Source: Escherichia phage vB_EcoS_AKFV33. Taken from it: 64,000 nucleotides of DNA. The stretch lies in the sequence record NC_017969.1, one strand, 5' to 3'. Below the pieces are notes generated by a model. That model had not been told where the DNA came from. It saw only the letters and a list, made by a program, of their open reading frames with translations, and made no database searches. This document shows positions 1-64,000 of the stretch, piece by piece (the first letter of the stretch is position 1; the number at the start of each line of letters is the position of its first letter). Position numbers and translations under genes: made by a program.

Positions 1-120
1 CCAGTGGGTTGGGGGAGAATACTTAGTCTGCTAACCGCCACCCCCGTTACTATTAGCAAGGTAATTGTTTCATCCTGCAACCATTTTAATTGCAGGATGA
101 AACTATTTCAACTTTAATTA

Positions 121-855
121 TTACGCAACTTTTAATTTCTCCATGTATTGTTGCGGGCTGCAACTATATTCTGCGCGTTCTTCCTCGGTCATACCTTCCC
201 AACATAATTTCAAACGATCAGCTAGGAATTGATAATCATTATCATCATCGAGGGATTCATCAATAAAGGTTTCACCTATTAATGCCACGCCGATTGATAG
301 AATATCGTTAACGGCTTGTGCGTCCAGTGTTTTAAATCCGTATGACGCTGCCGCTGATAGCACGCCTTTATGATCATCAATCATTGTAAAATCAGCGTTC
401 GGATATAACTGTTTAAATAACTCAAAATAATAAGATTTATACACTGCGTCCTTGCTGTGGTATATTTCGCTAACCTTATCAGCTTTAAAATATTTATGCA
501 GTGTGTCGCGGGAAAACACGCGGATATTGCTTTTATCACGACCACGCAAGCCTTGTTTGCGCAGGAAGTAATAATCTGATTTGCTCATTAGTCGAGCGGT
601 GCAAATAATGTTTAAAGTATTTGAGTCATTCATGCACTGGCGCATGTATTCAACTAATGGTAATAAAGTATCTTGCATTATTAAATGATGTTTGCAGGCT
701 TCATTTTTATACTTATTTAAATCTAAATTACCCTCATTATCAAAGCAAGGCGCTACACGATGGAAAGAATTAATGATAGTGCCGTCTAAATCCCAAATCA
801 TGACGCGGGAAATATGCGGGAAGCTGCGGGAAATATTCATAATAGCTTTATTCAT
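121..855 (-). CDS. dmp: 5'-deoxyribonucleotidase, HAD-family phosphatase (pre-early)
   Basis: 244 aa ORF; N-terminal HAD motif I (WDLDGTII); first gene of leftward pre-early operon as in T5-like phages. Confidence 0.8.
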   Translation of the reverse strand: MNKAIMNISRSFPHISRVMIWDLDGTIINSFHRVAPCFDNEGNLDLNKYKNEACKHHLIMQDTLLPLVEYMRQCMNDSNTLNIICTARLMSKSDYYFLRKQGLRGRDKSNIRVFSRDTLHKYFKADKVSEIYHSKDAVYKSYYFELFKQLYPNADFTMIDDHKGVLSAAASYGFKTLDAQAVNDILSIGVALIGETFIDESLDDDNDYQFLADRLKLCWEGMTEEERAEYSCSPQQYMEKLKVA

Positions 856-941
856 TTGTTACGTTCTCCATTTAAGGGATTAGATTAATTCAATCTAGCC
901 CACTAATTATATTTTATTAGTGGGCTATGTTCAATTAACTA

Positions 942-1343
942 TTAGAACACCAGACCAAAAGCAAGAGCATCAGCGATAAAACTAACATCCTCACCTGATA
1001 CATGGGAACGAATACCCGCGCAGGTATATACTTTTGCACTGATCAATTGATCATCGAGGCAAGCGAGGCAAGGCGCGACAACTGCAAAGGCTAGGCCGGA
1101 TTTTACGGCGTCGATGATAATCGTTTCTTGTTTCACAGTGTCAACATAAACACCTTTTGCTTTAATATGGCTGGTTAGTTTACCTTGCATATATGCAAAG
1201 GTAGTAACCTGCAAGGCGTCGTTAAAGTCCAATAGCTCATCAATAACGTGCCCCGCCTCGACGTGGTAACGTTCGCCATTAGAATAAACCAGAACAATTG
1301 AGGATTGAGCGCGATCGAATGGAATGCGATTAGATTTAGCCAT
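942..1343 (-). CDS. hypothetical pre-early protein
   Basis: 133 aa ORF; conserved AATCCC..GGAG-type leader upstream. Confidence 0.5.
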   Translation of the reverse strand: MAKSNRIPFDRAQSSIVLVYSNGERYHVEAGHVIDELLDFNDALQVTTFAYMQGKLTSHIKAKGVYVDTVKQETIIIDAVKSGLAFAVVAPCLACLDDQLISAKVYTCAGIRSHVSGEDVSFIADALAFGLVF

Positions 1344-1379
1344 GTTTATAACTCCAATTAGTTTAATAAGGGGTTTAAT

Positions 1380-1637
1380 TTATTTGATAATAATCTGCAT
1401 CTGGTACGGCGTTAATTCACCGTTTACGGGTAAGTTATTATCGCTTAGCCACTCATAAAAAGCACCATCATCATCAAAAGGGACAATATCGTTATCACGG
1501 GAATCGACGGAAATAATACCATCCGTATTAGTTTTGGCGGCTAGGATAGGTCCGAAGCTGTAAACTTTATCGGATTCCATTTCATCCGGTGAAATGAATA
1601 CTTTTTCGTCCAATGTTTTGGGTAATGTAACTTTCAT
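1380..1637 (-). CDS. hypothetical pre-early protein
   Basis: 85 aa ORF, acidic, SD upstream. Confidence 0.45.
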   Translation of the reverse strand: MKVTLPKTLDEKVFISPDEMESDKVYSFGPILAAKTNTDGIISVDSRDNDIVPFDDDGAFYEWLSDNNLPVNGELTPYQMQIIIK

Positions 1638-1694
1638 TCTAATTTAGCTCCTATAATAGCGGCTATATTTCAAGCCGCTAGGGTAATAATTTAA

Positions 1695-3359
1695 TTATGC
1701 AAAGAATTTACCGTTTTTAAAGTCAATCAAAGTGCGCTGACCGTTTGCATAGGTAATTAAATGCGTTTGCGTCCAGCTTGACGCGCCAACGTTGTAACCC
1801 ATGTCCAGACTACCAGCTACGCCAGCGGTGTATACGCCACCGTAAATGCTGGCGGTATGAGTGTGTCCAGTGTTCAGTTTACCCAATTTCTTAAACTGTT
1901 TCGGATTGCCACGGCTGCCGTTAATGCCGTTGTGACCGTGTACGCCGCATTCAATGCCTGCAATCTTGAAAGATTGATCAGTAGTCAGGAAAATGGCGTT
2001 AAATTCACAACCTGCAACCTTGCGCAGCGCATAATCTAGCACGTTGAAGGTGTCGTCTTTTTCTGCAATAGCTCCATAAATCGCGGCATTTAGGCGGTGA
2101 TATAGTTCGGCGTTGGCGGGATCGTCTTTGATGTTAGCATTACGATCATCCAGCCAACGGGATAACGCCAGATCATGGTTAGATTCAACAATGATTGTTT
2201 GAGAAAAATCGCGCTCCATTGACTCCAACACGCGCCCCGTATCGATAAGATCATCCAGAACTTTATCACGTCCGGCGGCATACTGTTTTGCTAGGAATAC
2301 ACCGGATGCGCGGTTATGATGATTGCGGGATGTAAAATCATGCACGTCATGCACAAACTGATATTTTGGTTTAAGAATATCAAGCAAGCTATTTTCGCCA
2401 GCCCATGACGCAACGGCACAATCATCATCCAGTTTTTCGGCGTGAATATCGCCATATTGCAAGCCTAAAACATGCCCCGACGTTTCATAGCATCCGGCAG
2501 GAGTAGCGCAAACATTCAGATCATAAAATACCCCGCTTTCATCCATCGTTTCAAGCTGGCGAACAAAAAACTCACCGTCTTCGTCGAACTCGACAACAAG
2601 CGCACCGAAATTATGCAATGCTTCGGCTTTTTGTCCTGCCTTCTGCTGAATGTAGTTTTTGAGCGTTGCCGTTCCAGTTGAATACATACGGCGCACTACT
2701 TCACCTTTTAAAGCTGGCACGCTTTCGGCGGTAATTTTAGCGTGACCAATTGCCAGACCTTCCAGATTAAGCGCCGTTGCAGTTTCAGCGAATCCAGAAA
2801 GCGGATAATCTGCGGTGGGCAAAACGTTAATTTCAGCCATGAAAGCAAAACGGCGGTTATTTAAAAACACGTTTTTGCTGCAAATATATTTATCGAATGC
2901 GGAATCATATTTTATCCCATCCGCGCCCTCGCCATTTTGGAATCCGTTTTTATTATAAATATACTTAGAAACAAGCAAATCAGCACCGATAAATTGGGCA
3001 TATTGCTCCAGACTTGCTAAAAAGTTTTTATGCGGGAAAGTATTATTCTGAATCGATGTAATAATAAAGCGTTTGCCCTGCTTTACTTCCCAGCTTTCCA
3101 CCGTGCTAGAAACAATCCCCGCCGCTTCTGGGCGCTCATCGTTTTTAATGGCTTTTGCTACTTTTGCCGCTTTTGGTTTGACTGGTTTATTTGCTTCCAG
3201 CCAATCACAAATGGCGGTGGAGTGTTTAGTAGTATCGTATACCGCTTTCGAAATATCGTCACAAACTTCCAATTTAGTGGCGCGCAGACGTTTACCGTAG
3301 AAATTGAAGTCAGCGGCCATTTTCAGGATAACGGTTTGTTTTTCTGCGGAAATAATCAT
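1695..3359 (-). CDS. A1: A1-like pre-early protein with C-terminal calcineurin-like metallophosphoesterase domain
   Basis: 554 aa ORF; phosphoesterase motifs (GDIH, HGHNG, GHTH) in C-terminal half; lies between dmp and A2 as in T5. Confidence 0.8.
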   Translation of the reverse strand: MIISAEKQTVILKMAADFNFYGKRLRATKLEVCDDISKAVYDTTKHSTAICDWLEANKPVKPKAAKVAKAIKNDERPEAAGIVSSTVESWEVKQGKRFIITSIQNNTFPHKNFLASLEQYAQFIGADLLVSKYIYNKNGFQNGEGADGIKYDSAFDKYICSKNVFLNNRRFAFMAEINVLPTADYPLSGFAETATALNLEGLAIGHAKITAESVPALKGEVVRRMYSTGTATLKNYIQQKAGQKAEALHNFGALVVEFDEDGEFFVRQLETMDESGVFYDLNVCATPAGCYETSGHVLGLQYGDIHAEKLDDDCAVASWAGENSLLDILKPKYQFVHDVHDFTSRNHHNRASGVFLAKQYAAGRDKVLDDLIDTGRVLESMERDFSQTIIVESNHDLALSRWLDDRNANIKDDPANAELYHRLNAAIYGAIAEKDDTFNVLDYALRKVAGCEFNAIFLTTDQSFKIAGIECGVHGHNGINGSRGNPKQFKKLGKLNTGHTHTASIYGGVYTAGVAGSLDMGYNVGASSWTQTHLITYANGQRTLIDFKNGKFFA

Positions 3360-3449
3360 AGTAATAAAACTCCATTAAAGGGATTAGGTTAATAACGGCA
3401 ATATTGCCAAATATAACGCCTCGAACAATAGGCGTTATAATTTGCAACA

Positions 3450-3647
3450 TTAATTTAAAGGCATAAGGCTAGAACTAACACCACAAGCAACGGCGGCAAT
3501 AAAACAAATCAGACCTAAACGTTTTGCTAATTTAGATTTACGTTTAAAATAATACGAATCTAAATCATTTTGAAAATAAGCGAACAATAACGAGGCCGCC
3601 ATAATAAATAAGCCTAGAATTAAAGATTCAGTAGGGAAGAAAACCAT
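3450..3647 (-). CDS. small membrane protein
   Basis: 65 aa ORF with hydrophobic segments; conserved leader motif upstream. Confidence 0.4.
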   Translation of the reverse strand: MVFFPTESLILGLFIMAASLLFAYFQNDLDSYYFKRKSKLAKRLGLICFIAAVACGVSSSLMPLN

Positions 3648-3738
3648 TTTTTAAAACTCCTGATTTAAGGGAAGAAAATAACTATCGCTAAACAGTTATA
3701 TTATTGCCCCCTCACTAGAAGGGGGCAAGGTATAACTA

Positions 3739-4146
3739 TTATTCCCCTGCGGCTTGTTTTACTTCATCGGCAACGCCTAGCAGTTGCGCTACGGCGTCCA
3801 GCGTTTCAAGTTTTGCACTTTCCAGACTTGCCAGATCATCGGCGTCTTTGATAATGCCGGAATCAATAGCATGTTTAGCGATAACGCGCACATAGTGAGC
3901 TTTACGCACAGAGCTACCGCCGCCAACTTTACGCGGCTTATCGCTTTTTTGATAGGCTTTTGCACTGGTCAATTTTGACCGAACGGATACGGGAGAAGCC
4001 GCGCCTACTGCTTTTGCAATCTCTTTTAAACCGTCGCTATTTGCGAAATCTAAACCGTTTTCATTGATTAACTGCTGGTACATAGAAACAGCTTTCTGAG
4101 TGTTTTCTTCGTTCCATGCGAATTTTGCGGTTTTTGCGTTAGTCAT
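3739..4146 (-). CDS. A2: A2-like pre-early protein
   Basis: 135 aa ORF directly upstream of A1 in operon order; size and position match T5 A2. Confidence 0.65.
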   Translation of the reverse strand: MTNAKTAKFAWNEENTQKAVSMYQQLINENGLDFANSDGLKEIAKAVGAASPVSVRSKLTSAKAYQKSDKPRKVGGGSSVRKAHYVRVIAKHAIDSGIIKDADDLASLESAKLETLDAVAQLLGVADEVKQAAGE

Positions 4147-4247
4147 GATTGTAGCTCCTGTTAGTTTAATTTAAGGGATAAGATTAACATAATGTTAATC
4201 GTTATATACCCCGAACTACTGGGGTATATAAAGTTAACACTATAAAT

Positions 4248-4499
4248 TTATGCTACGGCTTCCCATTTTTCGTTGCGTTGAACAACCTTTACAACGTCGC
4301 CGGATTTAACGCGAACGCTAAAAACGGTTTTGCCGTTGTTACTACGTTCATTTTCAGCGTATACCGCGTCGATTGTATCAAATGGCATAAGCGCCGCGCC
4401 TTTAATGCGTTCGGCCTTTCCGGTTAATTCATCCGTTTTAGTAACGAAAGGAATAAAAACGGATTGACCAATTTTAGGCGCGGTAATAACGTTTTGCAT
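4248..4499 (-). CDS. hypothetical pre-early protein
   Basis: 83 aa ORF; conserved leader motif upstream. Confidence 0.45.
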   Translation of the reverse strand: MQNVITAPKIGQSVFIPFVTKTDELTGKAERIKGAALMPFDTIDAVYAENERSNNGKTVFSVRVKSGDVVKVVQRNEKWEAVA

Positions 4500-4732
4500 A
4501 GTATAAACTCCAGTTATTTAGGGGATTGTTCCGCATTACCTGCTAGAAAAGTAGTGGCAGGTAATAAGTAACAATCCGCTCGCCAATATAATCAATTTAA
4601 AGAACTCCACGCAGGCTGCTATATCCCAGTTAGGGGGCAGGATGATTTATGGGGAATCACCTAACCGTCAAATTTTATCAAGTTATCGCTCTTTTCGAAC
4701 TGGGTACATCTTAAAACCTATCGGCTAGGTTG

Positions 4733-4936
4733 TCAAACGGTTTTTTGCAGTTTTTTATGATTTTCTTTTAGGTCAATCATAATATTTCGCCAGATCATTT
4801 CCAGACCTTGCTGGCGACCTTTCTTGTACTGCGTGAATCGGTATTTTACCGATCTTTGCGCTACTGTCAACAAATTTTTTGTTTTGCTATCTAGTGCCTT
4901 AATAGGCTTGCCAGTGATCAAAAGCGTTTGTTTCAT
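4733..4936 (-). CDS. hypothetical protein
   Basis: 67 aa basic ORF. Confidence 0.3.
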   Translation of the reverse strand: MKQTLLITGKPIKALDSKTKNLLTVAQRSVKYRFTQYKKGRQQGLEMIWRNIMIDLKENHKKLQKTV

Positions 4937-5223
4937 ATCGTCGATTCCTTATAATGAATAAGTTTACCGCCGATAGGCTTTAAGATATACCCAATTTTTA
5001 AAGAGCGTGGCGGTAAACTTCCCGCCGTGTAGTTCGTCATTGCCGCCCTACGAGATAAATAATAGGGGATTCCCGAAAATGGCGCAACCTTATTTTTGTA
5101 AAGAAACGTAAAGACACGATCCACCGAACGGCGTGCGGCGACCTGGGCGCGGCGCATTAAAATTAAAAGAAACGGGCGCGCGAATACCACAAAACAAAGC
5201 AAATAGGCAAGTAATTTTTTCAT
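4933..5223 (-). CDS. hypothetical protein with N-terminal signal/TM segment
   Basis: 96 aa ORF, N-terminus MKKLLAYLLCFVVFA. Confidence 0.35.
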   Translation of the reverse strand: MKKLLAYLLCFVVFARPFLLILMRRAQVAARRSVDRVFTFLYKNKVAPFSGIPYYLSRRAAMTNYTAGSLPPRSLKIGYILKPIGGKLIHYKESTI

Positions 5224-5393
5224 TTATATTTGCTTTCCCCTACTTGACAAAATCTAAAAAGCTCGTGGTAGCGATAAACGGCTTATCCCCTTATGATGGG
5301 ATGGCTAAAAACTTCATCGCGTTCTAGGGCGTTTTAGACGTGTTCTAGCCCTGTTGATAACTTATCCCCAAAAGCAAAAATGAAATTTTCCTA

Positions 5394-5429
5394 GTTATCC
5401 ACTTGACTTTTATTTTCCAGTGGATAACT
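5394..5429. promoter_or_regulatory. inverted pair of DnaA-box-like sites (AGTTATCCAC / GTGGATAACT) with 16-bp spacer
   Basis: perfect 10-bp inverted repeat containing TTATCCAC. Confidence 0.45.
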
Positions 5430-5678
5430 ACTTATTTTATAAAATTAATTAATTGACTTTTATTTGTTAGTATGTATCGGAAAGATAGCAGACTAATAAT
5501 TACTAGAATAATAACCATGCTGGTGGATTGTAACGGCCTAAACTATCAGCAGACTATTAATCACGAAAAATCTCGTTAGCTAACTAACTATTTCATGATG
5601 TATAATATACATATAAATTAATGAGAAATAATAACTATAAGAAACTATCGGCCTAAGTGAGAACCACTATCATTTAAG

Positions 5679-5771
5679 TTATCCACAAGTTTATTAACAG
5701 CACAAAATGATTTGACACGATAGGCGGCGATATAAAGACTTATCCACAGACTTATCCACAGGTTATCCTAC
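5679..5771. promoter_or_regulatory. cluster of DnaA boxes (TTATCCACA x3 plus TTATCCTAC)
   Basis: exact matches to DnaA box consensus at about 5679, 5740, 5752. Confidence 0.5.
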
Positions 5772-5786
5772 TGTATAAATATACAG
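5740..5786. repeat. left arm of inverted repeat (CTTATCCACAG..TTATCCTACTGTATAAATATACAG)
   Basis: reverse-complement copy found at 8876-8911. Confidence 0.5.
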
Positions 5787-6053
5787 GGTAGAAAGGTAGT
5801 GTTAACAACTGCAATCAATTTTAAGCGGCCTAAAACGCTTTCTAACGAGCTAAATGCGGTGGGATAATATTAAAGTAAAGCCTTCACCCGTCGCCCTGGT
5901 GGCTTCGCCGTGGTTTGCTCTTTATTACACCGCTGCGCGGTTAGCATAAAACTAGGCGCTAGGCAAGGAAAATAAAAAGGTAAAATAATATTTGCCCCTA
6001 GAAAGAAAATACCTTTATCATTCACTCACCGATTAACGAGGGAGGCCGAACAA

Positions 6054-7046
6054 ATGAGGCTTTATAAACCTGATAATGCCACCGTTTTAAAAGGTGCATT
6101 GCGTAACCTGCTGGACGGTAGCAGGTCAACCAGCATCAAACATTTTGTTTTCAATATTGAAACTATTCATCGTAATTTTATTGATGATTATGATGCTTAT
6201 AATATGAATAGTTTTCTACCGTTATATAAACAAGGGGCAACGCTTGTTTTATATAATCAGGATTATCAATTGCTTACTAGCAGGGGGTCGGATACTGATT
6301 TCATAATCGTAAAAGGTAGCACAGTAAAAGCCTATGATACCGGGGCGGGCTTAGAAGTTTTCACAATAGAAAACTATGAGGCTAATGATAATGATCTTTA
6401 TGATGTAGAAAATTTTCTCGATTCATTTTGGCGTTATTTATCAGTTGGCTGGAATCGATCAGATTATGACGGGTATCGTTTTGCGGCTGTAATGGCTTTT
6501 GATGATAACGGTAATTTTTTGTTACCGTCGGAATTATGCCCTTATGTATATAATGATCTAATAGAAGAGGCTGGTTTTTCTTTCTGGAAAGATGATGATC
6601 AGCCCATTGACAATACAGAAAAACATGCTGTAAATTCTAACACTCAAAGCGTTAATACTCAAATCACTGAAAACAAAGGAAAAAACACCATGACCAAGAT
6701 CGCTAATATTGTTGCCGCTAATAAATCCGCTGTTGTAAATGCTGCAAAACTGGAAGCGGGTAAAATTGCACTGACTCAAATCACGAAAGTAGCGGCTAAA
6801 AAAGCACCGTTTATTATCAAGGGTTATATTGATACGCCGATTGGTCGGGTAGTGATTGCCAACCTGCTGAGCGTAGCGGTTGACCAGTACGCCCCTAGCA
6901 ACCAAAAAGCGAAAGCGGTAGCGGGCGCAGCTATGGAAGCGGCCATGTTAGAAATGGTGCAATCTTTTAACATTGCTGAGATGATTGATGAAATGGTGAA
7001 AGGTATTGATATTTCTACTTTTACCGTTAACAACGAAAGCGAGTAA
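6054..7046 (+). CDS. hypothetical protein (rightward pre-early cassette)
   Basis: 330 aa ORF with strong SD (GAGGGAGG) 7 nt upstream of ATG; Ala/Lys-rich C-terminal half. Confidence 0.6.
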   Translation: MRLYKPDNATVLKGALRNLLDGSRSTSIKHFVFNIETIHRNFIDDYDAYNMNSFLPLYKQGATLVLYNQDYQLLTSRGSDTDFIIVKGSTVKAYDTGAGLEVFTIENYEANDNDLYDVENFLDSFWRYLSVGWNRSDYDGYRFAAVMAFDDNGNFLLPSELCPYVYNDLIEEAGFSFWKDDDQPIDNTEKHAVNSNTQSVNTQITENKGKNTMTKIANIVAANKSAVVNAAKLEAGKIALTQITKVAAKKAPFIIKGYIDTPIGRVVIANLLSVAVDQYAPSNQKAKAVAGAAMEAAMLEMVQSFNIAEMIDEMVKGIDISTFTVNNESE

Positions 7047-7073
7047 TAGCTAACCTAGTGTAAAGTTTTGTAA

Positions 7074-7100
7074 AGGTCGCCTTTTATGGTGGCCTTTTTT
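7074..7100 (+). terminator. rho-independent terminator candidate
   Basis: hairpin AGGTCGCC/GGTGGCCT (with G-U pairs) followed by TTTTTT. Confidence 0.45.
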
Positions 7101-7162
7101 GTTATAATGCCTTTACACCAAAACGGTGGATTGAAAATTTCCCAAAAAATTGGAGGCTTATA

Positions 7163-7393
7163 ATGGTTGCTTACTCTTCTGCTAGTCATCTGTTCACCGC
7201 TCAAGGCTGGGTATCTAACCGCGTTATTATTCACGAAATGGTGCAAGAATATGGCATTGCTAAAACTTATAACACCATTCAGGAATTATATAACGCTGAT
7301 AAGATTGATCAGCAAACGGCTGGCTTTTTGCTAGATACCCTGAAAGCTGAACATTGCACTAAAAAACAAGCCGCTAAAATTGTTTTAATGTAA
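7163..7393 (+). CDS. hypothetical protein
   Basis: 76 aa ORF, SD GGAGG upstream. Confidence 0.45.
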   Translation: MVAYSSASHLFTAQGWVSNRVIIHEMVQEYGIAKTYNTIQELYNADKIDQQTAGFLLDTLKAEHCTKKQAAKIVLM

Positions 7394-7400
7394 TTAATAA

Positions 7401-7421
7401 CGGGGGATATTATATCCCCCG
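7401..7421 (+). terminator. stem-loop (CGGGGGATAT/TATATCCCCCG), terminator-like
   Basis: perfect 10-bp palindrome just after stop of 7163-7393. Confidence 0.3.
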
Positions 7422-7442
7422 ATAACTAGGAGGCTATCACAA

Positions 7443-7592
7443 ATGGTTATTTTTCGAGCTATTTTAGCGGGTATCTTGGGCGCTATTTTATCTTTGTTTG
7501 CAATAGCTTTCGGCGTTCACGCGGTTATTATCGGCGCGGGTATCGCTGTATTTTCTTATCTGCTGGGCTGCATGACTAGTAAAGGAGAATAA
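7443..7592 (+). CDS. small hydrophobic peptide (49 aa)
   Basis: ATG preceded by SD AGGAGG; product MVIFRAILAGILGAILSLFAIAFGVHAVIIGAGIAVFSYLLGCMTSKGE; below ORF-track size cutoff. Confidence 0.4.
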   Translation: MVIFRAILAGILGAILSLFAIAFGVHAVIIGAGIAVFSYLLGCMTSKGE

Positions 7593-7594
7593 AA

Positions 7595-7807
7595 ATGATC
7601 CGCAACGTTTCTCTTGCACGTTCGAAAGGCTTTAAGCTGGTGGATGCTAACACGTTCGAGCGTCCAGATTGTAAAATCGAATATGTAGCACGTAATAAAA
7701 ATGCCTTTCGTGTTACCGAGAAAAAATTCGACAAGCGCGGCAACGTGATCGCTGAAACGGTTAAACACTTTGCCACCTTTTACGCTGCGTTTCGTGGGGT
7801 ACTATGA
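7595..7807 (+). CDS. hypothetical protein
   Basis: 70 aa ORF, SD AAAGGAG upstream. Confidence 0.45.
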   Translation: MIRNVSLARSKGFKLVDANTFERPDCKIEYVARNKNAFRVTEKKFDKRGNVIAETVKHFATFYAAFRGVL

Positions 7808-7947
7808 AAAGCGTTATTGTTATTATCCTTGCAATGGTTAGCGGTTTTACCGCCACCTTATTTAAAAATGACCCCATTTCGTTGGGGATCTTTATGCTTT
7901 TATCTGGCTATCTGATCGGGAGGCTAACAAATGATTCAGCAAATTAA
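7804..7947 (+). CDS. small membrane peptide (47 aa)
   Basis: ATGA start/stop overlap with upstream gene; hydrophobic product MKSVIVIILAMVSGF... Confidence 0.35.
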   Translation: MKSVIVIILAMVSGFTATLFKNDPISLGIFMLLSGYLIGRLTNDSAN

Positions 7948-8053
7948 AACGGCTTTTCGTTTTTGGGGCGTCCTGCCTTCAATCGGTTTTATTCTGATAA
8001 TCATTAGTCAGCTAATGATTATAGGAGGAACTATTTGGGAGCTATGCAAATGA
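7931..8053 (+). CDS. small membrane peptide (40 aa)
   Basis: ATG with SD GGGAGG upstream; hydrophobic product MIQQIKTAFRFWGVLPSIGFILIII... Confidence 0.3.
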   Translation: MIQQIKTAFRFWGVLPSIGFILIIISQLMIIGGTIWELCK

Positions 8054-8394
8054 TAATTTATGAAGGCAATCGCTTTGTTGCTAATTGCCGTACGGCATTA
8101 CTAGCAAATTACTTAAATCAGCTTTCCCCAGCTTACAAGGGCGTTATTAATATTTATGAGGGCAAGGCGCATTATAAAATCAATGCGGTCGTTGCCCGTG
8201 AACTAGCGTTTCAATTTTTGACCTTTGCATCTTGTGACGTTCAGGTTATGGGTGAGGCATTAATTGCAGAAAATGAAGATGATTTTATTAATATTTTCCG
8301 CAAGATATGCACCGAGCGGCTGATAATGAAAGGCGCATATATTCAATCCACTGCGGATAGCATTGAAACAGCATTTCGAAAGGTGGCGCAGTGA
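8044..8394 (+). CDS. hypothetical protein
   Basis: ORF track 8035-8394 begins at a TTG; ATG at 8044 has SD AGGAGG upstream. Confidence 0.5.
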   Translation: MQMIIYEGNRFVANCRTALLANYLNQLSPAYKGVINIYEGKAHYKINAVVARELAFQFLTFASCDVQVMGEALIAENEDDFINIFRKICTERLIMKGAYIQSTADSIETAFRKVAQ

Positions 8395-8422
8395 GATAAT
8401 CAACTAATAACGGAGCGTTATT

Positions 8423-8617
8423 ATGAGCAATAAAATTATTGTAACCAAAACTAGTACAATGGTTGATATTTTTTACGTGCCCGATACGCCGGAAAACCGA
8501 CAAGCGGTCGAGCGTGGCGAATATGATAAAGTGATTTATGATCACGATGGTTATTATCATTATTTGGTAGATTCCTATGGGGAGGAGGAAAAAATCACGC
8601 ACCGACTACCGGACTAA
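8423..8617 (+). CDS. hypothetical protein
   Basis: 64 aa ORF, SD GGAG upstream. Confidence 0.45.
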   Translation: MSNKIIVTKTSTMVDIFYVPDTPENRQAVERGEYDKVIYDHDGYYHYLVDSYGEEEKITHRLPD

Positions 8618-8658
8618 TAATCACGGGGCGCAACTATCAGGAAGTGCCCCCAATTCTC

Positions 8659-8679
8659 AAATGAGAATGATTCTCATTT
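8659..8679. repeat. perfect palindrome AAATGAGAATGATTCTCATTT
   Basis: operator-like dyad symmetric site. Confidence 0.5.
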
Positions 8680-8875
8680 GACCGCGCTCGCGATGGTTAG
8701 CCTGCTAATGGTTAGGGTGTTACGTGTCGCCTTGTGTGATCGTTAGCGGGCTAACTAATTTTCAAGCCTCCTCCAATTTTGCCCTTGTTTTAGTATCTCC
8801 ACCAAAATTAAACGCGTTAGAATGCGATCTAGGACGTTTTAGCGGTATATTAGAATTATTCACTACATAGGAATA

Positions 8876-8911
8876 CTGTATATTTATACAGTAGGATAAG
8901 CTGTGGATAAG
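8876..8911. repeat. right arm of inverted repeat with DnaA box (CTGTATATTTATACAGTAGGATAAGCTGTGGATAAG)
   Basis: reverse complement of 5740-5786 region. Confidence 0.5.
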
Positions 8912-9002
8912 TCTGTTAATAACGCTTCAAAATGGCTAGGATTCTGTCAAATCAAATCGTGCTGTTAATAAGTCTGAGGATAACTTAAATAATAGTGTTT
9001 CT

Positions 9003-9175
9003 CACTTCCATTCTTAAATGCGAATCATTATCATTCGCATTTCACTATCTAACCGATAATCACTCCACTTTTTAAATGAGAATCATTTCACTTTTTGAAT
9101 AGCTCTCATTTCACTTCTTAAATGAGAATAATTATCATTTGCATTCCACTTCTTAAATGATAATGATTCTCATTC
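9003..9175. repeat. four direct copies of ~22-bp motif CACTTCTTAAATGAGAATCATT (some internally palindromic)
   Basis: copies near 9003, 9063, 9107, 9148. Confidence 0.5.
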
Positions 9176-9180
9176 AAAGT

Positions 9181-9200
9181 CGCAGGGCAATTGCCCTGCG
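9181..9200 (+). other. perfect 20-bp palindrome CGCAGGGCAATTGCCCTGCG (hairpin, terminator-like)
   Basis: followed by CTTTTG. Confidence 0.35.
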
Positions 9201-9205
9201 CTTTT

Positions 9206-9943
9206 GTGCAAATCCGACATTGCTCCACGGGTGTTACGTGCGGGCATGTATGTGCGAATCCGACAATTTTTGGTAGTGTGCAAATCCGACCCGAAAAATT
9301 TTTATAGTGTGCAAATCCGACAATGAATTTTCCCAAAAACTCCAGCAATCCGATGCTGCGCATCAATCCTGTGGAATTAGCTAGAATATGTGCAAATCCG
9401 ACATGGGTTTATTTGTGCGAAACCGACAAGATTTTTGTGACTTCGATTGGAGGGTGTGTGATTGTATGGGTTTGGGGAGAAGATAAGAGAGCGAGAGAAA
9501 TTTGGGAGGCTAGAAGGATGGGGCGCATGTTTGGTGCGGAGCACCTGATTTGCGGGGATTTTGGGGAAGAGTTGAGAAGATTTGGGTTAATTTGAGATAA
9601 GTGCAGAAAAAGTAAAATTTTATTAGCAAAATGGGGCAAAATAGCTTGACAAGTGAAAATTTCTGTGGCTCTAAAAACTCAGGCAATCATGGGCCTTCGG
9701 CCCGAAATAATGCTGCCATTTTCAGGAGATTATGTGTCCATGAAAACTTAGGCAATTGTGCAAATCCGACCAGTTTTTAAACTTATGTCAGTGTGCAAAT
9801 CCGACAGTAATTTCTGTAAATGTGTTTTCAAAAAATGTCTCCTAGAAATAACCGCCCTCCCAATAACCGCCCTGTATAGGAAAACCGGCCTAGGATATTT
9901 ATAGCAGGAGAGAAACTGCCCTATAATATGTGCAAATACGACA
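9206..9943 (+). repeat. array of nine direct 14-bp repeats GTGCAAATCCGACA (iteron-like)
   Basis: copies at about 9206, 9251, 9277, 9308, 9389, 9414, 9767, 9792, 9930, all in the same orientation, 0-2 mismatches. Confidence 0.6.
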
Positions 9944-10281
9944 GGATTTTCCTAGAAACTTAGGAGTCTACTAGAAAGTGTTGTGCCATCCTAGGAAGAG
10001 CGGTGGCAACAAGTGTATCATCTTGAATGTAAATTATGTGGTCAAAAGTTTTACCTTTAATTTAAGTATAAGATCCCCCAAAGATTGGAAGAGATGCTCC
10101 ACCCCTGGGATACGAATTGCGTGAGATGGTACAAAACTTCTTAAGATTTCCCTAGCCCTTCGACAAGCTACGGGGGAAATAGAAGTTTCCCATCCACTAT
10201 CCGTATCCGGGTGGATCTCTTTATTCTATGTTATTTCATAGAGTTATTATAACATGCAGAAATCATAACGTCAAGTAGAGT

Positions 10282-11172
10282 TTATTCATCGAACATGAGA
10301 TTTCCTTTCATCCCCATCTCCGCATACTCCATGAGTTCTTTGATGGATCTCACGGGGTAATCTACTTTACTAAAGTTATCATAGATCTTGCACGAACTCT
10401 CGTACAACTCGTTAGGTATCTGCAATTTGTTATCTGTTAGCTTCTCATAACGTGCAGAAGAATTTGTACCCTCAAATAGAACTGCGATAACTGCGGCGAT
10501 TTGTTTAGTAAGATCATCTGCTCCTAGAATTATTCTATTAATAGCAATCGTTACTTCATGCTTAGGTTTAGCAGGCGGAAGGATAGGTTTGAGATCCTTA
10601 GGTAAAGGTTCTGTTCCTAGGAATCCTTCTTTTGTGCGGAACCAATAATTATCTAGATCAGATATCGTCTTAGACTTATTCCAAATAGTAAAGCAGGGTT
10701 TATTTCCTTCACGATCTCTGTATTCACGAACTGGAAGGTAATGATCAGGGAATGAATTGAGTGCATCATGCATCGGTGAGCCTGTCTTTTTGAAGGACAA
10801 ACCATATAACTCATTATAATTCATAACTTCATCTTCGTAAACATGGAAATCTTTATATGCTGGAAGATTAAACCATTCCTGAAGTGAATGAACTGCAAAA
10901 CGTTGTGCCCAAGCATGCATCACTAGAACTCTGTATTCTTTTACTTCATCTTTTGGAGAAGTACCTTTAGCTGTTCTAGCTGAACGAATACAGAACATCT
11001 CAACAACACGTTTCTCATTTAAAGAGAGTTCAGAATAACAACGTTCATGGCAGCCTTCTAGCATTTCTAGAAGTTCACGTAGTTTCTCTACATCGACCGG
11101 TGGAAAAGGTCTTTCTTCAACTGCGAATTTACCAGTTACACCTTTTGGTTTTCTATTACTATAAAATCCCAT
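10282..11172 (-). CDS. hypothetical protein
   Basis: 296 aa ORF; translationally coupled (ATGA overlap) with upstream ORF. Confidence 0.55.
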   Translation of the reverse strand: MGFYSNRKPKGVTGKFAVEERPFPPVDVEKLRELLEMLEGCHERCYSELSLNEKRVVEMFCIRSARTAKGTSPKDEVKEYRVLVMHAWAQRFAVHSLQEWFNLPAYKDFHVYEDEVMNYNELYGLSFKKTGSPMHDALNSFPDHYLPVREYRDREGNKPCFTIWNKSKTISDLDNYWFRTKEGFLGTEPLPKDLKPILPPAKPKHEVTIAINRIILGADDLTKQIAAVIAVLFEGTNSSARYEKLTDNKLQIPNELYESSCKIYDNFSKVDYPVRSIKELMEYAEMGMKGNLMFDE

Positions 11173-11771
11173 TAATTACCTCTCTTATCTTCATTAATAG
11201 CAGCTCCCAACGCCTCCATAATAGCATCCTCTAAACTTCCATGTTTACTAGGATTATTAAAATGAATAGTACAAACAGAACTCCTAGAAACTCCAGCATC
11301 CACAGGTGCTACGCTTCGCATATCAGATTCAAAAGCTTCTTGAGTATGTTTCAACTGCACAGAAGGGCCGTAATCTTCACCAACTCGATAGGACTGATTA
11401 GATGACAGCGTACCACCACATGGAATATTGTGCAAATCCGATGATTTATTTAGCATTGCGATTGGTCCGGACGGCCATGAATCTCGAATAGTTACTGGAG
11501 CACTAGGACGGTTCACCTCAGTCTTCACGAGTTTATAACCAGCGTCTATTAGTGCATTAATCAGGTTATCAGCCGGGATGCGAGCCGTGCCAAAAATCTT
11601 ACGAGCATCTTCGAGCTTACTTTCAAGATCTTTACAGGCTTTAAGGTCGGTGTGTGCAAATGTTAGCTTCATAGATTTGAATTGTACAGTAGCAGTTAAA
11701 TCTTTAAAGCTATAATCCCATGTGTTCAGTTCATGGTCTGGTACTACTTGAATAGGTTGTTGTGTAAACAT
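11172..11771 (-). CDS. hypothetical protein
   Basis: 199 aa ORF; contains one copy of the GTGCAAATCCGA repeat within the coding sequence. Confidence 0.55.
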   Translation of the reverse strand: MFTQQPIQVVPDHELNTWDYSFKDLTATVQFKSMKLTFAHTDLKACKDLESKLEDARKIFGTARIPADNLINALIDAGYKLVKTEVNRPSAPVTIRDSWPSGPIAMLNKSSDLHNIPCGGTLSSNQSYRVGEDYGPSVQLKHTQEAFESDMRSVAPVDAGVSRSSVCTIHFNNPSKHGSLEDAIMEALGAAINEDKRGN

Positions 11772-11956
11772 TATTTATTCTCCAGTTTGTCTAACAGTTT
11801 ATGGGCTGCTAGATTATATTGTTTGAGTTCACGATTAAGGATTTGGTTCTCACACTTTAGCTCTAGATTCTTATTATTAAGAATGTTGCAGATTAGTAGA
11901 AGTGCTAGTATTAATAATAGAGAACCTACGAGCATTAAAAGAAAAAGAGTTTCCAT
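11771..11956 (-). CDS. small membrane protein
   Basis: 61 aa, single TM segment. Confidence 0.35.
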   Translation of the reverse strand: METLFLLMLVGSLLLILALLLICNILNNKNLELKCENQILNRELKQYNLAAHKLLDKLENK

Positions 11957-12189
11957 TATTTGATTCCCATGTAACGTTTGAGATATACGATGAAGTCTTC
12001 CGCTGTATGCTCTACGCTACCTTGAGCTACGAATAGCTTGAGAGCTTCACGTTGTAGTTTGATAGCAGCCAACTCACCACGCAATTTTATTAGATCTTCT
12101 GCTAGTTCTCTAGCTCTACGCATAATAGCAAAAGATATAAGTACTACGATGAATAACATAACTACTAAAATAATTGCTATGATTTCCAT
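11956..12189 (-). CDS. small membrane protein
   Basis: 77 aa, N-terminal TM segment then coiled coil. Confidence 0.4.
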   Translation of the reverse strand: MEIIAIILVVMLFIVVLISFAIMRRARELAEDLIKLRGELAAIKLQREALKLFVAQGSVEHTAEDFIVYLKRYMGIK

Positions 12190-12467
12190 ATTAACATCCA
12201 GCTTTTATCGCACATTTGGGCATATTCTATCAGTTCATTCATTGATGTATTGTTATCATAAATGCACTCTAGTATATACCTTCTGTCAAATTCGTCAACT
12301 AAATATTCTACGCTATTTATTACTACTTTATACAGATCTGGAACTAGAGGGCATGTATTTGATATTGGGCGACTGCTTAAGTCTATCTCATTATAGCCCC
12401 ATGTTGTTTTAAATAGTTTGTTACTAAGTGCTGCTAATGGATTTGACCATATAATATAGCTACTCAC
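12177..12467 (-). CDS. hypothetical protein
   Basis: 96 aa ORF. Confidence 0.4.
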   Translation of the reverse strand: MSSYIIWSNPLAALSNKLFKTTWGYNEIDLSSRPISNTCPLVPDLYKVVINSVEYLVDEFDRRYILECIYDNNTSMNELIEYAQMCDKSWMLIWKS

Positions 12468-12906
12468 TATTTATCTCCATTCTTAACTTTGAAAACTTAT
12501 TATACCAAACTATATGATTATCGTCAACTACAAATTTATGATAACATGCTGGTACGGTATAAGTTCCATAATCCGTGACACGCTGCACAACCTTGTGTGC
12601 GCACAGTCGACAACCATGCCCCTCTAAATGAGATCTAGCAGTTTGCCAGTAATAACCACCATGGTCCGGGCAGTAGATCTCGACTTGCTGTTGCATTGTT
12701 TTATAATTTACACGCTCATATCCAAAGAAAGCTCCATGAACTGTAACAGCTTTCTTGATAAATATAAGGTTTAGTGCTTCTTGCTGAAAATCGGGATGTA
12801 GCTGCTTAATCTTAGTTCTATTAATAGATCCATCTGATTTGATAAATCTATTTATTGGAAAGTTGTTAGCTTCCTCGATTAATAATTCATTTACTTTCTC
12901 TCTCAT
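12460..12906 (-). CDS. hypothetical protein with Cys/His-rich C-terminal region
   Basis: track ORF 12460-13008 trimmed to internal ATG abutting the upstream gene; CPDHG..HLEGHGCRLCAH motif. Confidence 0.45.
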   Translation of the reverse strand: MREKVNELLIEEANNFPINRFIKSDGSINRTKIKQLHPDFQQEALNLIFIKKAVTVHGAFFGYERVNYKTMQQQVEIYCPDHGGYYWQTARSHLEGHGCRLCAHKVVQRVTDYGTYTVPACYHKFVVDDNHIVWYNKFSKLRMEINSE

Positions 12907-12907
12907 A

Positions 12908-13132
12908 TTAGATATTCTCACAGCTAAGGTAAAAACATTCGTAAGCGTCTCCAGTAAACTCTTTATTTTGTAGTATACACTTAGCCTGGTCTTCTGGTAC
13001 TCCAGCATCTAATAATTGTTGTTTACTTGGCTTTTCAGCGAATACTTTTACAAAATACTCTCCATCCTGATTATACTCATTTATATCTCTAGTAAGGACA
13101 TATACTTGCATTTGAAGTTCCTTGAAACACAA
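12908..13132 (-). CDS. hypothetical protein
   Basis: 74 aa ORF. Confidence 0.4.
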   Translation of the reverse strand: MCFKELQMQVYVLTRDINEYNQDGEYFVKVFAEKPSKQQLLDAGVPEDQAKCILQNKEFTGDAYECFYLSCENI

Positions 13133-13165
13133 AAGGCCAGAACAATTAAGTCCTGGCCTCTAGAA

Positions 13166-13537
13166 TTAGTGGAGTTGTTTACCACTTCTTAAAATAGTGG
13201 CCGTTTCCATAAGATTTAACGTTGTATCACGCTTTTTGATTTGTTTGTCCAGCTCATCGGTACGTTTGCCAATGTAAGCGTTAATAGCCATATTCATAGC
13301 TGAGGCGAGATCTTCTTTGGTTATCTCTTCATTATCTAAAGCTAATTTAGCTAAAGAATCGAAAGTACTAGAAAGTCCTATAAGATCTGAGGTTTCACTG
13401 GCCAAAATAGGATTAATATTATCTACTGTTACTTCTAGCATAGAGTTAACAATATCTTCACCGTCTATTAGGCCAGATTCAATATTACTCTCCCATTCCT
13501 TCATCTGCTCCAGCAATGGATTTTTCTTTTCTGTCAT
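13166..13537 (-). CDS. hypothetical protein
   Basis: track ORF 13166-13603; start uncertain. Confidence 0.4.
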   Translation of the reverse strand: MTEKKNPLLEQMKEWESNIESGLIDGEDIVNSMLEVTVDNINPILASETSDLIGLSSTFDSLAKLALDNEEITKEDLASAMNMAINAYIGKRTDELDKQIKKRDTTLNLMETATILRSGKQLH

Positions 13538-13946
13538 GGTAAAGGTTTCCTGTGTCTGTTGGTAAGAAGGACGATTGAGCTTTAGGTGGATGTTGTTTAG
13601 CAATCCAGTTAAGAATTAGTACACGACTAGGAACAATATCAGTGTTGTACCAGAAATCATGAACCCATTGACGAGCATCCTCAAACTTACCAAATTTATA
13701 CGCTTTCTTAAACAACTCAAACCCAAAACAATCTGGTGTAAAGTCTACTTCACGATACTGAATTACTTTAGAACCAGTTAGGTCTTGGATCGCTGCATTA
13801 ATTTCTGTATGGGAGAATTTTGTTTCGTGAAACTTATTAAAGAATCGGTAGTTGAAGCGTCCGTTCGTTTCGACAAATAACTGGATAAAGAGATCGTTAA
13901 ATTGGTTATCAAACCAGTAATTCTGTAGTTGTTGTAGTGCTGTCAT
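13485..13946 (-). CDS. hypothetical protein
   Basis: 153 aa ORF. Confidence 0.45.
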   Translation of the reverse strand: MTALQQLQNYWFDNQFNDLFIQLFVETNGRFNYRFFNKFHETKFSHTEINAAIQDLTGSKVIQYREVDFTPDCFGFELFKKAYKFGKFEDARQWVHDFWYNTDIVPSRVLILNWIAKQHPPKAQSSFLPTDTGNLYHDRKEKSIAGADEGMGE

Positions 13947-14143
13947 TTACGAACTCCGTTAATTGCCACGATGATGCCTTCGTACATAAAAGGAAGTAGT
14001 TCAGAAGTGTAGAAGATATTCTCCGTTATTCCTAGATGTCGAAAAAGTATATTAAATAACGCTGTTAGAAATACAATCTGAGGCAGTAATACAAAATACT
14101 CAGTTACAATCTTTGGTGCCTGATAAACAAGACGTTTTATCAT
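13943..14143 (-). CDS. small membrane protein
   Basis: 66 aa, hydrophobic. Confidence 0.35.
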   Translation of the reverse strand: MIKRLVYQAPKIVTEYFVLLPQIVFLTALFNILFRHLGITENIFYTSELLPFMYEGIIVAINGVRK

Positions 14144-14242
14144 TGTTTTTAAGTCTCCTTATTACTTTGGCCTGCTCCACAATAATAAAAACTGCAAGCA
14201 CTAATAGTGCTATTAGCCCCGCAGTAATTGGTACTAAATCAA

Positions 14243-14569
14243 TCATGGGAGACGCCATACGTAATTAGCTGTCTGTAGAGTCTTAGCGGTATCATCATGG
14301 TACATTACTACAGACTTTGGTGAATAGCTATCAGCTAGTTCTTTACGAATCATTTCACACTCTTCACCAGTATCAATATTTTTAACTATCACTTTCATAT
14401 TAAGTGGTGTTAATACAGAAAGTGGTTTCCAAGAGTCCTCAATCTCAATTCCTACCTTTTTCTCGATTAACATGAGAACTTCTAACGTATCATCTGGAAT
14501 ACTAATGTTATTATTCACAAACTGTAATATCTCATGTAAGGTATTTAATTCATTAAAATTAAGCTTCAT
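14243..14569 (-). CDS. hypothetical protein
   Basis: 108 aa ORF. Confidence 0.45.
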   Translation of the reverse strand: MKLNFNELNTLHEILQFVNNNISIPDDTLEVLMLIEKKVGIEIEDSWKPLSVLTPLNMKVIVKNIDTGEECEMIRKELADSYSPKSVVMYHDDTAKTLQTANYVWRLP

Positions 14570-14804
14570 CTTTAATAATATCCTCTACCATATCACAAGA
14601 CTGTTGCAATTCATCAGCAATACGTTTAACATTGGTTTTTGTTACTTTACCGATTAGCATTACCAGTAACATAGAGAGGATAATAAAAGGTACTGGAATA
14701 ATAAACAAAGCTACCTTAACAACATTCTTTGGCGTCCATGTGTGGTACTTAGTAACTAGTACACCAACCACAATTAGATAAAACGCTAGAATAAACATCA
14801 TCAT
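14559..14804 (-). CDS. small membrane protein
   Basis: 81 aa, two TM segments. Confidence 0.4.
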   Translation of the reverse strand: MMMFILAFYLIVVGVLVTKYHTWTPKNVVKVALFIIPVPFIILSMLLVMLIGKVTKTNVKRIADELQQSCDMVEDIIKDEA

Positions 14805-15082
14805 TTTTTAATCTCCGTAATTATCTGTGCACGCATTACTTTATTAGGTAATTTTGTATTCCCAGCTATTGCTTCAATATTGTTTAGTTTTTCTTTTAGA
14901 ATATCTGAGCGTCTTTGTGCTAATTCAATATCTTGTTCTTGTTCTATTAAGCGGCAGTGAAGTCCACTATTAGTAATAAGCATACTCTCCATATTTTTTC
15001 GTATGCTTACAATACCAATAACCCCACCAATCGCTGCTAGTGTCATAAGCACTAGCAATCCAATGAGAATTTCAATTAACAT
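14801..15082 (-). CDS. small membrane protein
   Basis: 93 aa, N-terminal TM then coiled coil. Confidence 0.4.
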   Translation of the reverse strand: MLIEILIGLLVLMTLAAIGGVIGIVSIRKNMESMLITNSGLHCRLIEQEQDIELAQRRSDILKEKLNNIEAIAGNTKLPNKVMRAQIITEIKK

Positions 15083-15245
15083 TAAATACCCCTACATTTT
15101 TCGTTATTTGGAGTTACTTTGCAAATCTCTACGTTTAGCTCATGAAGAGACTTGTCTACTTCAGTTAAGCGTATGTTAAGAGAAACCATATTATATATTA
15201 GTATTCCTATAAGGAATGACAGTATTGAAATTGATACTCTTTCCA

Positions 15246-15515
15246 TTATTTCTTACCTTTCAGTTGCTTAACTTCACACTCAAAAGATGCTGCACGGCGT
15301 TCGGCAGTCGCCTGATGCTCTTTAGCAAAACGTGCTTCCTGTTTTGCAAGGTTGAATGCCATAGCATTCTTATTCAGAGAATCATACATCTTTTTCATTG
15401 CTGGAATAGACATCTTCATGAGCTGACCCTCAAAACCCTGCATGTCGAGGAGAATTGCCAGAACGTTAGCCATTTCATTTTTAGTCATGTTTTCCATTAG
15501 AATTTCCTCTCTCAT
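15246..15515 (-). CDS. hypothetical protein
   Basis: 89 aa ORF; early promoter motif upstream. Confidence 0.45.
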   Translation of the reverse strand: MREEILMENMTKNEMANVLAILLDMQGFEGQLMKMSIPAMKKMYDSLNKNAMAFNLAKQEARFAKEHQATAERRAASFECEVKQLKGKK

Positions 15516-15575
15516 TAATTTATGAACTTATTATACAGAATTTTAAGGCTTAAAGCAACTGAATTTTTTAATTAC

Positions 15576-16007
15576 TTACCAATCGTTAACAACGCCGGAG
15601 AACTCAGAAGCAAAAACTTTTTCAAATTTCTCTGCAATTTCAGGATGATCTTTGCAGATCAGCTCAATACAGGCTTCTGGAGTCATTCCTTCATCTTCAG
15701 GATCACCATAGTATTTATCCCAAAGATCATCAGGAATGATATGCTCCGCCAAATCTTGGAAAGAGATTAACTGATAACGTTCTGCCTCCTCAGCGATAAG
15801 AATTTCGCACAGATCTTTATCTATATCGCTACGATAATCCGCAATTAATAGGGCATTGCAAGCATGACATTCCCAGACCATCAAACGTTCAGAGATAGGA
15901 TTAGACTTATCTTGAACGTAAGACTGGAACAAGGTTCGGAAAGTTGCCTTAACTTGTTCAAACTTATCTGCTGCTGCGAAAACTAGAGCTTTATCAACTT
16001 TGTTCAT
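15576..16007 (-). CDS. hypothetical protein
   Basis: 143 aa ORF; early promoter motif upstream. Confidence 0.5.
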   Translation of the reverse strand: MNKVDKALVFAAADKFEQVKATFRTLFQSYVQDKSNPISERLMVWECHACNALLIADYRSDIDKDLCEILIAEEAERYQLISFQDLAEHIIPDDLWDKYYGDPEDEGMTPEACIELICKDHPEIAEKFEKVFASEFSGVVNDW

Positions 16008-16174
16008 TTTGATTCCTTCTCATCAATTTATAAAGTAATTATACAGAAACTTAAGCATTTTAGCAAATAAAACTTTTAATTAAAATGCCTAATCCCGTAC
16101 CAATAGCAATACAAAGGATTATAAGTATTGCTATCGCTTGTATGATTCGTTTAATAATAGCCCCAGCTATATAC

Positions 16175-16765
16175 TCAGACATTTATATCACCACGTAATA
16201 CAGCAGCTACATCTTCCCCTATTTGTAATACTTCGCCGGTAGTACAATTAACTACTCTGTCATAGCTAGTAAACTTACCAGACACAATATCCTCTAGTGG
16301 AACTGGAGTTTTACTCATTTCAAATGAGACATTAATATAACGTGGGTCACGTAAAGAAATAGTATGTACATGTCCGTGAATATTTAATTTGCCACGAAGT
16401 TCATTAGGATGTAAAGGGCAGTGAGATAGCCAAAACTTTTTGCCACCTCCAGTCTGTTTACCTAGAGCCTGAATATCATCATAAACTTCTGCTAAGTCCC
16501 TAATGCTCAGTCCTTGACGTTCCGCATCATGATTACCCATAATAAGTTGGTTAGGAACATTGTGGATAACCGACTTTAATTTGGCCAGACCTTCACGACC
16601 TACTGCAATATCCCCTAGCAAAATAAGTTTTGTTCTTTTACCAATATGCTTGGACAAAGTGTCTAGAATATACTCATCGTGCTCCTTCATGTTCTTAAAC
16701 CACGGACGGAAACGTAACGCTCCAGGGTGGTCTAAGTGCAAGTCTGACCAGAATTTAACTTTCAT
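16175..16765 (-). CDS. metallophosphoesterase (calcineurin-like)
   Basis: 196 aa; motifs DLHLDH, GDIAVG, GNHD, GHVH. Confidence 0.65.
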   Translation of the reverse strand: MKVKFWSDLHLDHPGALRFRPWFKNMKEHDEYILDTLSKHIGKRTKLILLGDIAVGREGLAKLKSVIHNVPNQLIMGNHDAERQGLSIRDLAEVYDDIQALGKQTGGGKKFWLSHCPLHPNELRGKLNIHGHVHTISLRDPRYINVSFEMSKTPVPLEDIVSGKFTSYDRVVNCTTGEVLQIGEDVAAVLRGDINV

Positions 16766-17054
16766 TACTCTTTTCCTTATTCTGTATTAAATTATCAGCC
16801 CAAGAGGTTAACACTTTGGTTTTAAACTCCTCTAGAGTCTCTCCTTCCTTAAGATCTACCTCATTAAGGTAGGTAGTAAGCCTTGTTTCTATCTCTATTT
16901 CAGCAGGAGAATTAAAACAAAAATTGACTGCTATTCCAGAATATATTACTCCGGTATCTCCTTTGACGAAAGCATTAACTAATGCCCTCCAACGAAGGGC
17001 ATCAATATGCATGGATTGTAATTCTTCTCGTACCTCTTTCATTCTATCATTCAT
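16755..17054 (-). CDS. hypothetical protein
   Basis: 99 aa ORF. Confidence 0.45.
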   Translation of the reverse strand: MNDRMKEVREELQSMHIDALRWRALVNAFVKGDTGVIYSGIAVNFCFNSPAEIEIETRLTTYLNEVDLKEGETLEEFKTKVLTSWADNLIQNKEKSNES

Positions 17055-17929
17055 TAAAGAATCCTCTGTACACCGCAGCTATTATTTTTGTCTGTAGTAA
17101 ATGTGGTGATTTTGCCAGTTTCATCGTTAACTTGCGCAACCGTCAGCTGCCCGTTGAAAACACCACCAGTATCAAGATAAACACGGTTTTTATAGAGTAT
17201 TGGGTAAGGAACCCCAGTGTGTCCGTGGAACACAAAATTTACCCCTTTAACTTCGGGCACTTCTACCATGTATTTTTCTTTAAATCCTGCATAACGCTGA
17301 AAATACGGATGTTCCTCACCGTTTTTGGACAAGTAGAAGCCTATTTCTTGGATTACATCTCGATCCCATAAATATGGTTCAATATGGTACCCAGGATGGT
17401 CATGTGGGTCTTCCTTAGCTGCTTCTACTTGTGCAATAAGATTATCCCATACTGGGGTTTCTACCTCATTACCGCATTCTTTGTATGTAAAAGGTACACC
17501 ACCGTGAACAACACCATACTTCTTACCACGATGTCTAACAGTTAGGAATACTGGCATTTTTTCAGCCATATCTTCGGCGATATTTTTAATGGTGTCTGCA
17601 TCCAGCTCTTCCATAGCCCATATACCACCGTTATACATCCAATTAGCCCAATCTCCTGCAATCATAAATTGGTCGTGATTACCACGGACACTGATAAAAT
17701 GTGGATTATACAGGAATTTGGCTAAAACTTGTAGGTTTTGTGTGCCTCGGTCAATTAAGTCACCAACACATACTAAGCAATCTTTCTTGCTATTATACCC
17801 AGCTAATTTCAACGCATCTTCCAGCAAATCATTGCATCCATGAATATCACCGACGAAAAACAAGTCGGCGTCATCCGGCACTACTAGAGTTTTATGTACA
17901 TTAAATTCTTTTTTCATAATTATTCCCAA
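17054..17929 (-). CDS. serine/threonine protein phosphatase (PPP family)
   Basis: 291 aa; motifs GDIHG, GDLIDRG, GNHD. Confidence 0.75.
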   Translation of the reverse strand: MGIIMKKEFNVHKTLVVPDDADLFFVGDIHGCNDLLEDALKLAGYNSKKDCLVCVGDLIDRGTQNLQVLAKFLYNPHFISVRGNHDQFMIAGDWANWMYNGGIWAMEELDADTIKNIAEDMAEKMPVFLTVRHRGKKYGVVHGGVPFTYKECGNEVETPVWDNLIAQVEAAKEDPHDHPGYHIEPYLWDRDVIQEIGFYLSKNGEEHPYFQRYAGFKEKYMVEVPEVKGVNFVFHGHTGVPYPILYKNRVYLDTGGVFNGQLTVAQVNDETGKITTFTTDKNNSCGVQRIL

Positions 17930-18165
17930 ATAACAGTTAAAATAGTTGTGCCATACTCATTAGATAGTTGGAGAGTATAACCCTCTTTATAGATGGCTTT
18001 TATAGCTTCATAACTAATTTCATCACGATTAAACTGTACAAAAGAACCTCCAATCTCCACAGAAGAAACTATTCTCTTTTTAACATACTTATACGTTTTC
18101 TTCTTGCTCTTAAGGAGTGCAGCTCTATTTATCCTGGCTAAACGTTTTGCTTGTTCCGCTAACAT
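17920..18165 (-). CDS. hypothetical protein
   Basis: 81 aa ORF. Confidence 0.4.
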   Translation of the reverse strand: MLAEQAKRLARINRAALLKSKKKTYKYVKKRIVSSVEIGGSFVQFNRDEISYEAIKAIYKEGYTLQLSNEYGTTILTVIWE

Positions 18166-18169
18166 TTAA

Positions 18170-18550
18170 TTATCTCCAGTGGTTAGTATGCTTCTCAGCT
18201 TCCTCATCGTTAGGCTCAAAGACAACATGGCAGTCAACTGCTTCCCAAAAAGCCTCACGGATTAAAGAGTTTTTAGCTGAAATGTCTAATTCTCCCCACT
18301 CTTCTAAAGTCTCTAGGTCTGTATCAACTTCGGTATCACAGCCAACCAGCCCCAAAGAAACAACAATAGTAACGCGATCTTCACGTTGTTCGGGATAAAC
18401 ATCAGCATATTCCCAAGCAGCTTCTTCAACATAATATTGTTGTTCCTTTTCTGGAAGTGACTTATACTTTTCTTCTGTAATACCCATCTCAACGGCGCGA
18501 GTACCACAAACTACATTGTTATTAATAATTAGATATGCATAGTTCATCAT
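18170..18550 (-). CDS. hypothetical acidic protein
   Basis: 126 aa ORF. Confidence 0.45.
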   Translation of the reverse strand: MMNYAYLIINNNVVCGTRAVEMGITEEKYKSLPEKEQQYYVEEAAWEYADVYPEQREDRVTIVVSLGLVGCDTEVDTDLETLEEWGELDISAKNSLIREAFWEAVDCHVVFEPNDEEAEKHTNHWR

Positions 18551-18690
18551 AATACTCCTACTTCTTGAGTGGCAAAGATGGCCATTAATATGACTAAAAT
18601 CCCTACAAAGATAGGAGATGTAAGCATATTAATGGCTCTTCTCTCAAATTTATATAACTATTATACCAAAATTTTTAGCAAAAAGCAAGT

Positions 18691-18721
18691 AAAATAAAAG
18701 CCTGATCAGCTAAGATCAGGC
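18691..18721 (-). terminator. rho-independent terminator candidate
   Basis: hairpin GCCTGATC/GATCAGGC followed by a U-run on minus strand. Confidence 0.45.
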
Positions 18722-18729
18722 TTTGTTTA

Positions 18730-19020
18730 TTAGTCCTCTGGGTTATCATCCAGGAAATTTTTAATAGCTTCGTGCATAGTTTCTTTACGAAGCTGACGTC
18801 CAATCAGAATATGATTAGCTTCTACTCGACCATTAGGTAAGCGATCTGCCAGAACTACTACAGGAACTTGGCGCACACCAAATTTCTGCATTAATTCTGT
18901 ATTATCAGTCTCTTTGTGGACTTCCAAATTATAGTCATTGACTACTTTATCAAATACTGGCTCAAACATTTTGCAAGGGTTGCAGGTGGAACCTTTCAAT
19001 AGATATACTAATTTACTCAT
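18730..19020 (-). CDS. thioredoxin/glutaredoxin-like protein
   Basis: 96 aa; CxxC motif (CNPC) in thioredoxin-fold context. Confidence 0.6.
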   Translation of the reverse strand: MSKLVYLLKGSTCNPCKMFEPVFDKVVNDYNLEVHKETDNTELMQKFGVRQVPVVVLADRLPNGRVEANHILIGRQLRKETMHEAIKNFLDDNPED

Positions 19021-19444
19021 AGTTATTAATGGCCTCTAAGAAGTTTTTCATAGTTTTTACGGTTGCGGTGCTCAGATCAAGATTTACACCCAAACACTCG
19101 GTTAATGCTTCCTGATAAGGAGCCTTTAATCTGCCTTCCGGGACTTCTACCTTCTTATATTCTTTATTTTTGACCTTTTTAATCATAGTCTCTAGTACAA
19201 GAAGCGGTAATTTAGCACCTTCAATATCAGTACCCAAAAGTTCAGTTAAAATTTTATTAAGATCAAGACGAGTTAACTTTTTGCCCTTAGACATAGATGC
19301 ACCTACCTTTGTATCAATAGATTTTTCCGCTTTCTTTTCGAGCTTTTTGTACTCAGGAGAGTCATGATCACGGAGTGCAATGTTTAGCTCGTAATGTGGT
19401 ATACGAAAATGTTCCGCCATTTGAGTATAGAAACGATCAGACAT
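19013..19444 (-). CDS. hypothetical protein
   Basis: 143 aa ORF. Confidence 0.45.
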   Translation of the reverse strand: MSDRFYTQMAEHFRIPHYELNIALRDHDSPEYKKLEKKAEKSIDTKVGASMSKGKKLTRLDLNKILTELLGTDIEGAKLPLLVLETMIKKVKNKEYKKVEVPEGRLKAPYQEALTECLGVNLDLSTATVKTMKNFLEAINNYE

Positions 19445-19519
19445 AATATATACCTCTCTTAACTAATTTATGTATATATTATATAATAACTAGGGCTAAA
19501 AGTCAACTACTTTTTTATC

Positions 19520-19936
19520 TTAATCTACTGCATGTATAAATTTTTTCCTAACTAGATACATAGTTATTGGGTAAATTGAGTACATAAGTATCGGGGAGAA
19601 AAGGGTGAAATACGCTGTAACTCCCCCAGCTAACATCAAAGGTATTAATGCTAGAGTAAGGGCCATAAGAATCATACCGAATGAAACAGCCAAAGCTATG
19701 GATATAGGATTCTCTAGTTCCATCCATAACCAACAATATTTCGTATCTCTATGGCAATTGCATTTACAAACGCCGAATGAACCCATAATTGTATACTCTA
19801 GTCCGTGAATAACCTTTATTAATAAGCTATTTCGGGTAGTTAATGCAATGATAGTAAAGACTATCATTAAAACGAATACTACTAGACTTATTTTCCAGAT
19901 ACCTAGCAGCATCATAGTGAATAGTTCTGCAAACAT
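19520..19936 (-). CDS. integral membrane protein
   Basis: 138 aa, several TM segments. Confidence 0.45.
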   Translation of the reverse strand: MFAELFTMMLLGIWKISLVVFVLMIVFTIIALTTRNSLLIKVIHGLEYTIMGSFGVCKCNCHRDTKYCWLWMELENPISIALAVSFGMILMALTLALIPLMLAGGVTAYFTLFSPILMYSIYPITMYLVRKKFIHAVD

Positions 19937-20013
19937 GGCTTTCTCCTATCTTCAAAAATTATTAAAGCCCCCTTTGCCTAAAAAGGCGGGAGTATTCCCG
20001 CCTAAGTTATTAA

Positions 20014-20427
20014 TTAAACTAGTTCGACATGACCGCCATCATAGGTACCACGTTTTATTTCATCGTGATAGTCTCCCGAAGCATTCCAATCAGCACCAAA
20101 ACGAAGTTTAATGCCTAGTTCTTTACCTGCTTGTTCAAAAGCCTTTTTAACTGCCCAAAATGCTTCTAAGTCATTCCAATCAATTTTGCCATTAATGTAT
20201 GGAGCAAAATCAAGAGCATCCCCAGTAATATGCTTGCTTTTACTAGGATCTTTTAAAAATGAAGTGCCATTAGCAATATTCTGGGCACTTTGTGCTACTG
20301 TACGAATACCCTGTACGATCGTGAAATCATATGGAGATAATTCTAAAGCTCTACGAGCTACTTTTTGTAGCTCTGGCTTAACGGTAGCTAATTGTTTTTC
20401 GCTATTTTTACCAAATTTAAAACTCAT
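20014..20427 (-). CDS. lys: endolysin, L-alanyl-D-glutamate peptidase (M15 family)
   Basis: 137 aa; matches size and sequence character of T5 endolysin; immediately downstream of holin. Confidence 0.8.
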   Translation of the reverse strand: MSFKFGKNSEKQLATVKPELQKVARRALELSPYDFTIVQGIRTVAQSAQNIANGTSFLKDPSKSKHITGDALDFAPYINGKIDWNDLEAFWAVKKAFEQAGKELGIKLRFGADWNASGDYHDEIKRGTYDGGHVELV

Positions 20428-21080
20428 ATTGATCTACCTAAAGATCTCTGTTGTGGTGAACAGAGCTTTGTTAAATATTCCTTAAATTTCTCAGAATCGG
20501 CTGCATCTACAGGATTATCTTTCCAAGCAATACCAATATACCCAGCATAGATATTGTTTAGATTGAAATATGGACAAGTGTATATGTAATTAAAAGTAAC
20601 GTTCTTAAACGCAGGTATATTTAACCCCGTATATTTATTTACTCTTACACTTAAATCCGATGCGTAGTTAAAGCCCTCTAAGTGACGTCTGTATAGCTCA
20701 GACGTTTTATTTACTGCTTTATCGGCCAAGTCAGCCCTATCTAATTGCGCATTGCTTTCCCATGCAATAATGTTAGAATAATCATTAATGGCATCGGGTT
20801 TATACTTGACTACAAAAACAGCATCCGCACCCGTTTGAGAAAAGAGTACCATGCTCTTTTCTCTAGCTACATTAGGAAAGTTATCTATCCTTTGAGTTTG
20901 AACATCCTGTAGAACCGCAGACGTGGAGAAAGTCTTTAAGAATGACATCACCTCGCTAGTATTACTAACAAATAAGAAAATAATGACAGCAACTAAGATA
21001 GTTAGCAGACGTTTAAGAAGCGATGCTGGATCTTTCGCTTCTTGGAGCAGTACCGTTAATAATTGTAAGAACTTTTCCAA
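20424..21080 (-). CDS. hol: holin
   Basis: 218 aa with N-terminal TM segment; ATGA overlap with endolysin gene. Confidence 0.7.
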   Translation of the reverse strand: MEKFLQLLTVLLQEAKDPASLLKRLLTILVAVIIFLFVSNTSEVMSFLKTFSTSAVLQDVQTQRIDNFPNVAREKSMVLFSQTGADAVFVVKYKPDAINDYSNIIAWESNAQLDRADLADKAVNKTSELYRRHLEGFNYASDLSVRVNKYTGLNIPAFKNVTFNYIYTCPYFNLNNIYAGYIGIAWKDNPVDAADSEKFKEYLTKLCSPQQRSLGRSI

Positions 21081-21186
21081 TTGTAACCTCCTCTAACCAG
21101 TACCATTATACTAATTTTTGAGGAAAATTACAATGGGTTTTTAAAGATCACTTCTGGAGCACAAAATTTTGTCGTTGTCAAGAAGA

Positions 21187-21216
21187 ATTTTAGATAAAAG
21201 AAAAGCCAGGGTCGTT
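21187..21216 (-). terminator. rho-independent terminator
   Basis: hairpin GCCAGGG/CCCTGGC with U-run on minus strand, downstream of ClpP-like gene. Confidence 0.5.
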
Positions 21217-21236
21217 AAACCCTGGCTTAAAATTAC

Positions 21237-21833
21237 TTACTCTTCGTTGTGCTCCTCGGATTGAGGTAACTGGGCTTTATTATATTGCTCAGATCGATAT
21301 TTCGCCAAGATTTCAATACGCTTATGGATTTCCTTGCTATCTAGATAGATATTTTTGTTGTCTTTTACCATCTCGTCGATTTCATCTATTGAGAAAAATG
21401 GATAGTAGACATCTAGCATCATATCTTCTACAAACTTGTTGTAAGATTCATAGGCTTTCTTGATTTCCTGACCTTTCTCACAGAACCCACCAGAGAACGT
21501 GTGGCCCATTAGCGTAGCATGTGGATGTACTACCCATCCATGACAGGATAGAAAAATTGTGCAGTAAGCAGAAGCACTAGGACCAACCAGATGTCCTATA
21601 ACTGTTCCACGGCAATTAGCAATTAAGTTAGATAACTGTGCAGCAGTATCAACATAACCACCAGGGCCATTAATCATCAGATTAATTTCGTCGTCCTCAT
21701 TTGCTTGCATAAGTACCATTGATAAATCACGGTATTCATCCGGCGGGCCTAATTCTTCATCAAAGAAAAAGGTATACTCATTAGATTGGCGAATGGAGTG
21801 AAACAGGTTAGTCTTTTCTTCTTTTTTAGTCAT
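21237..21833 (-). CDS. ClpP-like protease subunit
   Basis: 198 aa; ClpP-fold-like sequence (GPGGY, GPSASAY); call from motif recognition only. Confidence 0.55.
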   Translation of the reverse strand: MTKKEEKTNLFHSIRQSNEYTFFFDEELGPPDEYRDLSMVLMQANEDDEINLMINGPGGYVDTAAQLSNLIANCRGTVIGHLVGPSASAYCTIFLSCHGWVVHPHATLMGHTFSGGFCEKGQEIKKAYESYNKFVEDMMLDVYYPFFSIDEIDEMVKDNKNIYLDSKEIHKRIEILAKYRSEQYNKAQLPQSEEHNEE

Positions 21834-21845
21834 AGCGATCCTTGA

Positions 21846-22598
21846 TTATCCAACTAGTGGTTCTAGCTCTAAGTCACAGAAGTTATAAACTTCTAGTTTA
21901 AGGTTATTGATACCATCGAATTTATTAACTAATTCGTGAGTAATATATTTTGCAGGAATACCACTTTCAGATGGATGATCTGATTTAATAGTGAACTTCT
22001 GCTCAGCTGGTACTACATTTACTATCAAAGAATCCATATCTAAATGGTTTGTTTCTCTGAGTAGCTCTCCTTCATTGGGGAATCTAACATCTGTTATTAC
22101 GGCGACATCTGGGTCGTCTTTAGCGATGGATTGCTCCAGAATTATGAGCCAAATGCGTTCATGCACCAGCTGCCTTCCTAGCTCTGTTCCTATGAGCTGT
22201 AACATTTTTCTCGGAGAAATAAATAAGCTATAAAGACCATCTTCTTTATTCTCTGAGATAAGTTGTTGAGGATTAAGATACTTTTCCTCAAAAATAGGCC
22301 AAACGTACGAGAAGTCTTCAAACTTATCGATACCGTACTTAAACCACACATCTCTGGCTCGCTCCAATTGAGATTGTGTGACCGTAAACCATTGGTCAAT
22401 CTCTTTTCCCCTGCGCTCTCCTAGAAACTCTGGAGTTACACCGAGGATTACGGATGCAAGTTCATAAACGGGCTTAGCAAAACTGTAACGACGTGATAAA
22501 CACGTTGGATACGTGTCATTACACCAATCGATAATTAATTTTGCAACGGTATCTTTTCCCGAACCAGCTTCACCATGTAAACCGACTAATACTGACAT
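21846..22598 (-). CDS. dnk: deoxynucleoside monophosphate kinase
   Basis: 250 aa; P-loop GEAGSGKDT. Confidence 0.7.
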   Translation of the reverse strand: MSVLVGLHGEAGSGKDTVAKLIIDWCNDTYPTCLSRRYSFAKPVYELASVILGVTPEFLGERRGKEIDQWFTVTQSQLERARDVWFKYGIDKFEDFSYVWPIFEEKYLNPQQLISENKEDGLYSLFISPRKMLQLIGTELGRQLVHERIWLIILEQSIAKDDPDVAVITDVRFPNEGELLRETNHLDMDSLIVNVVPAEQKFTIKSDHPSESGIPAKYITHELVNKFDGINNLKLEVYNFCDLELEPLVG

Positions 22599-22951
22599 TA
22601 ATCTTTCCTATTTGTAATGGGTGGATAGTAAACTAAGCAACGTTTTTCTTGTAAATCTTGACGATAGAAGCAAACCATACTTGTCAGTCGTGAAATATAT
22701 GAATATTCTGCCTCACGGCATTTTGCCAACATATTCCAATCTTTATATGGTACAACAACTACTACGCCATCTTCCCCATTTGTAGCTAATTTCTTTTCAA
22801 ACTTAAAGTCAAAGCTACAAGGTTGAAGTCCTTTAGGCCAATCTACATGAGCTGTTGGTAGCTCATGTGTGGGTTCTGACTCTATTTCTTGTGCACAGCC
22901 TGTGATTGTGATTGCGGCTGCGAGCAGTACTCCAAGTTTCCAGTTAAACAT
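22598..22951 (-). CDS. lipoprotein (outer-membrane spanin candidate)
   Basis: 117 aa; lipobox LAAAITITGC; 5' end overlaps 3' end of upstream i-spanin-like gene. Confidence 0.45.
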   Translation of the reverse strand: MFNWKLGVLLAAAITITGCAQEIESEPTHELPTAHVDWPKGLQPCSFDFKFEKKLATNGEDGVVVVVPYKDWNMLAKCREAEYSYISRLTSMVCFYRQDLQEKRCLVYYPPITNRKD

Positions 22952-23331
22952 GCTAATCTTTCCTCGAACTCTTTATTCTGCTTTTTAGCAATTAATGTTA
23001 CCAATCCAGGCTTTGCAGCGATAACATCTTGACGACTAAGAGCTTTATCTAGCTGCTTAATCTTTTTGTCTAGATCTGCTTGCGAAATATTATTCATTGT
23101 GAAATACTGGTTCATTCGAGTCTCACGAAGTTCGCTTTCAGCTTTCACCTTATTAAGGGAAGTCTCTAGAGAGGAAATCTTTTTAGTAGCTACCGCAAGA
23201 TCTCCCGCTAAAGTCTCTACTTTATCTACTAAGTGATAAGCACCTAACCCAATGCCTATCGCTAGACCTGCTCCCAGGATATACCACTTACCGTGCCATA
23301 TTCCTGAAAGAAGTTTTTGTATCAAATCCAT
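22882..23331 (-). CDS. inner-membrane spanin-like protein (N-terminal TM, coiled coil)
   Basis: 149 aa; architecture typical of Rz-like i-spanins. Confidence 0.45.
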   Translation of the reverse strand: MDLIQKLLSGIWHGKWYILGAGLAIGIGLGAYHLVDKVETLAGDLAVATKKISSLETSLNKVKAESELRETRMNQYFTMNNISQADLDKKIKQLDKALSRQDVIAAKPGLVTLIAKKQNKEFEERLACLTGNLEYCSQPQSQSQAVHKK

Positions 23332-23986
23332 GCGCTGCTAACCTATCTTTATCTGATACTTTAATCATATCAGGCTCACCAGTTCCTAGTACACCAAAGA
23401 TATACTGTTCGAGAACTTGGTGTAAACGGTATAAGTTACTTTCAATTTCCTGCCACGGAATACCTGACTGATGGAAACGAATGTTAGTCTGAATCACGAA
23501 GTTACGAACATCATCGTTATCGTTCTTTTTAATACCTTTCACATATGCAATCGGTACACGCAGTTCGGATAAGATACGTTCTGCTTTAGGTTTTGCTTCA
23601 GCGAGCAAATCACGCATTGTTTCACGAACATCTCCACGACTCTTATCCATTAAGTAAGAGCGAGCATGCAATCCCATCTCTTCCATTTTATCGAACATAG
23701 TGTCGAGGTTGAACGTTTTGAAGCTAAACGCTGGATGCCAGCAGTACAGCTCGTGTAACCAGTAAACTTCACCTGCAACAAATAGTGGGTTTACAAAATA
23801 TTCGAAATCACCACGAAAAGATAGCGAACCATCACGAAATACCTGGCGAGTATGCACAATGTTCTTTTCTGCATCATCGGTTACTTTAACCAGTAACTCC
23901 TCAGTTTTACGTTCCCACACACGATCTGGGTCGAACAAACTGTTCTGCAAATCATACACATCGGCGAACTTAGAAATAATCCTCAT
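23288..23986 (-). CDS. hypothetical protein
   Basis: 232 aa ORF; early promoter motif upstream. Confidence 0.5.
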   Translation of the reverse strand: MRIISKFADVYDLQNSLFDPDRVWERKTEELLVKVTDDAEKNIVHTRQVFRDGSLSFRGDFEYFVNPLFVAGEVYWLHELYCWHPAFSFKTFNLDTMFDKMEEMGLHARSYLMDKSRGDVRETMRDLLAEAKPKAERILSELRVPIAYVKGIKKNDNDDVRNFVIQTNIRFHQSGIPWQEIESNLYRLHQVLEQYIFGVLGTGEPDMIKVSDKDRLAAHGFDTKTSFRNMAR

Positions 23987-24061
23987 ATTTAATCCTCTTG
24001 CCTCAATCTATAAACATATTATACAAAAGTTTGGGCATCTAAGCAACTAAAATTTTATTAT

Positions 24062-24096
24062 AAAAATAGCCCAGTCGCAAAAGTGCAGGCTGGGCT
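24062..24096 (-). terminator. bidirectional terminator-like hairpin
   Basis: AGCCCAG/CTGGGCT stem flanked by A-run and T-run. Confidence 0.45.
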
Positions 24097-24140
24097 TTGT
24101 CATTATTTGCTTTTGCTAGTAAGTTGACTTAGTGTCAATC

Positions 24141-24521
24141 TTATGTAATATTAGTTTTTCTAGCTTTGTACAGTACCCCTGCATTTCTCCACAATTTGAT
24201 GTCAGCAACTGTTTCCTTATATGGAACAATGGTAGGACCAATTGGGCCAGCAACTAATAGTCCAAAGAACCCTACAATACGCATATAGAACAAACATTCT
24301 TTGGCTGTCATATTATTTACTGCTTTTTTCTGTCTTTCATCTTTAAACTTCTGTTCTTGATCATCAATACGCAGATACTTAACAAACCATTCAGCAGAAT
24401 ATTCATCCAAATGTCTAATAATAGCTATCGCATATCCAGCACCGATTAAAAACCAGGTTGTAACAAGAATTAGTAATATAGTCATATTATCTCCAGTTAG
24501 GGCTAGCAGCCACCTCACCAC
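24141..24521 (-). CDS. membrane protein
   Basis: 126 aa, TM segments. Confidence 0.45.
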   Translation of the reverse strand: MVRWLLALTGDNMTILLILVTTWFLIGAGYAIAIIRHLDEYSAEWFVKYLRIDDQEQKFKDERQKKAVNNMTAKECLFYMRIVGFFGLLVAGPIGPTIVPYKETVADIKLWRNAGVLYKARKTNIT

Positions 24522-24595
24522 TTACCGCACTAAGGGGCACGACTCCCTTATCCGTAACAGTTGCAGGTGACGCAACTCGGTCCTACGCGAGTTCT

Positions 24596-24880
24596 TTAGG
24601 TATTCTGCATTTCAGCTTTAAATTTTTTCATATTACGAGTTTTTCTATAAAAGAAGAATACAGATGCTGGGCCTAGCAGAATATCCACAATAAATATCAT
24701 AGATCTAGCACATCTGAGTAATGTTTTATCATCAAGAGGTGGCAGATCTAACTGTCGAGTTTTATGTATAACGTATAATATTACATCTTTATTCTTAGAA
24801 ATATACAGATCATCAACCAAGCTGTAAATAGCAACCACAGACCCAATGACGAACCAAAGAGCAAACGGAGAAATAATCAT
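24596..24880 (-). CDS. membrane protein
   Basis: 94 aa, TM segments. Confidence 0.4.
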   Translation of the reverse strand: MIISPFALWFVIGSVVAIYSLVDDLYISKNKDVILYVIHKTRQLDLPPLDDKTLLRCARSMIFIVDILLGPASVFFFYRKTRNMKKFKAEMQNT

Positions 24881-25173
24881 TTCAGATCCTTTTCATTAAT
24901 TAGAATATTAGTAAACAGTGGAGTAACTCCTAGACTCATAGTGGGTCCAAACGTATTCATGGCTACCCACAATTGCATAGTAATCATCCCATCTTTAATC
25001 TCTGGATCTTTATATTCTTCGATACGTTTCTTGGCAAAAGAAACTATGCCTGGATTATTTTTATTTTCCTGAATATAGTCATGCCAAAATTGGGTATTCT
25101 CACTACGTAGGAATGTTAAAACATCCTTAGTTGCTGGAATCTGCACTGTGCTATTGATGTTTAGTCTTTTCAC
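24877..25173 (-). CDS. hypothetical protein
   Basis: 98 aa ORF. Confidence 0.4.
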   Translation of the reverse strand: MKRLNINSTVQIPATKDVLTFLRSENTQFWHDYIQENKNNPGIVSFAKKRIEEYKDPEIKDGMITMQLWVAMNTFGPTMSLGVTPLFTNILINEKDLK

Positions 25174-25570
25174 GTTCTTCTCTCCTACGTTTACTTTCTT
25201 TCATCATATGAGCTGCTACAACTTCATGGTAGTAGTCATTAATGTTACCTTCTGGCAAGAAATGTTTAATAGTCTCTAACTGACAAATAACTCGATGGAG
25301 ATGGTTATTTGGTAGACACAATTTTATACCTGCGACAAATCCTGAGAAGCCTGGAACACTGAACATGGGTTGGGCCTCTACCCTACCTTCAGAGTTGATA
25401 TTAAGCTCAATTGAGATACCCATTTTCATGCTATAAAGCTGGCAATATTCTCCATTACCAGACCTTGACCAAACAGTAAAATCCTCATCAATTTGATCTT
25501 GGATTTCTGTAATTGCAAATTTAATTCTAGGGTCTAAATTATTCATCTTCACCTTCAAAGTCGCAATCAT
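25151..25570 (-). CDS. hypothetical protein
   Basis: 139 aa ORF. Confidence 0.45.
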   Translation of the reverse strand: MIATLKVKMNNLDPRIKFAITEIQDQIDEDFTVWSRSGNGEYCQLYSMKMGISIELNINSEGRVEAQPMFSVPGFSGFVAGIKLCLPNNHLHRVICQLETIKHFLPEGNINDYYHEVVAAHMMKESKRRREEREKTKHQ

Positions 25571-25841
25571 AACGACAAGTAAAAGAATCAGAACTATTAG
25601 TACGTTGAGTGGTTATTTCACCGCGTTTGCTAATAGTAACGGCTGGAGTAGAGAAATTTTTATTAGTATATATTTCTACTTTACCATTACGTTCCTTAAC
25701 ATCACGAACTTTACCATACTCGGTAATAATGCCGTTCTGTTGAACTTTAACATTACCATTTTTCATAGAAACTTTGGTAGATGCCAGAGAGCCGAAACTA
25801 ACTGCGGAGATCATCAGTGCAATAATAAACTTATTCATCTT
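25539..25841 (-). CDS. secreted/periplasmic protein
   Basis: track ORF trimmed to internal Met giving signal peptide MKMNKFIIALMISAVSFGSLAS. Confidence 0.4.
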   Translation of the reverse strand, partial: KMNKFIIALMISAVSFGSLASTKVSMKNGNVKVQQNGIITEYGKVRDVKERNGKVEIYTNKNFSTPAVTISKRGEITTQRTNSSDSFTCRYDCDFEGEDE

Positions 25842-26112
25842 CATCCTCCCCACTACAATCACGACATACATCATAATCATTGAAAGAGTGTTCGTGAGCT
25901 TCGCACCACCAAGAACAAGAATCGCAGAGGAACATTTCGGTTTTCTCAATTGCTTGGCCTAAAAGATCATCAGCTTCCTCAGCAGTAATCTTCAATCCGC
26001 ACACATCTGCCACACGTTCTTTAATTAAACGACCTGCTTCATGGTAAGACATACAGGTTCCAGCAACATCATGTTCAAGAACATGAATGGCACAGTCTAG
26101 GCGATTTTTCAT
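25831..26112 (-). CDS. Cys-rich hypothetical protein
   Basis: 93 aa; early promoter and SD upstream. Confidence 0.45.
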   Translation of the reverse strand: MKNRLDCAIHVLEHDVAGTCMSYHEAGRLIKERVADVCGLKITAEEADDLLGQAIEKTEMFLCDSCSWWCEAHEHSFNDYDVCRDCSGEDEDE

Positions 26113-26142
26113 TTCAAACCTCTCTCATCAATTTATAAATAT

Positions 26143-26172
26143 ATTATAGCAAGAAAAGAGAGGTTTAGCAAA
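26143..26172 (-). promoter_or_regulatory. sigma70-type early promoter (-35 TTTGCT, extended -10 TGCTATAAT)
   Basis: reverse complement shows TTTGCT-n17-TATAAT with A-tract upstream; member of a family repeated more than 20 times. Confidence 0.55.
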
Positions 26173-26188
26173 TGAATTATTTCAGAAT

Positions 26189-26536
26189 TTAGTCATAGCA
26201 CCACCATAATCCACGCTTACGCATGTCATGATCGCGATTATAGTCATAATTTTCTGGATCTTTCATCACGCGGTGGAGTTCTTGACGATTCCCTTGACGA
26301 ACCATTTTATTAGAATGCCACTTAACATTCTTACTAATAGAATTCCAGCTATAACCATCCTTTTTCTCATTACGAATGGTTGCTTCCTTCATTTCCTGTT
26401 CTACATCATCCCAGGATTTAGCATAAATAACACGAATCCAGTAGCCATTTTCTTTGAGGAAAGAATATTCTTGAGAGAATTGTTCTTTAGATTTCCACCA
26501 CTGATCACCAGATTGTTTACGATAAGTACGGCTCAT
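26189..26536 (-). CDS. hypothetical protein
   Basis: 115 aa ORF. Confidence 0.45.
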   Translation of the reverse strand: MSRTYRKQSGDQWWKSKEQFSQEYSFLKENGYWIRVIYAKSWDDVEQEMKEATIRNEKKDGYSWNSISKNVKWHSNKMVRQGNRQELHRVMKDPENYDYNRDHDMRKRGLWWCYD

Positions 26537-26613
26537 ATTACCTCCATTAAGTCTTTTAAATTAACCTAATGTGGATGAATTTTATTATACATATATTATG
26601 TACCTTTATACAG

Positions 26614-26646
26614 AAAAACCCCAGACTACTTATTCAATAGCTGGGG
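26614..26646 (-). terminator. rho-independent terminator
   Basis: CCCCAG/CTGGGG hairpin with U-run on minus strand. Confidence 0.45.
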
Positions 26647-26657
26647 TTTGTTATTAA

Positions 26658-26972
26658 TTACAGATCGGGGCGTTCATCTTCGAAACAGCCTGAGCTGATT
26701 CCTTCTCCGAATCCTACAAAGCCATCAAATTCATCATTTGAGGTGCTCATAATCATTGCTTCCATTTTCCGGATCTCCGAGGTTTTCATGCCTGCTTTAC
26801 TATTCTTATAGTACTTGTGAGGGTTCCCACACATCCAACAAGAACAGATGCAAGGAGTAGTAGTGATGATACCTAACCGCTTAGGGCTTTCTTCATGTGG
26901 AAAGACTGTCCAGTACTTCTTGCGGTTGTTCTTCACACGTTGCCGGTGATGACGTCTTAATGCTCGATCCAC
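26658..26972 (-). CDS. Cys-rich hypothetical protein
   Basis: 104 aa; CICSCWMCGNPH cluster. Confidence 0.45.
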   Translation of the reverse strand: MDRALRRHHRQRVKNNRKKYWTVFPHEESPKRLGIITTTPCICSCWMCGNPHKYYKNSKAGMKTSEIRKMEAMIMSTSNDEFDGFVGFGEGISSGCFEDERPDL

Positions 26973-27053
26973 ACATTTCTCCTAAAACTTGGGAGATAAA
27001 CGGAGTTTGCTCGACTACCTTGCGTAGCTGGGAGAAATCGTATCCAAACCCCA

Positions 27054-27422
27054 TTACATCGCCTGAGTAAATGTACGACTAATAACGTCGTTCTGTTGTT
27101 CACGAGTCAGTGCATTAAATCGAACAGCGTAGCCAGAGACACGGATGGTCAACTGAGGATATTTTTCAGGATGTTTCTGCGCATCCAAAAGCTGGTCACG
27201 GCTTAATACATTAACATTTAGGTGCTGACCACCTTCGATTTGAGGGGCGATTTCCACTTTGACCTCACGGAAGGCTTCGGGATCGAATTGTGGTGTGATA
27301 CCTTCTAGATCTTCAACTAGAACTTTCTGTTTAAGTTCACCGTTATCGGAGTATAGCTGAATGATCTGATTTTCATGAACGAGGTTGATTACGCCAGATT
27401 TAAGATTTTGATAAGCTTTCAT
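27054..27422 (-). CDS. grcA: autonomous glycyl-radical cofactor protein (GrcA/YfiD-like)
   Basis: 122 aa; C-terminal [31 protein letters not shown] glycyl-radical signature. Confidence 0.7.
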
Positions 27423-27607
27423 TAGATCTCCCTGATGTTAGAATTTGGCTCAGCTTTTTGTTAACCCAGAAGCAAGATAAAAACTGGAAGGCAGGCTGTT
27501 TATTAAGTGAATACCCGATAATCGCTCGTAGTCCGGCTTGTGGATTGATAGTCCCATTCAGCTTAATAAACATAGAGATCAGGCACAAAGGCCTGATATT
27601 TTATTCT

Positions 27608-27802
27608 TTATACTTTTCCATAGTATACGGAAACTGTCTTACCAGTTTGGTTCATGACATATGCTACTTCATCTTCTTTTAAAAAGATGGCTTGGTCTAC
27701 TCCAACTATAGCCAATCTTTTATTTCTAGGATTAAAGCTTACACTTTTTCCTGTATGAATCTGCTCCCCATTCTTGGCTGACATTATTTTAATTGTTAAC
27801 AT
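27608..27802 (-). CDS. hypothetical protein
   Basis: 64 aa ORF. Confidence 0.4.
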   Translation of the reverse strand: MLTIKIMSAKNGEQIHTGKSVSFNPRNKRLAIVGVDQAIFLKEDEVAYVMNQTGKTVSVYYGKV

Positions 27803-27839
27803 AGCTGCTCCTAAATTTAGCTATCTCTAGCTATTTTAA

Positions 27840-27915
27840 TGGTAATTAGTAGTGGATTTGAACCACTGTAGTCGCTCCGTATGAAGGAGGTGCATAACCA
27901 CTCTGCCAACTAACT
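27840..27915 (-). tRNA. tRNA-Met or Ile2 (anticodon CAT)
   Basis: hand-folded cloverleaf; T-arm AGTGG-TTCAAAT-CCACT; anticodon loop TTCATAC; CCA encoded. Confidence 0.7.
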
Positions 27916-28011
27916 GTTATGTTTTACTAGACTAAGTAAGTATTCTTTATACTCTTTAGACCAATTAGCTTTTTTAAACTTTCCTGGACGCATAGTCTTA
28001 ATTCCTAAATT

Positions 28012-28088
28012 TGGTACTCCGGGAGGGATTTAAACCCCCGATCTCTCGGTTATCAGCCGAGTGCTTTAGATCGCTAAGCTACCGAAGC
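28012..28088 (-). tRNA. tRNA-Ile (anticodon GAT)
   Basis: anticodon stem CTCGG/CCGAG, loop CTGATAA; CCA encoded. Confidence 0.75.
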
Positions 28089-28089
28089 A

Positions 28090-28317
28090 TTAACATTTCA
28101 CAGCAGAACGTTTGCCATTTCTAGGTGCACCTGGAAGTCGTGCACGTTCTGCCATTCTTCGCTTAATCTTTGAGATATTTTCTAGTGTTTGTTCTTCAGG
28201 CTTAATACCTGAAACACTACACCACTGATTACCGTCCCATGCGGTAATGATCATAACACCATTACTCATGATCTTTTCTGTAAAAGTAATCCTCATTATA
28301 GCAACTCGTCTAAGCAA
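28090..28317 (-). CDS. hypothetical protein
   Basis: 75 aa ORF. Confidence 0.4.
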   Translation of the reverse strand: MLRRVAIMRITFTEKIMSNGVMIITAWDGNQWCSVSGIKPEEQTLENISKIKRRMAERARLPGAPRNGKRSAVKC

Positions 28318-28589
28318 GAGGTATATTTAAGTTTACCATCTTTATCTACTTTGATTTCGACTTCCGCCCGTGGTACTTGACGAACTACACCATGAATCAT
28401 CTTATAGCGAATGCCTTTAGCTAATTCATGATCTTTTGGAAAGACTTGCTTAACCGTTACTACCTTGTACCCATCACGCGGTGTTAATACAACTACTTGA
28501 TCACCTTCTTTGATTTTCCAAGAGCCAGGAAATTCGTAAGTATAGCGTTGACCACCAGTTTGGAACACAACAGAAAGATAACGTTTCAT
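28296..28589 (-). CDS. hypothetical protein
   Basis: 97 aa ORF; early promoter upstream. Confidence 0.45.
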   Translation of the reverse strand: MKRYLSVVFQTGGQRYTYEFPGSWKIKEGDQVVVLTPRDGYKVVTVKQVFPKDHELAKGIRYKMIHGVVRQVPRAEVEIKVDKDGKLKYTSCLDELL

Positions 28590-28619
28590 TTGGCTTCCCT
28601 CTCATTAATTTATATAAAT

Positions 28620-28649
28620 ATTATAACAATAAATAAGAGAGAAAGCAAA
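28620..28649 (-). promoter_or_regulatory. sigma70-type early promoter
   Basis: conserved ATTATAACA..AGCAAA (reverse complement TTTGCT-n17-TATAAT). Confidence 0.5.
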
Positions 28650-28663
28650 TGAATTTTTAAATT

Positions 28664-28738
28664 TGGTGCTCCCACCAGGAATCGAACCCGGTTCAGATGC
28701 TTACAAGGCAACTGCATCGCCAACAATGCTTTAGGAGC
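28664..28738 (-). tRNA. tRNA-Thr (anticodon TGT)
   Basis: T-arm with TTCGATT loop; anticodon loop CTTGTAA; CCA encoded. Confidence 0.7.
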
Positions 28739-28747
28739 GATAGCCCG

Positions 28748-28912
28748 TTATTTCAACGGGATTTCTTTTTCAATAACAGGAGACTTATCAGTCATGACTG
28801 TCATTGCCATTTGTTGTAGAAATTCAAAGGTGAAGGCTACACGTTCTTCACCAATCTCTACTTCGACACGTTTCTTTTGTTTATCGATCTTGACTTTTAG
28901 GTTATCAGCCAT
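28748..28912 (-). CDS. small hypothetical protein (54 aa)
   Basis: unlisted ORF MADNLKVKIDKQKK... between tRNAs. Confidence 0.3.
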   Translation of the reverse strand: MADNLKVKIDKQKKRVEVEIGEERVAFTFEFLQQMAMTVMTDKSPVIEKEIPLK

Positions 28913-28928
28913 CTTCGGGTTCTCGTTG

Positions 28929-29126
28929 CTACGCTACTTCTAGCCAGTCTGGTAGAAGAAACTTTGTACGAAATTCTTCGTAAGTTTCTTTGGGATAAAA
29001 GCTAAAACCTCCTTTCTCGTCATTCAGGATAACAGAGCCGTCAGTTTGTTCGTATGCTCGGTATGTTTCTCCAATAACAATAACTCGTTTATCGGTACTT
29101 TTATTACGAAATTCAAAAACGTGCAT
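28929..29126 (-). CDS. hypothetical protein
   Basis: 65 aa ORF. Confidence 0.4.
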   Translation of the reverse strand: MHVFEFRNKSTDKRVIVIGETYRAYEQTDGSVILNDEKGGFSFYPKETYEEFRTKFLLPDWLEVA

Positions 29127-29142
29127 AACATTTCCTTAAAGT

Positions 29143-29218
29143 TGGAGCGGCTAGAGGGAATCGAACCCTACTCGGCGAGGCTTGGAAGGCCTGCGACACA
29201 ACCCGTGTGCTTAACCGC
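29143..29218 (-). tRNA. tRNA-Gly (anticodon TCC)
   Basis: anticodon loop CTTCCAA; T-loop TTCGATT; CCA encoded. Confidence 0.7.
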
Positions 29219-29226
29219 TTATTGTT

Positions 29227-29302
29227 TGGCTGGAGAAGGAGGAATCGAACCTACCATTAACGGAGTCAAAGGCCGTTGTGCTAACCGTTACACTACTCTC
29301 CA
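29227..29302 (-). tRNA. tRNA-Gln (anticodon TTG)
   Basis: anticodon loop CTTTGAC; CCA encoded. Confidence 0.7.
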
Positions 29303-29308
29303 ATTATT

Positions 29309-29384
29309 TGGCTGGAGTGCCTGGGATCGAACCAGGAACCTTCGGAGTCAGAGGCCGACGATCTGCCAATTGATCTACACTCCA
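29309..29384 (-). tRNA. tRNA-Gln (anticodon CTG)
   Basis: tandem paralog of previous; anticodon loop CTCTGAC; CCA encoded. Confidence 0.7.
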
Positions 29385-29396
29385 ATAATTTTTATT

Positions 29397-29591
29397 CTAC
29401 GGAAAAATTGTTGTTGGCTCAGATTCTTCTAAACGTTTGCCTTCATGATCTACTCGAATAACTCCGCATCCTTCGCAAATCACAACTGCACCATAACCTT
29501 CTTTGACCTCAGCTTCTGTAATCAAACCAGAAAGATCACCAGTATCTCTGCCCCACATATCAATGGAGCATTGTTTGCAGAAATCAGCCAT
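29397..29591 (-). CDS. small zinc-ribbon-like protein
   Basis: 64 aa; CKQC...CEGC. Confidence 0.4.
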   Translation of the reverse strand: MADFCKQCSIDMWGRDTGDLSGLITEAEVKEGYGAVVICEGCGVIRVDHEGKRLEESEPTTIFP

Positions 29592-29616
29592 ATTTTATTT
29601 CCTATTTAAGTTAATT

Positions 29617-29693
29617 TGGGGTGGCTAGTGGAATTCGAATCCACATAGGCCTGATTCACAATCAGGATCATTAACCAATTATGATATAGCCAC
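29617..29693 (-). tRNA. tRNA-His (anticodon GTG)
   Basis: anticodon stem CCTGA/TCAGG, loop TTGTGAA; C73 discriminator; no G at position -1 encoded. Confidence 0.75.
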
Positions 29694-29922
29694 AATTGAA
29701 AACTCGCAGGGTTAGCGAAACCTTCCTCAATTAGCATGTTCTAGAATACTAATCAAGTTATCTCCTATTGCACGCAGCTCAAGACGAGTACGAATTTTCA
29801 ATTGTGGCGGCTCTCAGAAACTCTTCTACTCTAGCCTTAGCAGCTTACTCCCGAACGCATGTCGGGGAAGTCTTACTAAGAGCTTCGAATAGCACCGTTA
29901 CACTTTGAGCCATAGATGTATC

Positions 29923-30054
29923 AAGAAGTAGAAGGACTTGAACCTTCACGAGATAGACCATTTATCTCAGCCGCTTTATGAGGTATGTTGCGGGGAGTGG
30001 ATGTTCCCCATAAACCTTTTAGGCAGCCCCGTCTACCAATTCCGGCATACTTCA
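29923..30054 (-). ncRNA. atypical tRNA-like element (T-arm-like hairpin with extra hairpins)
   Basis: T-arm GAAGG-ACTTGAA-CCTTC, 6/7 complementary acceptor-like ends ~130 nt apart; no canonical anticodon loop found. Confidence 0.25.
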
Positions 30055-30059
30055 AGATT

Positions 30060-30154
30060 TGGAGGTAGGTAAGGGGATCGAACCCTTACACCGTATCACT
30101 ACGATCAACCGATTTCAAGTCGGAGTCCAGCGCCAGCCATTGGATTGACCTACC
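30060..30154 (-). tRNA. tRNA-Ser (anticodon TGA), class II
   Basis: long variable arm; anticodon loop CTTGAAA; CCA encoded. Confidence 0.7.
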
Positions 30155-30165
30155 ATTAAGTTATT

Positions 30166-30256
30166 TGGCGGAAGAGGAGAGATTTGAACTCTCAAGCCGT
30201 TTTACCAGTCAGCCACTTTCCAAGTGGTTTTCGTCGCCAATTCGATTTGCTCTTCC
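30166..30256 (-). tRNA. tRNA-Ser (anticodon GGA), class II
   Basis: perfect 7-bp acceptor stem; anticodon loop TTGGAAA; long variable arm. Confidence 0.65.
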
Positions 30257-30292
30257 AATAATAAGATGATGCCTCTATCACACCAGGCAGTT

Positions 30293-30367
30293 ACGCCTCG
30301 CTGGGATTCGAACCCATTAAAACAGCTCAACCGAGATAGTAGGTTTAATTTACTCTGACCATCAAAT
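30293..30367 (-). ncRNA. tRNA-like fragment (T-arm and 3' acceptor half without matching 5' half)
   Basis: TTCGAAT T-loop with flanking stem, but no complementary acceptor 5' strand. Confidence 0.25.
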
Positions 30368-30368
30368 T

Positions 30369-30445
30369 TGGTGCGTGACAAGGGATTCGAACCCTCAAAA
30401 CCCGACTTCTAAGGACGGTATGTATGCCCATTCCATCAATCACGC
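30369..30445 (-). tRNA. tRNA with anticodon TAG (Leu-type anticodon, class-I architecture)
   Basis: anticodon loop CTTAGAA; short variable loop; A73 discriminator; CCA encoded. Confidence 0.6.
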
Positions 30446-30450
30446 GTATT

Positions 30451-30529
30451 TGGTGGAGAATAACGGAATCGAACCGTTCTGATGTCCTCGGTGCAAGCGA
30501 GGTGTCCACTCCATGCAGACCCATTCCCC
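30451..30529 (-). tRNA. tRNA-Ala (anticodon TGC)
   Basis: anticodon stem CCTCG/CGAGG, loop CTTGCAC; G3:U70 identity pair present. Confidence 0.75.
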
Positions 30530-30767
30530 AAATTCTTTAGTTTACTAAGGCTATTAGCTCGGCGTAACTACAGCACCTTCGCTTAGAGCGGAAGGAACTA
30601 CGTCATCTCGCAAACCCAATACACTATTCAGTTGCCGCTGAATCTAGTGGACCAATCTAGAACTTCTCCCGAATCGTAGGGATCGTGCTTTTTGGCAGCC
30701 AGTCCTAGGTCGAGCTAATACCTTAGTGAACTATGATGAGGATTTCTCCTCATCAATTTATATAAAT

Positions 30768-30797
30768 ATTATAACAAGAAATTAAGCATCAAGCAAG
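30768..30797 (-). promoter_or_regulatory. sigma70-type early promoter facing a non-coding island
   Basis: conserved promoter motif; only a 12-codon ORF, then ~200 nt of GC-richer non-coding sequence downstream. Confidence 0.45.
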
Positions 30798-31142
30798 TAC
30801 ATTTTTGCAGACTTCTTGTATTTCCTTAACATCGCTAATGAAAAGGTAATCGGAACTTCCAGAGTGCATACTAGACATTAGTACACCACTATCTGGTGCA
30901 TCTTCTTTTAACGTAATGCCTAACCAGAACTCGGCAAAACTAGGTGTTACCTCACCTTGACTTGCCTTGAATACATCGGCTTCTGTGATCTCCTGACCAG
31001 TAGAAAGTCCCATGTACGGTACGTTCAGATCAATATCTTTGTAGAACTCAGCTAAATCTTGTTCGAAGTCCCAACCTTTAGAGATAGCGAACTCCATTGT
31101 CACATGACCGAAATAACCTTGAATCTTGCTTGATAATTGCAT
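30789..31142 (-). CDS. hypothetical protein
   Basis: track ORF starts at a TTG (31148); first ATG at 31142. Confidence 0.45.
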   Translation of the reverse strand: MQLSSKIQGYFGHVTMEFAISKGWDFEQDLAEFYKDIDLNVPYMGLSTGQEITEADVFKASQGEVTPSFAEFWLGITLKEDAPDSGVLMSSMHSGSSDYLFISDVKEIQEVCKNVLA

Positions 31143-31167
31143 TTGCAATTCCTTATTTTGAGTTAAT

Positions 31168-31241
31168 TGGTACCCGGTGATAGAATCGAACTATCTCAAC
31201 CGCCATGTAAAGACGGGGTTCTCCCATTAAACTAACCGAGC
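31168..31241 (-). tRNA. tRNA-Val (anticodon TAC)
   Basis: anticodon loop TTTACAT; CCA encoded. Confidence 0.65.
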
Positions 31242-31245
31242 AAAT

Positions 31246-31324
31246 TGGTAGATCGCCTGGGACTTGAACCCAGAACCTTCCGATTAAAAGTCGGATGCTA
31301 CTAAACCTATTGAGCTAGCGATCT
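31246..31324 (-). tRNA. tRNA-Lys (anticodon TTT)
   Basis: perfect anticodon stem TCCGA/TCGGA, loop CTTTTAA; CCA encoded. Confidence 0.75.
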
Positions 31325-31513
31325 ATTAGTAACCATTGTATACTTCTTTAATAGAGTGAACTTTCAAGTAAGGGTGATTAGTACTAAACTCTGCCATTAC
31401 TTCATCCCAATTTCTACCATAATGAGCAAGTAAGGATTTTGATGTATTCTTACCTAAGCGTTTGTCACTTACTACTAATCGAAATACTTTCATTTCGAAA
31501 TCCTCTATTAAAA

Positions 31514-31591
31514 TGGAAGCGGGTGCAGGAATCGAACCTACCTCTTTCTAGCTTATGAGACTAGCGATCTCTACCAGAGATCTAACCCGCA
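31514..31591 (-). tRNA. tRNA-Met (anticodon CAT)
   Basis: anticodon loop CTCATAA; position 1:72 mismatch; CCA encoded. Confidence 0.7.
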
Positions 31592-31597
31592 ATTGTT

Positions 31598-31675
31598 TGG
31601 TCTCCGTGGGAGGATTTGAACCCCCGACCCTATCGCCCCAAACGAAACGCTCTGGCCAAACTGAGCTACACGGAG
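31598..31675 (-). tRNA. tRNA-Pro (anticodon TGG)
   Basis: perfect acceptor stem; anticodon loop TTTGGGG; CCA encoded. Confidence 0.75.
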
Positions 31676-31679
31676 AATA

Positions 31680-31838
31680 TTATTTCTTCAACCACAACAA
31701 AGATAAGCCAAGCATACTAAAGCCACTAACTAATCCGATACATTTTTCTTCTATAGTAAAAGTATCTAGATTAAATGCTGTTATAGCTATTGGCATACAC
31801 CATAATGCCATAAAAACTTGAGCTATCTTGTGTTTCAT
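31680..31838 (-). CDS. small membrane protein (52 aa)
   Basis: unlisted ORF MKHKIAQVFMALWCMPIAITAF... directly downstream of early promoter. Confidence 0.3.
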   Translation of the reverse strand: MKHKIAQVFMALWCMPIAITAFNLDTFTIEEKCIGLVSGFSMLGLSLLWLKK

Positions 31839-31870
31839 TTTGCTTTCCTTCTCTTCACTTTATAAAATAT

Positions 31871-31900
31871 ATTATACAGATAGTTAAGCAGAATAGCAAA
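31871..31900 (-). promoter_or_regulatory. sigma70-type early promoter
   Basis: ATTATACAG..AGCAAATGAATTTTT motif. Confidence 0.5.
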
Positions 31901-32048
31901 TGAATTTTTAATAAATTTACTTATTGTGTAGGCCACCTGGAGGCTACCAACCCCACGGCTGACAAAGAAGTTTGCGAGACCTCTCTTAAATGCCAGAATA
32001 GACCCGCCGATCTATCGGAACCTACATAATAAGTAAACTTTATAGTGT

Positions 32049-32169
32049 CATTCTAGACAGGACTCGAACCTGTTATCACTTGTGCGGACTTACGAGAACC
32101 ATTCTTTCACTCGAATCGAACGAGCTTCTGCCCTCGCCAAGCTGGTTTCCCCACCAACCACGCTAGAAT
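32049..32169 (-). ncRNA. long tRNA-like RNA (~121 nt): perfect 7-bp acceptor-like stem, D-arm, T-arm and an extra internal TTCGATT hairpin
   Basis: ATTCTAG/CTAGAAT ends, T-arm ACAGG-TTCGAGT-CCTGT; no canonical anticodon loop. Confidence 0.35.
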
Positions 32170-32291
32170 GTTTGATTGTTTTCAGTGCAAGAGTCCGAGT
32201 CTTGGACACGACCGCTTTGCAAGTACATAGGCAGCTTATCATGAGTCAGCACTTCCGAATTGCTAGCTCCGTGTTCTGCACTGAAATTTTA

Positions 32292-32639
32292 TTAGTTTAA
32301 CCTTAAAGTATTATCTACTTCACCATTAATTGTTCGGCATTCCTCTGGAATTGCTGGAGTAGCCTTGTATTCCCACCACTCAGCTCCATCATATTCCCCA
32401 CGTTCTAGCCAGGTTCCATCGGCAAACCATACATTACCATAAAGTAGTTGTCCACCATAACCAGAATCATACTCAAAGTCTAGGTTATTAAGAAAATCCC
32501 CAATATCTTCTTCTGTATACCCCAGAGGTAATACCCAAACTTTTTTGTCCCCATAATACCCGAATTCTATTTTAATACACTTAACTTCAGAATTAGTATT
32601 TTTTAAGGCAAGTAACAACTCTTCTTTAGCATTACGCAT
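32292..32639 (-). CDS. hypothetical protein
   Basis: 115 aa ORF. Confidence 0.45.
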   Translation of the reverse strand: MRNAKEELLLALKNTNSEVKCIKIEFGYYGDKKVWVLPLGYTEEDIGDFLNNLDFEYDSGYGGQLLYGNVWFADGTWLERGEYDGAEWWEYKATPAIPEECRTINGEVDNTLRLN

Positions 32640-32665
32640 AGTATATTTCTCGTGCTAGTTTAGTT

Positions 32666-32741
32666 TGGTACACCCACTAGGACTTGAACCTAGAACCCTC
32701 CGCTTAAGAGGCGGTAGCTCTAACCATTGAGCTATGGATGT
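32666..32741 (-). tRNA. tRNA-Lys (anticodon CTT)
   Basis: anticodon loop CTCTTAA; CCA encoded. Confidence 0.65.
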
Positions 32742-32918
32742 ATTAAATTACTTTTTCCAGTTCATCAGCTATGGCTTTGATTTTTTCAAAGTTTACATCA
32801 CTAATAATGATACCTTCTAGTGACAGAGATATTCTAGCATTTTTCGTAGCAGATTCTTTTATCTGCTCTATCTCTTCTGGAGTAAACTCTCTACGTTCCA
32901 TAGCTAACCTACCTTATT

Positions 32919-32995
32919 TGGCGCGACCGATGGGATTTGAACCCACATTCCCTCCCGTGACAGGGGAGTACCATTACCAAGCCAGCCCCGGTCGC
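32919..32995 (-). tRNA. tRNA-Asp (anticodon GTC)
   Basis: perfect acceptor and anticodon stems; loop CTGTCAC; position cross-checked against ORF-track frame. Confidence 0.8.
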
Positions 32996-33004
32996 ATAAT
33001 TCAT

Positions 33005-33190
33005 TTACTCAGCTTTGAGTTTTTCAATAGCTGCATTAAGTTCTTTAAGAAACTCTTTTCGTACATTAAGACGGTTGAGACTTACTAGTATATCATGTTT
33101 AAGTTCTTCGATGTATTTCTTCTCAACTTCAATATTGTTGATAGTGCTATCACGATGAACTTCTAGCTGCGCAATTACATTCTTGGACAT
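33005..33190 (-). CDS. hypothetical coiled-coil protein
   Basis: 61 aa ORF. Confidence 0.4.
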   Translation of the reverse strand: MSKNVIAQLEVHRDSTINNIEVEKKYIEELKHDILVSLNRLNVRKEFLKELNAAIEKLKAE

Positions 33191-33292
33191 GCTTGTTTCC
33201 TCAGTTATTAATGAAAATGGTATCTGTGGCTGAATTCGATGTCAGCAATGATAGCTGGTTGGCTACCGGTTTACTTAACTCTACACAGAATT

Positions 33293-33375
33293 TGGCGGGC
33301 CGTGTAGGATTCGAACCTACGTTGTCTTTCGACATGGATTAACAGTCCACCGCCAAACCGCTTGGCTAACGACCC
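33293..33375 (-). tRNA. tRNA-Asn (anticodon GTT) with extended variable region
   Basis: D-stem GCCA/TGGC, anticodon loop CTGTTAA; 83 nt. Confidence 0.6.
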
Positions 33376-33381
33376 TGAATT

Positions 33382-33456
33382 TGGAGCACCCTGCTGGAAT
33401 TGAACCAACCTAGACGATTTTGCAGACCGTCACCTAAGCCACTCGGACAAGGATGC
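33382..33456 (-). tRNA. tRNA-Cys (anticodon GCA)
   Basis: anticodon loop CTGCAAA; CCA encoded. Confidence 0.65.
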
Positions 33457-33458
33457 AA

Positions 33459-33647
33459 TTATTCTTTATCTTCCGGCCATGAAAAGTGGATTAGATTTGC
33501 TGGCCCAAGAGTCCTGCAATAATATCCATCACCATGATCATAACCACATGTTCCACATTCACACATCTTAAATTCACCAAACTTAGTGAATAAGATTTCT
33601 GTGTCACAACAGTCGAACTTAACTAATTTAGCTTTTGGCTTCTTCAT
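33459..33647 (-). CDS. Cys-rich small protein
   Basis: 62 aa; CCDTE..CECGTCGYDHGDGYYC. Confidence 0.4.
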   Translation of the reverse strand: MKKPKAKLVKFDCCDTEILFTKFGEFKMCECGTCGYDHGDGYYCRTLGPANLIHFSWPEDKE

Positions 33648-33886
33648 TTAACACGCTCCGGTAGATCTTCGAGGTTATATTCCGTTGCTACACCAGCAGC
33701 ATCTAATAGTAAACCCATATGTTTAAGGATTTTAGTGATAGATTCACCTTCTGCTTCTTCTACAAAAGAACGTAGATGAACAAAGTCAATACCCCCATCC
33801 ATACCAGAGAAAATGTTTAGTAAGCGGAGCATTACCAGCTTACGTTCATTCAATTCTTGTTCTGTCATGTTGCTTCTCCAGTTCAA
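33644..33886 (-). CDS. hypothetical protein
   Basis: 80 aa ORF; early promoter upstream. Confidence 0.4.
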   Translation of the reverse strand: MNWRSNMTEQELNERKLVMLRLLNIFSGMDGGIDFVHLRSFVEEAEGESITKILKHMGLLLDAAGVATEYNLEDLPERVK

Positions 33887-33918
33887 TTTATGTAATTATT
33901 ATACAGAACTTTTGGAAA

Positions 33919-34206
33919 CTAAGCAACTACATTTTTTAAGAATTTGATACCTTTCTTTTTCTTCTTATATTTCCACGTTAATGGATTCTGTCGATTGTGA
34001 ACGCTTGAGATCTTTGTCTCGTCAAAGTTCTTCAATATCATGTAATCACAGGATAATTGTTCTAATGGAATGTGATTACCGTCAAAAGCATATACATAAG
34101 GCTGTTGACTAGCACGATAATGATAGACTTTGTTAATTCTACGTTTCAGCGACTTATCCGCGCAGTAAATAAAGAAGTTTTCAGGATGCATCAGCAGCTC
34201 CTTCAA
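33919..34206 (-). CDS. hypothetical protein
   Basis: 95 aa ORF (TTG start in track). Confidence 0.4.
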   Translation of the reverse strand: MKELLMHPENFFIYCADKSLKRRINKVYHYRASQQPYVYAFDGNHIPLEQLSCDYMILKNFDETKISSVHNRQNPLTWKYKKKKKGIKFLKNVVA

Positions 34207-34208
34207 TT

Positions 34209-34284
34209 TGGTGCACCCTGTTCGTATCGAACGAACCTCTCAAGCTCTTCAGGCAAGCGCTAATCCATCTCAGCTAAAGGTGCA
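34209..34284 (-). tRNA. tRNA-Phe (anticodon GAA), tentative
   Basis: anticodon loop CTGAAGA with weak stem; T-stem GTTCG/CGAAC. Confidence 0.5.
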
Positions 34285-34289
34285 AATTT

Positions 34290-34366
34290 TGGCAAACCTA
34301 CTAGGACTCGAACCTAGACCGTACGGTTTTGGAGACCGACATGCTGTCCAGTAACACTCTAGGAAT
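34290..34366 (-). tRNA. tRNA-Trp (anticodon CCA)
   Basis: anticodon loop CTCCAAA; two mismatches in acceptor stem. Confidence 0.7.
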
Positions 34367-34374
34367 GCAGAAAT

Positions 34375-34451
34375 TGGCGTCCTGTGCGGGGATCGAACCC
34401 GCAAATCCTACCTTGAAAGGGTAGTGACTTTACCAGTTTGTCTAACAGGGC
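34375..34451 (-). tRNA. tRNA-Glu (anticodon TTC)
   Basis: perfect anticodon stem CTACC/GGTAG, loop CTTTCAA. Confidence 0.75.
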
Positions 34452-34458
34452 TTAAATT

Positions 34459-34549
34459 TGGTGTTGGATGATGGAGTCGAACCACCCGAGACCCTTCCGA
34501 GTCGGCAGATTTACAGTCTGCTTCGCTACCTCTACGATACTAATCCAAC
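34459..34549 (-). tRNA. tRNA-Tyr (anticodon GTA), class II
   Basis: perfect acceptor and anticodon stems (GCAGA/TCTGC), loop CTGTAAA, long variable arm. Confidence 0.8.
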
Positions 34550-34677
34550 ATATTTAAAAATACTAAAATACTAGTTTAAACACTTTTAAATATGTTTCCA
34601 AATTAGATAACTATTATACCAAGTTTTAAGGCACTGAGCAAGTCAAATTTTAAAGAACTTGCTCAGTGCTGTATTAG

Positions 34678-34953
34678 TTAGTCGAACTTAGGAGTGACAG
34701 CTAAGGAGAATGGAAGTTCGAAAACTTCTTCACCCTCATCACTAACAGTAATTACACGGCCTTTAAGTTCAGACATTGAAATATCAATATCAGCTTTTGC
34801 ATCTGGAGCCATTCCAGCTTCAACACATTTAGCTTTAACTTCCGGCAGAAGTTCTACATCGTAGAAATAAAGCCATTCAATCTCACCTTCCCAGCCTTCC
34901 CAGGATTTACAGATTGCACTTTCAATACCAGTTGCTATAACACGATTTTGCAT
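34678..34953 (-). CDS. hypothetical protein
   Basis: 91 aa ORF. Confidence 0.45.
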   Translation of the reverse strand: MQNRVIATGIESAICKSWEGWEGEIEWLYFYDVELLPEVKAKCVEAGMAPDAKADIDISMSELKGRVITVSDEGEEVFELPFSLAVTPKFD

Positions 34954-35043
34954 TAGTTAACTCCTTCATCAATTTATATAACTATTATATCAGAAATTTA
35001 AAGCAAAAGGCAAGTACATTTTTAAAAATTCTATTTGGAGGAG

Positions 35044-35250
35044 CTAAACTCCAGATTCTTCAGCCAAGTCTAGACTAATAAGAGATATAGCCATAATTGC
35101 TGCTGTGTGCTCTTTTTCTCCAGTCTCTTTAGCTAGAGTTATAATATCAAGAATTTGCTTATGAAAGTCTGCAACCTCTTGAGTCATACCTGCTTCAGCA
35201 ATCATGCCTTTAAGCATGAAACGTTGTGCGGTAATTTCAGGATTAGCCAT
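35044..35250 (-). CDS. hypothetical protein
   Basis: 68 aa ORF. Confidence 0.4.
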   Translation of the reverse strand: MANPEITAQRFMLKGMIAEAGMTQEVADFHKQILDIITLAKETGEKEHTAAIMAISLISLDLAEESGV

Positions 35251-35425
35251 GTTGTTTCTCCAGTTTCATCTTTAATAGTCTACAAATAAAATCAATGTCT
35301 TCATCCGTGCCTAAATCTCTATCTTCAAGAGTTGCCTTGAAGTTTTTAGTCAATTCCATGAGGATAACTTCTCTAGAACGACGTGTTGGCGGAGGTGGAG
35401 GTCTATACATCTTATTTCCTTAATT

Positions 35426-35502
35426 TGGTAGGGGTGGTGGGATTCGAACCCACAAAACCTGAATTTTAAGTCCAGTACCTATGCCAATTCGATTACACCC
35501 CC
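35426..35502 (-). tRNA. tRNA with anticodon TAA (Leu-type anticodon, class-I architecture)
   Basis: anticodon stem CTGGA/TTCAG, loop CTTAAAA; A73; CCA encoded. Confidence 0.6.
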
Positions 35503-35603
35503 GTGTAATCAGTTTATTAGTTGATACATATTATAGCCTAGTGAAAATCCTACTACTAGTCCCACAAACCAACCAATATAATAATCTTTTAGTTTCACAG
35601 ATA

Positions 35604-35789
35604 TTACCCTCTTTCAATATCTAGAGAAATACCACAGTTAGGATTAATACCTGTACCATTGCAATTTGGGCAAACCCAGATATTGCAAAAAGTATCTCCT
35701 GCTTCTGCATCAGAACTTTCACCAATTCCCCTACACTCAGGGCAGGCACATTCTTCTAGCTCTTGCTTGAGTTCTTGAAACTTGGACAT
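35604..35789 (-). CDS. DnaJ-type zinc-finger small protein
   Basis: 61 aa; CPECRGIG and CPNCNGTG repeats. Confidence 0.45.
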   Translation of the reverse strand: MSKFQELKQELEECACPECRGIGESSDAEAGDTFCNIWVCPNCNGTGINPNCGISLDIERG

Positions 35790-35798
35790 ATAGTCTCC

Positions 35799-35987
35799 TT
35801 AGTCAATTACTTTTGAGGCCTCAAGGTAGTCGATATAGTGTACGTTTTCTACCGTAATCATATAATCTGCCACTTTATCCATAGCTTGGGCTTCAGAGGT
35901 AGCTCTGGCTAACCTATATCCTTTTTTATATTCATCAGGGTATTCTCTATCTTGAATAAACACAACATAAACTATGTATAATTCCAC
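35799..35987 (-). CDS. small hypothetical protein
   Basis: track ORF 35799-36134 reads through a tRNA gene; trimmed to GTG with SD AGGGGA. Confidence 0.35.
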   Translation of the reverse strand: MELYIVYVVFIQDREYPDEYKKGYRLARATSEAQAMDKVADYMITVENVHYIDYLEASKVID

Positions 35988-36007
35988 TTGTAATCCCCTA
36001 ATTAAGT

Positions 36008-36085
36008 TGGTGGCTCCCCGAGGATTCGAACCTACGTACCTTCCAGTTATGAGCTGGGTGCTCATACCATATGAGCTTGAGAACC
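36008..36085 (-). tRNA. tRNA-Met or Ile2 (anticodon CAT)
   Basis: D-stem GCTC/GAGC, anticodon loop CTCATAA; position cross-checked against ORF-track frame. Confidence 0.65.
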
Positions 36086-36091
36086 AGAATT

Positions 36092-36180
36092 TGGCGGAAG
36101 AAGTGGGAATCGAACCCACAAGGCTATATTTCAAACCGACAGATTAGCAATCTGCTGCAATACCGTTATGCTATTCTTCC
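36092..36180 (-). tRNA. tRNA-Ser (anticodon GCT), class II
   Basis: perfect 7-bp acceptor stem; anticodon loop TTGCTAA; long variable arm. Confidence 0.75.
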
Positions 36181-36201
36181 GAATTTATAAGATATATTAT
36201 A

Positions 36202-36720
36202 TTAGAAATTTAGCTTCATAGCAAGAAAATTTTTCAAGTTTTCGGTAGACATCTCATCCACATCTACAGGAGAAACAAAGCCGTTTAATTTTCTAGCAAA
36301 TTTTTCACCCGCAGGATCGTTATTCCCGACAGCTACCAATTTAAAAGGTAATAATTTCAGTTGCTTTAATAACGCTTTTCCTGGAGAAGAACCCAACATT
36401 GCTAGGGCTGGATAACCAGCGTTATGTAACGCAACTGCCTTAAATACAGATTCAGCGATCAATACTACTTTTTCATCTCCATTGAGAGTTTCTAATCCCC
36501 ATACACACTGGGTAGTAGAATAGGTAAAATATTTAGCTTCAAAGGGACACTTACCATGACCTTTTGGAGCAGAAGGATTATAAGTTTGATAGCCTCTCAA
36601 CATCCCAGAGAAATCATACAACGGGACTGTTAGCCATCCTTCCGGACTTAACCAGCAATGATATTTATCTGCATCAAATCCTCTAGATAGAAGATGTTGT
36701 GTTAATTCATCAACACCCAT
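36202..36720 (-). CDS. small TOPRIM-like domain protein
   Basis: 172 aa; VVLIAESVFKA..YPALAMLGSS..LVAVGNNDPAGEKFARKL resembles the TOPRIM acidic motif arrangement; call is low-certainty. Confidence 0.5.
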   Translation of the reverse strand: MGVDELTQHLLSRGFDADKYHCWLSPEGWLTVPLYDFSGMLRGYQTYNPSAPKGHGKCPFEAKYFTYSTTQCVWGLETLNGDEKVVLIAESVFKAVALHNAGYPALAMLGSSPGKALLKQLKLLPFKLVAVGNNDPAGEKFARKLNGFVSPVDVDEMSTENLKNFLAMKLNF

Positions 36721-36816
36721 GTTTAATCTCCTAGTTAGTTTTATAATTACATTATATAGAAAAGCCCTGCGCTCTCCAGGAAACGCAGGGCTTACTTTAG
36801 ATGTTACATGCGGGTA

Positions 36817-37764
36817 TTATTTATTACGCATATCCATGATCATTTGGCCATCATAACCAGTACCAACTACCGTCTGTGGTACACCACCTTGATACTTCTG
36901 AGCACGGATCATTTCAACTTCCAGTTGCTTCCAGCGAATCATCTCAGGAGTAATGGTACGTTGCAATGCGGCGTTAGCTTCAGCTTCTTTCTTAGCTGCG
37001 TACAGTTTAGCATCTGCGTCACGTTCATTAGCAATAGCTTGGTTGTTGCGAGCTTCACGATCTGCTTCTGCTTGTTTAACTTTTTGCTGTGCTTCCTGTT
37101 CAACACGAGCTAATTCAGCTTTAGCAGCATTAACCTGTTCTTCACGAACTTTGGTATTCTGTACCTGTTCCATGATTACCGGTGGCAAAGTAATATCCTG
37201 AAGGAACACCTGCTTAACTGTGTAACCATATGGGCGTGCATACTCTTCAACTTCCTGTTGAATTGCAGTTTGCAATTGAGCCTGAATTTTAGCATCAAAT
37301 AAATCTTGTGCTTTAGGTACAGACTTACCAAACTCACGAATAGTAGACAGTAATTTTTCAGTTACATATTTGTCTAACGCTTGATCCTGAGTACCTGCAT
37401 TAATACGGTTAATCGGTGCTTTAGAACCATCAAACTGCAACATAACAGTCAGGTCAACAGTGGATTTAAACTTATCCTGACTAGGAACCTGAAGTTTATC
37501 TAATTTTAGAGCAATATCTTTAGTACTAAAAGTATCAAAAGAAGCAAAAGGATTTACAATATGGAAACCAGGTAATACTGGATTAGGATCAACTTTACCC
37601 AAGAAAGTCTGGGTCTTAACAGTACCGTCTTGAACAACGGTATAGGAGTTAAGAGCTAGAACTAAACCTGCTAAACCAACTACAGCACCAATCCCCCAAC
37701 GTTTAATAGTACGAATTACTTTCTGCTCAGAAGTCAGTTCTTTCATATTTTTAGTATTAAACAT
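36817..37764 (-). CDS. SPFH/band-7 family membrane protein (prohibitin/HflC-like)
   Basis: 315 aa; N-terminal TM segment, SPFH-like core, C-terminal Ala/Glu/Gln-rich coiled coil. Confidence 0.65.
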   Translation of the reverse strand: MFNTKNMKELTSEQKVIRTIKRWGIGAVVGLAGLVLALNSYTVVQDGTVKTQTFLGKVDPNPVLPGFHIVNPFASFDTFSTKDIALKLDKLQVPSQDKFKSTVDLTVMLQFDGSKAPINRINAGTQDQALDKYVTEKLLSTIREFGKSVPKAQDLFDAKIQAQLQTAIQQEVEEYARPYGYTVKQVFLQDITLPPVIMEQVQNTKVREEQVNAAKAELARVEQEAQQKVKQAEADREARNNQAIANERDADAKLYAAKKEAEANAALQRTITPEMIRWKQLEVEMIRAQKYQGGVPQTVVGTGYDGQMIMDMRNK

Positions 37765-37798
37765 ATATTTCCTTTGTTTTAGTTACAGTTAATAAAAT

Positions 37799-37873
37799 TG
37801 GCCGAGGTGACAGGATTCGAACCTGCATAAAGGAATTTAGAAGACTCCTGCCTCTCCCTTAGACTACACCCCG
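37799..37873 (-). tRNA. tRNA-Arg (anticodon TCT)
   Basis: anticodon loop CTTCTAA; CCA encoded. Confidence 0.7.
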
Positions 37874-38375
37874 TTTAAGTATTTTTAAGAACTCTCGTAA
37901 AAACTCTTAAAAATACAGACGATACCGGGAGAGTCATAAGTCTCACTCATTAAGTATTTCAAGACAAAATACAGTAACGTCTATTATTTTCCAGTTTAAG
38001 TCAGGGTGACTTAGTGGTTATGTCCTGCGGTATATTGAGGACTCGGTTAGGCTTGGGGTCATGACTTCCCGCCTTTTGCTGCTACTCAACAGGAATTATC
38101 GCGAATTACCTGTGCTATTGTGCACCATTAGTGACATCTCTCATGTCAGCATTTCCCACTTTGTGGATAGCTTGAAAAACTACTCCGATGTGGAGAAAGA
38201 ACTTCACTATCCTAGAATACCTTCTAAAGTTCTTCTTTAGCCTGGACATAGTTAAACCGTAATAAAACTATTCAGCAGACTGGTTGGTTAGTCTGGAACC
38301 AACTACCGCGTGGTTTAGGCAGTGCGCAACTAACCTCGGAAGCTTTTACGTTAAAAGCATCAGTTATCCAGTTCT

Positions 38376-38447
38376 TACCGACCGTAGGATTCGAACCTAC
38401 ATCTTCCACCAGTTACGGCTTGATAATACCAATTATACTAGGACGGC
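38376..38447 (-). ncRNA. tRNA-like element with canonical T-arm but no resolvable anticodon arm
   Basis: T-arm GTAGG-TTCGAAT-CCTAC; acceptor pairing 6/7. Confidence 0.3.
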
Positions 38448-38525
38448 AGTGTTACTACATAAGTGATTTCCACACCCCACTATTTATAAATTAGATGCCT
38501 AATTATCATCTAATTTATGAATATA

Positions 38526-38554
38526 TTATATAGAATTTATAAGCATTTAGCAAA
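38526..38554 (-). promoter_or_regulatory. sigma70-type early promoter reading into the tRNA cluster
   Basis: ATTATATAG..AGCAAATGAATTTTT motif. Confidence 0.5.
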
Positions 38555-38561
38555 TGAATTT

Positions 38562-38996
38562 TTAGAAAAATTCGCTAGCAATCAAAGCAGTTGTTTTACC
38601 TTCATAACGCCCTGGAAACTCTGCCTTAATGGTTTTCATTAAGAGAGCTTTGGTAATGCCGGGGTTTAGCTTAACCAGTTCTGCAAAGTATTTACGAATT
38701 TCAGTTTCAGTCAGTTGACTTGGCTGATACTCTTGCAGCATGGAATAAAGCAGTTGCTCATAGTCTACATCAGTAGGAACTTTCGTACCAACTTTAATAG
38801 CGCGCTGCTTTGCATTTTCTAGAGCCTTAATCTGAGCTTTCAGATAGGCTACGAACTCGGTTCGAGTAACAATATCTTTATCAATACGTTGCAGGTCGCC
38901 AATCATGGTCTGAAGATTAAGCGCCCGCTCTTTATCACCGTGAGTACGTGCTAGACTAAGCAGTCCACGAAGGGTCATTAGGATATTTTCACCCAT
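38562..38996 (-). CDS. hypothetical protein
   Basis: 144 aa ORF. Confidence 0.45.
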   Translation of the reverse strand: MGENILMTLRGLLSLARTHGDKERALNLQTMIGDLQRIDKDIVTRTEFVAYLKAQIKALENAKQRAIKVGTKVPTDVDYEQLLYSMLQEYQPSQLTETEIRKYFAELVKLNPGITKALLMKTIKAEFPGRYEGKTTALIASEFF

Positions 38997-39234
38997 TATT
39001 TCATCCCCAGTGCTTGGTTAAAAGATTGCTCTGTCATAACTGCTGAGACTTTGGCGAAATCAAACTTTTTAGGGTTCGTAGTGATTTCAGCAACGTTAGA
39101 AGTTTTAACAGTTTTCGTAGTACGAATACCGCGAGTGTTAACACCAATAATTACAACTGATTTCATATTTCGCTTCCTCTCATTAATTTATGAAAGTATT
39201 ATACAGAAATTTAAGTAGTTAAGCAAGTAACTTT

Positions 39235-39702
39235 TTAAGTTTTAGTGACAACAGGTTTATAGAATGTATGTCCCTTAATCTTAGTTGTTTTCTTAAATTT
39301 CTTTGTCCAGTAAGGTTTATCTTTACCACTATGGAAGTATAGTGCTCCATGTGTAGGATCTTGTGGTAAATCAACGTAGTATATCACTCTAGCTAAATTC
39401 TTAGCGGTTTGCCAAGCCTCATCAGTTTTATCAACTTTTGGTCTCTTAGATACCCAAGAGAACTGGTTAGACTGATATACTACTTTACAGTAGGAATCTG
39501 GGAATTTACCGGAGTTTACACGGTTTTTAGTAACATGTGCAATTGCCGTCATTCCCTTTATGCCCTCACCACGACTCTCGAAATAGATATTTTTAGCAAT
39601 GCAATCTATTTCTTTTGCATCGTGCGATGCCTGACTACTAAAGCTGAAGGTAAGGGCAGCTACTAAAAGCAAAGCTGCCTTCATTCTTTTTACTCCTGCC
39701 AA
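39235..39702 (-). CDS. cell-wall hydrolase, SleB/Hydrolase_2-like, with signal peptide
   Basis: 155 aa; signal peptide; NIYFESRGEG..VTKNRV..QFSWV motif. Confidence 0.6.
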   Translation of the reverse strand: MAGVKRMKAALLLVAALTFSFSSQASHDAKEIDCIAKNIYFESRGEGIKGMTAIAHVTKNRVNSGKFPDSYCKVVYQSNQFSWVSKRPKVDKTDEAWQTAKNLARVIYYVDLPQDPTHGALYFHSGKDKPYWTKKFKKTTKIKGHTFYKPVVTKT

Positions 39703-40007
39703 TCATATTCAACACGATTGGGATTTTCTTTATACCCTAAGTCAAGCAAATCATTACGCATATTTTGCTTAGCTACTGGGTTCGAGGTTACTAGTACCAC
39801 TTTCTTTGGTCTCTGCCCAAATTCTAAGAGTAAACGAAGAATTTGATAACCTTCCATACCATCTACAGCCAAGTCATTATCCATATAAACGAAATGGCCG
39901 GTGGTATCAGTTTTATTCAGAAACTCTACAGCGGCTTCTGGGGTTCGAATGATAATGTCCATTCCGTGAAGATTACGCACATCATCAATCAAAATATGAA
40001 AAGTCAT
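39690..40007 (-). CDS. receiver (REC)-like domain protein, tentative
   Basis: 105 aa; acidic pocket LIDD, central D, LVTSN. Confidence 0.35.
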   Translation of the reverse strand: MTFHILIDDVRNLHGMDIIIRTPEAAVEFLNKTDTTGHFVYMDNDLAVDGMEGYQILRLLLEFGQRPKKVVLVTSNPVAKQNMRNDLLDLGYKENPNRVEYDWQE

Positions 40008-40449
40008 AATAGCCTCGTTTCATCAATTTAAAAATATATTATACATATAATTTAGTAGATTAGCAAATACATTTTTAAATTGTGAAACTAGTAAACCGAT
40101 AAACAGCCTAGAGGCGCCACAGGCCATATCTTATGAGCCATGTACCTTTGATCTAGGGTTTGAATCATCAACGAATACTTTGCATCTTTTAGCTTTAGAA
40201 GTTTAGAAGTTTGAGTTCTTTAAACTTTTCAGCTTTCATACTTAAATGTTGATCTTTGAAGTTGTGTCGGTAATATCAACGACGCTTTGTTCTTACGTGT
40301 CAGCTTAAAAGGCTGGTGTAATAAACATAATCTCCAATAGATTATACTTTATAGTATGGTCAGCGGTCTTATTTAACCTCGTATTTCAACCGCTGCTGCG
40401 AGGTAAGATGCTTGGGCTTTCGTCTACCGATTTACTAGCTTTTAAATTA

Positions 40450-41088
40450 TTACTCTACTTCAATGAAGGTAGAAGCGTTAGACTCGGACAGAACAAAGTC
40501 AACATTTGTTGCAAAGTCCTGATATTCCTCGTCATGCTGCTTAATCAGCTTTTCCAGTTCCAGCGGATCAATCAAGAATGGAGTATTCTTGAGTTCCAGC
40601 AGGTTGAGCTGCATTTTAACTTCATCTTCGGAAGTTTTCTTATCGCGGGTAGCCATGCTATCCTGCAAACGCTCATATTTAGCATCAAACTGTGCTTTCT
40701 GCGTATTAAACTTAACCGTAGCGGCATGGAACTGCTTACGCATGTTAGCCAGTAGTTGGGCTTTAAGTTCCATAGAACGCTTAGCTTCAATTGCTTCCGC
40801 AACAGTCATCTTACGAGAGCCAATCTCAACGATTGTTTCCGCATTGCTTTTAATCAGAGCAGCTTTGATACGATCACGCTGGGACATCATATCCAGCAGA
40901 GACTGGAAATCAGTCTTAATACGAGTAGACAGATCAGCTACTTCGATTGCAGCGCCAACTACAACTTGGTTTTTATCCTTACCTTCACCAACAGCGATCA
41001 GAAGCTGCTGTTCAGTAGCTTTACGGATTTTAGCTTCCAGAGATTTGATAGTTGCCAGAGCGCGAGTTTTAGAAATACGAGTAGTCAT
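40450..41088 (-). CDS. coiled-coil protein
   Basis: 212 aa ORF. Confidence 0.5.
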   Translation of the reverse strand: MTTRISKTRALATIKSLEAKIRKATEQQLLIAVGEGKDKNQVVVGAAIEVADLSTRIKTDFQSLLDMMSQRDRIKAALIKSNAETIVEIGSRKMTVAEAIEAKRSMELKAQLLANMRKQFHAATVKFNTQKAQFDAKYERLQDSMATRDKKTSEDEVKMQLNLLELKNTPFLIDPLELEKLIKQHDEEYQDFATNVDFVLSESNASTFIEVE

Positions 41089-41141
41089 TATTTGCTTCCT
41101 TATATGAAGTTTGAGATTTGAATTTGTTTAAAGTTGGTCTA

Positions 41142-41324
41142 TTACAGACCAATTGCCAGCAGAGTGCGTAGAACAGTATCATTACTGTTATCAATTTTAG
41201 GATTAGCACGATTTAGCAGATCAAAGATTTTCTGGATACCTGATTGACGTTCAGCCATACGACGGATACCCAGATTACGAGTAGCTTTCTTACCATTTTT
41301 ACGAACATTTTTAGATACTGGCAT
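41142..41324 (-). CDS. small basic protein
   Basis: 60 aa ORF. Confidence 0.35.
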   Translation of the reverse strand: MPVSKNVRKNGKKATRNLGIRRMAERQSGIQKIFDLLNRANPKIDNSNDTVLRTLLAIGL

Positions 41325-41394
41325 ATATGTTTTCCTTTTATTGTTTTCTCAAATTTATGAATATATTATACAGAATTTTGGGGCCGGAAGCAAA

Positions 41395-42096
41395 TCAAAT
41401 TTTCATTTTTTCGATCATAGCTGCAACACAATAGCTTTCAACTAAGGCATCAAATGCAGGATCATGCTTAACCGGATAGATCCCATAACGAATAGTGTCC
41501 ATCTTCTCCATTTTAGCTATTGCCCAGCTAATACCTTCGGTCTCTAGAGCCTTATAACTGTATCCAGCTTGCATCCAGAGATTACGAAGAGATCGAACAT
41601 TGCCCAAATTCCAGAATTTCCACGGAACTACCTCTTCATTGGTTCCAGCATGGAACGTGTTTGCAGAGTAGATAGTCATATCAAACTCTGGGCCATTGCC
41701 ATAATACAAAGCATTTTCACCTAGAGCCAACTCCATAATATTTTGAGCCATAGAGAAGGCAGCATAGTTTGAGCCTAATTTATTAGTGCAATGATGTTTA
41801 CCATTTTGGAAGGCAATCAGTTTTGGATTACGTTCCTTCATGGCTTCCATAATGTGGATAGCAGACGGGCTATTTTTAGCTTGATCCATCCAGAATGCTA
41901 GAGTAGATGCTGTAACTTTGGCACCAGAATTAAGCTGATCCTGCACATCCAAAGTAGCAAATACTAAGTCAGGGTCTTTATCAATCCCATGCATAGCCAC
42001 AAAAGCGAAAGAAGGCATTGCGATATGAGTAGTACCACAATCTCCTGGAGTTCCTAGAGATTCAATATCTAGCATACCAAATGGTTTTACTTTCAT
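41395..42096 (-). CDS. DEDDh-type 3'-5' exonuclease (DnaQ/RNase T-like), tentative
   Basis: 233 aa; Exo I-like LDIES and Exo III-like HDPAFDAL motifs. Confidence 0.5.
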   Translation of the reverse strand: MKVKPFGMLDIESLGTPGDCGTTHIAMPSFAFVAMHGIDKDPDLVFATLDVQDQLNSGAKVTASTLAFWMDQAKNSPSAIHIMEAMKERNPKLIAFQNGKHHCTNKLGSNYAAFSMAQNIMELALGENALYYGNGPEFDMTIYSANTFHAGTNEEVVPWKFWNLGNVRSLRNLWMQAGYSYKALETEGISWAIAKMEKMDTIRYGIYPVKHDPAFDALVESYCVAAMIEKMKI

Positions 42097-42124
42097 AACT
42101 TATCCTTTATTGTGTAGAAAACTA

Positions 42125-42361
42125 TTAAAGAGCTGTCTCTTTAATAGACTCCCACTTCTTGGGGTCTTTAAAACCAGGAAGCATATCCTCACTGACATCC
42201 CAGTTCTCTTCCATAGAGAAGTCGGGCCAGTCATTCCAGCTACCTTCCAGCTCTTCATAACAGGTATCCATTACTTCATGACTAGAAAGTCGTATATAAT
42301 CCCTAGCTGACTTATGGGTGCTAGCACGGTTAAAATCATTCTTTGCTACAAAATTACGCAT
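42125..42361 (-). CDS. hypothetical protein
   Basis: 78 aa ORF. Confidence 0.4.
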   Translation of the reverse strand: MRNFVAKNDFNRASTHKSARDYIRLSSHEVMDTCYEELEGSWNDWPDFSMEENWDVSEDMLPGFKDPKKWESIKETAL

Positions 42362-42402
42362 AGTTTCTCCAAATAAGAGGGGCTTTCGCCCCCTGATTTA
42401 AA

Positions 42403-42618
42403 TCACTTGCCCAGCAGTTTAAGGATATTTTCCATAATAGTTTGGGCAGATTTTTCGCTCTTGTTGGTTTCAGCCAACTTTAAAGCGAGTTCTTCCTGCT
42501 GTTTCTGAATATCCGCAGCAATTTTTTGATCAGCCTCAATACGAGCTTGAAGCTCATCAGTGATAGTGGTAAAGGAAGCAACGATTTCAGTAACGGAACG
42601 TGGTTTCTTAGAGAACAT
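42403..42618 (-). CDS. hypothetical coiled-coil protein
   Basis: 71 aa ORF. Confidence 0.4.
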   Translation of the reverse strand: MFSKKPRSVTEIVASFTTITDELQARIEADQKIAADIQKQQEELALKLAETNKSEKSAQTIMENILKLLGK

Positions 42619-42681
42619 AAAAATATCCTTGATTAGTTAGAGAATTAGTAGATTGTAGGGGCTTCTGCCCCTATTTATCTA

Positions 42682-43197
42682 TTACTTCGCTTTACGCTTG
42701 CGAGCTGGTTTAGCAGATTTACGAGCAGAATCACCCGTGAACTTAATGCCTACACCGTAACACAGAGCACGAACATTATCTTTACTATACTCTACGCCAA
42801 AGATATTTGGCTTAACAGAACCAAACTGTCCACGAGTATCACGCAATACATCTGCTGTTGGTTTACGCTTCTGGTTAACTGCCTTCTCATAGTCTTTCAT
42901 AGACATACCATTACGAGAGAACAATTCAGCCCCAGCGTTGAAGCTCAGGGAAACTGGGACAGATTTGTGGCCGTAATTTTCTACATACATAACCATTTTG
43001 TAGGATTTACGGGTGGCATTTTTAGCTTTAGGCTTCTTACGAATCGGAGCCGGATTATTCAGTGCTTGCGCAGCCTGAGCATCGGTAGGATGCTTACGCA
43101 GGTGGCGTTCCAGACGAGCTTTGCGATTAGCCTCGGTCTGCGGGAAAGTTTTAACTGCCGGAGCTGCTTGAGTTTTTGCGTTTTTCTGCTTAGCCAT
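42682..43197 (-). CDS. basic (putative nucleic-acid-binding) protein
   Basis: 171 aa; Lys/Arg-rich termini. Confidence 0.45.
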   Translation of the reverse strand: MAKQKNAKTQAAPAVKTFPQTEANRKARLERHLRKHPTDAQAAQALNNPAPIRKKPKAKNATRKSYKMVMYVENYGHKSVPVSLSFNAGAELFSRNGMSMKDYEKAVNQKRKPTADVLRDTRGQFGSVKPNIFGVEYSKDNVRALCYGVGIKFTGDSARKSAKPARKRKAK

Positions 43198-43280
43198 TAT
43201 TTGTTTTCCTTTTTGTTTATCAATTTATGAAGTATATTATACGAGAATTTGAAGCGTTTAGCAAATGAATTTTTTAAAAA

Positions 43281-43559
43281 TTATCTACCAACCATCTTAG
43301 CTTGTTCGGCATCTGAGACATATTGATACGCTCCTTTATTATACGCTGGAGCAGTACACATTTTCTTACGCTCAATCTCTTCTTGAGCTTTTCTTTCGCG
43401 TTCAGCTAATTCTTCATCCAGGTAAACTAAACGTTGCTCTGGAGGAGGTGGGAGACGTGTTTCTGGCTCACCAATATTAGCCTTTCTTATTTGACGAGGT
43501 GATTGTGCACGTTTTCTCAATGGCTTAAATCCTAATGAATTTGAGTTATAAATCCGCAT
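43281..43559 (-). CDS. hypothetical protein
   Basis: 92 aa ORF. Confidence 0.4.
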   Translation of the reverse strand: MRIYNSNSLGFKPLRKRAQSPRQIRKANIGEPETRLPPPPEQRLVYLDEELAERERKAQEEIERKKMCTAPAYNKGAYQYVSDAEQAKMVGR

Positions 43560-43635
43560 AAAGCCCTCCTCACTTTCAATACGAATATTATACTAAATTA
43601 GAGGGCTTTAAGCAAGAAAATTTTTAATTTATTTA

Positions 43636-44112
43636 TTACATCTCGGCAAGTTCTTGCTCGGTAATAACTGTGTTACACAATGCATCTACAGCTTCATTAC
43701 CACTAATACCAGAATGACCTTTAACCTTAATAAAGGTAGGGTTAGTATTATGAAAGTTGATATACTGCTGTGTTAATTTAAATGCTTCCTGCCAAAGTTC
43801 TAGATTAAGAGGGACTTCACCATCTGCTTTCTTCCAGCCTTTCCTTTGCCAAGAAAACATCCAACTTTCCATACCATTTTTGCAATAAGCAGAGTCAGTA
43901 TAGATAGCAATTGGTCTATTATCTTTTTTAACAGACCAACGTAGAGCTTCTACAATAGCTGTGAGTTCCATCTCATTATTTGTAGTTTTAGGATTATAAC
44001 CAGATTTAGAACCCAAACGATCGTCGTTATCATCATAGACAATAAAACCCCAAGCACCTGGACCTGGGTTAGACTTACAAGCACCATCTGTGTAAATGTG
44101 GAAAACCGACAT
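43636..44112 (-). CDS. rnh: ribonuclease H
   Basis: 158 aa; RNase H1 motifs (YTDGAC..GPG, TNNEMEL, HSG). Confidence 0.75.
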   Translation of the reverse strand: MSVFHIYTDGACKSNPGPGAWGFIVYDDNDDRLGSKSGYNPKTTNNEMELTAIVEALRWSVKKDNRPIAIYTDSAYCKNGMESWMFSWQRKGWKKADGEVPLNLELWQEAFKLTQQYINFHNTNPTFIKVKGHSGISGNEAVDALCNTVITEQELAEM

Positions 44113-44375
44113 TATTTTTCACCTTCTGTTACAACTCTAGTTTTTGGCGGAATTGGAGGCATTGGTGGAACTCTTGGGTACTCTCTTTGTGGACCATTTG
44201 ATGCTAAAGACGGCTCAGGAGGCTTAGGTTTTATAGCCTCTAATTCCCTATCCAAGAATTCCTCTATTGCTCTATCTACAAAGTAGTCATAAGGTAAATG
44301 ATAGTATTCTGATAGAGTAAGAAGTTTGTGTTCTTGCCTTTCTGTTAAATAAATTTTCTTTCTAAAGAGTCCCAT
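44112..44375 (-). CDS. hypothetical Pro-rich protein
   Basis: 87 aa ORF. Confidence 0.4.
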   Translation of the reverse strand: MGLFRKKIYLTERQEHKLLTLSEYYHLPYDYFVDRAIEEFLDRELEAIKPKPPEPSLASNGPQREYPRVPPMPPIPPKTRVVTEGEK

Positions 44376-44469
44376 ATGTATACCTCCAATTTATAAAATA
44401 TATTATATTTAAATTTCACTAAATAAGCAAATGAAATTTAAATATAATAGCCCCGAAGGGCTATTTGAG

Positions 44470-44823
44470 TTAAATTATAATCAAGATTATGAGAGCATAG
44501 GTTAAGTAATGGAGTAACTGATCAAATCCTAAAGCTATCCAAAACTTGGAATCACTTATATCGTATTTACAGCGTTGTGCTTTCCAGTAATCTATGATAA
44601 AGTGTAGGATTAATTCCATTATAGCTAAAGTTATAGCCATTCCTAGTGATGTGAACATAGTAAGAATTATAAAGGTTAGTCCAGCATGTACTAGAGAATG
44701 GGTTAGTAATGGAAGTTTCCATCCTATTTTGTGAGTCTTCCTTAACATGTATGGAGTTTGGAGGGGATAATCAGCCATAAAATGTTTCAGGAAGAATATA
44801 ACAAATAATAATATTGTAAACAT
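44470..44823 (-). CDS. membrane protein
   Basis: 117 aa, multiple TM segments. Confidence 0.45.
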   Translation of the reverse strand: MFTILLFVIFFLKHFMADYPLQTPYMLRKTHKIGWKLPLLTHSLVHAGLTFIILTMFTSLGMAITLAIMELILHFIIDYWKAQRCKYDISDSKFWIALGFDQLLHYLTYALIILIII

Positions 44824-44826
44824 ATA

Positions 44827-45681
44827 TTATACCGTAAAGGGGTATGCAATAGCAGGATGGTGTTTGTAACCACGAACAGTAAAATCATCCTTACTTACCC
44901 AGGTCAATACATCCTCCAGAGTTCGGATATTTGGATTGATTTCTAGAGTAGGATGTGCAAAAGGTTCACGATCGAATTGCTTATGCTCCATCAAAACATT
45001 ATACTGATCCTCATAGATATGAAGATTGATAATCTTCTGGCGTGCAATTCCTGGTTTAAGGCCTGTAATCTGTGCCATTAATGCTAGAAGCGTATAGCAC
45101 TGAACCATGTTAAATACTTGGCCTAACAGGAAGTCATTAGATCTCTGAAAAGAGTTCAGGTATAATGTATCTCCCAAAATAGAGAACTGATGAGTGTGCA
45201 TACATGGACGTAAGCAACCTTTCGAGAACTCTCCAGGATTCCAGAAGGTTAGAATTTCCCCACGATCATCAATGCCCTTCTTCAGGTTATGATAAATCTT
45301 GGCTAGTTGGTCAAACATAAGACCATCGGAATTAGTCCACTGACGTCCTTGAACACCATAGACTCGTCCCATATCATCCTCACCTTTGCGATATGGATTG
45401 TCTAGCCAAGCTAAGTTTTCATTTGCATTAGCATTCCATGTGTTAACACCAATAGCGCGGAATTGTGCTGCTGAATCATACCCACGCAGATACCCAATCA
45501 TTTCCATTATTGCTTGTTTTGCAAACGCCTTACGAGTAGTAATAAGGGGGAATTCCCCTGCACCTACGTTAAAAGTAAAGTCTGCGTCAATAATGGTGAG
45601 GCAACGAACCCCCGTTCTAGGATTCGTTACCCACTGACCCTCTGATAGAATATGTTTTCCAACTTCGATATACTGATCCAT
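44827..45681 (-). CDS. thyA: thymidylate synthase
   Basis: 284 aa; catalytic-region motif RPCMHTHQF and overall ThyA pattern. Confidence 0.85.
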
Positions 45682-46214
45682 TAATAGGTAACCAATTCCT
45701 GTACAAATCGCAGGCTGTTATCACTGTTTGCGCCAGTTGCGTAAACTAAACGAGTAGATTCATAGTTGTAATCTAGAATCGTATTATCCAGATGTACATC
45801 TGCCTCTAGTTTTTGATCACTAAAGATTGTGGATACGAAAGCACTTTCAATATGACCATGAATATACATTTCGTACAGTAATGTTGCGCCACCTAAAACC
45901 ACTGTCTGTTGATCTTTTAAGAATGTAGGCAATGTATCCCCAATCTTAGAAATTGGAATGTAAATATCATGCGTAATATCGTCTGGCAGTGGACGATCAG
46001 CACGAATAAATAGATCAGAAGCCCCAATCATACGTTCCCTAACGGCGTATGGAAGAGCTAAATAAGTACCAGCACCAATGATGATGTTATCTGGATTCAA
46101 CACGTCCAGTTGAGAATAGAAAGCATCTAGTTCTTCTTTGAAGGAACCCCATGGAAGTTTACCGTGGAGGCCGAACTCCCCATTCGGCCCAACTGCATAC
46201 ATTGCTGTAATCAT
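45681..46214 (-). CDS. frd: dihydrofolate reductase
   Basis: 177 aa; DHFR-like N-terminus; adjacent to thyA; ATGA overlap with nrdB stop. Confidence 0.7.
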
Positions 46215-47356
46215 AAGAAATCTCCAAATTCATTACCCAGATCTTTCAGAGTATCAGTAGAGGTTTCGGTGACTTGACCTACACGATATGCTGCACCAAT
46301 CTGGATTTCTTGTGGAGCAGGCTGTAAAGAAGTGGTATCCAACCAGTTCATGATCCACGGAATAGGGTTTTTGGTGATTACTGGTAAATGACTAGGCCAT
46401 TCTACACCGATGTGCATAAATGCATTACGTCCCACAAAATACAGATATTCTTCTAGAAGTTCTGCATTTAAACCAATCAGACTACGACCTTTGAAAATGA
46501 AATGACCCCATTCAATTTCAGTTTTCAGAGTTTTCAGAAGCTGTGCGGGTGCTTTAGCCAATGCTTCATCCACCAGATCTTTGTCAAACTGCTGGAACAT
46601 AATCTGGATGATTGCTTTAGACATCTGAGTGTGTAGAGCTTCATCTTTAGCGATTAGTTGTAGGTTTTTAGCAATACCTTGCAGAATATCGTTCTCTGCT
46701 AATGCAAAGGTACATGCAAAGGATGCGTAAAACTGCATTGCTTCCAGACCGTAGATTGCAAAGTAAGCGTCTAATAGCTTAGCCTGAGTTTCACGTTTAA
46801 CTTCAGGGAACTCAGTTTCTGGATACGTATTGTCGCCACGATGATCGCGTACTGCGATGAAATACTGACCTAACTGATATAGCTCATCAAATAGCTCAAC
46901 AGAATCAGCGATGCGTGCGAATGCTTCCTGGTTTTTGGTTACAGAATCAATAAATTCTGCTGGATCAGTCAGCACATTACGAATAATATTGCTATAAGCA
47001 CGACTATGCAGATCTTCAAAATAGCTCCACTGCTTGAGCATACCTTCCAATTCTGGGCGACTTACAAGTGGCATAATAGCTGCTTCAGGGGCACGACTGA
47101 TAAAGGAGTCAGTTTGAGTTTGCCATGCTAAGTTCAGGAGTGTAATTTCCTGAATTTCACGCGGGAGATTACCCCACTGCTTTTTATCAGCTTCAAGACT
47201 AATTTCAGTTTCAGTCCAGAACTGGGAACGCTGCAACAGAGCTAATCGCTCTAGTTCGGGGTGTGCCACACGCACATAATCTGCGATACCCAAAGAATCA
47301 CCTAGGAAAAGATCAGCGTTAGTATGGTCCCATTCTAAGTTAAGTAAAGTAGTCAT
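46211..47356 (-). CDS. nrdB: ribonucleotide reductase class Ia beta subunit
   Basis: 381 aa; di-iron ligand motifs, C-terminal tail. Confidence 0.85.
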   Translation of the reverse strand: MTTLLNLEWDHTNADLFLGDSLGIADYVRVAHPELERLALLQRSQFWTETEISLEADKKQWGNLPREIQEITLLNLAWQTQTDSFISRAPEAAIMPLVSRPELEGMLKQWSYFEDLHSRAYSNIIRNVLTDPAEFIDSVTKNQEAFARIADSVELFDELYQLGQYFIAVRDHRGDNTYPETEFPEVKRETQAKLLDAYFAIYGLEAMQFYASFACTFALAENDILQGIAKNLQLIAKDEALHTQMSKAIIQIMFQQFDKDLVDEALAKAPAQLLKTLKTEIEWGHFIFKGRSLIGLNAELLEEYLYFVGRNAFMHIGVEWPSHLPVITKNPIPWIMNWLDTTSLQPAPQEIQIGAAYRVGQVTETSTDTLKDLGNEFGDFL

Positions 47357-47850
47357 TTAGCTTCTCCGTTGTTTGCAAAGTCCCCATGAAGTTCTAGTAG
47401 TTTGATGTCTCTCCATTCTATAGCTTCTTCTAGGGTTTTAAAAGTTTTTGTGTAAGATTTGCCGTCTTTGCCTATCCTAACCTGAAATGAAGTGCCTTTT
47501 ACACGAATATTTTTCATTCCAAGCTGGTTATCCGCTCTTGCACACGAGTTCATAGAATTTTGAGAACTCGTGGCTTCACGGAGATTATCCCAGGCACAGT
47601 TGGACGGATTAGTATCTTTATGGTCGATTTTTCCTTCTGGTATTTCTCCAGTCATATACAAGAAGGCTAGGCGATGAGCTAAATATTGAACTCCTTCAAC
47701 TTTTATACGAAGATACCCTAATTTATCGTAGGTTCCTGCTTTAGCGTTCCATAAATGCTTTGCTAAAGTTTTTCTTGGGAGCCAGGTAAATTCGCCAGTT
47801 TCAGGGTCATAGGAGATTAGCTCTTTTAATCTACTCTGTGTTAATTTCAT
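47353..47850 (-). CDS. HNH homing endonuclease-like protein between nrdA and nrdB
   Basis: 165 aa; HNH-type motif (YLRIKVEGVQYLAHRLAF..IDHKD..N) plus C-terminal AP2-like region. Confidence 0.7.
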   Translation of the reverse strand: MKLTQSRLKELISYDPETGEFTWLPRKTLAKHLWNAKAGTYDKLGYLRIKVEGVQYLAHRLAFLYMTGEIPEGKIDHKDTNPSNCAWDNLREATSSQNSMNSCARADNQLGMKNIRVKGTSFQVRIGKDGKSYTKTFKTLEEAIEWRDIKLLELHGDFANNGEAK

Positions 47851-47896
47851 ATAGATATTATAGCAAATCTGGTAGCGATTAGCAAGTAAAATTTCA

Positions 47897-47930
47897 AAGA
47901 AAAAGGAGACCCGAAGATCTCCTTGTTTTT
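47897..47930 (-). terminator. bidirectional terminator hairpin
   Basis: AGGAGA/TCTCCT stem flanked by A-run and T-run, downstream of nrdA. Confidence 0.45.
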
Positions 47931-47931
47931 A

Positions 47932-50262
47932 TTAAATAGTACAACCACCGGATGCACAACCGGCTGCTTCTTCTCCAGCACCTCCACCATTTGCGGTATT
48001 GAAGTTAGCGTAATACCAAGTTTTCCACCCATACTTAACAGCAGTCATGAAATCACGAACTACTACTGGGCCAGGAATGATTTCATTCTCAAACTTGGTG
48101 TAGTCATAGTACATATTCGTACTGATAGACTGACTGAAGAATTTCTGCATAGTTGCTACCCATTTGATCCACTCGATACGATCTACATCATAAGCCAGTT
48201 TATAGCTCATTAACGTTTCCCAATCGGTTGCACCTGGAGCAATTGCAATTACTTTATTTACTGCACTACCTTTAATAGATACAATCTTACGAGGCGGTTC
48301 GATAGAGTTAGTAACTCCTAGCAGAACAGAAGAACTTTCTCCTGGCATCTGAGCAGTCAGAACAGAGTTACGCATACCATATTTCAGAATATCTGCACGC
48401 AGAGACTCCCAATCCATTTCTAGACCTACGGATACCAGTTCATCAACAGTTTTCTTGTACGTGTCGATTACCAGAATTCCTTTAGATGGTTTAGTGCGAT
48501 CAAACCACTCGCATGCACCCTGTTCTTTAGCTAGGCGTACAGAGGCTTTATGCAGGAAGTAAGACAGTTTTTCAGCCTCACGGTGAATCCAGTTACGGGC
48601 TTCAATACCTTCATAAGCCAGACCTTCTGCTGCCATTGCACCTGCTGCGTTCATTAGTCCAATACCAACATTACGACGTTTCTTAGCCGTATATTCCATA
48701 GTTGGGAACGGATAATCCTGAATTTCAATAATTGTATCAACGAATTTCAGAAGGATGTAGCAAGTTTTTTCCCACTCAGCCAGAGATTCCATGCGCCCAA
48801 GTACAACACCACCTAAGTTACACAGAGATACTTCACCAATATCCTCCGGCTTCATTTGATCAAGCTGCTCTTTTGTCTTATACAGCTCTGTGATATGATG
48901 GAACGGGCGTGTAGGCTGAGTAATTTCAACACAAAGGTTTGTCATACGGATCGGATCAAGGAAGTTACCGTGACGATTAGATTCCCCGATGTGATGAGCA
49001 TACATACGTCCTGTTTCCATTCGGATACGTAGCCAAGTATCTAGGATTTCTTTTGCAGAGACTTTAGGAGCTGCAGGAACTGTTTTTCCTTCGTGGTCGA
49101 TCTTTGTAAGAGATGCCACACGTTTCTCCGCTGCCACGTAGATTTCTTCAAATTTAGCCTCGTCATCACTATAAAACGCTTCATGAACTTCTGGAGCATA
49201 GAAGTATGACATTAGCGTAATATCTTCGTTTTTAAGATAACGTTTTAACAAAAGATTGTTAAAGCTCAGAGAATAATCCATCTTATCGATTTTATTCTCA
49301 TCTGTAGCACGTTGTTGCTTAACCTGCATCAATTGAATGATTTCAGGGTCGAAGTATGGATAAGACACTGTAGCAGAACCACCACGAGTTTGCTGAGTAT
49401 TGGCCTTTACTGAGCGGTCAATGTGTCGATAATATGGTAGTTTTCCGGAATGCGGGAATGCCCCATTTCGCACCGGATCAGCAATTGATCGGCTTTCAAG
49501 ATGATACCCGATTCCCGCTCTGGCTGCGACCATTTTGAAGACGATGTGCTCGGCGGTGTCGATTGAATCCAACGTGTCAGTGGAATCCACGAGGCAGCAA
49601 CTAGCAAATCCACGGTCACTAGAGCGCAGACCAACCAGTGGCGGCGTAGGAACGTTGATTTTGTGGAGTGACATTGCGTTGTAGAGGTCGATTGCATCTA
49701 GAATTGTCCAGTTAGGTTGAGATAACATCGCCATTGCCATACCCATGTAGGCAAACTGCGGAGTTTCATAAATTTCACCAGTGGCTATGTTACGACGGGA
49801 ATACTTATCAAAGAACTGCTTCAGTCCACCACTAGTAAAAAGACGGTCACGATCATGGTCGATAACCTGATTCAGAGCTTCAAATTGCTCATCGGTAATC
49901 CATGCACTCATGTCTTCCCATGCACCTACGCTAACCATGTGGTCATGGAAGAAGCGCAGAGAAGGCGGTTCGAAGGAATCATAAAGGCGTTTACGCATTT
50001 GCGCAAGACGTAATTCCTTTGCTGGCACATCATATGCTGGATTATCTTTAATAAGACTTTCAGCAGCTTTAATTAATGCATCCATCAGAGTGTCGGAATC
50101 TACAACCCCTTTAGGCAGAGTTTTTTGAGCAGCCATAGTAATGGCTGACCAACTTACATCAACTGTTTTGCAACCATACTCTGCCCAACCATTTAGTTTT
50201 TCAGGAGCAAAGTCTTCTACAGTACCGTCACGTTTAATTACTTTTTCAATGCGATGGCTCAT
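47932..50262 (-). CDS. nrdA: ribonucleotide reductase class Ia alpha subunit
   Basis: ATP-cone N-terminus (MSHRIEKVIKRDGT); track ORF extends to 50367 but ATG at 50262 has SD AAAGGAAAG. Confidence 0.85.
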   Translation of the reverse strand: MSHRIEKVIKRDGTVEDFAPEKLNGWAEYGCKTVDVSWSAITMAAQKTLPKGVVDSDTLMDALIKAAESLIKDNPAYDVPAKELRLAQMRKRLYDSFEPPSLRFFHDHMVSVGAWEDMSAWITDEQFEALNQVIDHDRDRLFTSGGLKQFFDKYSRRNIATGEIYETPQFAYMGMAMAMLSQPNWTILDAIDLYNAMSLHKINVPTPPLVGLRSSDRGFASCCLVDSTDTLDSIDTAEHIVFKMVAARAGIGYHLESRSIADPVRNGAFPHSGKLPYYRHIDRSVKANTQQTRGGSATVSYPYFDPEIIQLMQVKQQRATDENKIDKMDYSLSFNNLLLKRYLKNEDITLMSYFYAPEVHEAFYSDDEAKFEEIYVAAEKRVASLTKIDHEGKTVPAAPKVSAKEILDTWLRIRMETGRMYAHHIGESNRHGNFLDPIRMTNLCVEITQPTRPFHHITELYKTKEQLDQMKPEDIGEVSLCNLGGVVLGRMESLAEWEKTCYILLKFVDTIIEIQDYPFPTMEYTAKKRRNVGIGLMNAAGAMAAEGLAYEGIEARNWIHREAEKLSYFLHKASVRLAKEQGACEWFDRTKPSKGILVIDTYKKTVDELVSVGLEMDWESLRADILKYGMRNSVLTAQMPGESSSVLLGVTNSIEPPRKIVSIKGSAVNKVIAIAPGATDWETLMSYKLAYDVDRIEWIKWVATMQKFFSQSISTNMYYDYTKFENEIIPGPVVVRDFMTAVKYGWKTWYYANFNTANGGGAGEEAAGCASGGCTI

Positions 50263-50404
50263 TTGGCTTTCCTTTTTATAGTTATCAGGATTTAAGGAAT
50301 ATTCTACTTTATTATCGGTCATTAGGCAAATAAAATTTTCTGATAGAAAAGGCCCGAGTATTTTCATACCCAGGCCCTGTATATTACCAGTCTAGCTTTT
50401 TAGC

Positions 50405-50626
50405 TTATTCAATTACTTTAGCTCTAGCTACTTCTTTTAATAGAATATCTATGGAGGTGCTCAGCTCGTTATAATTGAATGGTTTATTTGGATTTGAGGT
50501 TACAATTTTCCACGCTAGGGTTGTCTTAGGACTTTCTTCCCCTTCCTTACGTGTAATCATATTAGCAGCACTCAGTGAAGTACGATGTATTTTAGTTTTA
50601 CGGCTCAGATGAACGACGTTTCCCAT
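50405..50626 (-). CDS. hypothetical protein
   Basis: track ORF trimmed to ATG abutting phoH stop. Confidence 0.4.
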   Translation of the reverse strand: MGNVVHLSRKTKIHRTSLSAANMITRKEGEESPKTTLAWKIVTSNPNKPFNYNELSTSIDILLKEVARAKVIE

Positions 50627-50627
50627 A

Positions 50628-51380
50628 TTACACCTTCCCCATGTCTTTAAAGATGTCATAGAATGCTTTAGACTCAACAGAACGAACGTTATCAATCAAT
50701 TCGATCATTGAGAATGGGGCATTTTCGTATTTCTCATAGACTTCCATAAGGAGTGCTAGACCTGAGTCACCTTTAATGTCTTTCTGAGCTATATCTCCGC
50801 AGATAATTAAACGGCAGTCTTGTCCTACACGAGTTAGAAGACAAATCATTGCCTCAACGGAAATATTCTGAGCTTCATCGACAATTACATAGGAGTTGTT
50901 GAAAGTTCTGCCACGAGCATGTTCGACAGCCAAAAATTTAATTTTCTGACGTTCGACATATCCCTTATAGGCATGATCGCCGATGGCCCATTTCATACCA
51001 TCAGCTATTGGCTCCAACCAAGGCTCTAGCTTTTCTGCTAGATCACCAGGAAGCATACCAAGAGACTTACCTAGAGGTTCATTAGGACGTACGAGGATAA
51101 CTTGCTCAATATCTGAGTGAATGTCTACGAGTTCCTGAGCTGCAAGAACGGACGGAATAAAGGTTTTACCAGTACCTGGCTCACCGATACCCACAGTCAC
51201 TGTGTTGTTCTTGATCATATTGATATATGATTTTTGCTCGCGGTTTTTACCTACTAGGGATTTAGCAACTGGGTTAGCGTAATCATTAGAAAAATCAGCC
51301 TGAATTACGTTATTCTCATACTTGTTGCCACGCTTTCTTGAACCATTGCGGTTCTCTCTTTTTTGACGTGCTTTTCCCAT
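50628..51380 (-). CDS. phoH: PhoH-like ATPase
   Basis: Walker A GEPGTGKTF; ATG at 51380 has SD AGGAG upstream (track starts at a GTG). Confidence 0.8.
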   Translation of the reverse strand: MGKARQKRENRNGSRKRGNKYENNVIQADFSNDYANPVAKSLVGKNREQKSYINMIKNNTVTVGIGEPGTGKTFIPSVLAAQELVDIHSDIEQVILVRPNEPLGKSLGMLPGDLAEKLEPWLEPIADGMKWAIGDHAYKGYVERQKIKFLAVEHARGRTFNNSYVIVDEAQNISVEAMICLLTRVGQDCRLIICGDIAQKDIKGDSGLALLMEVYEKYENAPFSMIELIDNVRSVESKAFYDIFKDMGKV

Positions 51381-51682
51381 AAATAACACTCCTATAGTGT
51401 ACTTCGCTAACAGAGGATCAACAAAAAGATCTTGTTTATCAACTTACAAATATATTATACCAATATATACAGTAAAAAGCAACTACAATTTTAAATAAGC
51501 CTATGATATTGCATTTAAATAAAAAATTTGCTTGCTTTTAACGTGAGATGTGTGATACTAGATAATCATTTTATATCGCGTACACGAGTGCGTGATTATA
51601 CAATCTTTAATAGAAATTGGCAAATAAAATTTTTTCAAAAATTGATTAAAGTCAAGTTATTTAAGAATGCTAAAAAATTTTA

Positions 51683-51712
51683 TTGACATAGTGGTATTTT
51701 TATATTATACTA
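51683..51712 (+). promoter_or_regulatory. sigma70 promoter (-35 TTGACA) for rightward genes
   Basis: consensus TTGACA followed by TATATTATAC, about 25 nt upstream of the SD for gene 51735. Confidence 0.5.
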
Positions 51713-51734
51713 TGTACTAAATAGGAGAAATAAA

Positions 51735-52403
51735 ATGCCAAAGAAATTGAGTACGGAAGAAGTCAATAATAGACTTTTAGATAGAGGAATTGTCTTAGTT
51801 GGGGAGTATATAAATGCTAATACTAAGGCTAGTTTTAGATGTTCAGTGGGGCATGTATGGGAAACAAAACCATCAGTGTTACTTAACATGGGATTTGGAT
51901 GTCCATATTGCAGTGGGAAAGCTAAACTAACTCCTGAAGTAATAAACCAGGAATTAAGTAATAAAGGAATACAAATAGTAGGCAAATATGTAAATAATAG
52001 AACTCCGACCCTTTTTAGGTGTGAAAATGGCCATGAGTGGAATACTACTATTAATGCAGTGAAAAATTTAGACAGTAATTGCCCGATATGTAAAAAAGAA
52101 GGCAGGTCTAAAACAAAACTATATGTTATGTATAGTGAATCTTTAGGTACTAAGATTGGTATCTCTAATAAACCGGGAACTAGATTAGGAAAAATTAGCA
52201 GAAATGCTAATATACCAGATCTTAAATTATTTAAAGTATTTGATATCTTAGATTATACTAAGTGCCGTAAAATTGAGAAAGCAGCACATGAGCATTTTAA
52301 AGAATGGAACTGCTATTATAAGGATTTTGATGGTGCTACAGAGTTTTTTGATATTGAACCAGATACAGCAGTAAAATTTATTGAGGAAAATATTAATGAC
52401 TGA
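51735..52403 (+). CDS. T5orf172-domain protein (GIY-YIG-like superfamily) with N-terminal zinc-ribbon repeats; homing-endonuclease-like
   Basis: 222 aa; repeated FRCSVGHVW..CPYC and FRCENGHEW..CPIC units; call from domain recollection. Confidence 0.55.
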   Translation: MPKKLSTEEVNNRLLDRGIVLVGEYINANTKASFRCSVGHVWETKPSVLLNMGFGCPYCSGKAKLTPEVINQELSNKGIQIVGKYVNNRTPTLFRCENGHEWNTTINAVKNLDSNCPICKKEGRSKTKLYVMYSESLGTKIGISNKPGTRLGKISRNANIPDLKLFKVFDILDYTKCRKIEKAAHEHFKEWNCYYKDFDGATEFFDIEPDTAVKFIEENIND

Positions 52404-54243
52404 AGCTGAATTATTCGATAATATCTATGGTATTACAGATGGCTTTGCAGACTCTACCCTAAAGCATAATAATGCTAATAAACCCTCTGAGCGTTTTCCT
52501 ACTCAGCGGGATATGATTGCAGGTGAACTAAGTAAATTTTTAACCTTGCAAGAAATGCCCGTACAGATCAGGACAGCACACTCAATCGGAGATATTCATT
52601 TCCATGACTTGGATTATTCCCTTTTGGGCATGACTAACTGTTGTCTAGTAGCTCTGGAAGATATGCTAAAAAATGGTATGAAGGTTGGTAATGCTGAAAT
52701 TAGCACTCCAAACTCTATCACTACTGCGGCGGCTATTACTGCTCAGATTATCACTCAGGTTAGCTCCCATCAGTATGGTGGTACTTCTGTAGATCGCCTT
52801 GATGAAGTATTAGCCCCTTATGTTCGTAAATCCTATGACAAAAATCATGCGTTTGCAAAACGTTGGACTAAGGATGAAGCCAAAGCATCAGTAATGGCTA
52901 CGGAGATGACTGAAAAAGAAGTCTATGACGCTTGTCAGGGTTTAGAATATGAAATCAATACCATGTTCAACTCTAATGGTCAGAGTCCATTTATTACCTT
53001 TGGTTTTGGTCTAGGAACTTCCTGGGAAGCACGTCTAGTACAGAAAGCAGTACTGAAAGTACGCATGGATGGTTTAGGTATCAATAAACGTACAGCTATC
53101 TTCCCGAAACTGGTATTTGTACTTCGCGATGGCGTAAATATGAAACCAGGAGATGTTAATTATGACATCAAGAAGTTAGCTATGAAATGTACTGCTGAAC
53201 GTATGTATCCAGATTATATCAGCTATGACAAGGTTGTAGAAGTTACTGGAGACTATAAAGTTTCTATGGGCTGCCGTTCATTCCTAGCTGCTGCAGAAGA
53301 TGGTGAAACTGCTGGCCGTAATAACTTAGGTGTTGTTTCTGTAAACTTGCCTAGAATTGCTATCGAAGCTGAAGGAAATATTGATCTATTCTTTGATTTG
53401 CTTGAGCTACGTGTGGATACAGCGTTAAAAGCATTGGAGTGGAGAGTTGATCGCTTAAAATACATCCAAGCTAAAGCTGCACCCATCCTCTATATGTCAG
53501 GAGCCTTTGGGTTACGCTTGGAGCCTGATGAATATGTATTCGATCATTTCTATAACCGTGCTTCTGTATCTCTAGGGTATATTGGTTGCCATGAAATGCT
53601 ACAGTTCATGTTCGGCAAAGATGTAGACACAATGTCAGAGACCTGCATCAAGTTTGTTCAGCGTGTATTGCAGTACATGCGAGATAGAGTCGATCAGAAG
53701 AAGGAAGAGACTAAGTTAGGTTATAGCCTGTATGCTACACCGTCAGAGTCCCTATGTGATAGGTTTTGCCGTTTAGACCGTGAATATTTCCCAGAGCATG
53801 AAGATATTCTGTCTAAAGGATACTACACTAACTCGCACCACCTTGATGTAGAGCGTAAAGTTGCTCCTAACGTGAAATTTGATTATGAATCTAACTTTAC
53901 GCCTATTGCTTCTGGTGGGTGCATTTCCTATGTAGAACTACCGGATATGAAACGATTCCCAGATGCACTGGAATGGGTTATTAATTATGCTGCTAGTAAG
54001 GTTCATTACTTCGGTATTAATACCCCAGTGGATTCTTGTGGTAAATGTGGATTCTTAGGTGAAACAATAGCATCCGAAGATGGATTCAAGTGCCCTATCT
54101 GTGGTAATCATGACCCCGAAACTCTTGAAGTAACTCGTCGAGTTTGTGGGTATCTTGGAAATCCAGGTGCTCGTCCGTTTAACCCAGGAAAACAACATGA
54201 GGTTATGGGCAGGGTGAAACATCAGGATATTCGAGCTAAGTAA
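52396..54243 (+). CDS. nrdD: anaerobic ribonucleoside-triphosphate reductase (class III)
   Basis: C-terminal glycyl-radical motif RVCGYLG and Cys-rich zinc site; ATG at 52396 with SD GAGG (track starts at a TTG). Confidence 0.85.
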   Translation: MTEAELFDNIYGITDGFADSTLKHNNANKPSERFPTQRDMIAGELSKFLTLQEMPVQIRTAHSIGDIHFHDLDYSLLGMTNCCLVALEDMLKNGMKVGNAEISTPNSITTAAAITAQIITQVSSHQYGGTSVDRLDEVLAPYVRKSYDKNHAFAKRWTKDEAKASVMATEMTEKEVYDACQGLEYEINTMFNSNGQSPFITFGFGLGTSWEARLVQKAVLKVRMDGLGINKRTAIFPKLVFVLRDGVNMKPGDVNYDIKKLAMKCTAERMYPDYISYDKVVEVTGDYKVSMGCRSFLAAAEDGETAGRNNLGVVSVNLPRIAIEAEGNIDLFFDLLELRVDTALKALEWRVDRLKYIQAKAAPILYMSGAFGLRLEPDEYVFDHFYNRASVSLGYIGCHEMLQFMFGKDVDTMSETCIKFVQRVLQYMRDRVDQKKEETKLGYSLYATPSESLCDRFCRLDREYFPEHEDILSKGYYTNSHHLDVERKVAPNVKFDYESNFTPIASGGCISYVELPDMKRFPDALEWVINYAASKVHYFGINTPVDSCGKCGFLGETIASEDGFKCPICGNHDPETLEVTRRVCGYLGNPGARPFNPGKQHEVMGRVKHQDIRAK

Positions 54244-54250
54244 GCTAATC

Positions 54251-54285
54251 AGCCGGGTTGCTAGTCGACCTGGCTTTTATTTTAT
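54251..54285 (+). terminator. rho-independent terminator after nrdD
   Basis: AGCCGGG/CCTGGCT hairpin followed by TTTTATTTTATTT. Confidence 0.5.
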
Positions 54286-54314
54286 TTGCTTTCAGCCAAA
54301 AATTTATATATAAT
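54286..54314 (+). promoter_or_regulatory. sigma70-type early promoter (TTGCTT-n17-TATAAT)
   Basis: A-tract, -35 TTGCTT, -10 TATAAT upstream of gene 54344. Confidence 0.55.
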
Positions 54315-54343
54315 AGATTTATAAATTTGAGGAGGTAGGAATT

Positions 54344-54724
54344 ATGACTTTAAAACCGTATATAGTGGAGTCTACGTGTGGCAGTTTCCACCTGGGTGTG
54401 GATGATATTGCTGAGGCTGTCTTTGCTGCCACAGGTGATTACTCTCATATAGGGGGTGCTGGGTACCCCACCGTTATTGGCGATTGGGTGGAAACAAATC
54501 TAGATGTGTCGCCTTATAACCCGTATTGCTTGTTTGATGAAGACAGAGATGAGGTAAAGTGTAATCTTGAATTTGTGTATAATAGAGTATTAAAAGTATA
54601 CCAACGTAGTCCCGAGGGGTACGAAGATATTACTTGTAGTATTAAACAGTATCTTAAAGATGTATACTCTAGTTTTTCTGACGAAGGCCTAGAAACAGTT
54701 GCAGTGGAGTTTAATAATGACTAA
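54344..54724 (+). CDS. hypothetical protein
   Basis: 126 aa ORF with SD GGAGG. Confidence 0.45.
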   Translation: MTLKPYIVESTCGSFHLGVDDIAEAVFAATGDYSHIGGAGYPTVIGDWVETNLDVSPYNPYCLFDEDRDEVKCNLEFVYNRVLKVYQRSPEGYEDITCSIKQYLKDVYSSFSDEGLETVAVEFNND

Positions 54725-54923
54725 GAATGTGAAACACCTTAAATATCGCTTAATCTATAACGGACGTATGGAAACAGAAGATCTGGCCCAATTAGCTATT
54801 AATTCTAATGAGGTTATGGTGCGTGCGCTAGCAATTGAAAAGTTGCGTGCTTCTTATGAAAATCATGTTATGGAACTAGAGGAGAAACTGTATGGACTTC
54901 TTGAATCAGAGTCTAAAAAGTAA
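54717..54923 (+). CDS. hypothetical protein
   Basis: ATG overlapping upstream stop. Confidence 0.4.
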   Translation: MTKNVKHLKYRLIYNGRMETEDLAQLAINSNEVMVRALAIEKLRASYENHVMELEEKLYGLLESESKK

Positions 54924-55086
54924 TCCAGAAAACATGCTTATTGAGCAATGGAACTTTGGTTATAATGCCGGTATAGCTACTTGTATTGCTAGATTGGATA
55001 TGCTTATTAAGCAAGAAAAGGTACGCCCGGAGGAAGCAATTTTACTCCGAAATATTATCGAAGGATTTAAGCAAGGAATCGTATAG
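54892..55086 (+). CDS. hypothetical protein
   Basis: 64 aa ORF with SD GAGGAG. Confidence 0.4.
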   Translation: MDFLNQSLKSNPENMLIEQWNFGYNAGIATCIARLDMLIKQEKVRPEEAILLRNIIEGFKQGIV

Positions 55087-55904
55087 TGCGTAGATTAATT
55101 ATTATTAGCGGTGCAGGTTTGAGTGTTGAAAGTGGTGTACGAGCTTTTCGTACTGATACTGCTAGTGGTAAAGCACTGTGGGATGATTATGATCTAGAAG
55201 AAGTATGTAATATTCATGCCTTTCGTGGTAATTTTTATCATAAAACCCATATGTTTTACAACAAGCGTCGTGAAGAGCTAAAAACTGTTGAACCCAATCT
55301 TGCACACTTGCGTATTGGTGAATGGTATAAACAATATCCAGGTCAAGTAGTAAACTTGACTACCAACGTTGATGACCTTATTGAGCGTGCTGGCGTTCCA
55401 CATAGTGACATTCTGCACATTCACGGATATTTAAAAGAGGTTGTTGTAGCTGATAGCTACAATAGTAGCAATAAACGGATTATTGATGTAGGGTATAATT
55501 CTATTGATCCAGATGATTATAAATGGGTTAAACCTAATGTTATCTTCTTTGGTGAGGTTGCTCCTGCCTATAAAACAATGTATGAGGTTTTTGATGGTAT
55601 CACCAGTCATGATATGATCATCATTGTTGGGTGCTCTAACCAAGTAATTAACTTCTACTGGGAGCTATTTCCTATTCTGAATCTTACTGCTGCAAAACTT
55701 ATGGTAGTTAACTATTACGATAGTGCAGTAGCTATGGAACCAGGCTATCAGGGCATGACTCGTAGTGAAATGTATCAGTTAGAAGAACGTGGTATTCCTT
55801 ACTGGAGTAAAGGTGCTGTGGATGCCTTTAGTGATCCCGATTTTATTGCTCGTGTGGAAGCTCATCTAGAAGGTAAACCCTATGTCCAACAAAAGCATGT
55901 GTGA
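55086..55904 (+). CDS. Sir2-like NAD-binding protein (sirtuin family) without zinc-ribbon cysteines
   Basis: 272 aa, GTG start; motifs GAGLSVESGVRAFR, TTNVDDLIERAG, HIHG, KPNVIFFGE, IIVGCS. Confidence 0.7.
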   Translation: MRRLIIISGAGLSVESGVRAFRTDTASGKALWDDYDLEEVCNIHAFRGNFYHKTHMFYNKRREELKTVEPNLAHLRIGEWYKQYPGQVVNLTTNVDDLIERAGVPHSDILHIHGYLKEVVVADSYNSSNKRIIDVGYNSIDPDDYKWVKPNVIFFGEVAPAYKTMYEVFDGITSHDMIIIVGCSNQVINFYWELFPILNLTAAKLMVVNYYDSAVAMEPGYQGMTRSEMYQLEERGIPYWSKGAVDAFSDPDFIARVEAHLEGKPYVQQKHV

Positions 55905-56044
55905 TCTTTTAGTGTGGCCGGACGGTAGTTGGTGCTACCGTTTCGAATTTGCTACCGATGATTTCTCATGGAAGAGTGATGATTTCTGTGTTATCTATGA
56001 AGATACAGCAGAATGGAAAGAGTTCCTTATTAAGGAGGGAGAAT

Positions 56045-56230
56045 ATGGTGAAGAAGATTTTTAAGGGTATCTGGAAAGGTCTAGTATGGTTTGTCAACCT
56101 AATCGGTATGATTACCATTTATTCTCTGTTCCTATCTGTTATGTGGGGTAAAGGTGAATTGAAGGTTCCAGTTCCTTTTACTGATGAAGTTAAAGTCTGG
56201 ACGTGGGATGCTACTGGTGGAAATAAGTAA
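56045..56230 (+). CDS. small membrane protein
   Basis: ATG with SD AGGAGGGAG; hydrophobic product MVKKIFKGIWKGLVWFVNLIGMITIYSLF... Confidence 0.35.
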   Translation: MVKKIFKGIWKGLVWFVNLIGMITIYSLFLSVMWGKGELKVPVPFTDEVKVWTWDATGGNK

Positions 56231-56723
56231 TACTCCTGTGATTTTCCTGGATATTGATGGGGTGCTCAATTCGAGCATCTCCCACCATCATGCACCTGAT
56301 GATGAAAAGATTTTCTTTGGGAGTGACTGGGTTTTCAAACCGCTTCTCAAGGCTTTTCAAGATTTTATTCGTCCTTCCTCGATAATGATTGTTGGGGTAT
56401 CCTCATGGTTCTCTGTCAGGAATGAGATGGAGAACGTTCAGATTATGACCGGATTAGGTCTTATCGATCGTTTTCTTGGTACAACGGATTTTACTGGTGG
56501 TGGATTATCTAGGGGTAATTCTGTTCTTCGCTTCGTTGAAAAGCATAAGCTCAAACATTGGTGTGTACTGGATGACGCTGGTGCTATGATGTATCAGTAT
56601 CCAACGGTTATAGTCAATGGTAGAACTGGAATAAATCTTCAAGATTTAAAAGCTGTTAGCTATATGCTAGAATTTAGCCCAGATCTTGAAATGTGTAAAT
56701 CCTTACAACAATTTAAGGTGTAA
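56184..56723 (+). CDS. HAD-like hydrolase (phosphatase)
   Basis: 179 aa; HAD motif I VIFLDIDGVLN. Confidence 0.5.
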   Translation: MKLKSGRGMLLVEISNTPVIFLDIDGVLNSSISHHHAPDDEKIFFGSDWVFKPLLKAFQDFIRPSSIMIVGVSSWFSVRNEMENVQIMTGLGLIDRFLGTTDFTGGGLSRGNSVLRFVEKHKLKHWCVLDDAGAMMYQYPTVIVNGRTGINLQDLKAVSYMLEFSPDLEMCKSLQQFKV

Positions 56724-56725
56724 AT

Positions 56726-57154
56726 ATGTTCAATAATGTATTCTCTAAAGAAGCTAACCCAATTTTGGTTAACTTTTGGCGTACTCTCCCAGCTAGCCTG
56801 TATAATGAGGCTATTAACTCTTTGAAAATATGGTGTGAGAATAACGAAATCTCCTTTGCTTTTAAAGATGATATTGATGAGGCTCCCTGTATTGGTTTAA
56901 TTGTGCAGGTAGAGGAGGGTCTTGAAGAGATTGTGGGCTGGAAAGAGTTAGACGAAATGGGCTTAGTTTTTGCGTTAAATTATAAACTGTTTATGCCTGC
57001 TAAGCATCGCCTTGTTGTTAACTATAAAACTAGTGAATCTCCTGGTTTTCAGGTTAATGAACGTTATGGTTGGTCTTACTCACCGGAAGAAGTAAATGAG
57101 GGGATTCAGAAACTTCGACGTTTCGGGTATATGATCCCGGGTTTAACTGCTTAA
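56726..57154 (+). CDS. hypothetical protein, paralog A
   Basis: 142 aa; shares DDPCIG..ALN..LF.P and C-terminal G-x-x-I/V-PGL with the next ORF. Confidence 0.5.
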   Translation: MFNNVFSKEANPILVNFWRTLPASLYNEAINSLKIWCENNEISFAFKDDIDEAPCIGLIVQVEEGLEEIVGWKELDEMGLVFALNYKLFMPAKHRLVVNYKTSESPGFQVNERYGWSYSPEEVNEGIQKLRRFGYMIPGLTA

Positions 57155-57163
57155 GGAGGCAGG

Positions 57164-57556
57164 ATGGAACAAGTATATTGGCGTCAGATTGACCCTAGTT
57201 TGGTGAAACGTGCGGAGAAGCTGCTACAACGTTGGTTGGGGGTAAGGCAAGCCTCCTTCTCTTTTCCGGAGCAGCAAACGGATGATCCATGCATTGGCGT
57301 TTTCCTGTCTGGATATGCCGGGGAATGGGAGATGGATTGGAATGAATTGTCCGCTATGAGTTTAATTGTTGCCCTAAATTTCTCTTTGTTCCATCCACGT
57401 GGTTTGGCCATATGTCGTGTGCCTGATGACGGTTGTTCGCCCCATCTTTTACAGGTGGAAGATGATATTTGGGAGTACACTCCAGATATTCTCAAAGAAG
57501 CTAAAGAACAATTAAACCGTGTTGGGATTTATGTTCCAGGCCTAAATGATGAATGA
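57164..57556 (+). CDS. hypothetical protein, paralog B
   Basis: 130 aa; tandem paralog of the previous ORF. Confidence 0.5.
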   Translation: MEQVYWRQIDPSLVKRAEKLLQRWLGVRQASFSFPEQQTDDPCIGVFLSGYAGEWEMDWNELSAMSLIVALNFSLFHPRGLAICRVPDDGCSPHLLQVEDDIWEYTPDILKEAKEQLNRVGIYVPGLNDE

Positions 57557-57695
57557 TTTTTATTAGCTGAAATTTGTAATCCGGGCTATTAGTGCTCGGA
57601 TTATTACATAATCTTTCCAGTCGATTGACAGTCAAAATAAATTGTCGTTGACAATTTGGATGGATTATGTAATAATATATGTATTGGAGGTGAGG

Positions 57696-58148
57696 ATGTC
57701 ATTCACACAGCAAGAACTTTTAGATAACTTCCGATATGAAGATGGTAAGTTATTTAGAACTACAGGAAGAAATGCAGGGAAAGAATGTTGTGTTTCTACG
57801 GGTAACGGATATTATCGTATATCTCTAGGGAATAGGACTATGCTTCGGCATAGAGCAATATTTTTAATGCATCATGGATACTTACCTGATTTAGTAGATC
57901 ATGTGAATACTATAAAAGGTGATGATCGTATTGAAAATCTTAGAGAGCAGACAGTGTCCGGTAATCTAAGAAATATCAAATATAAGAAAGGAATGCATGT
58001 TTACCCTTCTGGTAGTAAGAACTGGCAAGTAGTATTTACTATTAACCGTAAACGTATAGTTAAAGGAACATATGACAACTATGAGGTTGCATGTTCTATG
58101 GCCAAGATGTTTAGAGGTCAATTATACGGTAGGGAATCAATCCAGTAA
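57696..58148 (+). CDS. HNH homing endonuclease-like protein
   Basis: ATG at 57696 with SD GGAGGTGAGG; HNH-type motif (YYRISLGNRTMLRHRAIF..DHVN..N) with AP2-like C-terminus. Confidence 0.65.
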   Translation: MSFTQQELLDNFRYEDGKLFRTTGRNAGKECCVSTGNGYYRISLGNRTMLRHRAIFLMHHGYLPDLVDHVNTIKGDDRIENLREQTVSGNLRNIKYKKGMHVYPSGSKNWQVVFTINRKRIVKGTYDNYEVACSMAKMFRGQLYGRESIQ

Positions 58149-58155
58149 AATTTCA

Positions 58156-58186
58156 TTTGCAAGGGAGTATTATTTTATAGTATAAT
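58156..58186 (+). promoter_or_regulatory. sigma70-type early promoter (TTTGCA-n19-TATAAT) at the start of a ~0.5 kb leader
   Basis: -35 and -10 hexamers with A/T-rich upstream region. Confidence 0.45.
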
Positions 58187-58681
58187 ATTCCCATAAATGA
58201 GAGACATTAGTAAAAATTGATTTTGCTAATTTTTCTTGTTTACAATCCGCGATACGGAACAGTTAGGCTGCCCCATTAAGGGTTGTTTTAACTATTACTA
58301 GTGTTTATATTGCATTAGTTAATCTTCAATTAAGTGATCTGTGTACCCTGAATTCGGAAAGGTAAATCCAAACCGTGCATATTTAGCTCGTTATATAGGC
58401 AGAGCTTTATATGGGGGTGCGAACGAAAAGAGCAGCGAATGGCGGCACGTACAGTAGTCACCTACCAATAGGATAGTGAGGACAAATAGAATCGGCTTAG
58501 CGGCCAATGACCTAGGTTCTATTCTGTATATGAGCGAAGAGAGCACAGCACTGAGATATGATAACTTATTCATATTGTTTGATGATAATTGATGTTTACG
58601 TAAATAGTAGTAATAGTTGTTCTATTCTTTCTGAATAGTCCTAAAGAAAAGATTTCTATTAATCAACACAGGAGTATTGTT

Positions 58682-61471
58682 GTGTTTTCTATCCTCCAAG
58701 GTCACGCCGGGTTTTCTCGTGATTTAGCAACAGGTATTTGGCGAGAAATCAAAGCGGAAGATTATACCTTTGCCAAACGATTCTCGAAAGAGCATCCAGA
58801 AGGTAAACCAGCTTCTATGCCCTTCAAATTTGATGTAATAGAAGAGCACGACCCACAAAGCCTTGCCGAAATGTTACCACTTATGAGACGTTTAACGTCT
58901 GACCCTCATATCGTTGCGGTACGAGGTCGATGTCTTGCACCTAAAAATAATGTGCGACGTAAGAAAGGTAACTTTAATGTATCCAACCCTAGCAATATTA
59001 TTGCTATGGACGTGGATGGTATCCTAGATACCGGTGGGTATGACAAGTTTAATCTTGTAGGTATGGCTCGACATATTATTAGGATGTTAAATAGTATTAG
59101 TGAGGATATGTTTCCTCTTGATGCAGGGTTTATCGCTCATGCATCGTCTTCGGCTGGGCTAAAACCAGGTATCCGAATGCACTTAATACTAGAATCTAAT
59201 GTTAAGGTAACTCAGGGTCAAATCAAATTCTTATTTACATCTATCAACGAAAGTAGTAGACAAAAGTATGGCTTTGATATTGCCGACTTAGCTTATTACT
59301 CTTCCGTACAGCTCCATTATTTTGCAGATCCGTTATTTACCGATGGTATAGTAGATCCGTTTAAAGCGGAGAGTAAGCCACGTCTGGTATATGTTAAAGG
59401 TTCGAAGGTAAATTTGCCCAATAATCTGGTTGACTATGAAACAACTAGAGGGGAATTTAAGGAAGAGTTTTATTCTTTACTTGATCAAATTAAAGGCAAA
59501 AAGATTGCTTCTGATAAAGTAGAAGAAACCATCAGCGAATTGGAAGAAGCCGAGGATGGGGTGTACTTGCGTATTATCCCCAAACTCTACCATAGAGCAT
59601 TAGAGGATGGTGTTGATTTCGCATGGCTAGAACGTGAGATTAAACCCGCTTTATCTGAATATATTGCAACTAAAGATAACAGTCGTAATATTCAAGATTA
59701 CTTTAATAACGGTCGTAAGCAGGCTCTCAAAGCGTTTGTTAATAATTCTAAACGTGAGATCCCATTAAATCTGAAGGGTGTTCCACTCAAGAAATTAGAA
59801 GTGGATTCTCCACCAGAAGTTCCGTACCTGAAGATTAACATTGTGCCTCCAAAAGGCCATATAACATTTGTTAAGGCAAGTCTTGGTACTGGTAAGACTA
59901 CGGCAGTAACTAAATGGCTGGACGCAGGTGTTCTTCCTGGCAACTTTTTAGCAGTTACAAATACTAGAGCACTGGTATCTTCAAACGCTAAGAAATTTAG
60001 CGCAGGACAATATGATAAGTCTGTAGATATGCTCAACTTTAAACGTGGAGCTATTGATCGTATGTCTACAACTATCCACTCTTTGCATAAGTTCAAAAGT
60101 TTTATTGGTCAAATAGATACCATTTTTATTGATGAATGTGATGCTGTAATGAATGATCTATTATTCGCACCTGTTGTTAAGCAACGTCGCGAATGTATTC
60201 AAGTTCTACGTGACATCCTCATGACAGCTAAAACTGTAATTCTATCTGATGGGGATATTAGTGCAGAAACAATTGAAGCATATGGTTCTCTAATTGATTT
60301 TGATAAACCAGTAGCATTTTATAATCATCACCGTAAGATGCTGTCAAAAGCTCATGCTTATGAGTTCCCGGATGAATCCAGTATTTGGGTTGCACTTCAG
60401 ACCTCTCTAGAGATGGGTGAGAAATCTATCCTAGTATCTGATTGTGGGCCGGATGAACTGAATGAGAAGGGCATGGCGTTGCGTCGTAATACGGGTGCGT
60501 TAGTTAAGGAAATCCACTCAAACTCTACGTCTGATGTAGATATTCGACGTATTCTGGATTACACAACTAATGAGCTAATTGACCAACAAATTGATTGCTT
60601 ATTATGTAGTCCATCCGTAACTAGTGGTGTTGACTTCAACTATTTTGATAACGTATTCGTTATTACTAGAACCAGCAACCAAGCGCCAAACATGCGTTTC
60701 CAAGCAATCAGGCGCGACCGTGGTGCTCAGAACATTTATTATTTTATTGATAAATCTACGAGTGGATTCTCCGCAGGTTCTGAACAATATAATATTGATG
60801 AGGGTTGGCTGGAGTTAGCACAGCAATTATACGCACGTCGTAGGGAGCTGGAATCTAGGAATTATACTAGTACCTTACGTTATTACTTGCTTGATCAGGG
60901 TGCAACTATTGATATTTTCAGTGAAAGCTGGGGAACTATCGAAGGTGCAGGCAAAGAGTATACAGAAGAGCGAATCAAAGCCATTTTGTATTCAACTCCT
61001 GATTATTGCGCTCCACGTCATGCGGATGCGTATGAAGCTAAACTACTTCTTGTTCGCTACTATCATCTTGAGTCTATTAAAGATGTAACAGTTGAGCATG
61101 TTGAACAATATATCAAGGATAAACCTAATGATCGGGCTGCATTCTTCCATAAAATGCACGAGATGTTCTGGGAAGATATTAAGAAGTGTTCAAATGTCAC
61201 TATCAAACCATTCATAGAAGCTCTGAAAGGTAAGAAGAAAGATTTCTTCCTTAAAACAGGTCAGAGTGCTAACCCAAAATATGCCAGAATGTATCTTGGT
61301 ATGATGGGTATTGGTAAAGATATGAACACGGAGAATATTGTAGACTGGTACAGAACTTATTGTAAAATCGAGTGTATGCCAATCCCATATAAGTTTATGA
61401 CTGATGAGGAGAAACATATGCATGATGAAGCAATGGCAGAGCTAGGTGCTAGAAATGACAGTGAAGAATAA
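58682..61471 (+). CDS. large SF2-type helicase/ATPase; putative replication origin-binding/initiator helicase
   Basis: 929 aa, GTG start with SD AGGAG; Walker A ASLGTGKTT and DExD-type FIDECD. Confidence 0.7.
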   Translation: MFSILQGHAGFSRDLATGIWREIKAEDYTFAKRFSKEHPEGKPASMPFKFDVIEEHDPQSLAEMLPLMRRLTSDPHIVAVRGRCLAPKNNVRRKKGNFNVSNPSNIIAMDVDGILDTGGYDKFNLVGMARHIIRMLNSISEDMFPLDAGFIAHASSSAGLKPGIRMHLILESNVKVTQGQIKFLFTSINESSRQKYGFDIADLAYYSSVQLHYFADPLFTDGIVDPFKAESKPRLVYVKGSKVNLPNNLVDYETTRGEFKEEFYSLLDQIKGKKIASDKVEETISELEEAEDGVYLRIIPKLYHRALEDGVDFAWLEREIKPALSEYIATKDNSRNIQDYFNNGRKQALKAFVNNSKREIPLNLKGVPLKKLEVDSPPEVPYLKINIVPPKGHITFVKASLGTGKTTAVTKWLDAGVLPGNFLAVTNTRALVSSNAKKFSAGQYDKSVDMLNFKRGAIDRMSTTIHSLHKFKSFIGQIDTIFIDECDAVMNDLLFAPVVKQRRECIQVLRDILMTAKTVILSDGDISAETIEAYGSLIDFDKPVAFYNHHRKMLSKAHAYEFPDESSIWVALQTSLEMGEKSILVSDCGPDELNEKGMALRRNTGALVKEIHSNSTSDVDIRRILDYTTNELIDQQIDCLLCSPSVTSGVDFNYFDNVFVITRTSNQAPNMRFQAIRRDRGAQNIYYFIDKSTSGFSAGSEQYNIDEGWLELAQQLYARRRELESRNYTSTLRYYLLDQGATIDIFSESWGTIEGAGKEYTEERIKAILYSTPDYCAPRHADAYEAKLLLVRYYHLESIKDVTVEHVEQYIKDKPNDRAAFFHKMHEMFWEDIKKCSNVTIKPFIEALKGKKKDFFLKTGQSANPKYARMYLGMMGIGKDMNTENIVDWYRTYCKIECMPIPYKFMTDEEKHMHDEAMAELGARNDSEE

Positions 61472-61688
61472 AAAATGGGAAACAAGGAAGTTCCCAGTAA
61501 AAGAACGTAAAGTTCCTGTTTACGACACTTCGGAAAAGCTATGTAGGGTGGTACCGCCCAGATTAGCTGGCATCCCTAACATATCCGAATGGTTACTTAA
61601 ACAACGGAAAACCAACGTGTCTCTTCGCATCGGCTTTGAGTTAGATAAAGTCTATGCTGAACTTGCTTCTTTGCTCAAGGAATCGTAA
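61455..61688 (+). CDS. hypothetical protein
   Basis: track ORF 61446-61688; overlaps helicase 3' end. Confidence 0.4.
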   Translation: MTVKNKKWETRKFPVKERKVPVYDTSEKLCRVVPPRLAGIPNISEWLLKQRKTNVSLRIGFELDKVYAELASLLKES

Positions 61689-61696
61689 AAATTTAT

Positions 61697-61725
61697 TTGC
61701 TTTCAGGAAAATTTTTCTGTATAAT
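61697..61725 (+). promoter_or_regulatory. sigma70-type early promoter (TTGCTT-n17-TATAAT)
   Basis: upstream of gene 61757. Confidence 0.55.
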
Positions 61726-61756
61726 AGATTCATAAATTTGAGAGAGGAGTTTAAAT

Positions 61757-62461
61757 ATGGCCGGTTCTCGCAGAAAGAAACATATCCATGAAATCCCGGA
61801 TGAAGTCTTCAAAAAAGTTATAGAGCATCTAGAGAACGGTGGTACTAAGAAAGCAGCATGTGAAATGCTTGGCGTATCATCCAATCCAACTATGGAAAGG
61901 ATGATTGAAGAATGGCAAGACCGCCAGATTCAAGTTGCCGAAATGAAGAAAAAGAAACGTGGCACACTCATTGAAGGCATTGAGTTAGCTAACGTTATTG
62001 AGCAGTATTTATCTGGTGATTCTTTTGAAGAGATTGCCGATCGTAATTATCGATCTGTAGCAATGGTTAAATCTGTTCTGGAACGCTATGGTGCTTTGCT
62101 TCGTTTGAACGATATTGTAGACCCATTGAATCCTCCAATTATTCCTGATGATGCTGTAGCAGAAGAATTTGCAGTTGGTGAGCTTGTTTGGGTTCCTGGA
62201 TACCAGTGTATCGGTGAAATCAAAAAAGCAATGGATAATCCTGTTGGTTGTTACCGTGTATGGCTTCTATCAGAAGGCAAACAACAGAACGTTCATTATA
62301 TGAATTACGAGCTGGCTTCTGTTAAACATCTGGAAAAGCTAGGGGTTGATGTAAAATCTCTGGGATACAAGTGGACTCGTGAAGAAGTAATTTCGTTGAT
62401 TAACGAAGCTGTTAAGGCTGCCCTGAAACTTGATAAAGAAAAAGGAAAACGCCGTGAGTAA
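61757..62461 (+). CDS. putative HTH DNA-binding protein
   Basis: 234 aa; N-terminal helix-turn-helix-like segment (GGTKKAACEMLGVSSNPTMERMI). Confidence 0.5.
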   Translation: MAGSRRKKHIHEIPDEVFKKVIEHLENGGTKKAACEMLGVSSNPTMERMIEEWQDRQIQVAEMKKKKRGTLIEGIELANVIEQYLSGDSFEEIADRNYRSVAMVKSVLERYGALLRLNDIVDPLNPPIIPDDAVAEEFAVGELVWVPGYQCIGEIKKAMDNPVGCYRVWLLSEGKQQNVHYMNYELASVKHLEKLGVDVKSLGYKWTREEVISLINEAVKAALKLDKEKGKRRE

Positions 62462-62705
62462 ACTAACAGATTTGCTTAAAGATGGGGAAGTAAAAACTCT
62501 GTATCGTAGAAGCTGGGATAATGACAATAATGGCTTAGTGTTACTAACTTTAGACGCTGACTCAGATGTAGTTACCCAACATACCTGGGTAGCTGGTAGT
62601 TATCCCTATAGTGAGGTTGTTACGTTAACAGTATGCGAAGCTATTGCTGACGATTGGGAGATTGCCAGCATTGATGATATGCTTGCTGTTGGCCTGGTGG
62701 AGTAA
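62454..62705 (+). CDS. hypothetical protein
   Basis: GTG start with SD AAGGA; track ORF begins at an upstream TTG. Confidence 0.4.
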   Translation: MSKLTDLLKDGEVKTLYRRSWDNDNNGLVLLTLDADSDVVTQHTWVAGSYPYSEVVTLTVCEAIADDWEIASIDDMLAVGLVE

Positions 62706-62722
62706 CTACAGAAAAATTTCAG

Positions 62723-62751
62723 TTGCTTAATCCTATAATTCTTGATATAAT
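62723..62751 (+). promoter_or_regulatory. sigma70-type early promoter (TTGCTT-n17-TATAAT)
   Basis: upstream of gene 62809. Confidence 0.55.
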
Positions 62752-62808
62752 ATTCTCATAGTTTGAAAGAACTATTCTGTTTAATTCTTAATTAAGGAAA
62801 TATAAAAT

Positions 62809-63219
62809 ATGACTACTCCAACTCAGTGGACTGATGAACTGTTCGAAAAAATGTCTTCCGAATACGTTGCTCGTATGGAGCAATTCCCAGAGGATGAACG
62901 TCCGGGTGTTAGCATGGAAATTGTTAGCGAAATTGCCCAGGAAAATGGTGTAACTCCGAACGGTTTTCGTATGAAGCTGACTAAAGCAGGTTTGTATATC
63001 AAGAAAGCTGCTGGCTCTGCTTCTAAATCTAGCGCATCTACTGGAGAAAAAGCTTCCGGTGGTTCTCGTACCTCCAAAGCCCAAGCTCACGCCGATCTTC
63101 GCTCAGCATTCTCTGATGCTGGCCTAGCACCAGATTTTCTGGATGATGCAATTATCGACAAACTGACCGGTAAAGCGGCTGCTCATCTGGCAGAAGCAAT
63201 CCGAGCTATCACTAAGTAA
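62809..63219 (+). CDS. hypothetical protein
   Basis: 136 aa ORF with SD AAGGA. Confidence 0.45.
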   Translation: MTTPTQWTDELFEKMSSEYVARMEQFPEDERPGVSMEIVSEIAQENGVTPNGFRMKLTKAGLYIKKAAGSASKSSASTGEKASGGSRTSKAQAHADLRSAFSDAGLAPDFLDDAIIDKLTGKAAAHLAEAIRAITK

Positions 63220-63255
63220 TTTTTAGATAAATCCACCAACAAAAGGAACACAGTT

Positions 63256-63552
63256 ATGACCAAAGCTGAAATTATCGCACAATGTGAAAAATTTGGTGAG
63301 TTTTATCTTCATTACGAGAAACTTCGTCAGAAAGGAACCACGTACCTTCAGGGTACGATGGAATTTGATCCAGCCCAAGATAAATATCTAGCTGAGCGTA
63401 TTAAACGTGAACGTATTCGTAAAGCGAAAGATGATGAGATCCTTGTCTTCTCTCGTACTAATGATAGCTTCCGTTTTATTCCTGTCGAGAAAGTCCGTCG
63501 TGTGACCAGCCTCCAATCAGAGTTAGATCGTGCTTCTCCAGTAGGCCGATAA
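63256..63552 (+). CDS. hypothetical protein
   Basis: 98 aa ORF with SD AAGGA. Confidence 0.45.
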   Translation: MTKAEIIAQCEKFGEFYLHYEKLRQKGTTYLQGTMEFDPAQDKYLAERIKRERIRKAKDDEILVFSRTNDSFRFIPVEKVRRVTSLQSELDRASPVGR

Positions 63553-63562
63553 GAAACCAATT

Positions 63563-63586
63563 AGCCCCTATATGGGGCTTTTTGTG
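63563..63586 (+). terminator. rho-independent terminator
   Basis: AGCCCC/GGGGCT hairpin followed by TTTTT. Confidence 0.5.
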
Positions 63587-63602
63587 TATTTGGGATATGT
63601 AA

Positions 63603-63911
63603 ATGAGCGAACAGGTAAATCAAAACTATGAAGGACACGTTGATGACCAGTCCATCATACTTTGGGAGAAGGAGGGGGAACAAGTAAGATTAACAGTATC
63701 TGAATTTCGTGGGAATCTATACATGGGTATTCGTTACTGGCTTCTTGATATTAATGATGAATGGTTTCCAACGAAATCTGGCTTCTCTTTTCCTTACACC
63801 CTAGAAACAACATCACAGCTTTTCTATGCGTTTACACAGATTCTTAGCGAATCTGAGGTTTTACATGAAGTACAGAAACGAGCTGAAGAACTCAAAGCCA
63901 AGAATGCCTAG
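63603..63911 (+). CDS. hypothetical protein
   Basis: 102 aa ORF. Confidence 0.45.
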   Translation: MSEQVNQNYEGHVDDQSIILWEKEGEQVRLTVSEFRGNLYMGIRYWLLDINDEWFPTKSGFSFPYTLETTSQLFYAFTQILSESEVLHEVQKRAEELKAKNA

Positions 63912-63938
63912 TTCTTGGCTTTTTCTTTATAAATGTAC

Positions 63939-63967
63939 TTGCTTTCAACTCAGTTTTGTTATATAAT
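63939..63967 (+). promoter_or_regulatory. sigma70-type early promoter (TTGCTT-n17-TATAAT)
   Basis: at window edge; drives a gene beyond position 64000. Confidence 0.5.
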
Positions 63968-64000
63968 ATTTATATAAATTAACGAGAGATATAAATAAAT

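What the first reader, a model, noticed from the sequence alone, without database searches (positions are those of the whole stretch)
8659..9200. Operator-like palindromes and four 22-bp direct repeats upstream of the 14-bp array
There is a perfect palindrome AAATGAGAATGATTCTCATTT (8659-8679), four direct copies of CACTTCTTAAATG(A/C)GAAT(C/A)ATT (about 9003-9175), some with internal dyad symmetry, and a perfect 20-bp palindrome CGCAGGGCAATTGCCCTGCG (9181-9200). Such a density of symmetric sites in non-coding DNA suggests binding sites for a dimeric regulator or structural DNA elements.
Basis: seen in the sequence. Interest (0 to 1): 0.45.

Follow-up and report, generated by a model that had tools for sequence, protein, structure and literature searches.

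The report
Fur-box array in T5 injection-stop region
The palindromes and repeats are real and are the already-catalogued repeats of the "injection stop signal" of T5-like phages, but they match binding sites for the host iron regulator Fur (next to a textbook LexA box and DnaA boxes), which gives a testable lead on how these phages pause DNA entry.

Summary
The window is the left end of a T5-like phage genome. Positions 8659-9200 lie in the non-coding end of the left terminal repeat, which is the "injection stop signal" (iss, Repeat Region 3) annotated in T5. The four repeats, the AT-rich palindrome and the GC palindrome belong to the repeat and palindrome families that Davison catalogues for T5 and 25 relatives, with function unknown. 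One-to-one names are my positional inference.

What I add:
- **Fur match.** The AT-rich elements are one motif, AAATGAGAATnATTCTCATTT, and it matches Fur operators. A matrix built only from phage copies ranked ryhB, fecA, fecI, fhuA and exbB promoters as its top five hits in 343 kb of E. coli DNA. An E. coli-derived Fur matrix scores the phage boxes as high as real operators.
- **Protein site, not hairpin.** The two half-sites vary independently.
- **Conserved module.** The order LexA box, DnaA boxes, Fur-like array is kept across Demerecviridae, including a Vibrio and a Pectobacterium phage.
- **GC palindrome.** It is a terminator-like hairpin whose arm is the T5 nick motif RR^GCGCAGGG.

Actual Fur binding and any role in the injection stop are inferred, not shown. 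No paper I could reach links Fur or LexA to this region.

The parts
8623..8649 (+). GC-rich hairpin (GGGGCGC...GTGCCCC) directly after the stop codon of the last pre-early ORF (8423-8617). It is a terminator-like end of the rightward pre-early operon.
   Evidence: Fold of 8615-8700: -30.7 kcal/mol, z -4.66. Conserved in 11 of 17 distinct T5-like loci. In the Vibrio phage VspSw_1 a hairpin followed by a T run sits at the same place.
8657..8681 (.).
   Evidence: Arms of 12 nt, 100% complementary (I14). 12/14 to the Fur 7-1-7 consensus. E. coli-derived Fur matrix scores 17.1 and 14.8. Present in 11 of 17 T5-like loci and in the Vibrio phage; absent from T5 itself.
8741..8763 (+). Weak hairpin GTTAGCGGGCTAAC followed by TAATTTTCA. 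It is the positional equivalent of the putative rho-independent terminator annotated in T5 at 9275-9296.
   Evidence: Alignment with T5 and the T5 annotation. The fold is not better than shuffles, so this part is weak in this phage.
8874..8893 (.). LexA (SOS) box TACTGTATATTTATACAGTA.
   Evidence: 19/20 to TACTGTATATATATACAGTA, with 0 expected by chance. The CTGT...ACAG arms are invariant in all 17 distinct T5-like loci; only the two central bases flip between AA and TT. Kept in the Vibrio phage, and with one arm mismatch in the Pectobacterium phage.
8902..8922 (.). DnaA box pair TGTGGATAA-gtc-TGTTAATAA (consensus plus variant), matching Davison's IRD' by position.
   Evidence: Davison 2020 describes paired DnaA boxes 3 bp apart in IRD'-spacer-IRC'.
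8963..8983 (.). Second DnaA box pair TGTTAATAA-gtc-TGAGGATAA, matching IRC' by position.
   Evidence: Direct repeat D8 with 8900-8923. Conserved in the alignment.
8987..9007 (.). AAATAATAGTGTTTCTCACTT, a weak Fur-like element. It lies within a stretch (CTTAAATAA(C/T)AGTGTTTCTCACTTCC) that is nearly invariant in most aligned loci.
   Evidence: Phage matrix 18.1 bits. Highly conserved in the alignment, with a few variable positions. An inverted copy lies at 5655-5675.
9016..9042 (.).
   Evidence: 12/14 to Fur 7-1-7. Phage matrix 30.1 and 18.9. E. coli Fur matrix 16.6 and 14.8.
9074..9094 (.). The left half is intact and the right half degenerate.
   Evidence: Phage matrix 23.1. Tandem 23-bp units of this type account for the copy-number expansions in other phages.
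9120..9146 (.).
   Evidence: 13/14 to Fur 7-1-7. The best hit of the E. coli-derived Fur matrix in the whole 64-kb window, 21.1 bits.
9155..9175 (.).
   Evidence: 13/14 to Fur 7-1-7. E. coli Fur matrix 16.2 and 15.3. Davison's approximate FST shear point falls in the equivalent T5 box after a coordinate shift of +80 that I inferred from the two T5 records.
9181..9200 (+). GC palindrome CGCAGGGCAATTGCCCTGCG followed by CTTTTGTG: an intrinsic-terminator-like hairpin.
   Evidence: Terminator scan: 8 pairs, 7 of them G-C, loop of 4. -23.6 kcal/mol on the plus strand and -20.3 on the minus strand, z -3.8 and -4.7. The stem GCAGGGCA/TGCCCTGC is invariant in Tequintavirus and Epseptimavirus loci while the loop varies. 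Annotated as a terminator in phage Shivani.
9198..9202 (-). GCGC nick motif. The predicted single-strand interruption lies between 9201 and 9202 on the minus strand (AAAA^GCGCAGGGC), equivalent to the T5 '7.9%' major nick.
   Evidence: The T5 nick annotated at 9748/9749 (-) aligns here. The four T5 major nicks share RR^GCGC followed by AGGG or GGGC. The other three T5 nick features state that they were placed by match to the consensus NPu pGCGCN; the 7.9% feature carries no such note.
9206..9219 (+). First copy of the 14-bp array (GTGCAAATCCGACA). Context only; the array runs on to about 9943.

Best explanation
The region is the left part of the T5-type injection stop signal (Repeat Region 3 of the left terminal repeat). 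This is the last DNA to enter the cell in first-step transfer.

The AT-rich palindrome and the four direct repeats are copies of one motif, and that motif matches an operator for the host iron regulator Fur, a dimer. One box lies just after the last pre-early gene. Four or five more, some built from overlapping units 6 bp apart, form an array. Between them lie a near-perfect LexA box and two pairs of DnaA boxes.

My proposal is that these sites are loaded by host proteins already present in the cell as the DNA arrives. The resulting protein-DNA complex of about 300 bp at the boundary would be the unidentified 'host component' of the injection stop. [quoted passage not shown]

The GC palindrome at the right edge is a separate element. 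It is a terminator-like hairpin that closes pre-early transcription, and one of its arms is the recognition motif of the T5 nicking activity (major nick at 7.9%).

Shown: identity with the T5 iss repeats, Fur-operator-grade sequence, family-wide conservation of order, half-site independence, hairpin and nick motif.
Inferred: that Fur binds here in vivo.
Speculative: that binding contributes to the injection stop.
For: Location and identity:
- The window starts at the phage left end, with dmp at 121-855 as in T5.
- T5 annotates iss at 9140-10149 and a major nick at 9748/9749. The window aligns base for base with T5 through this stretch.
- Davison 2020 lists palC/palD, IRD'-spacer-IRC' with DnaA boxes, DRE x2 (66 bp), DRC x4, palE-J and DRD x9 here, and says the functions cannot be guessed.

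Fur match:
- The boxes match the Fur 7-1-7 consensus at 12-13 of 14 positions. There are 6 such matches in the window against 0.93 +/- 1.04 expected.
- A matrix built only from 61 unique phage copies was scanned over 343 kb of E. coli K-12. Ranks 1-5 were ryhB, fecA, fecI, fhuA and exbB. Eleven of the top 16 hits fell in 10 of 11 Fur-regulated promoter regions.
- The ryhB, exbB and feoA regions were fetched after the matrix was fixed.
- None of 1000 column-permuted matrices reached the observed 7 of 11 (mean 0.51, maximum 6).
- A Fur matrix built from E. coli promoters scores the phage boxes 14.8-21.1 bits. Real operators score 9.1-17.9 when left out of the matrix. The ten best hits in the 64-kb window are all terminal-repeat boxes.
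- The znuA/znuC Zur operator scores -3.3 bits with the phage matrix, so the match is specific to Fur.

Protein site rather than hairpin:
- Symmetric positions are no more complementary than chance, and only 2 of 42 unique boxes are perfect palindromes.
- Box spacings fall on 23, 29, 35, 41 and 47 bp, in steps of 6, the Fur hexamer period.

Host rather than phage protein:
- The order Fur-like box, LexA box, DnaA boxes, Fur-like array is kept in Tequintavirus, Epseptimavirus and Sugarlandvirus. It is also kept in a Pectobacterium phage and a Vibrio phage.
- Over the same distance the phage DNA-binding protein A2 falls to about 42% identity. The strict pattern for the 14-bp repeat finds no copy in the Vibrio locus.
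- The same motif occurs three times, 29 bp apart, in an unrelated Phapecoctavirus. A2 matches were found only in Demerecviridae-type records.
- The exact motif is in 113 further IMG/VR loci, only one of them T5-like.

Fit with biology:
- In vivo the stop needs no protein synthesis, yet the whole genome is ejected into FhuA proteoliposomes. A pre-existing host factor is therefore implied and is still unidentified.
- Fur forms multimeric complexes that extend beyond its operator (review PMC3788343).
Against: - No binding experiment exists. The Fur assignment rests on sequence alone.
- No conserved sigma-70 promoter overlaps the boxes, so they are not operators in the classical sense.
- The flank CACTTCTT is repeated together with the boxes. 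This could reflect another ligand, or only recent slippage.
- A soluble cytoplasmic protein bound to DNA that is already inside the cell does not by itself explain a mechanical stop against capsid pressure.
- Fur binds DNA only when loaded with Fe2+. Cells that express the FhuA receptor most strongly are iron-starved, and there the boxes would be empty.
- fur is non-essential and I know of no report that fur mutants resist T5. This is my own knowledge and was not checked here.
- T5 itself lacks the upstream palindrome.
- The copy number of the array varies from 3 to 7, so no fixed architecture is required.
Confidence: 0.45

Rival explanations
1. The boxes are binding sites for a phage-encoded pre-early protein, such as the DNA-binding protein A2 or an A1-A2 complex. 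That protein would recognise the stalled DNA and restart transfer, and the likeness to Fur boxes would be coincidental.
For: - A1 and A2 are required for second-step transfer, and A2 is annotated as a DNA-binding protein.
- A2 is conserved in all Demerecviridae.
- The repeats carry conserved flanks beyond the Fur core.
Against: - The stop itself needs no phage protein synthesis.
- The motif is unchanged in phages whose A2 is only about 42% identical.
- The same motif array occurs in a Phapecoctavirus, while A2 matches were found only in Demerecviridae-type records. It also occurs in more than 100 non-T5 viral contigs.
- The phage matrix picks out E. coli Fur promoters far beyond composition-matched controls.
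- Pfam finds no DNA-binding domain in ten pre-early ORFs, which is uninformative either way.
Confidence: 0.2
2. The region is a cis-acting site for events late in infection, such as concatemer processing, terminal-repeat duplication, packaging or an accessory replication origin. Host factor sites would play an architectural role, as IHF does at lambda cosB, or DnaA boxes with iterons at plasmid origins.
For: - The region lies within about 0.5 kb of the right boundary of the terminal repeat. The 14-bp array straddles that boundary (T5 repeat end at 10219).
- DnaA boxes, an iteron-like array, a nick and palindromes resemble origin or pac-type regions.
- The reverse complement of the 14-mer, aTTTGCACA, is 8/9 to the relaxed DnaA box quoted.
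Against: - Fur and LexA are not known architectural factors for packaging or replication.
- Electron microscopy placed T5 replication origins near the middle of the genome (Davison 2020).
- Nothing in the sequence ties the Fur-like boxes in particular to terminase.
Confidence: 0.15
3. The boxes are true Fur operators that make a phage transcript iron-responsive. One candidate is a short RNA that would start inside the array and end at the GC hairpin.
For: - Fur boxes normally overlap promoters.
- A weak promoter-like site, TTCACT-17-TATCAT at 9110-9138, precedes the terminator-like hairpin by about 60 nt.
Against: - Promoter-like sites are not enriched: 9 found against 6.4 +/- 2.5 expected.
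- The -35 of the candidate is not conserved among relatives.
- There is no Rfam match.
- T5 annotates promoters elsewhere in the terminal repeat and none in this region. A 2026 preprint likewise names three experimentally characterised pre-early promoters, all elsewhere.
- The asymmetric centre of the LexA box flips orientation between phages, which argues against a fixed promoter there.
Confidence: 0.08
4. The palindromes act as DNA structures. Cruciforms or hairpins would jam in the tail tube or channel and so stop transfer.
For: - The secondary-structure idea is current in the literature (PNAS 2026; Davison's 'knot').
- The window has a perfect 25-bp palindrome and a perfect 20-bp palindrome.
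Against: - AT-rich boxes: only 2 of 42 unique copies are perfect palindromes. Most have 1-4 arm mismatches, and there is no compensatory variation.
- T5 lacks the upstream palindrome.
- Sugarland lacks the GC hairpin but keeps the GCGC nick context.
- In vitro the full genome passes through FhuA without stopping at 8%.
Confidence: 0.05

Closest known systems
Injection stop signal (iss) / Repeat Region 3 of the bacteriophage T5 left terminal repeat (Heusterspreute et al. 1987; T5 record NC_005859; Davison 2020, bioRxiv 10.1101/866236)
   Same: Same position in the genome. The same order of elements aligns base for base with T5: LexA-type palindrome, paired DnaA boxes, 66-bp repeats containing the roughly 22-bp repeats, GC palindrome, nick, 14-bp array.
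   Different: This phage and many relatives carry an extra Fur-like palindrome after the last pre-early ORF that T5 lacks. The last box is 12 bp shorter than in T5. The accessible literature names only DnaA boxes here, not Fur or LexA.
Fur operators of Enterobacteria (19-bp Fur box GATAATGATAATCATTATC; 7-1-7 reading TGATAATnATTATCA; ryhB, fhuA, fecI/fecA, fepA-fes, entC, cirA, exbB)
   Same: Same core motif, the same preferred half-site variants GAGAAT and ATTCTC as the native E. coli sites collected, overlapping units 6 bp apart, and scores equal to native operators.
   Different: Not placed over a promoter. Arranged as an array of 4-8 boxes in non-coding DNA of a virulent phage. Longer symmetric flanks (AAATG...CATTT). 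Binding and iron response are untested.
RNA-polymerase-driven, terminator-limited genome entry of phage T7 (my own knowledge, not checked here)
   Same: Only a leading genome segment enters at first. A boundary made of terminators lies at the end of the host-transcribed early region. Phage gene products are needed for the rest.
   Different: I could not establish whether T5 first-step transfer depends on transcription. T7 has no reported cluster of host-regulator sites at its boundary. This is an analogy for how the region might work, not a membership claim.
Clusters of DnaA boxes outside origins (datA-type sites) and Davison's membrane-bound DnaA anchor model for T5
   Same: A cluster of high-affinity sites for a pre-existing host protein, proposed to hold the incoming DNA.
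   Different: The module also contains LexA and Fur sites. Neither protein is membrane-bound, so the logic shifts from a membrane anchor to a general protein complex or roadblock.

Membership tests
T5-type injection stop signal (Repeat Region 3) | Lies in the long non-coding stretch at the right end of the left terminal repeat, between the last pre-early ORF and the leftward early genes. | tested here: met
   ORF map. T5 annotation of iss at 9140-10149 and of the left terminal repeat. 455 T5-like records match the stretch.
T5-type injection stop signal (Repeat Region 3) | Conserved order: palindromes, IRD'-spacer-IRC' with paired DnaA boxes, two 66-bp DRE repeats containing DRC repeats, GC palindrome, then about nine 14-bp DRD repeats. 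| tested here: met
   Repeat families D1-D5 and D8. Alignment with T5 and 15 other distinct loci. Description in Davison 2020.
T5-type injection stop signal (Repeat Region 3) | Acts in cis to halt DNA transfer at about 8% of the genome. | not testable with these tools
   Needs blender or Southern experiments. Even for T5 the exact iss is not mapped.
Fur box (Fur operator) | Match to the 19-bp consensus or its 7-1-7 inverted-repeat reading, at the level of native operators. | tested here: met
   12-13 of 14 positions. E. coli-derived matrix 14.8-21.1 bits against 9.1-17.9 for left-out native sites. Consensus taken from PMC3788343.
Fur box (Fur operator) | Specificity: a model of the sites should pick out Fur-regulated promoters and not other AT-rich sites. 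| tested here: met
   Phage-only matrix: 11 of the top 16 hits in 343 kb fall in Fur-regulated promoters. 0 of 1000 permuted matrices reach the observed count. The Zur operator scores -3.3 bits.
Fur box (Fur operator) | Overlaps the -35/-10 of a promoter that it represses. | tested here: not met
   No enrichment of promoter-like sites and no conserved promoter. So the boxes are Fur-binding-site-like but not classical operators.
Fur box (Fur operator) | Bound by Fur-Fe2+ in vitro or in vivo, with an iron-dependent effect. | not testable with these tools
   Needs a gel-shift, footprint, Fur titration assay or ChIP.
LexA (SOS) box | CTGT-N8-ACAG palindrome with an AT-rich centre (TACTGTATATATATACAGTA). 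| tested here: met
   19/20 at 8874-8893 with 0 expected by chance. Arms invariant in 17 distinct loci. The exact 20-mer is found in at least 120 viral contigs, many in the 20-50 kb size range. Binding not tested.
DnaA box | 9-mer TT(A/T)TNCACA. | tested here: met
   TGTGGATAA at 8902 is a perfect match. The variants at 8914, 8963 and 8975 are the DnaA* types (TTATTAACA-like, one or two changes from consensus) described by Davison.
Intrinsic (rho-independent) terminator, for 9181-9200 | GC-rich stem-loop followed by a U-rich tract, at the end of a transcription unit. | tested here: met
   8-bp stem with 7 G-C pairs, loop of 4, tail CUUUUGUG. -23.6 kcal/mol, z -3.8. Termination activity itself not tested.
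T5 single-strand interruption (nick) site | 5'-N-Pu^GCGC-N on the nicked (minus) strand at the mapped position (7.9%). | tested here: met
   AAAA^GCGCAGGGC, identical to T5 over the aligned 21 bases. The four T5 major sites share RR^GCGC followed by AGGG or GGGC. The physical nick in this phage was not tested.

The most novel reading that the evidence does not exclude
T5-like phages build their long-sought injection stop from the host's own global regulators. Pre-existing Fur, LexA and DnaA would load onto a dedicated battery of operators on the last-entering segment of first-step DNA. They would hold it there, or block any motor that reels it in, until pre-early functions have disarmed the cell. 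Release could then be coupled to A1/A2 and possibly to host signals, such as LexA cleavage after host DNA breakdown or the iron status sensed by Fur.
Probability: 0.2. Interest if true: 0.85.

Novelty: already known. Interest (0 to 1): 0.6.

Why it matters
Two-step DNA transfer by T5 was described in the 1960s. Why transfer stops at 8% is still unknown. Papers from 2020, 2023 and 2026 all say that the host component and the role of the iss repeats are unresolved.

Reading the iss repeats as Fur boxes, next to a canonical SOS box and DnaA boxes, names concrete candidate host proteins. It also turns the question into simple experiments: fur, lexA and dnaA host alleles, iron chelation, gel shifts, and box-scrambled phages.

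If it holds, it would be an unusual case of a virulent phage using host regulators as structural parts of genome delivery. It would also link infection through iron-regulated receptors to the iron status of the cell.

If Fur does not bind, the result still shows that the AT-rich repeats are protein sites rather than hairpins. It also shows that the GC palindrome is built on the nick motif.

Tried and rejected
- **RNA families:** an Rfam search of 8000-10500 gave nothing credible. The one hit was a trypanosome snoRNA at E = 0.45.
- **Promoters:** the promoter scan showed no enrichment and no conserved promoter over the boxes. I therefore dropped the classical operator reading.
- **LexA box as a -10 element:** rejected, because the asymmetric centre of the box (AA or TT) flips between phages.
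- **Hairpin or cruciform selection in the AT-rich boxes:** rejected, because there is no covariation between half-sites.
- **Zur instead of Fur:** the outer AAATG...CATTT flanks resemble a Zur box. However, the znuA/znuC operator scores -3.3 bits with the phage matrix, and the phage boxes match my recalled Zur consensus at only 12-14 of 23 positions.
- **Phage regulator among pre-early genes:** Pfam on ten pre-early ORFs found only two domains of unknown function and no DNA-binding domain.
- **GC hairpin as a general feature of T5 nick sites:** rejected. Two of the four major nicks lie inside genes without such a hairpin. Only the sequence motif is shared.
- **Literature:** no paper in the library links T5 or Tequintavirus with Fur or LexA boxes.
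- **Not used:** protein homology, structure and fold-search tools, because the finding is non-coding.
Full report
**What the window is**

The window starts at the left physical end of a T5-like phage genome. The dmp gene lies at 121-855 on the minus strand, an A1-sized ORF at 1695-3359 and an A2 homologue at 3739-4146, as in T5. A rightward block of small ORFs ends at 8617. The stretch 8600-10280 matches 455 phage records, nearly all T5-like phages of Salmonella, Escherichia and Klebsiella, at 80-95% identity. Several of these records annotate it as 'left terminal repeat'. The T5 reference record annotates the equivalent stretch as 'injection stop signal (iss)' at 9140-10149. It has no CDS there, and it places a 'major DNA single-chain interruption' at 9748/9749 on the minus strand.

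**Observation**

All three features exist as described.
- The AT-rich palindrome at 8659-8679 has perfect 10-nt arms around a central G and extends to 12+1+12 at 8657-8681.
- The four direct repeats start at 9008, 9066, 9112 and 9147. The palindrome is a fifth member of their family.
- The repeats are nested in a 66-nt repeat, 9000-9065 and 9104-9169.
- CGCAGGGCAATTGCCCTGCG at 9181-9200 is a perfect 20-bp palindrome.

The motif with up to 3 mismatches occurs four times in the window and never in 100 shuffles.

**Already catalogued**

Davison's 2020 preprint lists, for 'Repeat Region 3' of T5: palC, palD, IRD'-spacer-IRC' with paired DnaA boxes, two 66-bp DRE repeats, four DRC repeats, palE to palJ and nine DRD repeats. 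It reports the same order in 25 T5-like phages and states that their functions are impossible to guess. My repeat families and the alignment with T5 reproduce this order. Papers from 2023 and 2026 still describe the iss only as repeats, palindromes and DnaA boxes, with mechanism unknown.

**Map of the region**

From left to right:

| Coordinates | Element |
|---|---|
| 8623-8649 | GC hairpin after the last ORF |
| 8657-8681 | Fur-like palindrome |
| 8741-8763 | Weak hairpin at the place of a T5-annotated terminator |
| 8874-8893 | TACTGTATATTTATACAGTA, 19/20 to the LexA consensus |
| 8902-8922 | DnaA box pair |
| 8963-8983 | DnaA box pair |
| 8987-9007 | Highly conserved weak Fur-like element |
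| 9016, 9074 (half-site), 9120, 9155 | Fur-like boxes; two carry a second overlapping unit offset by 6 bp |
| 9181-9200 | GC palindrome |
| 9198-9201 | GCGC |
| from 9206 | 14-bp array |

**The AT-rich elements match Fur boxes**

- They match the 7-1-7 reading of the Fur box, TGATAATnATTATCA, at 12-13 of 14 positions. The window has six such matches against 0.93 +/- 1.04 expected.
- To avoid judging by resemblance alone, I built a matrix only from the phage's own copies. The seed was the phage palindrome, and 61 unique sites came from 19 T5-like loci. The consensus is AAATGAGAATCATTCTCATTT.
- I scanned this matrix over E. coli K-12 DNA. In the first 245 kb, seven of the top eleven hits fell in Fur-regulated promoter regions: fecA, fecI, fhuA, cirA, fepD/entS, fepB/entC and fepA/fes. 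None of 1000 column-permuted matrices reached seven (mean 0.51, maximum 6).
- I then added two further 49-kb pieces after the matrix was fixed. The ryhB promoter became rank 1, exbB rank 5 and feoA rank 16. In total, 11 of the top 16 hits lay in 10 of 11 such regions; tonB was missed.
- In the reverse direction, I built a Fur matrix from the best match to the published consensus (PMC3788343) in those eleven promoters. It scores the phage boxes 14.8-21.1 bits. The native sites score 9.1-17.9 when each is left out of the matrix. Its ten best hits in the 64-kb window are all terminal-repeat boxes.
- Native operators often carry the phage's preferred half-sites, TGAGAA and ATTCTC.
- The Zur operator of znuA/znuC scores -3.3 bits with the phage matrix.

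**Protein sites, not hairpins**

Among 42 unique strong boxes, only two are perfect palindromes. Most have one to four arm mismatches. At the variable symmetric positions, complementarity is no higher than expected if the two halves vary independently. The number of boxes downstream of the LexA box ranges from 3 to 7 among relatives. Their spacings fall on 23, 29, 35, 41 and 47 bp and sums of these, in steps of six, which is the Fur hexamer period.

**Conservation points to host factors**

- The arms of the LexA box are invariant in 17 distinct loci spanning Tequintavirus, Epseptimavirus and Sugarlandvirus. Only the two central bases flip.
- The order Fur-like box, LexA box, DnaA boxes, Fur-like array is also present in Pectobacterium phage DU_PP_V and Vibrio phage VspSw_1.
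- In the Vibrio phages A2 is only about 42% identical. My strict pattern for the 14-bp repeat finds no copy in that locus.
- Three copies of the same motif, 29 bp apart, sit in a non-coding stretch of the unrelated Phapecoctavirus anhysbys. A2 matches were found only in Demerecviridae-type records.
- The exact 21-mer occurs in 113 further IMG/VR loci, only one of them T5-like, and 14 of them have three or more boxes within 400 bp.
- A second copy of the LexA/DnaA module lies inverted at 5655-5788.
- A perfect 14/14 Fur 7-1-7 lies inside dmp at 230-244 and is conserved in T5.

**The GC palindrome**

It folds into an 8-bp stem with seven G-C pairs, followed by CUUUUGUG. The energy is -23.6 kcal/mol on the plus strand and -20.3 on the minus strand, with z-scores of -3.8 and -4.7. 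Phage Shivani annotates the same element as a terminator. The stem is invariant while the loop varies. Sugarland lacks the hairpin but keeps CTGCGCTT(A/T)TGTGC.

The annotated T5 nick aligns to 9201/9202 on the minus strand. The four T5 major nick sites read RR^GCGCAGGG(C), with one variant GCGCGGGC. One arm of the palindrome is therefore the nick motif. The other three T5 nick features state that they were placed by match to a consensus; the 7.9% feature carries no such note.

**Mechanism (inference)**

Three facts come from the literature. In vivo the transfer stops at 7.9% without protein synthesis. In vitro the whole genome is ejected into FhuA proteoliposomes. The responsible host component is unknown. 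Davison proposed membrane-bound DnaA.

Davison's approximate shear point is 9618 in AY587007. Shifted by +80 to the NC_005859 numbering, an offset I inferred from the terminal-repeat lengths and box positions in the two records, it falls in the last Fur-like box, about 50 bp left of the nick.

I therefore propose that Fur, LexA and DnaA already present in the cell load onto this 300-bp module as it enters. Together they would form the host part of the stop. Candidate modes are a clamp at the channel exit, or a roadblock (together with the terminators) for RNA polymerase or another motor. This step is not shown. Three weaknesses stand out:
- A cytoplasmic complex does not obviously resist capsid pressure.
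- Fur needs Fe2+ to bind DNA.
- fur is dispensable for the host, and I know of no report that it affects T5. This is my own knowledge and was not checked.

**Rivals**

- **Phage A2 or A1-A2 sites.** This fits their role in restart. It is weakened by the motif's constancy, its presence outside the family and the Fur-promoter test.
- **Packaging or replication cis-site.** The position near the repeat boundary and the iteron-like array fit. Fur and LexA are not known to act in these processes.
- **Iron-regulated promoter.** No conserved promoter was found, and there is no Rfam match.
- **DNA structure.** This is contradicted for the AT-rich boxes.

**Novelty**

The sequence features are already known. 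What appears new, within the literature I could search, is their reading as Fur boxes and the recognition of a canonical SOS box beside the DnaA boxes.

Noticed in passing
window 230-244 (inside dmp, 121-855 minus strand): TGATAATCATTATCA is a perfect 14/14 match to the Fur 7-1-7 consensus, in the first DNA to enter the cell. The same 15-mer is present in T5. It lies in coding sequence, so protein constraint may explain its conservation.
   Followed up: partly
window 5655-5788: An inverted second copy of the module: weak Fur-like AAGTGAGAACCACTATCATTT (5655), DnaA boxes at 5679, 5691, 5740 and 5752, and LexA-like TACTGTATAAATATACAGGG (5769). By position it corresponds to Davison's IRC-spacer-IRD in Repeat Region 2, about 3.1 kb from the copy at 8874-9007.
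   Followed up: partly
T5 loci L001:2749, L247:1837, L248:2247, L249:1574; window 9201/9202: The four annotated T5 major nick sites share more than the published NPu^GCGCN. Three read RR^GCGCAGGG and one RR^GCGCGGGC. At the 32.6% site the motif looks like the 3' arm of a hairpin, next to an annotated bidirectional terminator.
   Followed up: partly
L006 (Escherichia phage anhysbys, Phapecoctavirus) 1474-1558: Three strong copies of the same Fur-like motif, exactly 29 bp apart, in an 800-bp non-coding stretch of an unrelated 149-kb phage. They are followed by other short repeats (AAACTTTAAATTTT type).
   Followed up: partly
window 9206-9943 (14-bp array): The reverse complement of the 14-mer contains aTTTGCACA, which is 8/9 to the relaxed DnaA box TT(A/T)TNCACA. 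The array could be a set of weak DnaA sites. My strict pattern for the 14-mer finds no copy in the Vibrio phage locus.
   Followed up: no
window 8717-8726 and 9231-9240; L132 about 2394-2403: GTGTTACGTG occurs twice in the region (repeat D7). It also follows the Fur-like palindromes in the Vibrio phage VspSw_1. This is a conserved motif with no assignment.
   Followed up: no
window 8693-8753: Three copies of a 15-mer (ATGGTTAGCCTGCTA type) lie between the first Fur-like palindrome and the weak terminator. They are conserved in the subset of phages that carry the palindrome.
   Followed up: no
IMG/VR loci L134-L246: The exact Fur-like 21-mer is present in 113 further viral loci, only one of them T5-like, and 14 have three or more boxes within 400 bp. 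In several loci the box lies within a few hundred bases of a locus end. This may reflect assembly breaks at repeats.
   Followed up: partly
E. coli loci L128:44581, L131:15940, L130:8861, L131:31111: High-scoring phage-matrix hits outside my list of Fur promoters: between map and rpsB, upstream of oppA, between yeiS and preT, and near yciG. I did not check whether these are known Fur sites.
   Followed up: no
19 T5-like loci, /scratch alignment: Centre-to-centre spacings of the Fur-like boxes take only the values 23, 29, 35, 41 and 46/47 bp (steps of six) and sums of these. The last spacing is 35 bp in 17 of 19 loci (41 bp in the other two).
   Followed up: partly

What the first reader, a model, noticed from the sequence alone, without database searches (positions are those of the whole stretch)
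9206..9943. Array of nine 14-bp direct repeats (GTGCAAATCCGACA), iteron-like, next to DnaA boxes
Nine same-orientation copies with at most 2 mismatches are spread irregularly over ~740 bp of non-coding DNA at the end of the pre-early region, several immediately after -10-like hexamers (TATAAT, TAGAAT, TATAGT). This is not CRISPR-like. Direct repeats combined with nearby DnaA boxes resemble origin iterons or a protein-binding array that could relate to the DNA-injection stop or transcription control. One further copy lies inside the CDS at 11172-11771.
Basis: seen in the sequence. Interest (0 to 1): 0.6.

Follow-up and report, generated by a model that had tools for sequence, protein, structure and literature searches.

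The report
Phage T5 "DRD" repeat array
The nine repeats are real, but they are the already annotated "direct repeat D" copies of phage T5's injection-stop and terminal-repeat-end region; their function is still unknown, and they look like binding sites for a phage DNA-binding protein rather than origin iterons or promoters.

Summary
Nine same-strand copies of (T)GTGCAAATCCGACA lie at 9206-9943, plus a tenth at 11430 (11 hits against 0.2 expected). The window is the left end of a T5-like phage. The array is orthologous, copy for copy and spacing for spacing, to "direct repeat D copy 1-9" annotated in T5 (AY587007) and named by Davison, who assigns it no function. The feature is therefore already known.

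New here: the motif is conserved across Demerecviridae (Klebsiella, Pantoea, Serratia, Pectobacterium and Vibrio phages) while the flanking DNA diverges. It always sits in one ordered module: DnaA boxes, GCGC nick site, left cluster, G-rich block, terminal-repeat end, right cluster. In T5, BF23 and SPC35 the repeat end (window 9671|9672) falls between copies 6 and 7. T5 has further copies inside two genes. The -10-like hexamers are not conserved, and there is no AT-rich unwinding element.

My best reading, at modest confidence, is a binding array for the essential pre-early DNA-binding protein A2. A2 models as a Myb/GcrA-like three-helix domain whose likely recognition helix is invariant wherever the motif is. 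The array would act at the first-to-second-step DNA transfer point. Terminase binding, origin binding or a host factor remain possible.

The parts
9206..9219 (+). DRD copy 1 (GTGCAAATCCGACA), 4 nt right of the GCGC nick site
   Evidence: orthologous to T5 'direct repeat D copy 1'
9252..9265 (+). DRD copy 2 (GTGCGAATCCGACA)
9278..9291 (+). DRD copy 3 (GTGCAAATCCGACC)
9309..9322 (+). DRD copy 4
9390..9403 (+). DRD copy 5
9415..9428 (+). DRD copy 6 (GTGCGAAACCGACA); last copy inside the terminal repeat
9758..9771 (+). DRD copy 7; first copy in unique DNA right of the terminal repeat
9793..9806 (+). DRD copy 8
9930..9943 (+). DRD copy 9 (GTGCAAATACGACA); least conserved copy among close relatives
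11430..11443 (+). Tenth copy (GTGCAAATCCGATG) inside the minus-strand T5.019-like CDS (11172-11771). It is an island of conservation flanked by in-frame indels in 15 relatives.
9181..9201 (.). Palindrome/terminator-like hairpin plus CCCTGCGC, the equivalent of the T5 major 7.9% single-strand nick site. The nick is predicted on the minus strand between 9201 and 9202. The second half-motif GTTACGTGCG is at 9233-9242.
   Evidence: consensus R/GCGCRGG quoted in PMC3517423
9430..9640 (+). G-rich, strongly G-skewed block (TTTGGGG-type repeats; DRA in T5) between the left cluster and the repeat end
   Evidence: (family D8)
9646..9677 (+). Conserved core TTGACAAGTGAAAATTTCTGTGGCTC|TAAAAA. The right end of the long terminal repeat, and so of the virion DNA, maps to 9671|9672.
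   Evidence: This is the only stretch that blastn still detects in Klebsiella and Pantoea phages.
8902..8910 (-). Nearest consensus DnaA box (TTATCCACA), part of the IRD'/IRC' element that Davison proposes as the injection stop signal
3739..4146 (-). Gene A2 (135 aa), the essential pre-early DNA-binding protein and candidate reader of the repeat (inferred, not shown)
   Evidence: 10.64898/2026.04.02.716235

Best explanation
The nine repeats are the T5 'DRD' repeats. They form an array of independent, same-orientation binding sites for one sequence-specific phage-encoded DNA-binding protein. The array spans the place where first-step DNA transfer halts, the 7.9% nick and the inner end of the long terminal repeat.

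My preferred mechanism is inference, not demonstration. A2 is made from the DNA that has already entered. It would then bind the DRD sites as they become accessible at the entry point. [quoted passage not shown] The scattered extra copies (11430; the pair in gene D13 of T5) would be further A2 sites.

Shown here: the array, its family-wide conservation, its fixed place in the module, and A2's fold and conservation pattern. Inferred: that A2 binds it, and what that binding does.
For: (1) Identity with the known feature. T5 AY587007 annotates 'direct repeat D copy 1-9' with spacings 46, 26, 31, 81, 25, 344, 35, 137. The window has 46, 26, 31, 81, 25, 343, 35, 137.

(2) Selection on the motif itself. 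The same core GTGCAAATCCGA occurs in left and right clusters in Klebsiella Roth39, Pantoea AAS21, an IMG/VR phage, Serratia Kamaji, Pectobacterium DU_PP_V, a metagenomic relative and Vibrio Chester, whose A1 is only 33% identical. Yet blastn aligns only about 75-90 bp of the flanking DNA in Klebsiella and Pantoea phages.

(3) Site geometry. The unit is 15 nt and asymmetric. Centre-to-centre distances go down to 15-17 bp and are not phased. This fits small monomeric reading heads rather than a ring or a phased wrap.

(4) Position. The array lies at 7.9-8.6% of the genome, where T5 DNA transfer pauses.

(6) Co-variation. The putative recognition helix VRSKL..YQK is invariant or nearly so from E. 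coli to Vibrio phages, all of which keep the motif. In Aeromonas phage TS3 the A2 homologue is too diverged for tblastn (VRQKL..YIK, C-terminal motif lost), and the array motif has also changed, to GTA[CGA]NAAWYYGAYR. By contrast, the small-terminase N-terminal HTH differs between T5, Kamaji and Chester although their motif is the same.

Against: Copies 7-9, the copy at 11430 and the D13 pair at 64.8% of T5 lie beyond the DNA that is inside the cell when A2 is made. A simple 'restart' role does not require them.

The array's tight association with the terminal-repeat end is not predicted by the A2 model and fits a packaging role better. The N-terminal domain of the UL9-like OBP was not examined in detail.
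Confidence: 0.33

Rival explanations
1. Packaging or end-processing signal. The repeats are recognition sites for the terminase (small subunit T5.156 or a partner). They position cleavage at the inner end of the terminal repeat in the concatemer, like lambda cosB R sites, P1 pac hexamers or SPP1 pacL/pacR flanking the cut (those comparisons are from memory).
For: In T5, BF23 (PhageTerm) and SPC35 the repeat and virion end maps to the same sequence, between copies 6 and 7. In five lineages the clusters flank the conserved TTGAC...GTGGCTC core. In Vibrio Chester the recorded repeat end is about 45 bp left of copy 1, so it is still adjacent. T5.156 is a PHROG 'terminase small subunit' and was once labelled putative sciB, a nick-related late gene. 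The 7.9% nick is 4 nt from copy 1.
Against: The small-terminase N-terminal HTH region is not conserved between phages that share the identical motif. There are no copies at the other (left) repeat boundary. The cut position relative to the array is not fixed: T5 cuts inside the array and Chester outside it. Extra copies inside T5.019 and D13 are unexpected for a pac site. An array spanning 740 bp is long for a terminase site.
Confidence: 0.22
2. Cis-acting injection stop, or barrier bound by a conserved host protein. The array, alone or with the DnaA boxes, is what arrests DNA entry at about 8%, for example by binding a membrane-associated or nucleoid host factor.
For: The position is at the mapped stop. 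[quoted passage not shown] The motif is almost invariant across phages of Escherichia, Klebsiella, Serratia, Pectobacterium and Vibrio, which a conserved host reader would explain simply. Reb1/Tus-type polar barriers use asymmetric sites (the analogy is from memory).
Against: I could match no known enterobacterial factor to the motif (from memory only). The scan of 185,579 bacterial genomes for paired copies found only a misbinned phage contig and unrelated coding repeats. Davison places the stop to the left, in IRD'/DRE. The Aeromonas phage has a changed motif.
Confidence: 0.13
3. Replication-origin iterons read by the phage UL9-like origin-binding helicase (window 58682-61471).
For: There are direct repeats plus DnaA boxes within 300 bp. 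The phage encodes a 929-aa 'replication origin binding' helicase (PHROG 3712; Pfam Herpes_ori_bp hit) with a roughly 380-aa N-terminal domain of unknown role. A tandem pair of the motif sits inside D13 of T5, as lambda's iterons sit inside gene O (the lambda comparison is from memory).
Against: Homology to UL9 covers only the helicase motifs (aa 389-533), not the UL9 DNA-binding domain. Spacing is irregular, from 25 to 343 bp. There is no AT-rich block. According to Davison's summary of the mapping literature, origins lie near the genome centre and replication genes are not expressed in the first step. In Chester the array is not in the terminal repeat.
Confidence: 0.1
4. Promoters or starts of short transcripts beginning GUGCAAAUCCGACA, or an RNA-level motif.
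For: Three copies in this window follow TAGAAT, TATAAT or TATAGT. One full sigma-70-like match ends at 9927, just before copy 9.
Against: Upstream positions carry almost no information across lineages. Eight of nine copies lack a promoter match. There is no downstream ORF and no significant Rfam hit. Copies also occur inside genes on either coding strand.
Confidence: 0.03
5. Determinant of the T5 single-strand nicks.
For: Copy 1 lies between the two halves of the 7.9% nick motif in at least five lineages. The D13 pair lies at 64.83% of T5, near the 64.8% nick.
Against: The 18.5% and 32.6% nick sites have the same bipartite motif but no DRD. The predicted 64.8% nick site is 363 bp from the D13 pair. 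Eight of the nine copies have no GCGC next to them.
Confidence: 0.03

Closest known systems
T5 'direct repeat D' (DRD) copies 1-9 in Repeat Region 3 / the iss region (GenBank AY587007; Davison, bioRxiv 10.1101/866236)
   Same: Same motif, same number of copies, same order and spacing, same position relative to palindrome J, the 7.9% nick and the end of the left terminal repeat.
   Different: Only point differences between copies. This phage is about 88-92% identical to database relatives in this region. The literature assigns no function.
Terminase recognition arrays flanking a cut site (lambda cosB R1-R3, P1 pac hexamers 4+3, SPP1 pacL/pacR). Recalled from memory.
   Same: Short repeated protein sites lie on both sides of the point where virion DNA ends are made.
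   Different: The DRD array is much longer (740 bp) and all copies share one orientation. The cut position relative to the array varies between lineages. The candidate TerS DNA-binding region is not conserved with the motif.
Origin iterons (lambda ori, plasmid Rep iterons). Recalled from memory.
   Same: Direct repeats of 14-20 bp in one orientation. DnaA boxes in the neighbourhood. One extra site set lies inside a coding gene.
   Different: Spacing is irregular and wide. There is no adjacent AT-rich unwinding element. No initiator gene is adjacent. T5 origins are reported elsewhere.
Myb/GcrA-type monomeric readers of asymmetric repeats (Rap1 at telomeric repeats, Reb1-Ter barrier, GcrA)
   Same: The A2 model's N-terminal domain superposes on these folds. 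They read asymmetric sites that are often arrayed in one orientation.
T7 short repeat arrays SRL/SRR next to its terminal repeat. Recalled from memory.
   Same: Arrays of short direct repeats abut the terminal repetition of a phage with direct terminal repeats, and their function is poorly understood.
   Different: Unrelated sequence, 7-bp units, a much shorter repeat (160 bp) and a different phage family.

Membership tests
T5 DRD repeats (Repeat Region 3 / iss region of Tequintavirus-like phages) | Motif (T)GTGCAAATCCGACA, nine copies, one orientation | tested here: met
T5 DRD repeats (Repeat Region 3 / iss region of Tequintavirus-like phages) | Same inter-copy spacing and order as T5 copies 1-9 | tested here: met
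   T5 46, 26, 31, 81, 25, 344, 35, 137 against window 46, 26, 31, 81, 25, 343, 35, 137
T5 DRD repeats (Repeat Region 3 / iss region of Tequintavirus-like phages) | Placed after palindrome J and the 7.9% nick site, straddling the end of the left terminal repeat | tested here: met
Replication-origin iterons | Closely and regularly spaced repeats next to an AT-rich unwinding element | tested here: not met
   Spacing 25-343 bp. GC 0.38-0.46 across and beside the array, not below neighbouring DNA.
Replication-origin iterons | Cognate initiator with a DNA-binding domain that reads the repeat | tested here: inconclusive
   A UL9-like helicase is present, but homology covers helicase motifs only. Its N-terminal domain was not analysed.
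Replication-origin iterons | Replication starts there | not testable with these tools
   Davison's summary of three mapping papers puts origins near the genome centre. The primary papers are not held.
Sigma-70 promoters / short transcripts | -35 and -10 hexamers at correct spacing upstream of each copy, conserved in relatives | tested here: not met
   One of nine copies by the scan. About 0-0.3 bits of information upstream of position -1, apart from a weak G at -6 (0.7 bits).
Terminase recognition site (pac/cos type) | Lies at the site where virion DNA ends are generated | tested here: met
   The repeat end is between copies 6 and 7 in T5, BF23 and SPC35 and adjacent to copy 1 in Chester.
Terminase recognition site (pac/cos type) | Bound by the small terminase subunit | not testable with these tools
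   Indirect only: the TerS N-terminal HTH is not conserved among phages with the identical motif, which argues weakly against it.
CRISPR array | Regularly spaced repeats with unique spacers of uniform length | tested here: not met
   Spacing 25-343 bp, repeat only 14-15 nt.
Known structured RNA (Rfam) | Match at or near a family's gathering score | tested here: not met
   Best hit is 24 bits against a gathering score of 90 (PrrF, E 0.25), and it lies left of the array.

The most novel reading that the evidence does not exclude
The DRD array is the specific DNA target of A2, the essential Myb/GcrA-like pre-early protein. A2 (with A1) loading on successive same-orientation sites across the arrest point would be the long-sought mechanism that restarts, ratchets or licenses second-step transfer of T5 DNA. 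The module of nick site, array and repeat end would be a family-wide 'DNA entry and end control' unit of Demerecviridae.
Probability: 0.3. Interest if true: 0.75.

Novelty: already known. Interest (0 to 1): 0.35.

Why it matters
How T5 stops DNA entry at 8% and restarts it with A1 and A2 has been open since the 1960s. An April 2026 preprint still calls A2's role 'as yet unknown', and the 2020 review gives no role to these repeats.

The repeats themselves are not new. Three results here turn a catalogue entry into a simple experiment, which is A2 binding to a 15-bp site:
- The 15-nt motif is kept from E. coli to Vibrio phages while the surrounding DNA is replaced.
- It sits in a fixed module with the nick site and the terminal-repeat end.
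- A2 has a matching fold and conservation pattern.

If terminase reads the array instead, that would define the packaging signal of long-terminal-repeat phages, which is also unknown.

Tried and rejected
(1) Promoter reading. The consensus scan and the cross-lineage information profile reject it.

(2) RNA family. The Rfam E-value scan gave only sub-threshold noise.

(3) UL9 box resemblance. The reverse complement of the G-variant copies contains ATTCGCAC, close to the HSV UL9 box GTTCGCAC (recalled from memory). However, the phage helicase matches UL9 only in helicase motifs, not its DNA-binding domain, so I treat this as coincidence.

(4) Nick determinant. Rejected because the other major nick sites share a bipartite motif without any DRD.

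(5) Fur-box idea for the neighbouring DRC/DRE repeats. There is no match with up to 3 mismatches there; the only hits are at 225-249 inside dmp.

(6) Host regulon. The bacterial-genome scan for paired copies found nothing relevant.

(7) Discriminating the candidate readers by phyletic distribution. A2, TerS and the origin-binding helicase have nearly the same distribution (about 900 records each), so this failed. Shewanella phage 1/4 has an A1-like gene in another genomic context and no motif within the 25 kb examined.

(8) Literature. Davison 2015, Zivanovic 2014 and Rhoades 1984 are not held. No paper that I could search or read assigns a function or a binding protein to DRD.

(9) Within-genus conservation is uninformative: 90% identity inside the repeats against 83% outside.

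Full report
**What is there**

The window is the left end of a T5-like phage (Demerecviridae). It is about 88-92% identical to database relatives across 8800-10400. Position 1 lies within a few bases of the T5 left terminus. The pre-early genes are present: dmp (121-855), A1 (1695-3359) and A2 (3739-4146), all on the minus strand.

The reported repeat is real. GTGCAAATCCGACA with up to 2 mismatches occurs 11 times, all on the + strand, against 0.2 expected. Nine copies lie at 9206-9943 and a tenth at 11430. An information profile over 61 copies from seven phages shows that the unit is 15 nt, T+GTGCAAATCCGAYR. Outside it there is only a weak G at -6 and a weak T-run downstream.

**It is a known feature**

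The T5 record AY587007 annotates 'direct repeat D copy 1' to 'copy 9' with the same inter-copy distances as this window. It also annotates palindrome J and 'major single-stranded nick 1, 7.9%' immediately to the left of copy 1. The end of the left terminal repeat lies between copies 6 and 7.

[quoted passage not shown] He assigns them no function and favours the IRD'-spacer-IRC' element, with its DnaA boxes, as the injection stop signal. AY543070 labels a broad 1-kb stretch 'injection stop signal'. [quoted passage not shown] As a sequence feature, then, this is already known, and its function is open.

**Position relative to the DNA ends**

T5, BF23 (ends determined with PhageTerm, PMC10644984) and SPC35 all place the right end of the terminal repeat at the same sequence...TTGACAAGTGAAAATTTCTGTGG(A/C)TC|TAAAAACT. 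The last bases of the T5 record are that sequence. In the window this is 9671|9672, which is 243 bp after copy 6 and 87 bp before copy 7. Copies 1-6 are therefore duplicated in the right terminal repeat (seen in T5), and copies 7-9 are unique.

**Conservation beyond close relatives**

In Klebsiella phage Roth39 and Pantoea phage AAS21, blastn detects only the roughly 75-90 bp core around the repeat end. Both nevertheless carry the same motif in a left cluster of 5 copies and a right cluster of 3-4 copies flanking that core.

The same holds for several other phages:
- an IMG/VR phage, with 6 left and 4 right copies;
- Serratia phage Kamaji;
- Pectobacterium phage DU_PP_V and a metagenomic relative.

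The order of elements is constant: DnaA boxes, CCTGCGC nick site, left cluster, G-rich block, TTGAC...GTGGCTC core, right cluster.

Vibrio phage Chester, whose A1 is only 33% identical, also has CCTGCGC followed by GTGCAAATCCGACA copies and GGTGCAAATTCTA variants. There, however, the recorded terminal-repeat end lies about 45 bp to the left of copy 1, after a different TAGAAGTCT array. In Aeromonas phage TS3 the array is present but the motif has drifted to GTA[CGA]NAAWYYGAYR.

Among close relatives the whole region is conserved, so the contrast is small: 90% identity inside the repeats against 83% outside.

**Other copies**

A whole-genome scan of T5 finds the motif, always on the + strand, in four places:
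- the array;
- the right-repeat copies of DRD1-6;
- one site inside T5.019;
- a tandem pair 15 bp apart inside D13, at 64.83% of the genome.

The T5.019 site (window 11430) is an island of identity next to in-frame indels in 15 relatives. The D13 pair is kept in Eps7, JNwz02 and phiR2-01 but is absent from a Klebsiella phage.

**What it is not**

Promoters:
- Only one copy has a sigma-70-like match.
- The upstream hexamers are not conserved.
- There is no ORF or Rfam RNA downstream.

Origin iterons:
- Spacing is irregular.
- There is no AT-rich block.
- Davison's summary puts T5 origins near the genome centre.
- The UL9-like helicase of the phage is homologous to UL9 only in its helicase motifs.

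Nick determinants:
- All three CCYGCGCY sites in the window (9195, 22410, 36766) and the T5 major nick sites share a second element, (A/G)TTACRNRTG, about 31-33 nt downstream.
- Only the first of these sites contains a DRD.

A host regulon: a scan of 185,579 bacterial genomes for paired copies returned only a misbinned phage contig and unrelated repeats.

**Who reads it**

Three phage proteins are plausible readers, and their phyletic distributions are nearly identical.

Small terminase (T5.156, PHROG 3802, once labelled putative sciB). It fits the location at the DNA end. However, its N-terminal HTH is not conserved between T5, Kamaji and Chester, which share the motif.

The N-terminal domain of the origin-binding helicase was not examined beyond percent identity.

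**Verdict**

My best-supported mechanism is a binding array for a phage protein, most likely A2, acting where first-step transfer pauses (confidence about 0.33). The main rival is a terminase or end-processing role (about 0.22). Then come a host-factor or passive stop (about 0.13) and origin iterons (about 0.10). None of these is demonstrated, and a single EMSA series would separate them.

Noticed in passing
L128:28936-28964 (T5 AY543070 78936-78964, outside the window): A tandem pair of the same motif (GTGCAAATCCTACA-G-GTGCAAATCCGACA, + strand) sits inside the SbcC-like gene D13, at 64.83% of the T5 genome. It encodes VQILQVQIRQ. It is conserved in Eps7, JNwz02 and phiR2-01 and absent in Klebsiella phage VAC35. 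It lies close to the classical 64.8% nick, but 363 bp from the predicted nick site.
   Followed up: partly
window 11430-11443: The tenth copy lies inside the minus-strand T5.019-like gene (phrog_5271, function unknown). It is an island of identity (GGAACATTGTGCAWATCCGA) flanked by in-frame indels of 3-15 nt in 15 relatives. In BF23 it is degenerate.
   Followed up: partly
window 9195-9242, 22410-22452, 36766-36808: All three CCYGCGCY sites in the window, which are the equivalents of the T5 7.9%, 18.5% and 32.6% major nick sites, are followed at +31/32 by (A/G)TTAC(G/A)N(G/C)(C/A)(G/T)G. The T5 nick sites show the same pattern, and the 7.9% sites of Roth39, AAS21, Kamaji and TS3 carry the same second half. 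This suggests a bipartite nick-recognition motif, which could explain why the 7-nt consensus alone is insufficient (a point raised in PMC3517423).
   Followed up: partly
window 44098-44111: A strong PWM hit (TGTGGAAAACCGACA, 20.4 bits, + strand) overlaps the start codon of the minus-strand ORF 43636-44112 and a DnaA-like box (TTTTCCACA). It is not present at the equivalent place in T5. It could be chance.
   Followed up: no
L137:1216-1545 and L136:1-330 (Vibrio phage Chester NC_055830): The last 120 bp or so of Chester's terminal repeat is a different direct-repeat array (GATGGMTAGAAGTCT, 6-7 copies). The recorded repeat end lies just left of the GCGC site and the DRD copies, so there the DRD copies are outside the repeat. 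The accuracy of the ends in this record was not verified.
   Followed up: partly
L146:9400-9800 (Aeromonas phage TS3 OP820700): The module is present (DnaA box, CCGGCGCC, GTTACGAGTG), but the repeat has drifted to GTACTAAACCGACA / GTAGAAATTCGACA types. The A2 homologue (3657-4091) is also strongly diverged.
   Followed up: partly
window 9847-9891: AATAACCGCCCTCC-CAATAACCGCCCTG-TATAGGAAAACCGGCC lies between copies 8 and 9. The same AATAACCGCCCT / AACCGGCC elements recur at the same place in AAS21, Kamaji, the IMG/VR phage and T5. This is a second conserved element of unknown role.
   Followed up: no
window 9430-9640: A G-rich block with GC skew up to +0.65 (TTTGGGGAG-type repeats; T5 'direct repeat A' copies) lies between the left cluster and the repeat end. 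It is conserved in kind, though not in sequence, in all lineages examined.
   Followed up: no
T5 107934-108416 (T5.156; outside the window) and M62847.1: The predicted small terminase subunit of T5 (PHROG 3802) is the ORF whose 5' end was labelled 'putative sciB' (single-chain-interruption gene) in a 1991 record. A Serratia phage record annotates a 'nicking endonuclease' between TerL and portal. This suggests a link between nicking and the packaging genes.
   Followed up: no
window 9002-9178 and 225-249: The DRC/DRE repeats (TTAAATGAGAATCATT...) look Fur-box-like by eye and give a weak PrrF Rfam hit (24 bits, E 0.25). No match to the Fur consensus with up to 3 mismatches occurs there. The only such matches are at 225-249, inside dmp.
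   Followed up: partly
L126 (Salmonella phage Kenya-K36 OQ291033): Its annotated 'DTR' ends about 480 bp right of copy 8, at a sequence unrelated to the T5/BF23/SPC35 end. This is probably an assembly-derived boundary.
   Followed up: no
L138 (SABI01000336.1, 'Spirochaetia bacterium' MAG): This 2.6-kb contig is T5-like phage DNA (DRD7-8 region and downstream) binned into a bacterial MAG.
   Followed up: no

Follow-up and report, generated by a model that had tools for sequence, protein, structure and literature searches.

Is the promoter-like sequence that recurs along Escherichia phage vB_EcoS_AKFV33 (NC_017969.1) a genuine promoter family, and what does each part of a copy contribute? The DNA analysed here, called the window, is a stretch of 64,000 nucleotides that makes up the left-hand 64 kb of a genome of the T5-like kind (Tequintavirus) and is colinear with T5 from position 12. 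A sequence-only reading had proposed a repeated early-promoter family at 15520-51480, and this was borne out by counting: TTGCT-N16-18-TATAAT has 25 exact matches on the two strands of the window against 0.41 expected, and 100 shuffles produced a maximum of no more than 3. Twenty of the 25 lie on the minus strand between 15530 and 51482, every one with a 17-bp spacer, and four lie on the plus strand between 54286 and 63967. The last, a minus-strand match at 2952-2978 in the pre-early region, has a 16-bp spacer and is probably a chance occurrence, so that the spacer is 17 bp in 24 of 25 matches. Two additional members with TTGCCT and TTGCAA as −35 elements have 18-bp spacers, and relaxing the −35 element to TTGC raised the number of matches to 27. 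A position weight matrix covering −47 to +20 found 24 sites above 40 bits and about 7 weaker ones, all at 12.5-64 kb, and 30 random Markov windows gave at most 8.8 bits. The family extends past the range first proposed, to 63993, and the description of the sites as intergenic needs qualification, since in several cases the site runs into the 3′ end of the open reading frame (ORF) lying upstream, as at the promoter starting at 36189, where the stop codon lies at −13.

An AT-rich genome (G+C about 39%) with 109 copies of TATAAT on its two strands might be thought to yield such matches by chance. The excess over expectation and the shuffles refute this, as does the downstream block (TATAAT-N6-ATAAATT with up to one mismatch, 19 matches against 0.9 expected); moreover, promoter orientation is strictly that of the genes, and the T5 promoters to which the sites are orthologous have been defined by experiment, leaving chance a negligible probability. 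The laboratories of Bujard, Ksenzenko, and Hsu have worked on T5 early promoters, one of which, N25, is a classic promoter of expression vectors and a textbook strong sigma70 promoter. Nearly every site in the window maps onto a promoter feature of the T5 RefSeq record NC_005859, many of them named, in agreement with the earlier assignment to the strong sigma70 promoters of T5-type phages. We read the sites as early-class promoters of a T5-like phage that are used by the unmodified host sigma70 RNA polymerase, with a probability of about 0.9. The motif is real, already known, and ordinary, and it reveals no new kind of element.

The sites take the form of modules about 70 bp long, which by information content are conserved between −45 and about +17 but not further on. 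A UP-like A-tract, AAAAATTnA, occupies −45 to −37 with 0.6-1.3 bits per position, and in 7 modules the T-tract of a terminator stands in for it. This proximal-like tract (proximal subsite −46 to −38) is conserved, while the distal UP region (−57 to −47) is poor in information, with no more than 0.6 bit; for N25, Hsu and Han put the homology with a full UP element at about 66% (PMC12464699). The −35 element is TTGCT(T/A), the −10 element is a perfect TATAAT, and the 17-bp AT-rich spacer between them has a conserved G/C patch at −26 to −24 and A/T runs at −21 to −16. A TG directly before TATAAT, proposed as a shared feature, is present in 9 of 27 members, with another 9 carrying a canonical TGn and 9 neither; a TG abutting TATAAT is out of register for an extended −10 element (T at −15, G at −14), and with the canonical form confined to those 9 of 27, the extended −10 fails as a family trait.

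Because TATAATAGATTCAT of N25 corresponds to −12 to +2 (PMC7472727), ATATTT falls in the discriminator and the first A of ATAAATT marks +1. The block 'ATATTTATAAATTGATGA', previously placed at +1 to +15, consequently runs from −6 to +12, and its ATATTT (−6 to −1) is untranscribed discriminator. The discriminator is AT-rich and 6 bp, sometimes 7 bp, long, and 22 of 24 have A at −6 and 20 of 24 have T at −3, although the full ATATT is found in only about one-third of the modules and ATTTAT, AGATTC, AGTTAT, and ACTTTC occur besides ATATTT. In the numbering transferred from N25, transcripts would open at +1 with ATAAATTGA. ATAAATT is located precisely at +1 in 15 of 27 members and no more than 2 nt away in 18 of 27, and the otherwise good members with starts at 34606, 43580, and 47850 lack it. 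Some 17 modules continue with a GAGAGG-type purine run at +11 to +17 and an ATG at +21 to +28. Rightward promoters had been described separately, as TTGCTT-n17-TATAAT, a distinction that disappears here, as they share the same discriminator and transcribed block.

The leftward (minus-strand) members begin with an atypical outlier at 12473-12539 (TTGACG-17-TATAAT; start, here always predicted, at ~12492; matrix score 20.9 bits) without the ATAAATT block, which the T5 feature sequence identifies as the ortholog of the T5 promoter at 13212-13286. The module at 15504-15570 (start ~15523, 63.7 bits, ATG at +27) is the ortholog of T5 16245-16319 and 100% identical to it, and that at 16012-16078 (start ~16031, 55.8 bits) is T5 P-F30, based on a T5 match at 16772 and the P-F30 annotation at 16779-16784. 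At 18634-18700 (start ~18653, 57.1 bits), the T-tract of an upstream terminator, whose hairpin (−17.5 kcal/mol) ends at −43, replaces the UP A-tract. A variant with a TTGACT −35 element that keeps ATAAATT lies at 19452-19518 (start ~19471, 30.3 bits; T5 19368-19442). It is followed by modules at 23992-24058 (start ~24011, 55.3 bits; T5 24443-24517), preceded by a terminator hairpin, at 26117-26183 (start ~26136, 53.9 bits; T5 26722-26796), and at 28594-28660 (start ~28613, 57.9 bits), the last being P11 of the T5 tRNA region and located directly downstream of tRNA-Thr.

Several promoters had been noted to point at tRNA or non-coding regions, and this matches the T5 annotation. P13b at 30742-30808 (minus strand, as are all sites to 52 kb; start ~30761, 54.8 bits) has no downstream ORF and lies 232 nt upstream of tRNA-Ala; its product in T5 is RNA2H, and in the predicted transcript the Shine-Dalgarno-like GAUGAGGAG is sequestered in a hairpin (fold z = −3.0). 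P13a at 31845-31911 (start ~31864, 48.8 bits), with the ATAAA block displaced by 1 nt, and P14b at 33872-33938 (start ~33891, 52.3 bits) follow. P14a at 34587-34653 (start ~34606, 54.5 bits) has the non-consensus start CTAATTTGG and a tRNA-Tyr/Glu/Trp/Phe cluster 57 nt downstream (tRNA-Tyr in the T5 annotation), and P15c at 34958-35025 (start ~34977) has an 18-bp spacer. At P15b, 36170-36236 (start ~36189, 41.1 bits), tRNA-Ser begins 9 nt downstream, and an upstream 172-aa ORF extends with its 3′ end into the module. A decayed remnant of P15a is found at 36735-36800, where a terminator hairpin is fused directly to TATAAT and the −35 and UP elements are lost; T5 37841-39727, which bears on this remnant, is absent from the window. 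P16-17 at 38499-38565 (start ~38518, 55.6 bits) serves a non-coding RNA, RNAX in T5, whose predicted transcript opens with a 12-bp hairpin followed by a tRNA-like element (Rfam tRNA match 38376-38447), and P-D/E33 lies at 39172-39238 (start ~39191, 60.6 bits).

Modules at 40012-40078 (start ~40031, 59.6 bits; T5 43067-43141) and 41339-41405 (start ~41358, 59.5 bits; T5 44393-44467) precede P-H207 at 43210-43276 (start ~43229, 51.0 bits), which is 100% identical to T5. Next are 43561-43627 (start ~43580, 43.0 bits; T5 46337-46411), with the non-consensus start ATTGAAAGTGAGG, 44376-44442 (start ~44395, 41.9 bits), preceded by a terminator hairpin, and 47831-47897 (start ~47850, 46.0 bits; T5 50061-50135), where a 165-aa ORF for an HNH endonuclease has its ATG at the predicted +1. 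A weak member (TTGCCT-17-TAGAAT; start ~50294, 15.1 bits) at 50275-50341 lies upstream of a large nrdA-like ORF (776 aa). The module at 51428-51494 (start ~51447, 48.8 bits; T5 53638-53712, 100% identical) has a 67-nt leader, and upstream of it, at 51569-51635, is a tandem promoter (TTGCCA-17-TATAAT; start ~51588, 14.8 bits; T5 53776-53850) without the family discriminator or transcribed block. The rightward (plus-strand) members are 54274-54340 (start ~54321, 53.3 bits; T5 55708-55782), with a terminator hairpin before it; 58145-58212 (TTGCAA, 18-bp spacer, start ~58193; T5 58999-59073), with a long untranslated leader; P-N25 at 61685-61751 (start ~61732, 60.0 bits; T5 63043-63117), whose core at 61697-61725 belongs to a segment identical to T5 N25 from −45 to +14; P-N26 by T5 annotation at 62711-62777 (start ~62758, 51.9 bits); and 63927-63993 (start ~63974, 48.8 bits), ortholog of the ligA promoter at T5 65284-65358.

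The N25 literature suggests what the elements would do. N25 combines a UP element, TTGCTT, an AT-rich spacer, the discriminator, and a native, escape-tuned transcribed sequence; this initial transcribed sequence was shown experimentally to control promoter escape, and replacement of +3 to +20 (antiDSR) lowered productive RNA about 10-fold (PMC12464699). By extension to all members, the A-tract or terminator T-tract would serve the alpha C-terminal domains as proximal UP element, and TATAAT with the −35 element and spacer would give very fast, tight polymerase binding. Because binding would be so tight, escape would be rate-limiting, and the initial transcribed sequence would therefore be a part of the promoter that sets the rate of escape into productive elongation. 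The mechanistic data behind this extension cover N25 and a small number of further promoters of T5, and in T5, primer-extension products were obtained in vivo from only 11 of 19 promoters tested (PMC7472727).

The position of the GAGAGG run, a putative Shine-Dalgarno sequence at about +11 to +17 with ATG at about +21 to +28 in most modules, suggests another reading, in which the downstream block would serve chiefly as a translation leader: its AU-rich 5′ end would be there for ribosomal protein S1, and the Shine-Dalgarno sequence behind it would keep a fixed spacing to the ATG. The roughly 17 modules with this arrangement and the extension of conservation to about +17 fit such a leader. However, of the four promoters whose products are tRNA or non-coding RNA, so that translation plays no part, three retain ATAAATT (P13b, P15b, and P16-17); at P15b the tRNA starts 9 nt after the start site, and changes at +3 to +20 of N25 alter escape in purified, ribosome-free transcription (PMC12464699). 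As the main explanation of the block, a leader is thus quite unlikely; it very likely applies to +10 to +20 and is not the main reason for +1 to +9. The retention at tRNA and non-coding promoters supports a transcriptional role for the +1 to +7 block.

What that role is may be less simple than escape optimisation. By the general rules drawn from randomised transcribed sequences on lambda PR, deoB, and lacUV5, escape is slowed by T-rich starts, by TG near +5 to +7, and by RNA:DNA hybrids that are weak (PMC5961368). The T5 block shows all three features, having T at +2, +6, and +7, in 17 of 27 members TG at +7/+8 or +8/+9, and a very AU-rich hybrid, which is opposite to what an escape optimiser would be expected to show, so that the strong preservation of such a start sits oddly with the general rules.

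A block that seems unfavourable for escape under these rules might also, together with the early-specific discriminator (A at −6, T at −3, +1 ATAAATTGA), mark some 30 early promoters for down-regulation by a phage factor when the phage switches from early to late. The block is class-specific. The matrix scan gave no family member in the window's pre-early 1-12 kb, and the sole strong match in the 26.5-kb late region of T5 is the promoter of lpp/Cor (llp), a gene we take to be expressed early; with the early matrix, the late promoters P-G25 and P-J5 scored 19.7 bits and below 8.8 bits. Phages of E. coli and Klebsiella and contigs of probable Vibrio phages all keep the block, and ATATTT|ATAAATT is partly palindromic around +1. 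Klimuk et al. reported ATATT in the discriminator of all known early T5 promoters, found weaker polymerase binding at the −5/+2 segment with gpT5.026 and higher levels of early transcripts in its absence, and called the switching mechanism unknown (PMC7472727). Against such a mark, the discriminator varies as listed above, the arms of the palindrome change register between members, and no DNA-binding regulator is known for the site; we consider the idea unlikely. The candidate factor would be gpT5.026 and/or a partner, working through the phage-modified polymerase. If correct, the block would be a handle for early-gene shut-off, beyond its use in escape.

The early-class reading preferred here is consistent with how widely the whole module is kept. 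It occurs at 29 sites in 46 kb of an Epseptimavirus and at 20 sites in 43 kb of a Klebsiella Sugarlandvirus, for which just about 20% of a 6.1-kb query from the window aligned, at about 70% identity, and it is also found in 128-kb Vibrio-type contigs, inferred to be Vibrio phages. The module, including the transcribed start, is thereby conserved in at least three named Demerecviridae genera and the Vibrio-type contigs. Between the window and bombadil orthologs, identity is 0.94 at +1 to +9, 0.93 in the UP region, 0.81 in the spacer, and 0.60-0.75 in the flanks, as compared to 0.58, 0.66, 0.41, and 0.27 among copies within the window, whose flanks, 27-28% identical, are at background level. These values point to selection, and not to recent copying, as what keeps the module. 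For this and other T5-like genomes, the majority of which carry no promoter annotation, the motif offers a reliable promoter map of the early half and, from it, the transcription units.

Repeated modules between genes could also be recombination linkers or mobile promoter cassettes that shuffle genes among T5-like genomes, in the manner of the promoter-stem-loop repeats of T4-type phages. In a comparison of the window with about 120 loci of T5-like genomes, 24 of 180 homology breakpoints fell at −55 to +40 of a start site against 10 expected under uniformity (p = 7e-5), and several gene replacements start at +2 to +38 or at about −50. When the null was limited to non-coding DNA, however, the excess was gone (15 observed, 15.7 expected, p = 0.63), leaving a recombination hotspot unsupported; BLAST runs through shared modules, so edge-located breakpoints are expected anyway. 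Orthologs also retain private spacers, and copies within the genome are not homogenised. This explanation is very improbable.

The closest known system is the set of T5 early promoters (P-N25, P-N26, P-H207, P-D/E33, P-K28a, and P11 to P16-17), which have the same architecture, consensus, positions, and targets, including the tRNA and stable-RNA genes. The differences are at the strain level: the decay of P15a to a terminator-TATAAT fusion in the window, a different HNH endonuclease after the nrdA-nrdB promoter, and a few point differences in spacers. The T5 late promoters P-G25 and P-J5 belong to the same phage and polymerase and share an upstream A-tract and a near-consensus −10 element, but have TTGATA or TTGACA at −35 and a different discriminator, without TTGCT or ATAAATT at +1. 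The promoter-early stem-loop (PeSL) repeats of T4-type phages, reportedly described by Arbiol et al. in 2010, resemble the T5 family in the many early promoter copies between small genes of a mosaic region, whereas the T5 family has no obligatory stem-loop, no homogenised copies, and no association with mosaic breakpoints beyond that of non-coding DNA. T7 A1 and lambda PL/PR, like the T5 family, use host sigma70 holoenzyme, near-consensus hexamers, a 17-bp spacer, and UP-like A/T tracts and reach very high binding rates (PMC12464699). The T5 family differs from them in having TTGCTT in place of TTGACA, a perfect TATAAT, and a discriminator and transcribed block conserved family-wide, and it would be limited at escape.

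A colinear blastn alignment to T5 (NC_005859) placed window position 12 at T5 position 15, which identifies the window as the leftmost 64 kb of a T5-like genome. Its terminal repeat and pre-early region extends up to ~10 kb; a leftward early block, in which ARAGORN called 23 tRNA genes, occupies ~11 to 51.6 kb, and a rightward one starts at 51.7 kb. A megablast search with 30-40 kb of the window as query matched 589 phage records, with identities of 95-98% for the best of them, which are T5-like phages of Escherichia and Salmonella. The motif TTGCT-N16-18-TATAAT was found 25 times, compared to 0.41 expected from dinucleotide shuffles, with 20 matches on the minus strand (15530-51482), four on the plus strand (54286-63967) and one, with a 16-bp spacer, within the pre-early region (2952-2978, minus strand). 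Scanning the window with a weight matrix covering -47 to +20 scored 24 sites at more than 40 bits and picked up about seven weaker or variant ones, while random Markov windows peaked at 8.8 bits, confirming the promoter family proposed in the sequence-only reading.

Alignment of the sites on the -10 element revealed conserved positions reaching far past both hexamers: an A-tract, AAAAATTnA (-45 to -37), TTGCT(T/A) as the -35 element, a G/C patch (-26 to -24), A/T runs (-21 to -16), a perfect TATAAT, a discriminator with A at -6 and T at -3, and then ATAAATTGA with a purine run behind it. Positions upstream of ~-47 and downstream of ~+20 carried no information. TATAAT-N6-ATAAATT, allowing one mismatch at most, was matched 19 times against 0.9 expected. 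An N25 oligonucleotide, TATAATAGATTCAT, is given as -12 to +2 (PMC7472727), which sets +1 at the A of cATAAATT. The block ATATTTATAAATTGATGA, originally numbered from +1 to +15, is thus conserved as claimed but spans -6 to +12, its first six bases being untranscribed discriminator. The TG reported to precede TATAAT abuts it in nine of 27 promoters, out of register with the canonical TGn; nine others have TGn and nine have neither. TG was rejected as an extended -10 element, as only a third of the members have it in the canonical register. Rightward promoters, for which the sequence-only reading gave TTGCTT-n17-TATAAT, share their discriminator and transcribed block with the leftward ones, and the intergenic location holds except that several modules overlap the final codons of the upstream ORF.

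Each strong site has a counterpart among the promoter features of the T5 RefSeq record (75 bp each, ~-55 to +20, many named from older mapping literature), in agreement with the proposed T5-type strong promoter identity. By predicted start site, 16031 corresponds to P-F30, 28613 to P11, 30761 to P13b, 31864 to P13a, 33891 to P14b, 34606 to P14a, 34977 to P15c, 36189 to P15b, 38518 to P16-17, 39191 to P-D/E33, 43229 to P-H207, 61732 to P-N25 and 62758 to P-N26. N25 of the window equals T5 N25 at every base from -45 to +14, and the RNAX promoter is also annotated in a BF23 tRNA-region record. A literature search for T5 start-site or transcriptome data gave nothing usable. A decayed copy of P15a (36735-36800, minus strand) has no -35 or UP element, and a terminator hairpin (ccctgcg...cgcaggg plus T-run) is joined directly to its TATAAT. 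T5 37841-39727, which carries P12, T5.077-079 and a bidirectional terminator region, is absent from the window.

In ~17 modules, an ATG lies at +21 to +28 behind a GAGAGG-type Shine-Dalgarno sequence. Four modules drive RNA genes, as had been suggested for promoters pointing at tRNA or non-coding regions, and these targets are already in the T5 annotation: 30761, with no downstream ORF and tRNA-Ala 232 nt on, 34606 (tRNA-Tyr 57 nt on), 36189 (tRNA-Ser 9 nt on) and 38518 (RNAX). Three of these four retain ATAAATT at +1, indicating that +1 to +9 is transcription-related and separable from a translation-related +10 to +20. An Rfam search of the leaders matched no known RNA family, returning tRNA matches only. 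Two minus-strand tRNA matches were not called by ARAGORN: 38376-38447 (35.5 bits), ~70 nt downstream of the P16-17-type start and within the RNAX region, and 36011-36085 (38.2 bits), at a position corresponding to T5 tRNA-Ile2. The RNAX-type transcript (38486-38518, minus strand; L001 41541-41573) has a 12-bp hairpin from +1, whose 5′ arm is formed by the conserved ATAAATTAG; the T5 counterpart is 13 bp with compensatory changes (GAUG/CAUC vs GAGAG/CUCUC), and bombadil, a Salmonella Epseptimavirus, lacks the hairpin. In the non-coding P13b transcript (30734-30755, minus strand), the Shine-Dalgarno-like GAUGAGGAG (+7 to +15) and CUCCUCAUC form the two arms of a 9-bp hairpin (z = -3.0). At the 47850 promoter (47353-47897, minus strand), the predicted +1 is the ATG of a 165-aa HNH homing-endonuclease ORF (TATAAT-atctat-ATG), which leaves no room for a Shine-Dalgarno sequence and would imply a leaderless mRNA. 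This arrangement also occurs in 27 phage records with at least 80% query coverage, including SPC35 and Th1; at the equivalent place T5 carries another HNH gene, whose leader is normal.

Seven modules have their UP position filled by the T-tract of a terminator hairpin that lies upstream. Terminator-promoter fusions are seen at 18700-18745, 24055-24100, 44435-44470, 47897-47925, 54240-54275 and 63890-63925; there a G+C-rich hairpin ends at ~-40 to -56 and its T-tract stands in for the UP A-tract, and thus the end of one transcription unit is the beginning of the next.

No family members were found in the pre-early 1-12 kb of the window. For a half-module in the terminal-repeat region (5601-5633, plus strand; TATAAT-atacat-ATAAATTAATGAGA), no -35 element can be recognised 16-18 bp upstream. 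In the T5 late region (85-111.5 kb), the sole strong match was the lpp/Cor promoter, and the late promoters P-G25 and P-J5 have neither TTGCT nor ATAAATT. The lpp/Cor (llp) promoter (T5 110349-110423, plus strand; L123 25349-25423) is a full family member at 44.4 bits, isolated at the far end of the late region, which fits the early expression of llp, a superinfection-exclusion gene. Among relatives, module sites numbered 29 in 46 kb of bombadil and 20 in 43 kb of the Klebsiella Sugarlandvirus PWKp9S, to which ~20% of a 6.1-kb query from the window could be aligned, at ~70% identity. The module is also present in 128-kb contigs that we infer to be Vibrio phages; among the matches listed in a pattern scan, multi-match viral contigs measured 104-128 kb, as T5-like genomes do. 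Unlike T5 and the window, bombadil (L004 15400-17700) has nadR/pnuC-like genes between P15a and a primase-like gene, with two extra family promoters (start sites 15810 and 15446), the former sharing its discriminator and transcribed block with P15a.

Identity between orthologs (window vs bombadil) exceeded that between paralogs (different copies within the window) at +1 to +9 (0.94 vs 0.58), the UP element (0.93 vs 0.66), the spacer (0.81 vs 0.41) and the flanks (0.60-0.75 vs 0.27), indicating that every promoter is its own conserved lineage. As orthologs hold private spacers and paralog flanks are at background identity, recent duplication or concerted evolution of the modules was rejected; the features common to modules reflect selection. 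Recombination hotspots like the PeSL (promoter-early stem-loop) repeats of T4-type phages were also considered, by comparing the window with ~120 loci of T5-like genomes, which gave 180 unique homology breakpoints. Relative to a uniform null, breakpoints in modules showed a 2.4-fold enrichment, but this vanished against a non-coding-only null (15 observed vs 15.7 expected), and the idea was rejected. Breakpoints concentrated in non-coding DNA (63 of 180 vs 15.6% of positions, p ~1e-10; 11000-64000), many at gene starts right after the transcribed block (+6 to +36) or right upstream of the A-tract (-45 to -57).

In N25, which combines an UP element, TTGCTT, a 17-bp AT-rich spacer ('spacer UP' element), TATAAT and a 6-bp discriminator, escape is the rate-limiting step of initiation, the native transcribed sequence gives the fastest escape, and replacing +3 to +20 (antiDSR) lowers full-length RNA ~10-fold (PMC12464699). 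By extension from N25, this escape mechanism may apply to the whole early family. In tension with the N25 data, the T5 block shows exactly the features linked to slow escape in randomised transcribed sequences at other promoters, namely T-rich starts, TG near +5 to +7 and weak RNA:DNA hybrids (PMC5961368). Klimuk et al. (PMC7472727) noted an ATATT discriminator common to early promoters, reported weaker polymerase contacts at -5/+2 in the presence of gpT5.026, and called the class-switch mechanism unknown, a background against which the block could be read as regulatory. We consider a regulatory role for the discriminator and transcribed block unlikely, at roughly one chance in five. An apparent partial palindrome surrounds +1 (ATTTATAAAT or ATTTATATAAAT); the register of its arms differs from one member to the next, which is evidence against a fixed dimer operator. 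Residual interest in the family centres on the preservation of this particular transcribed start; the sequence-only reading correctly recognised the T5 early promoter family, an already known family that includes N25, among the most studied of bacterial promoters.
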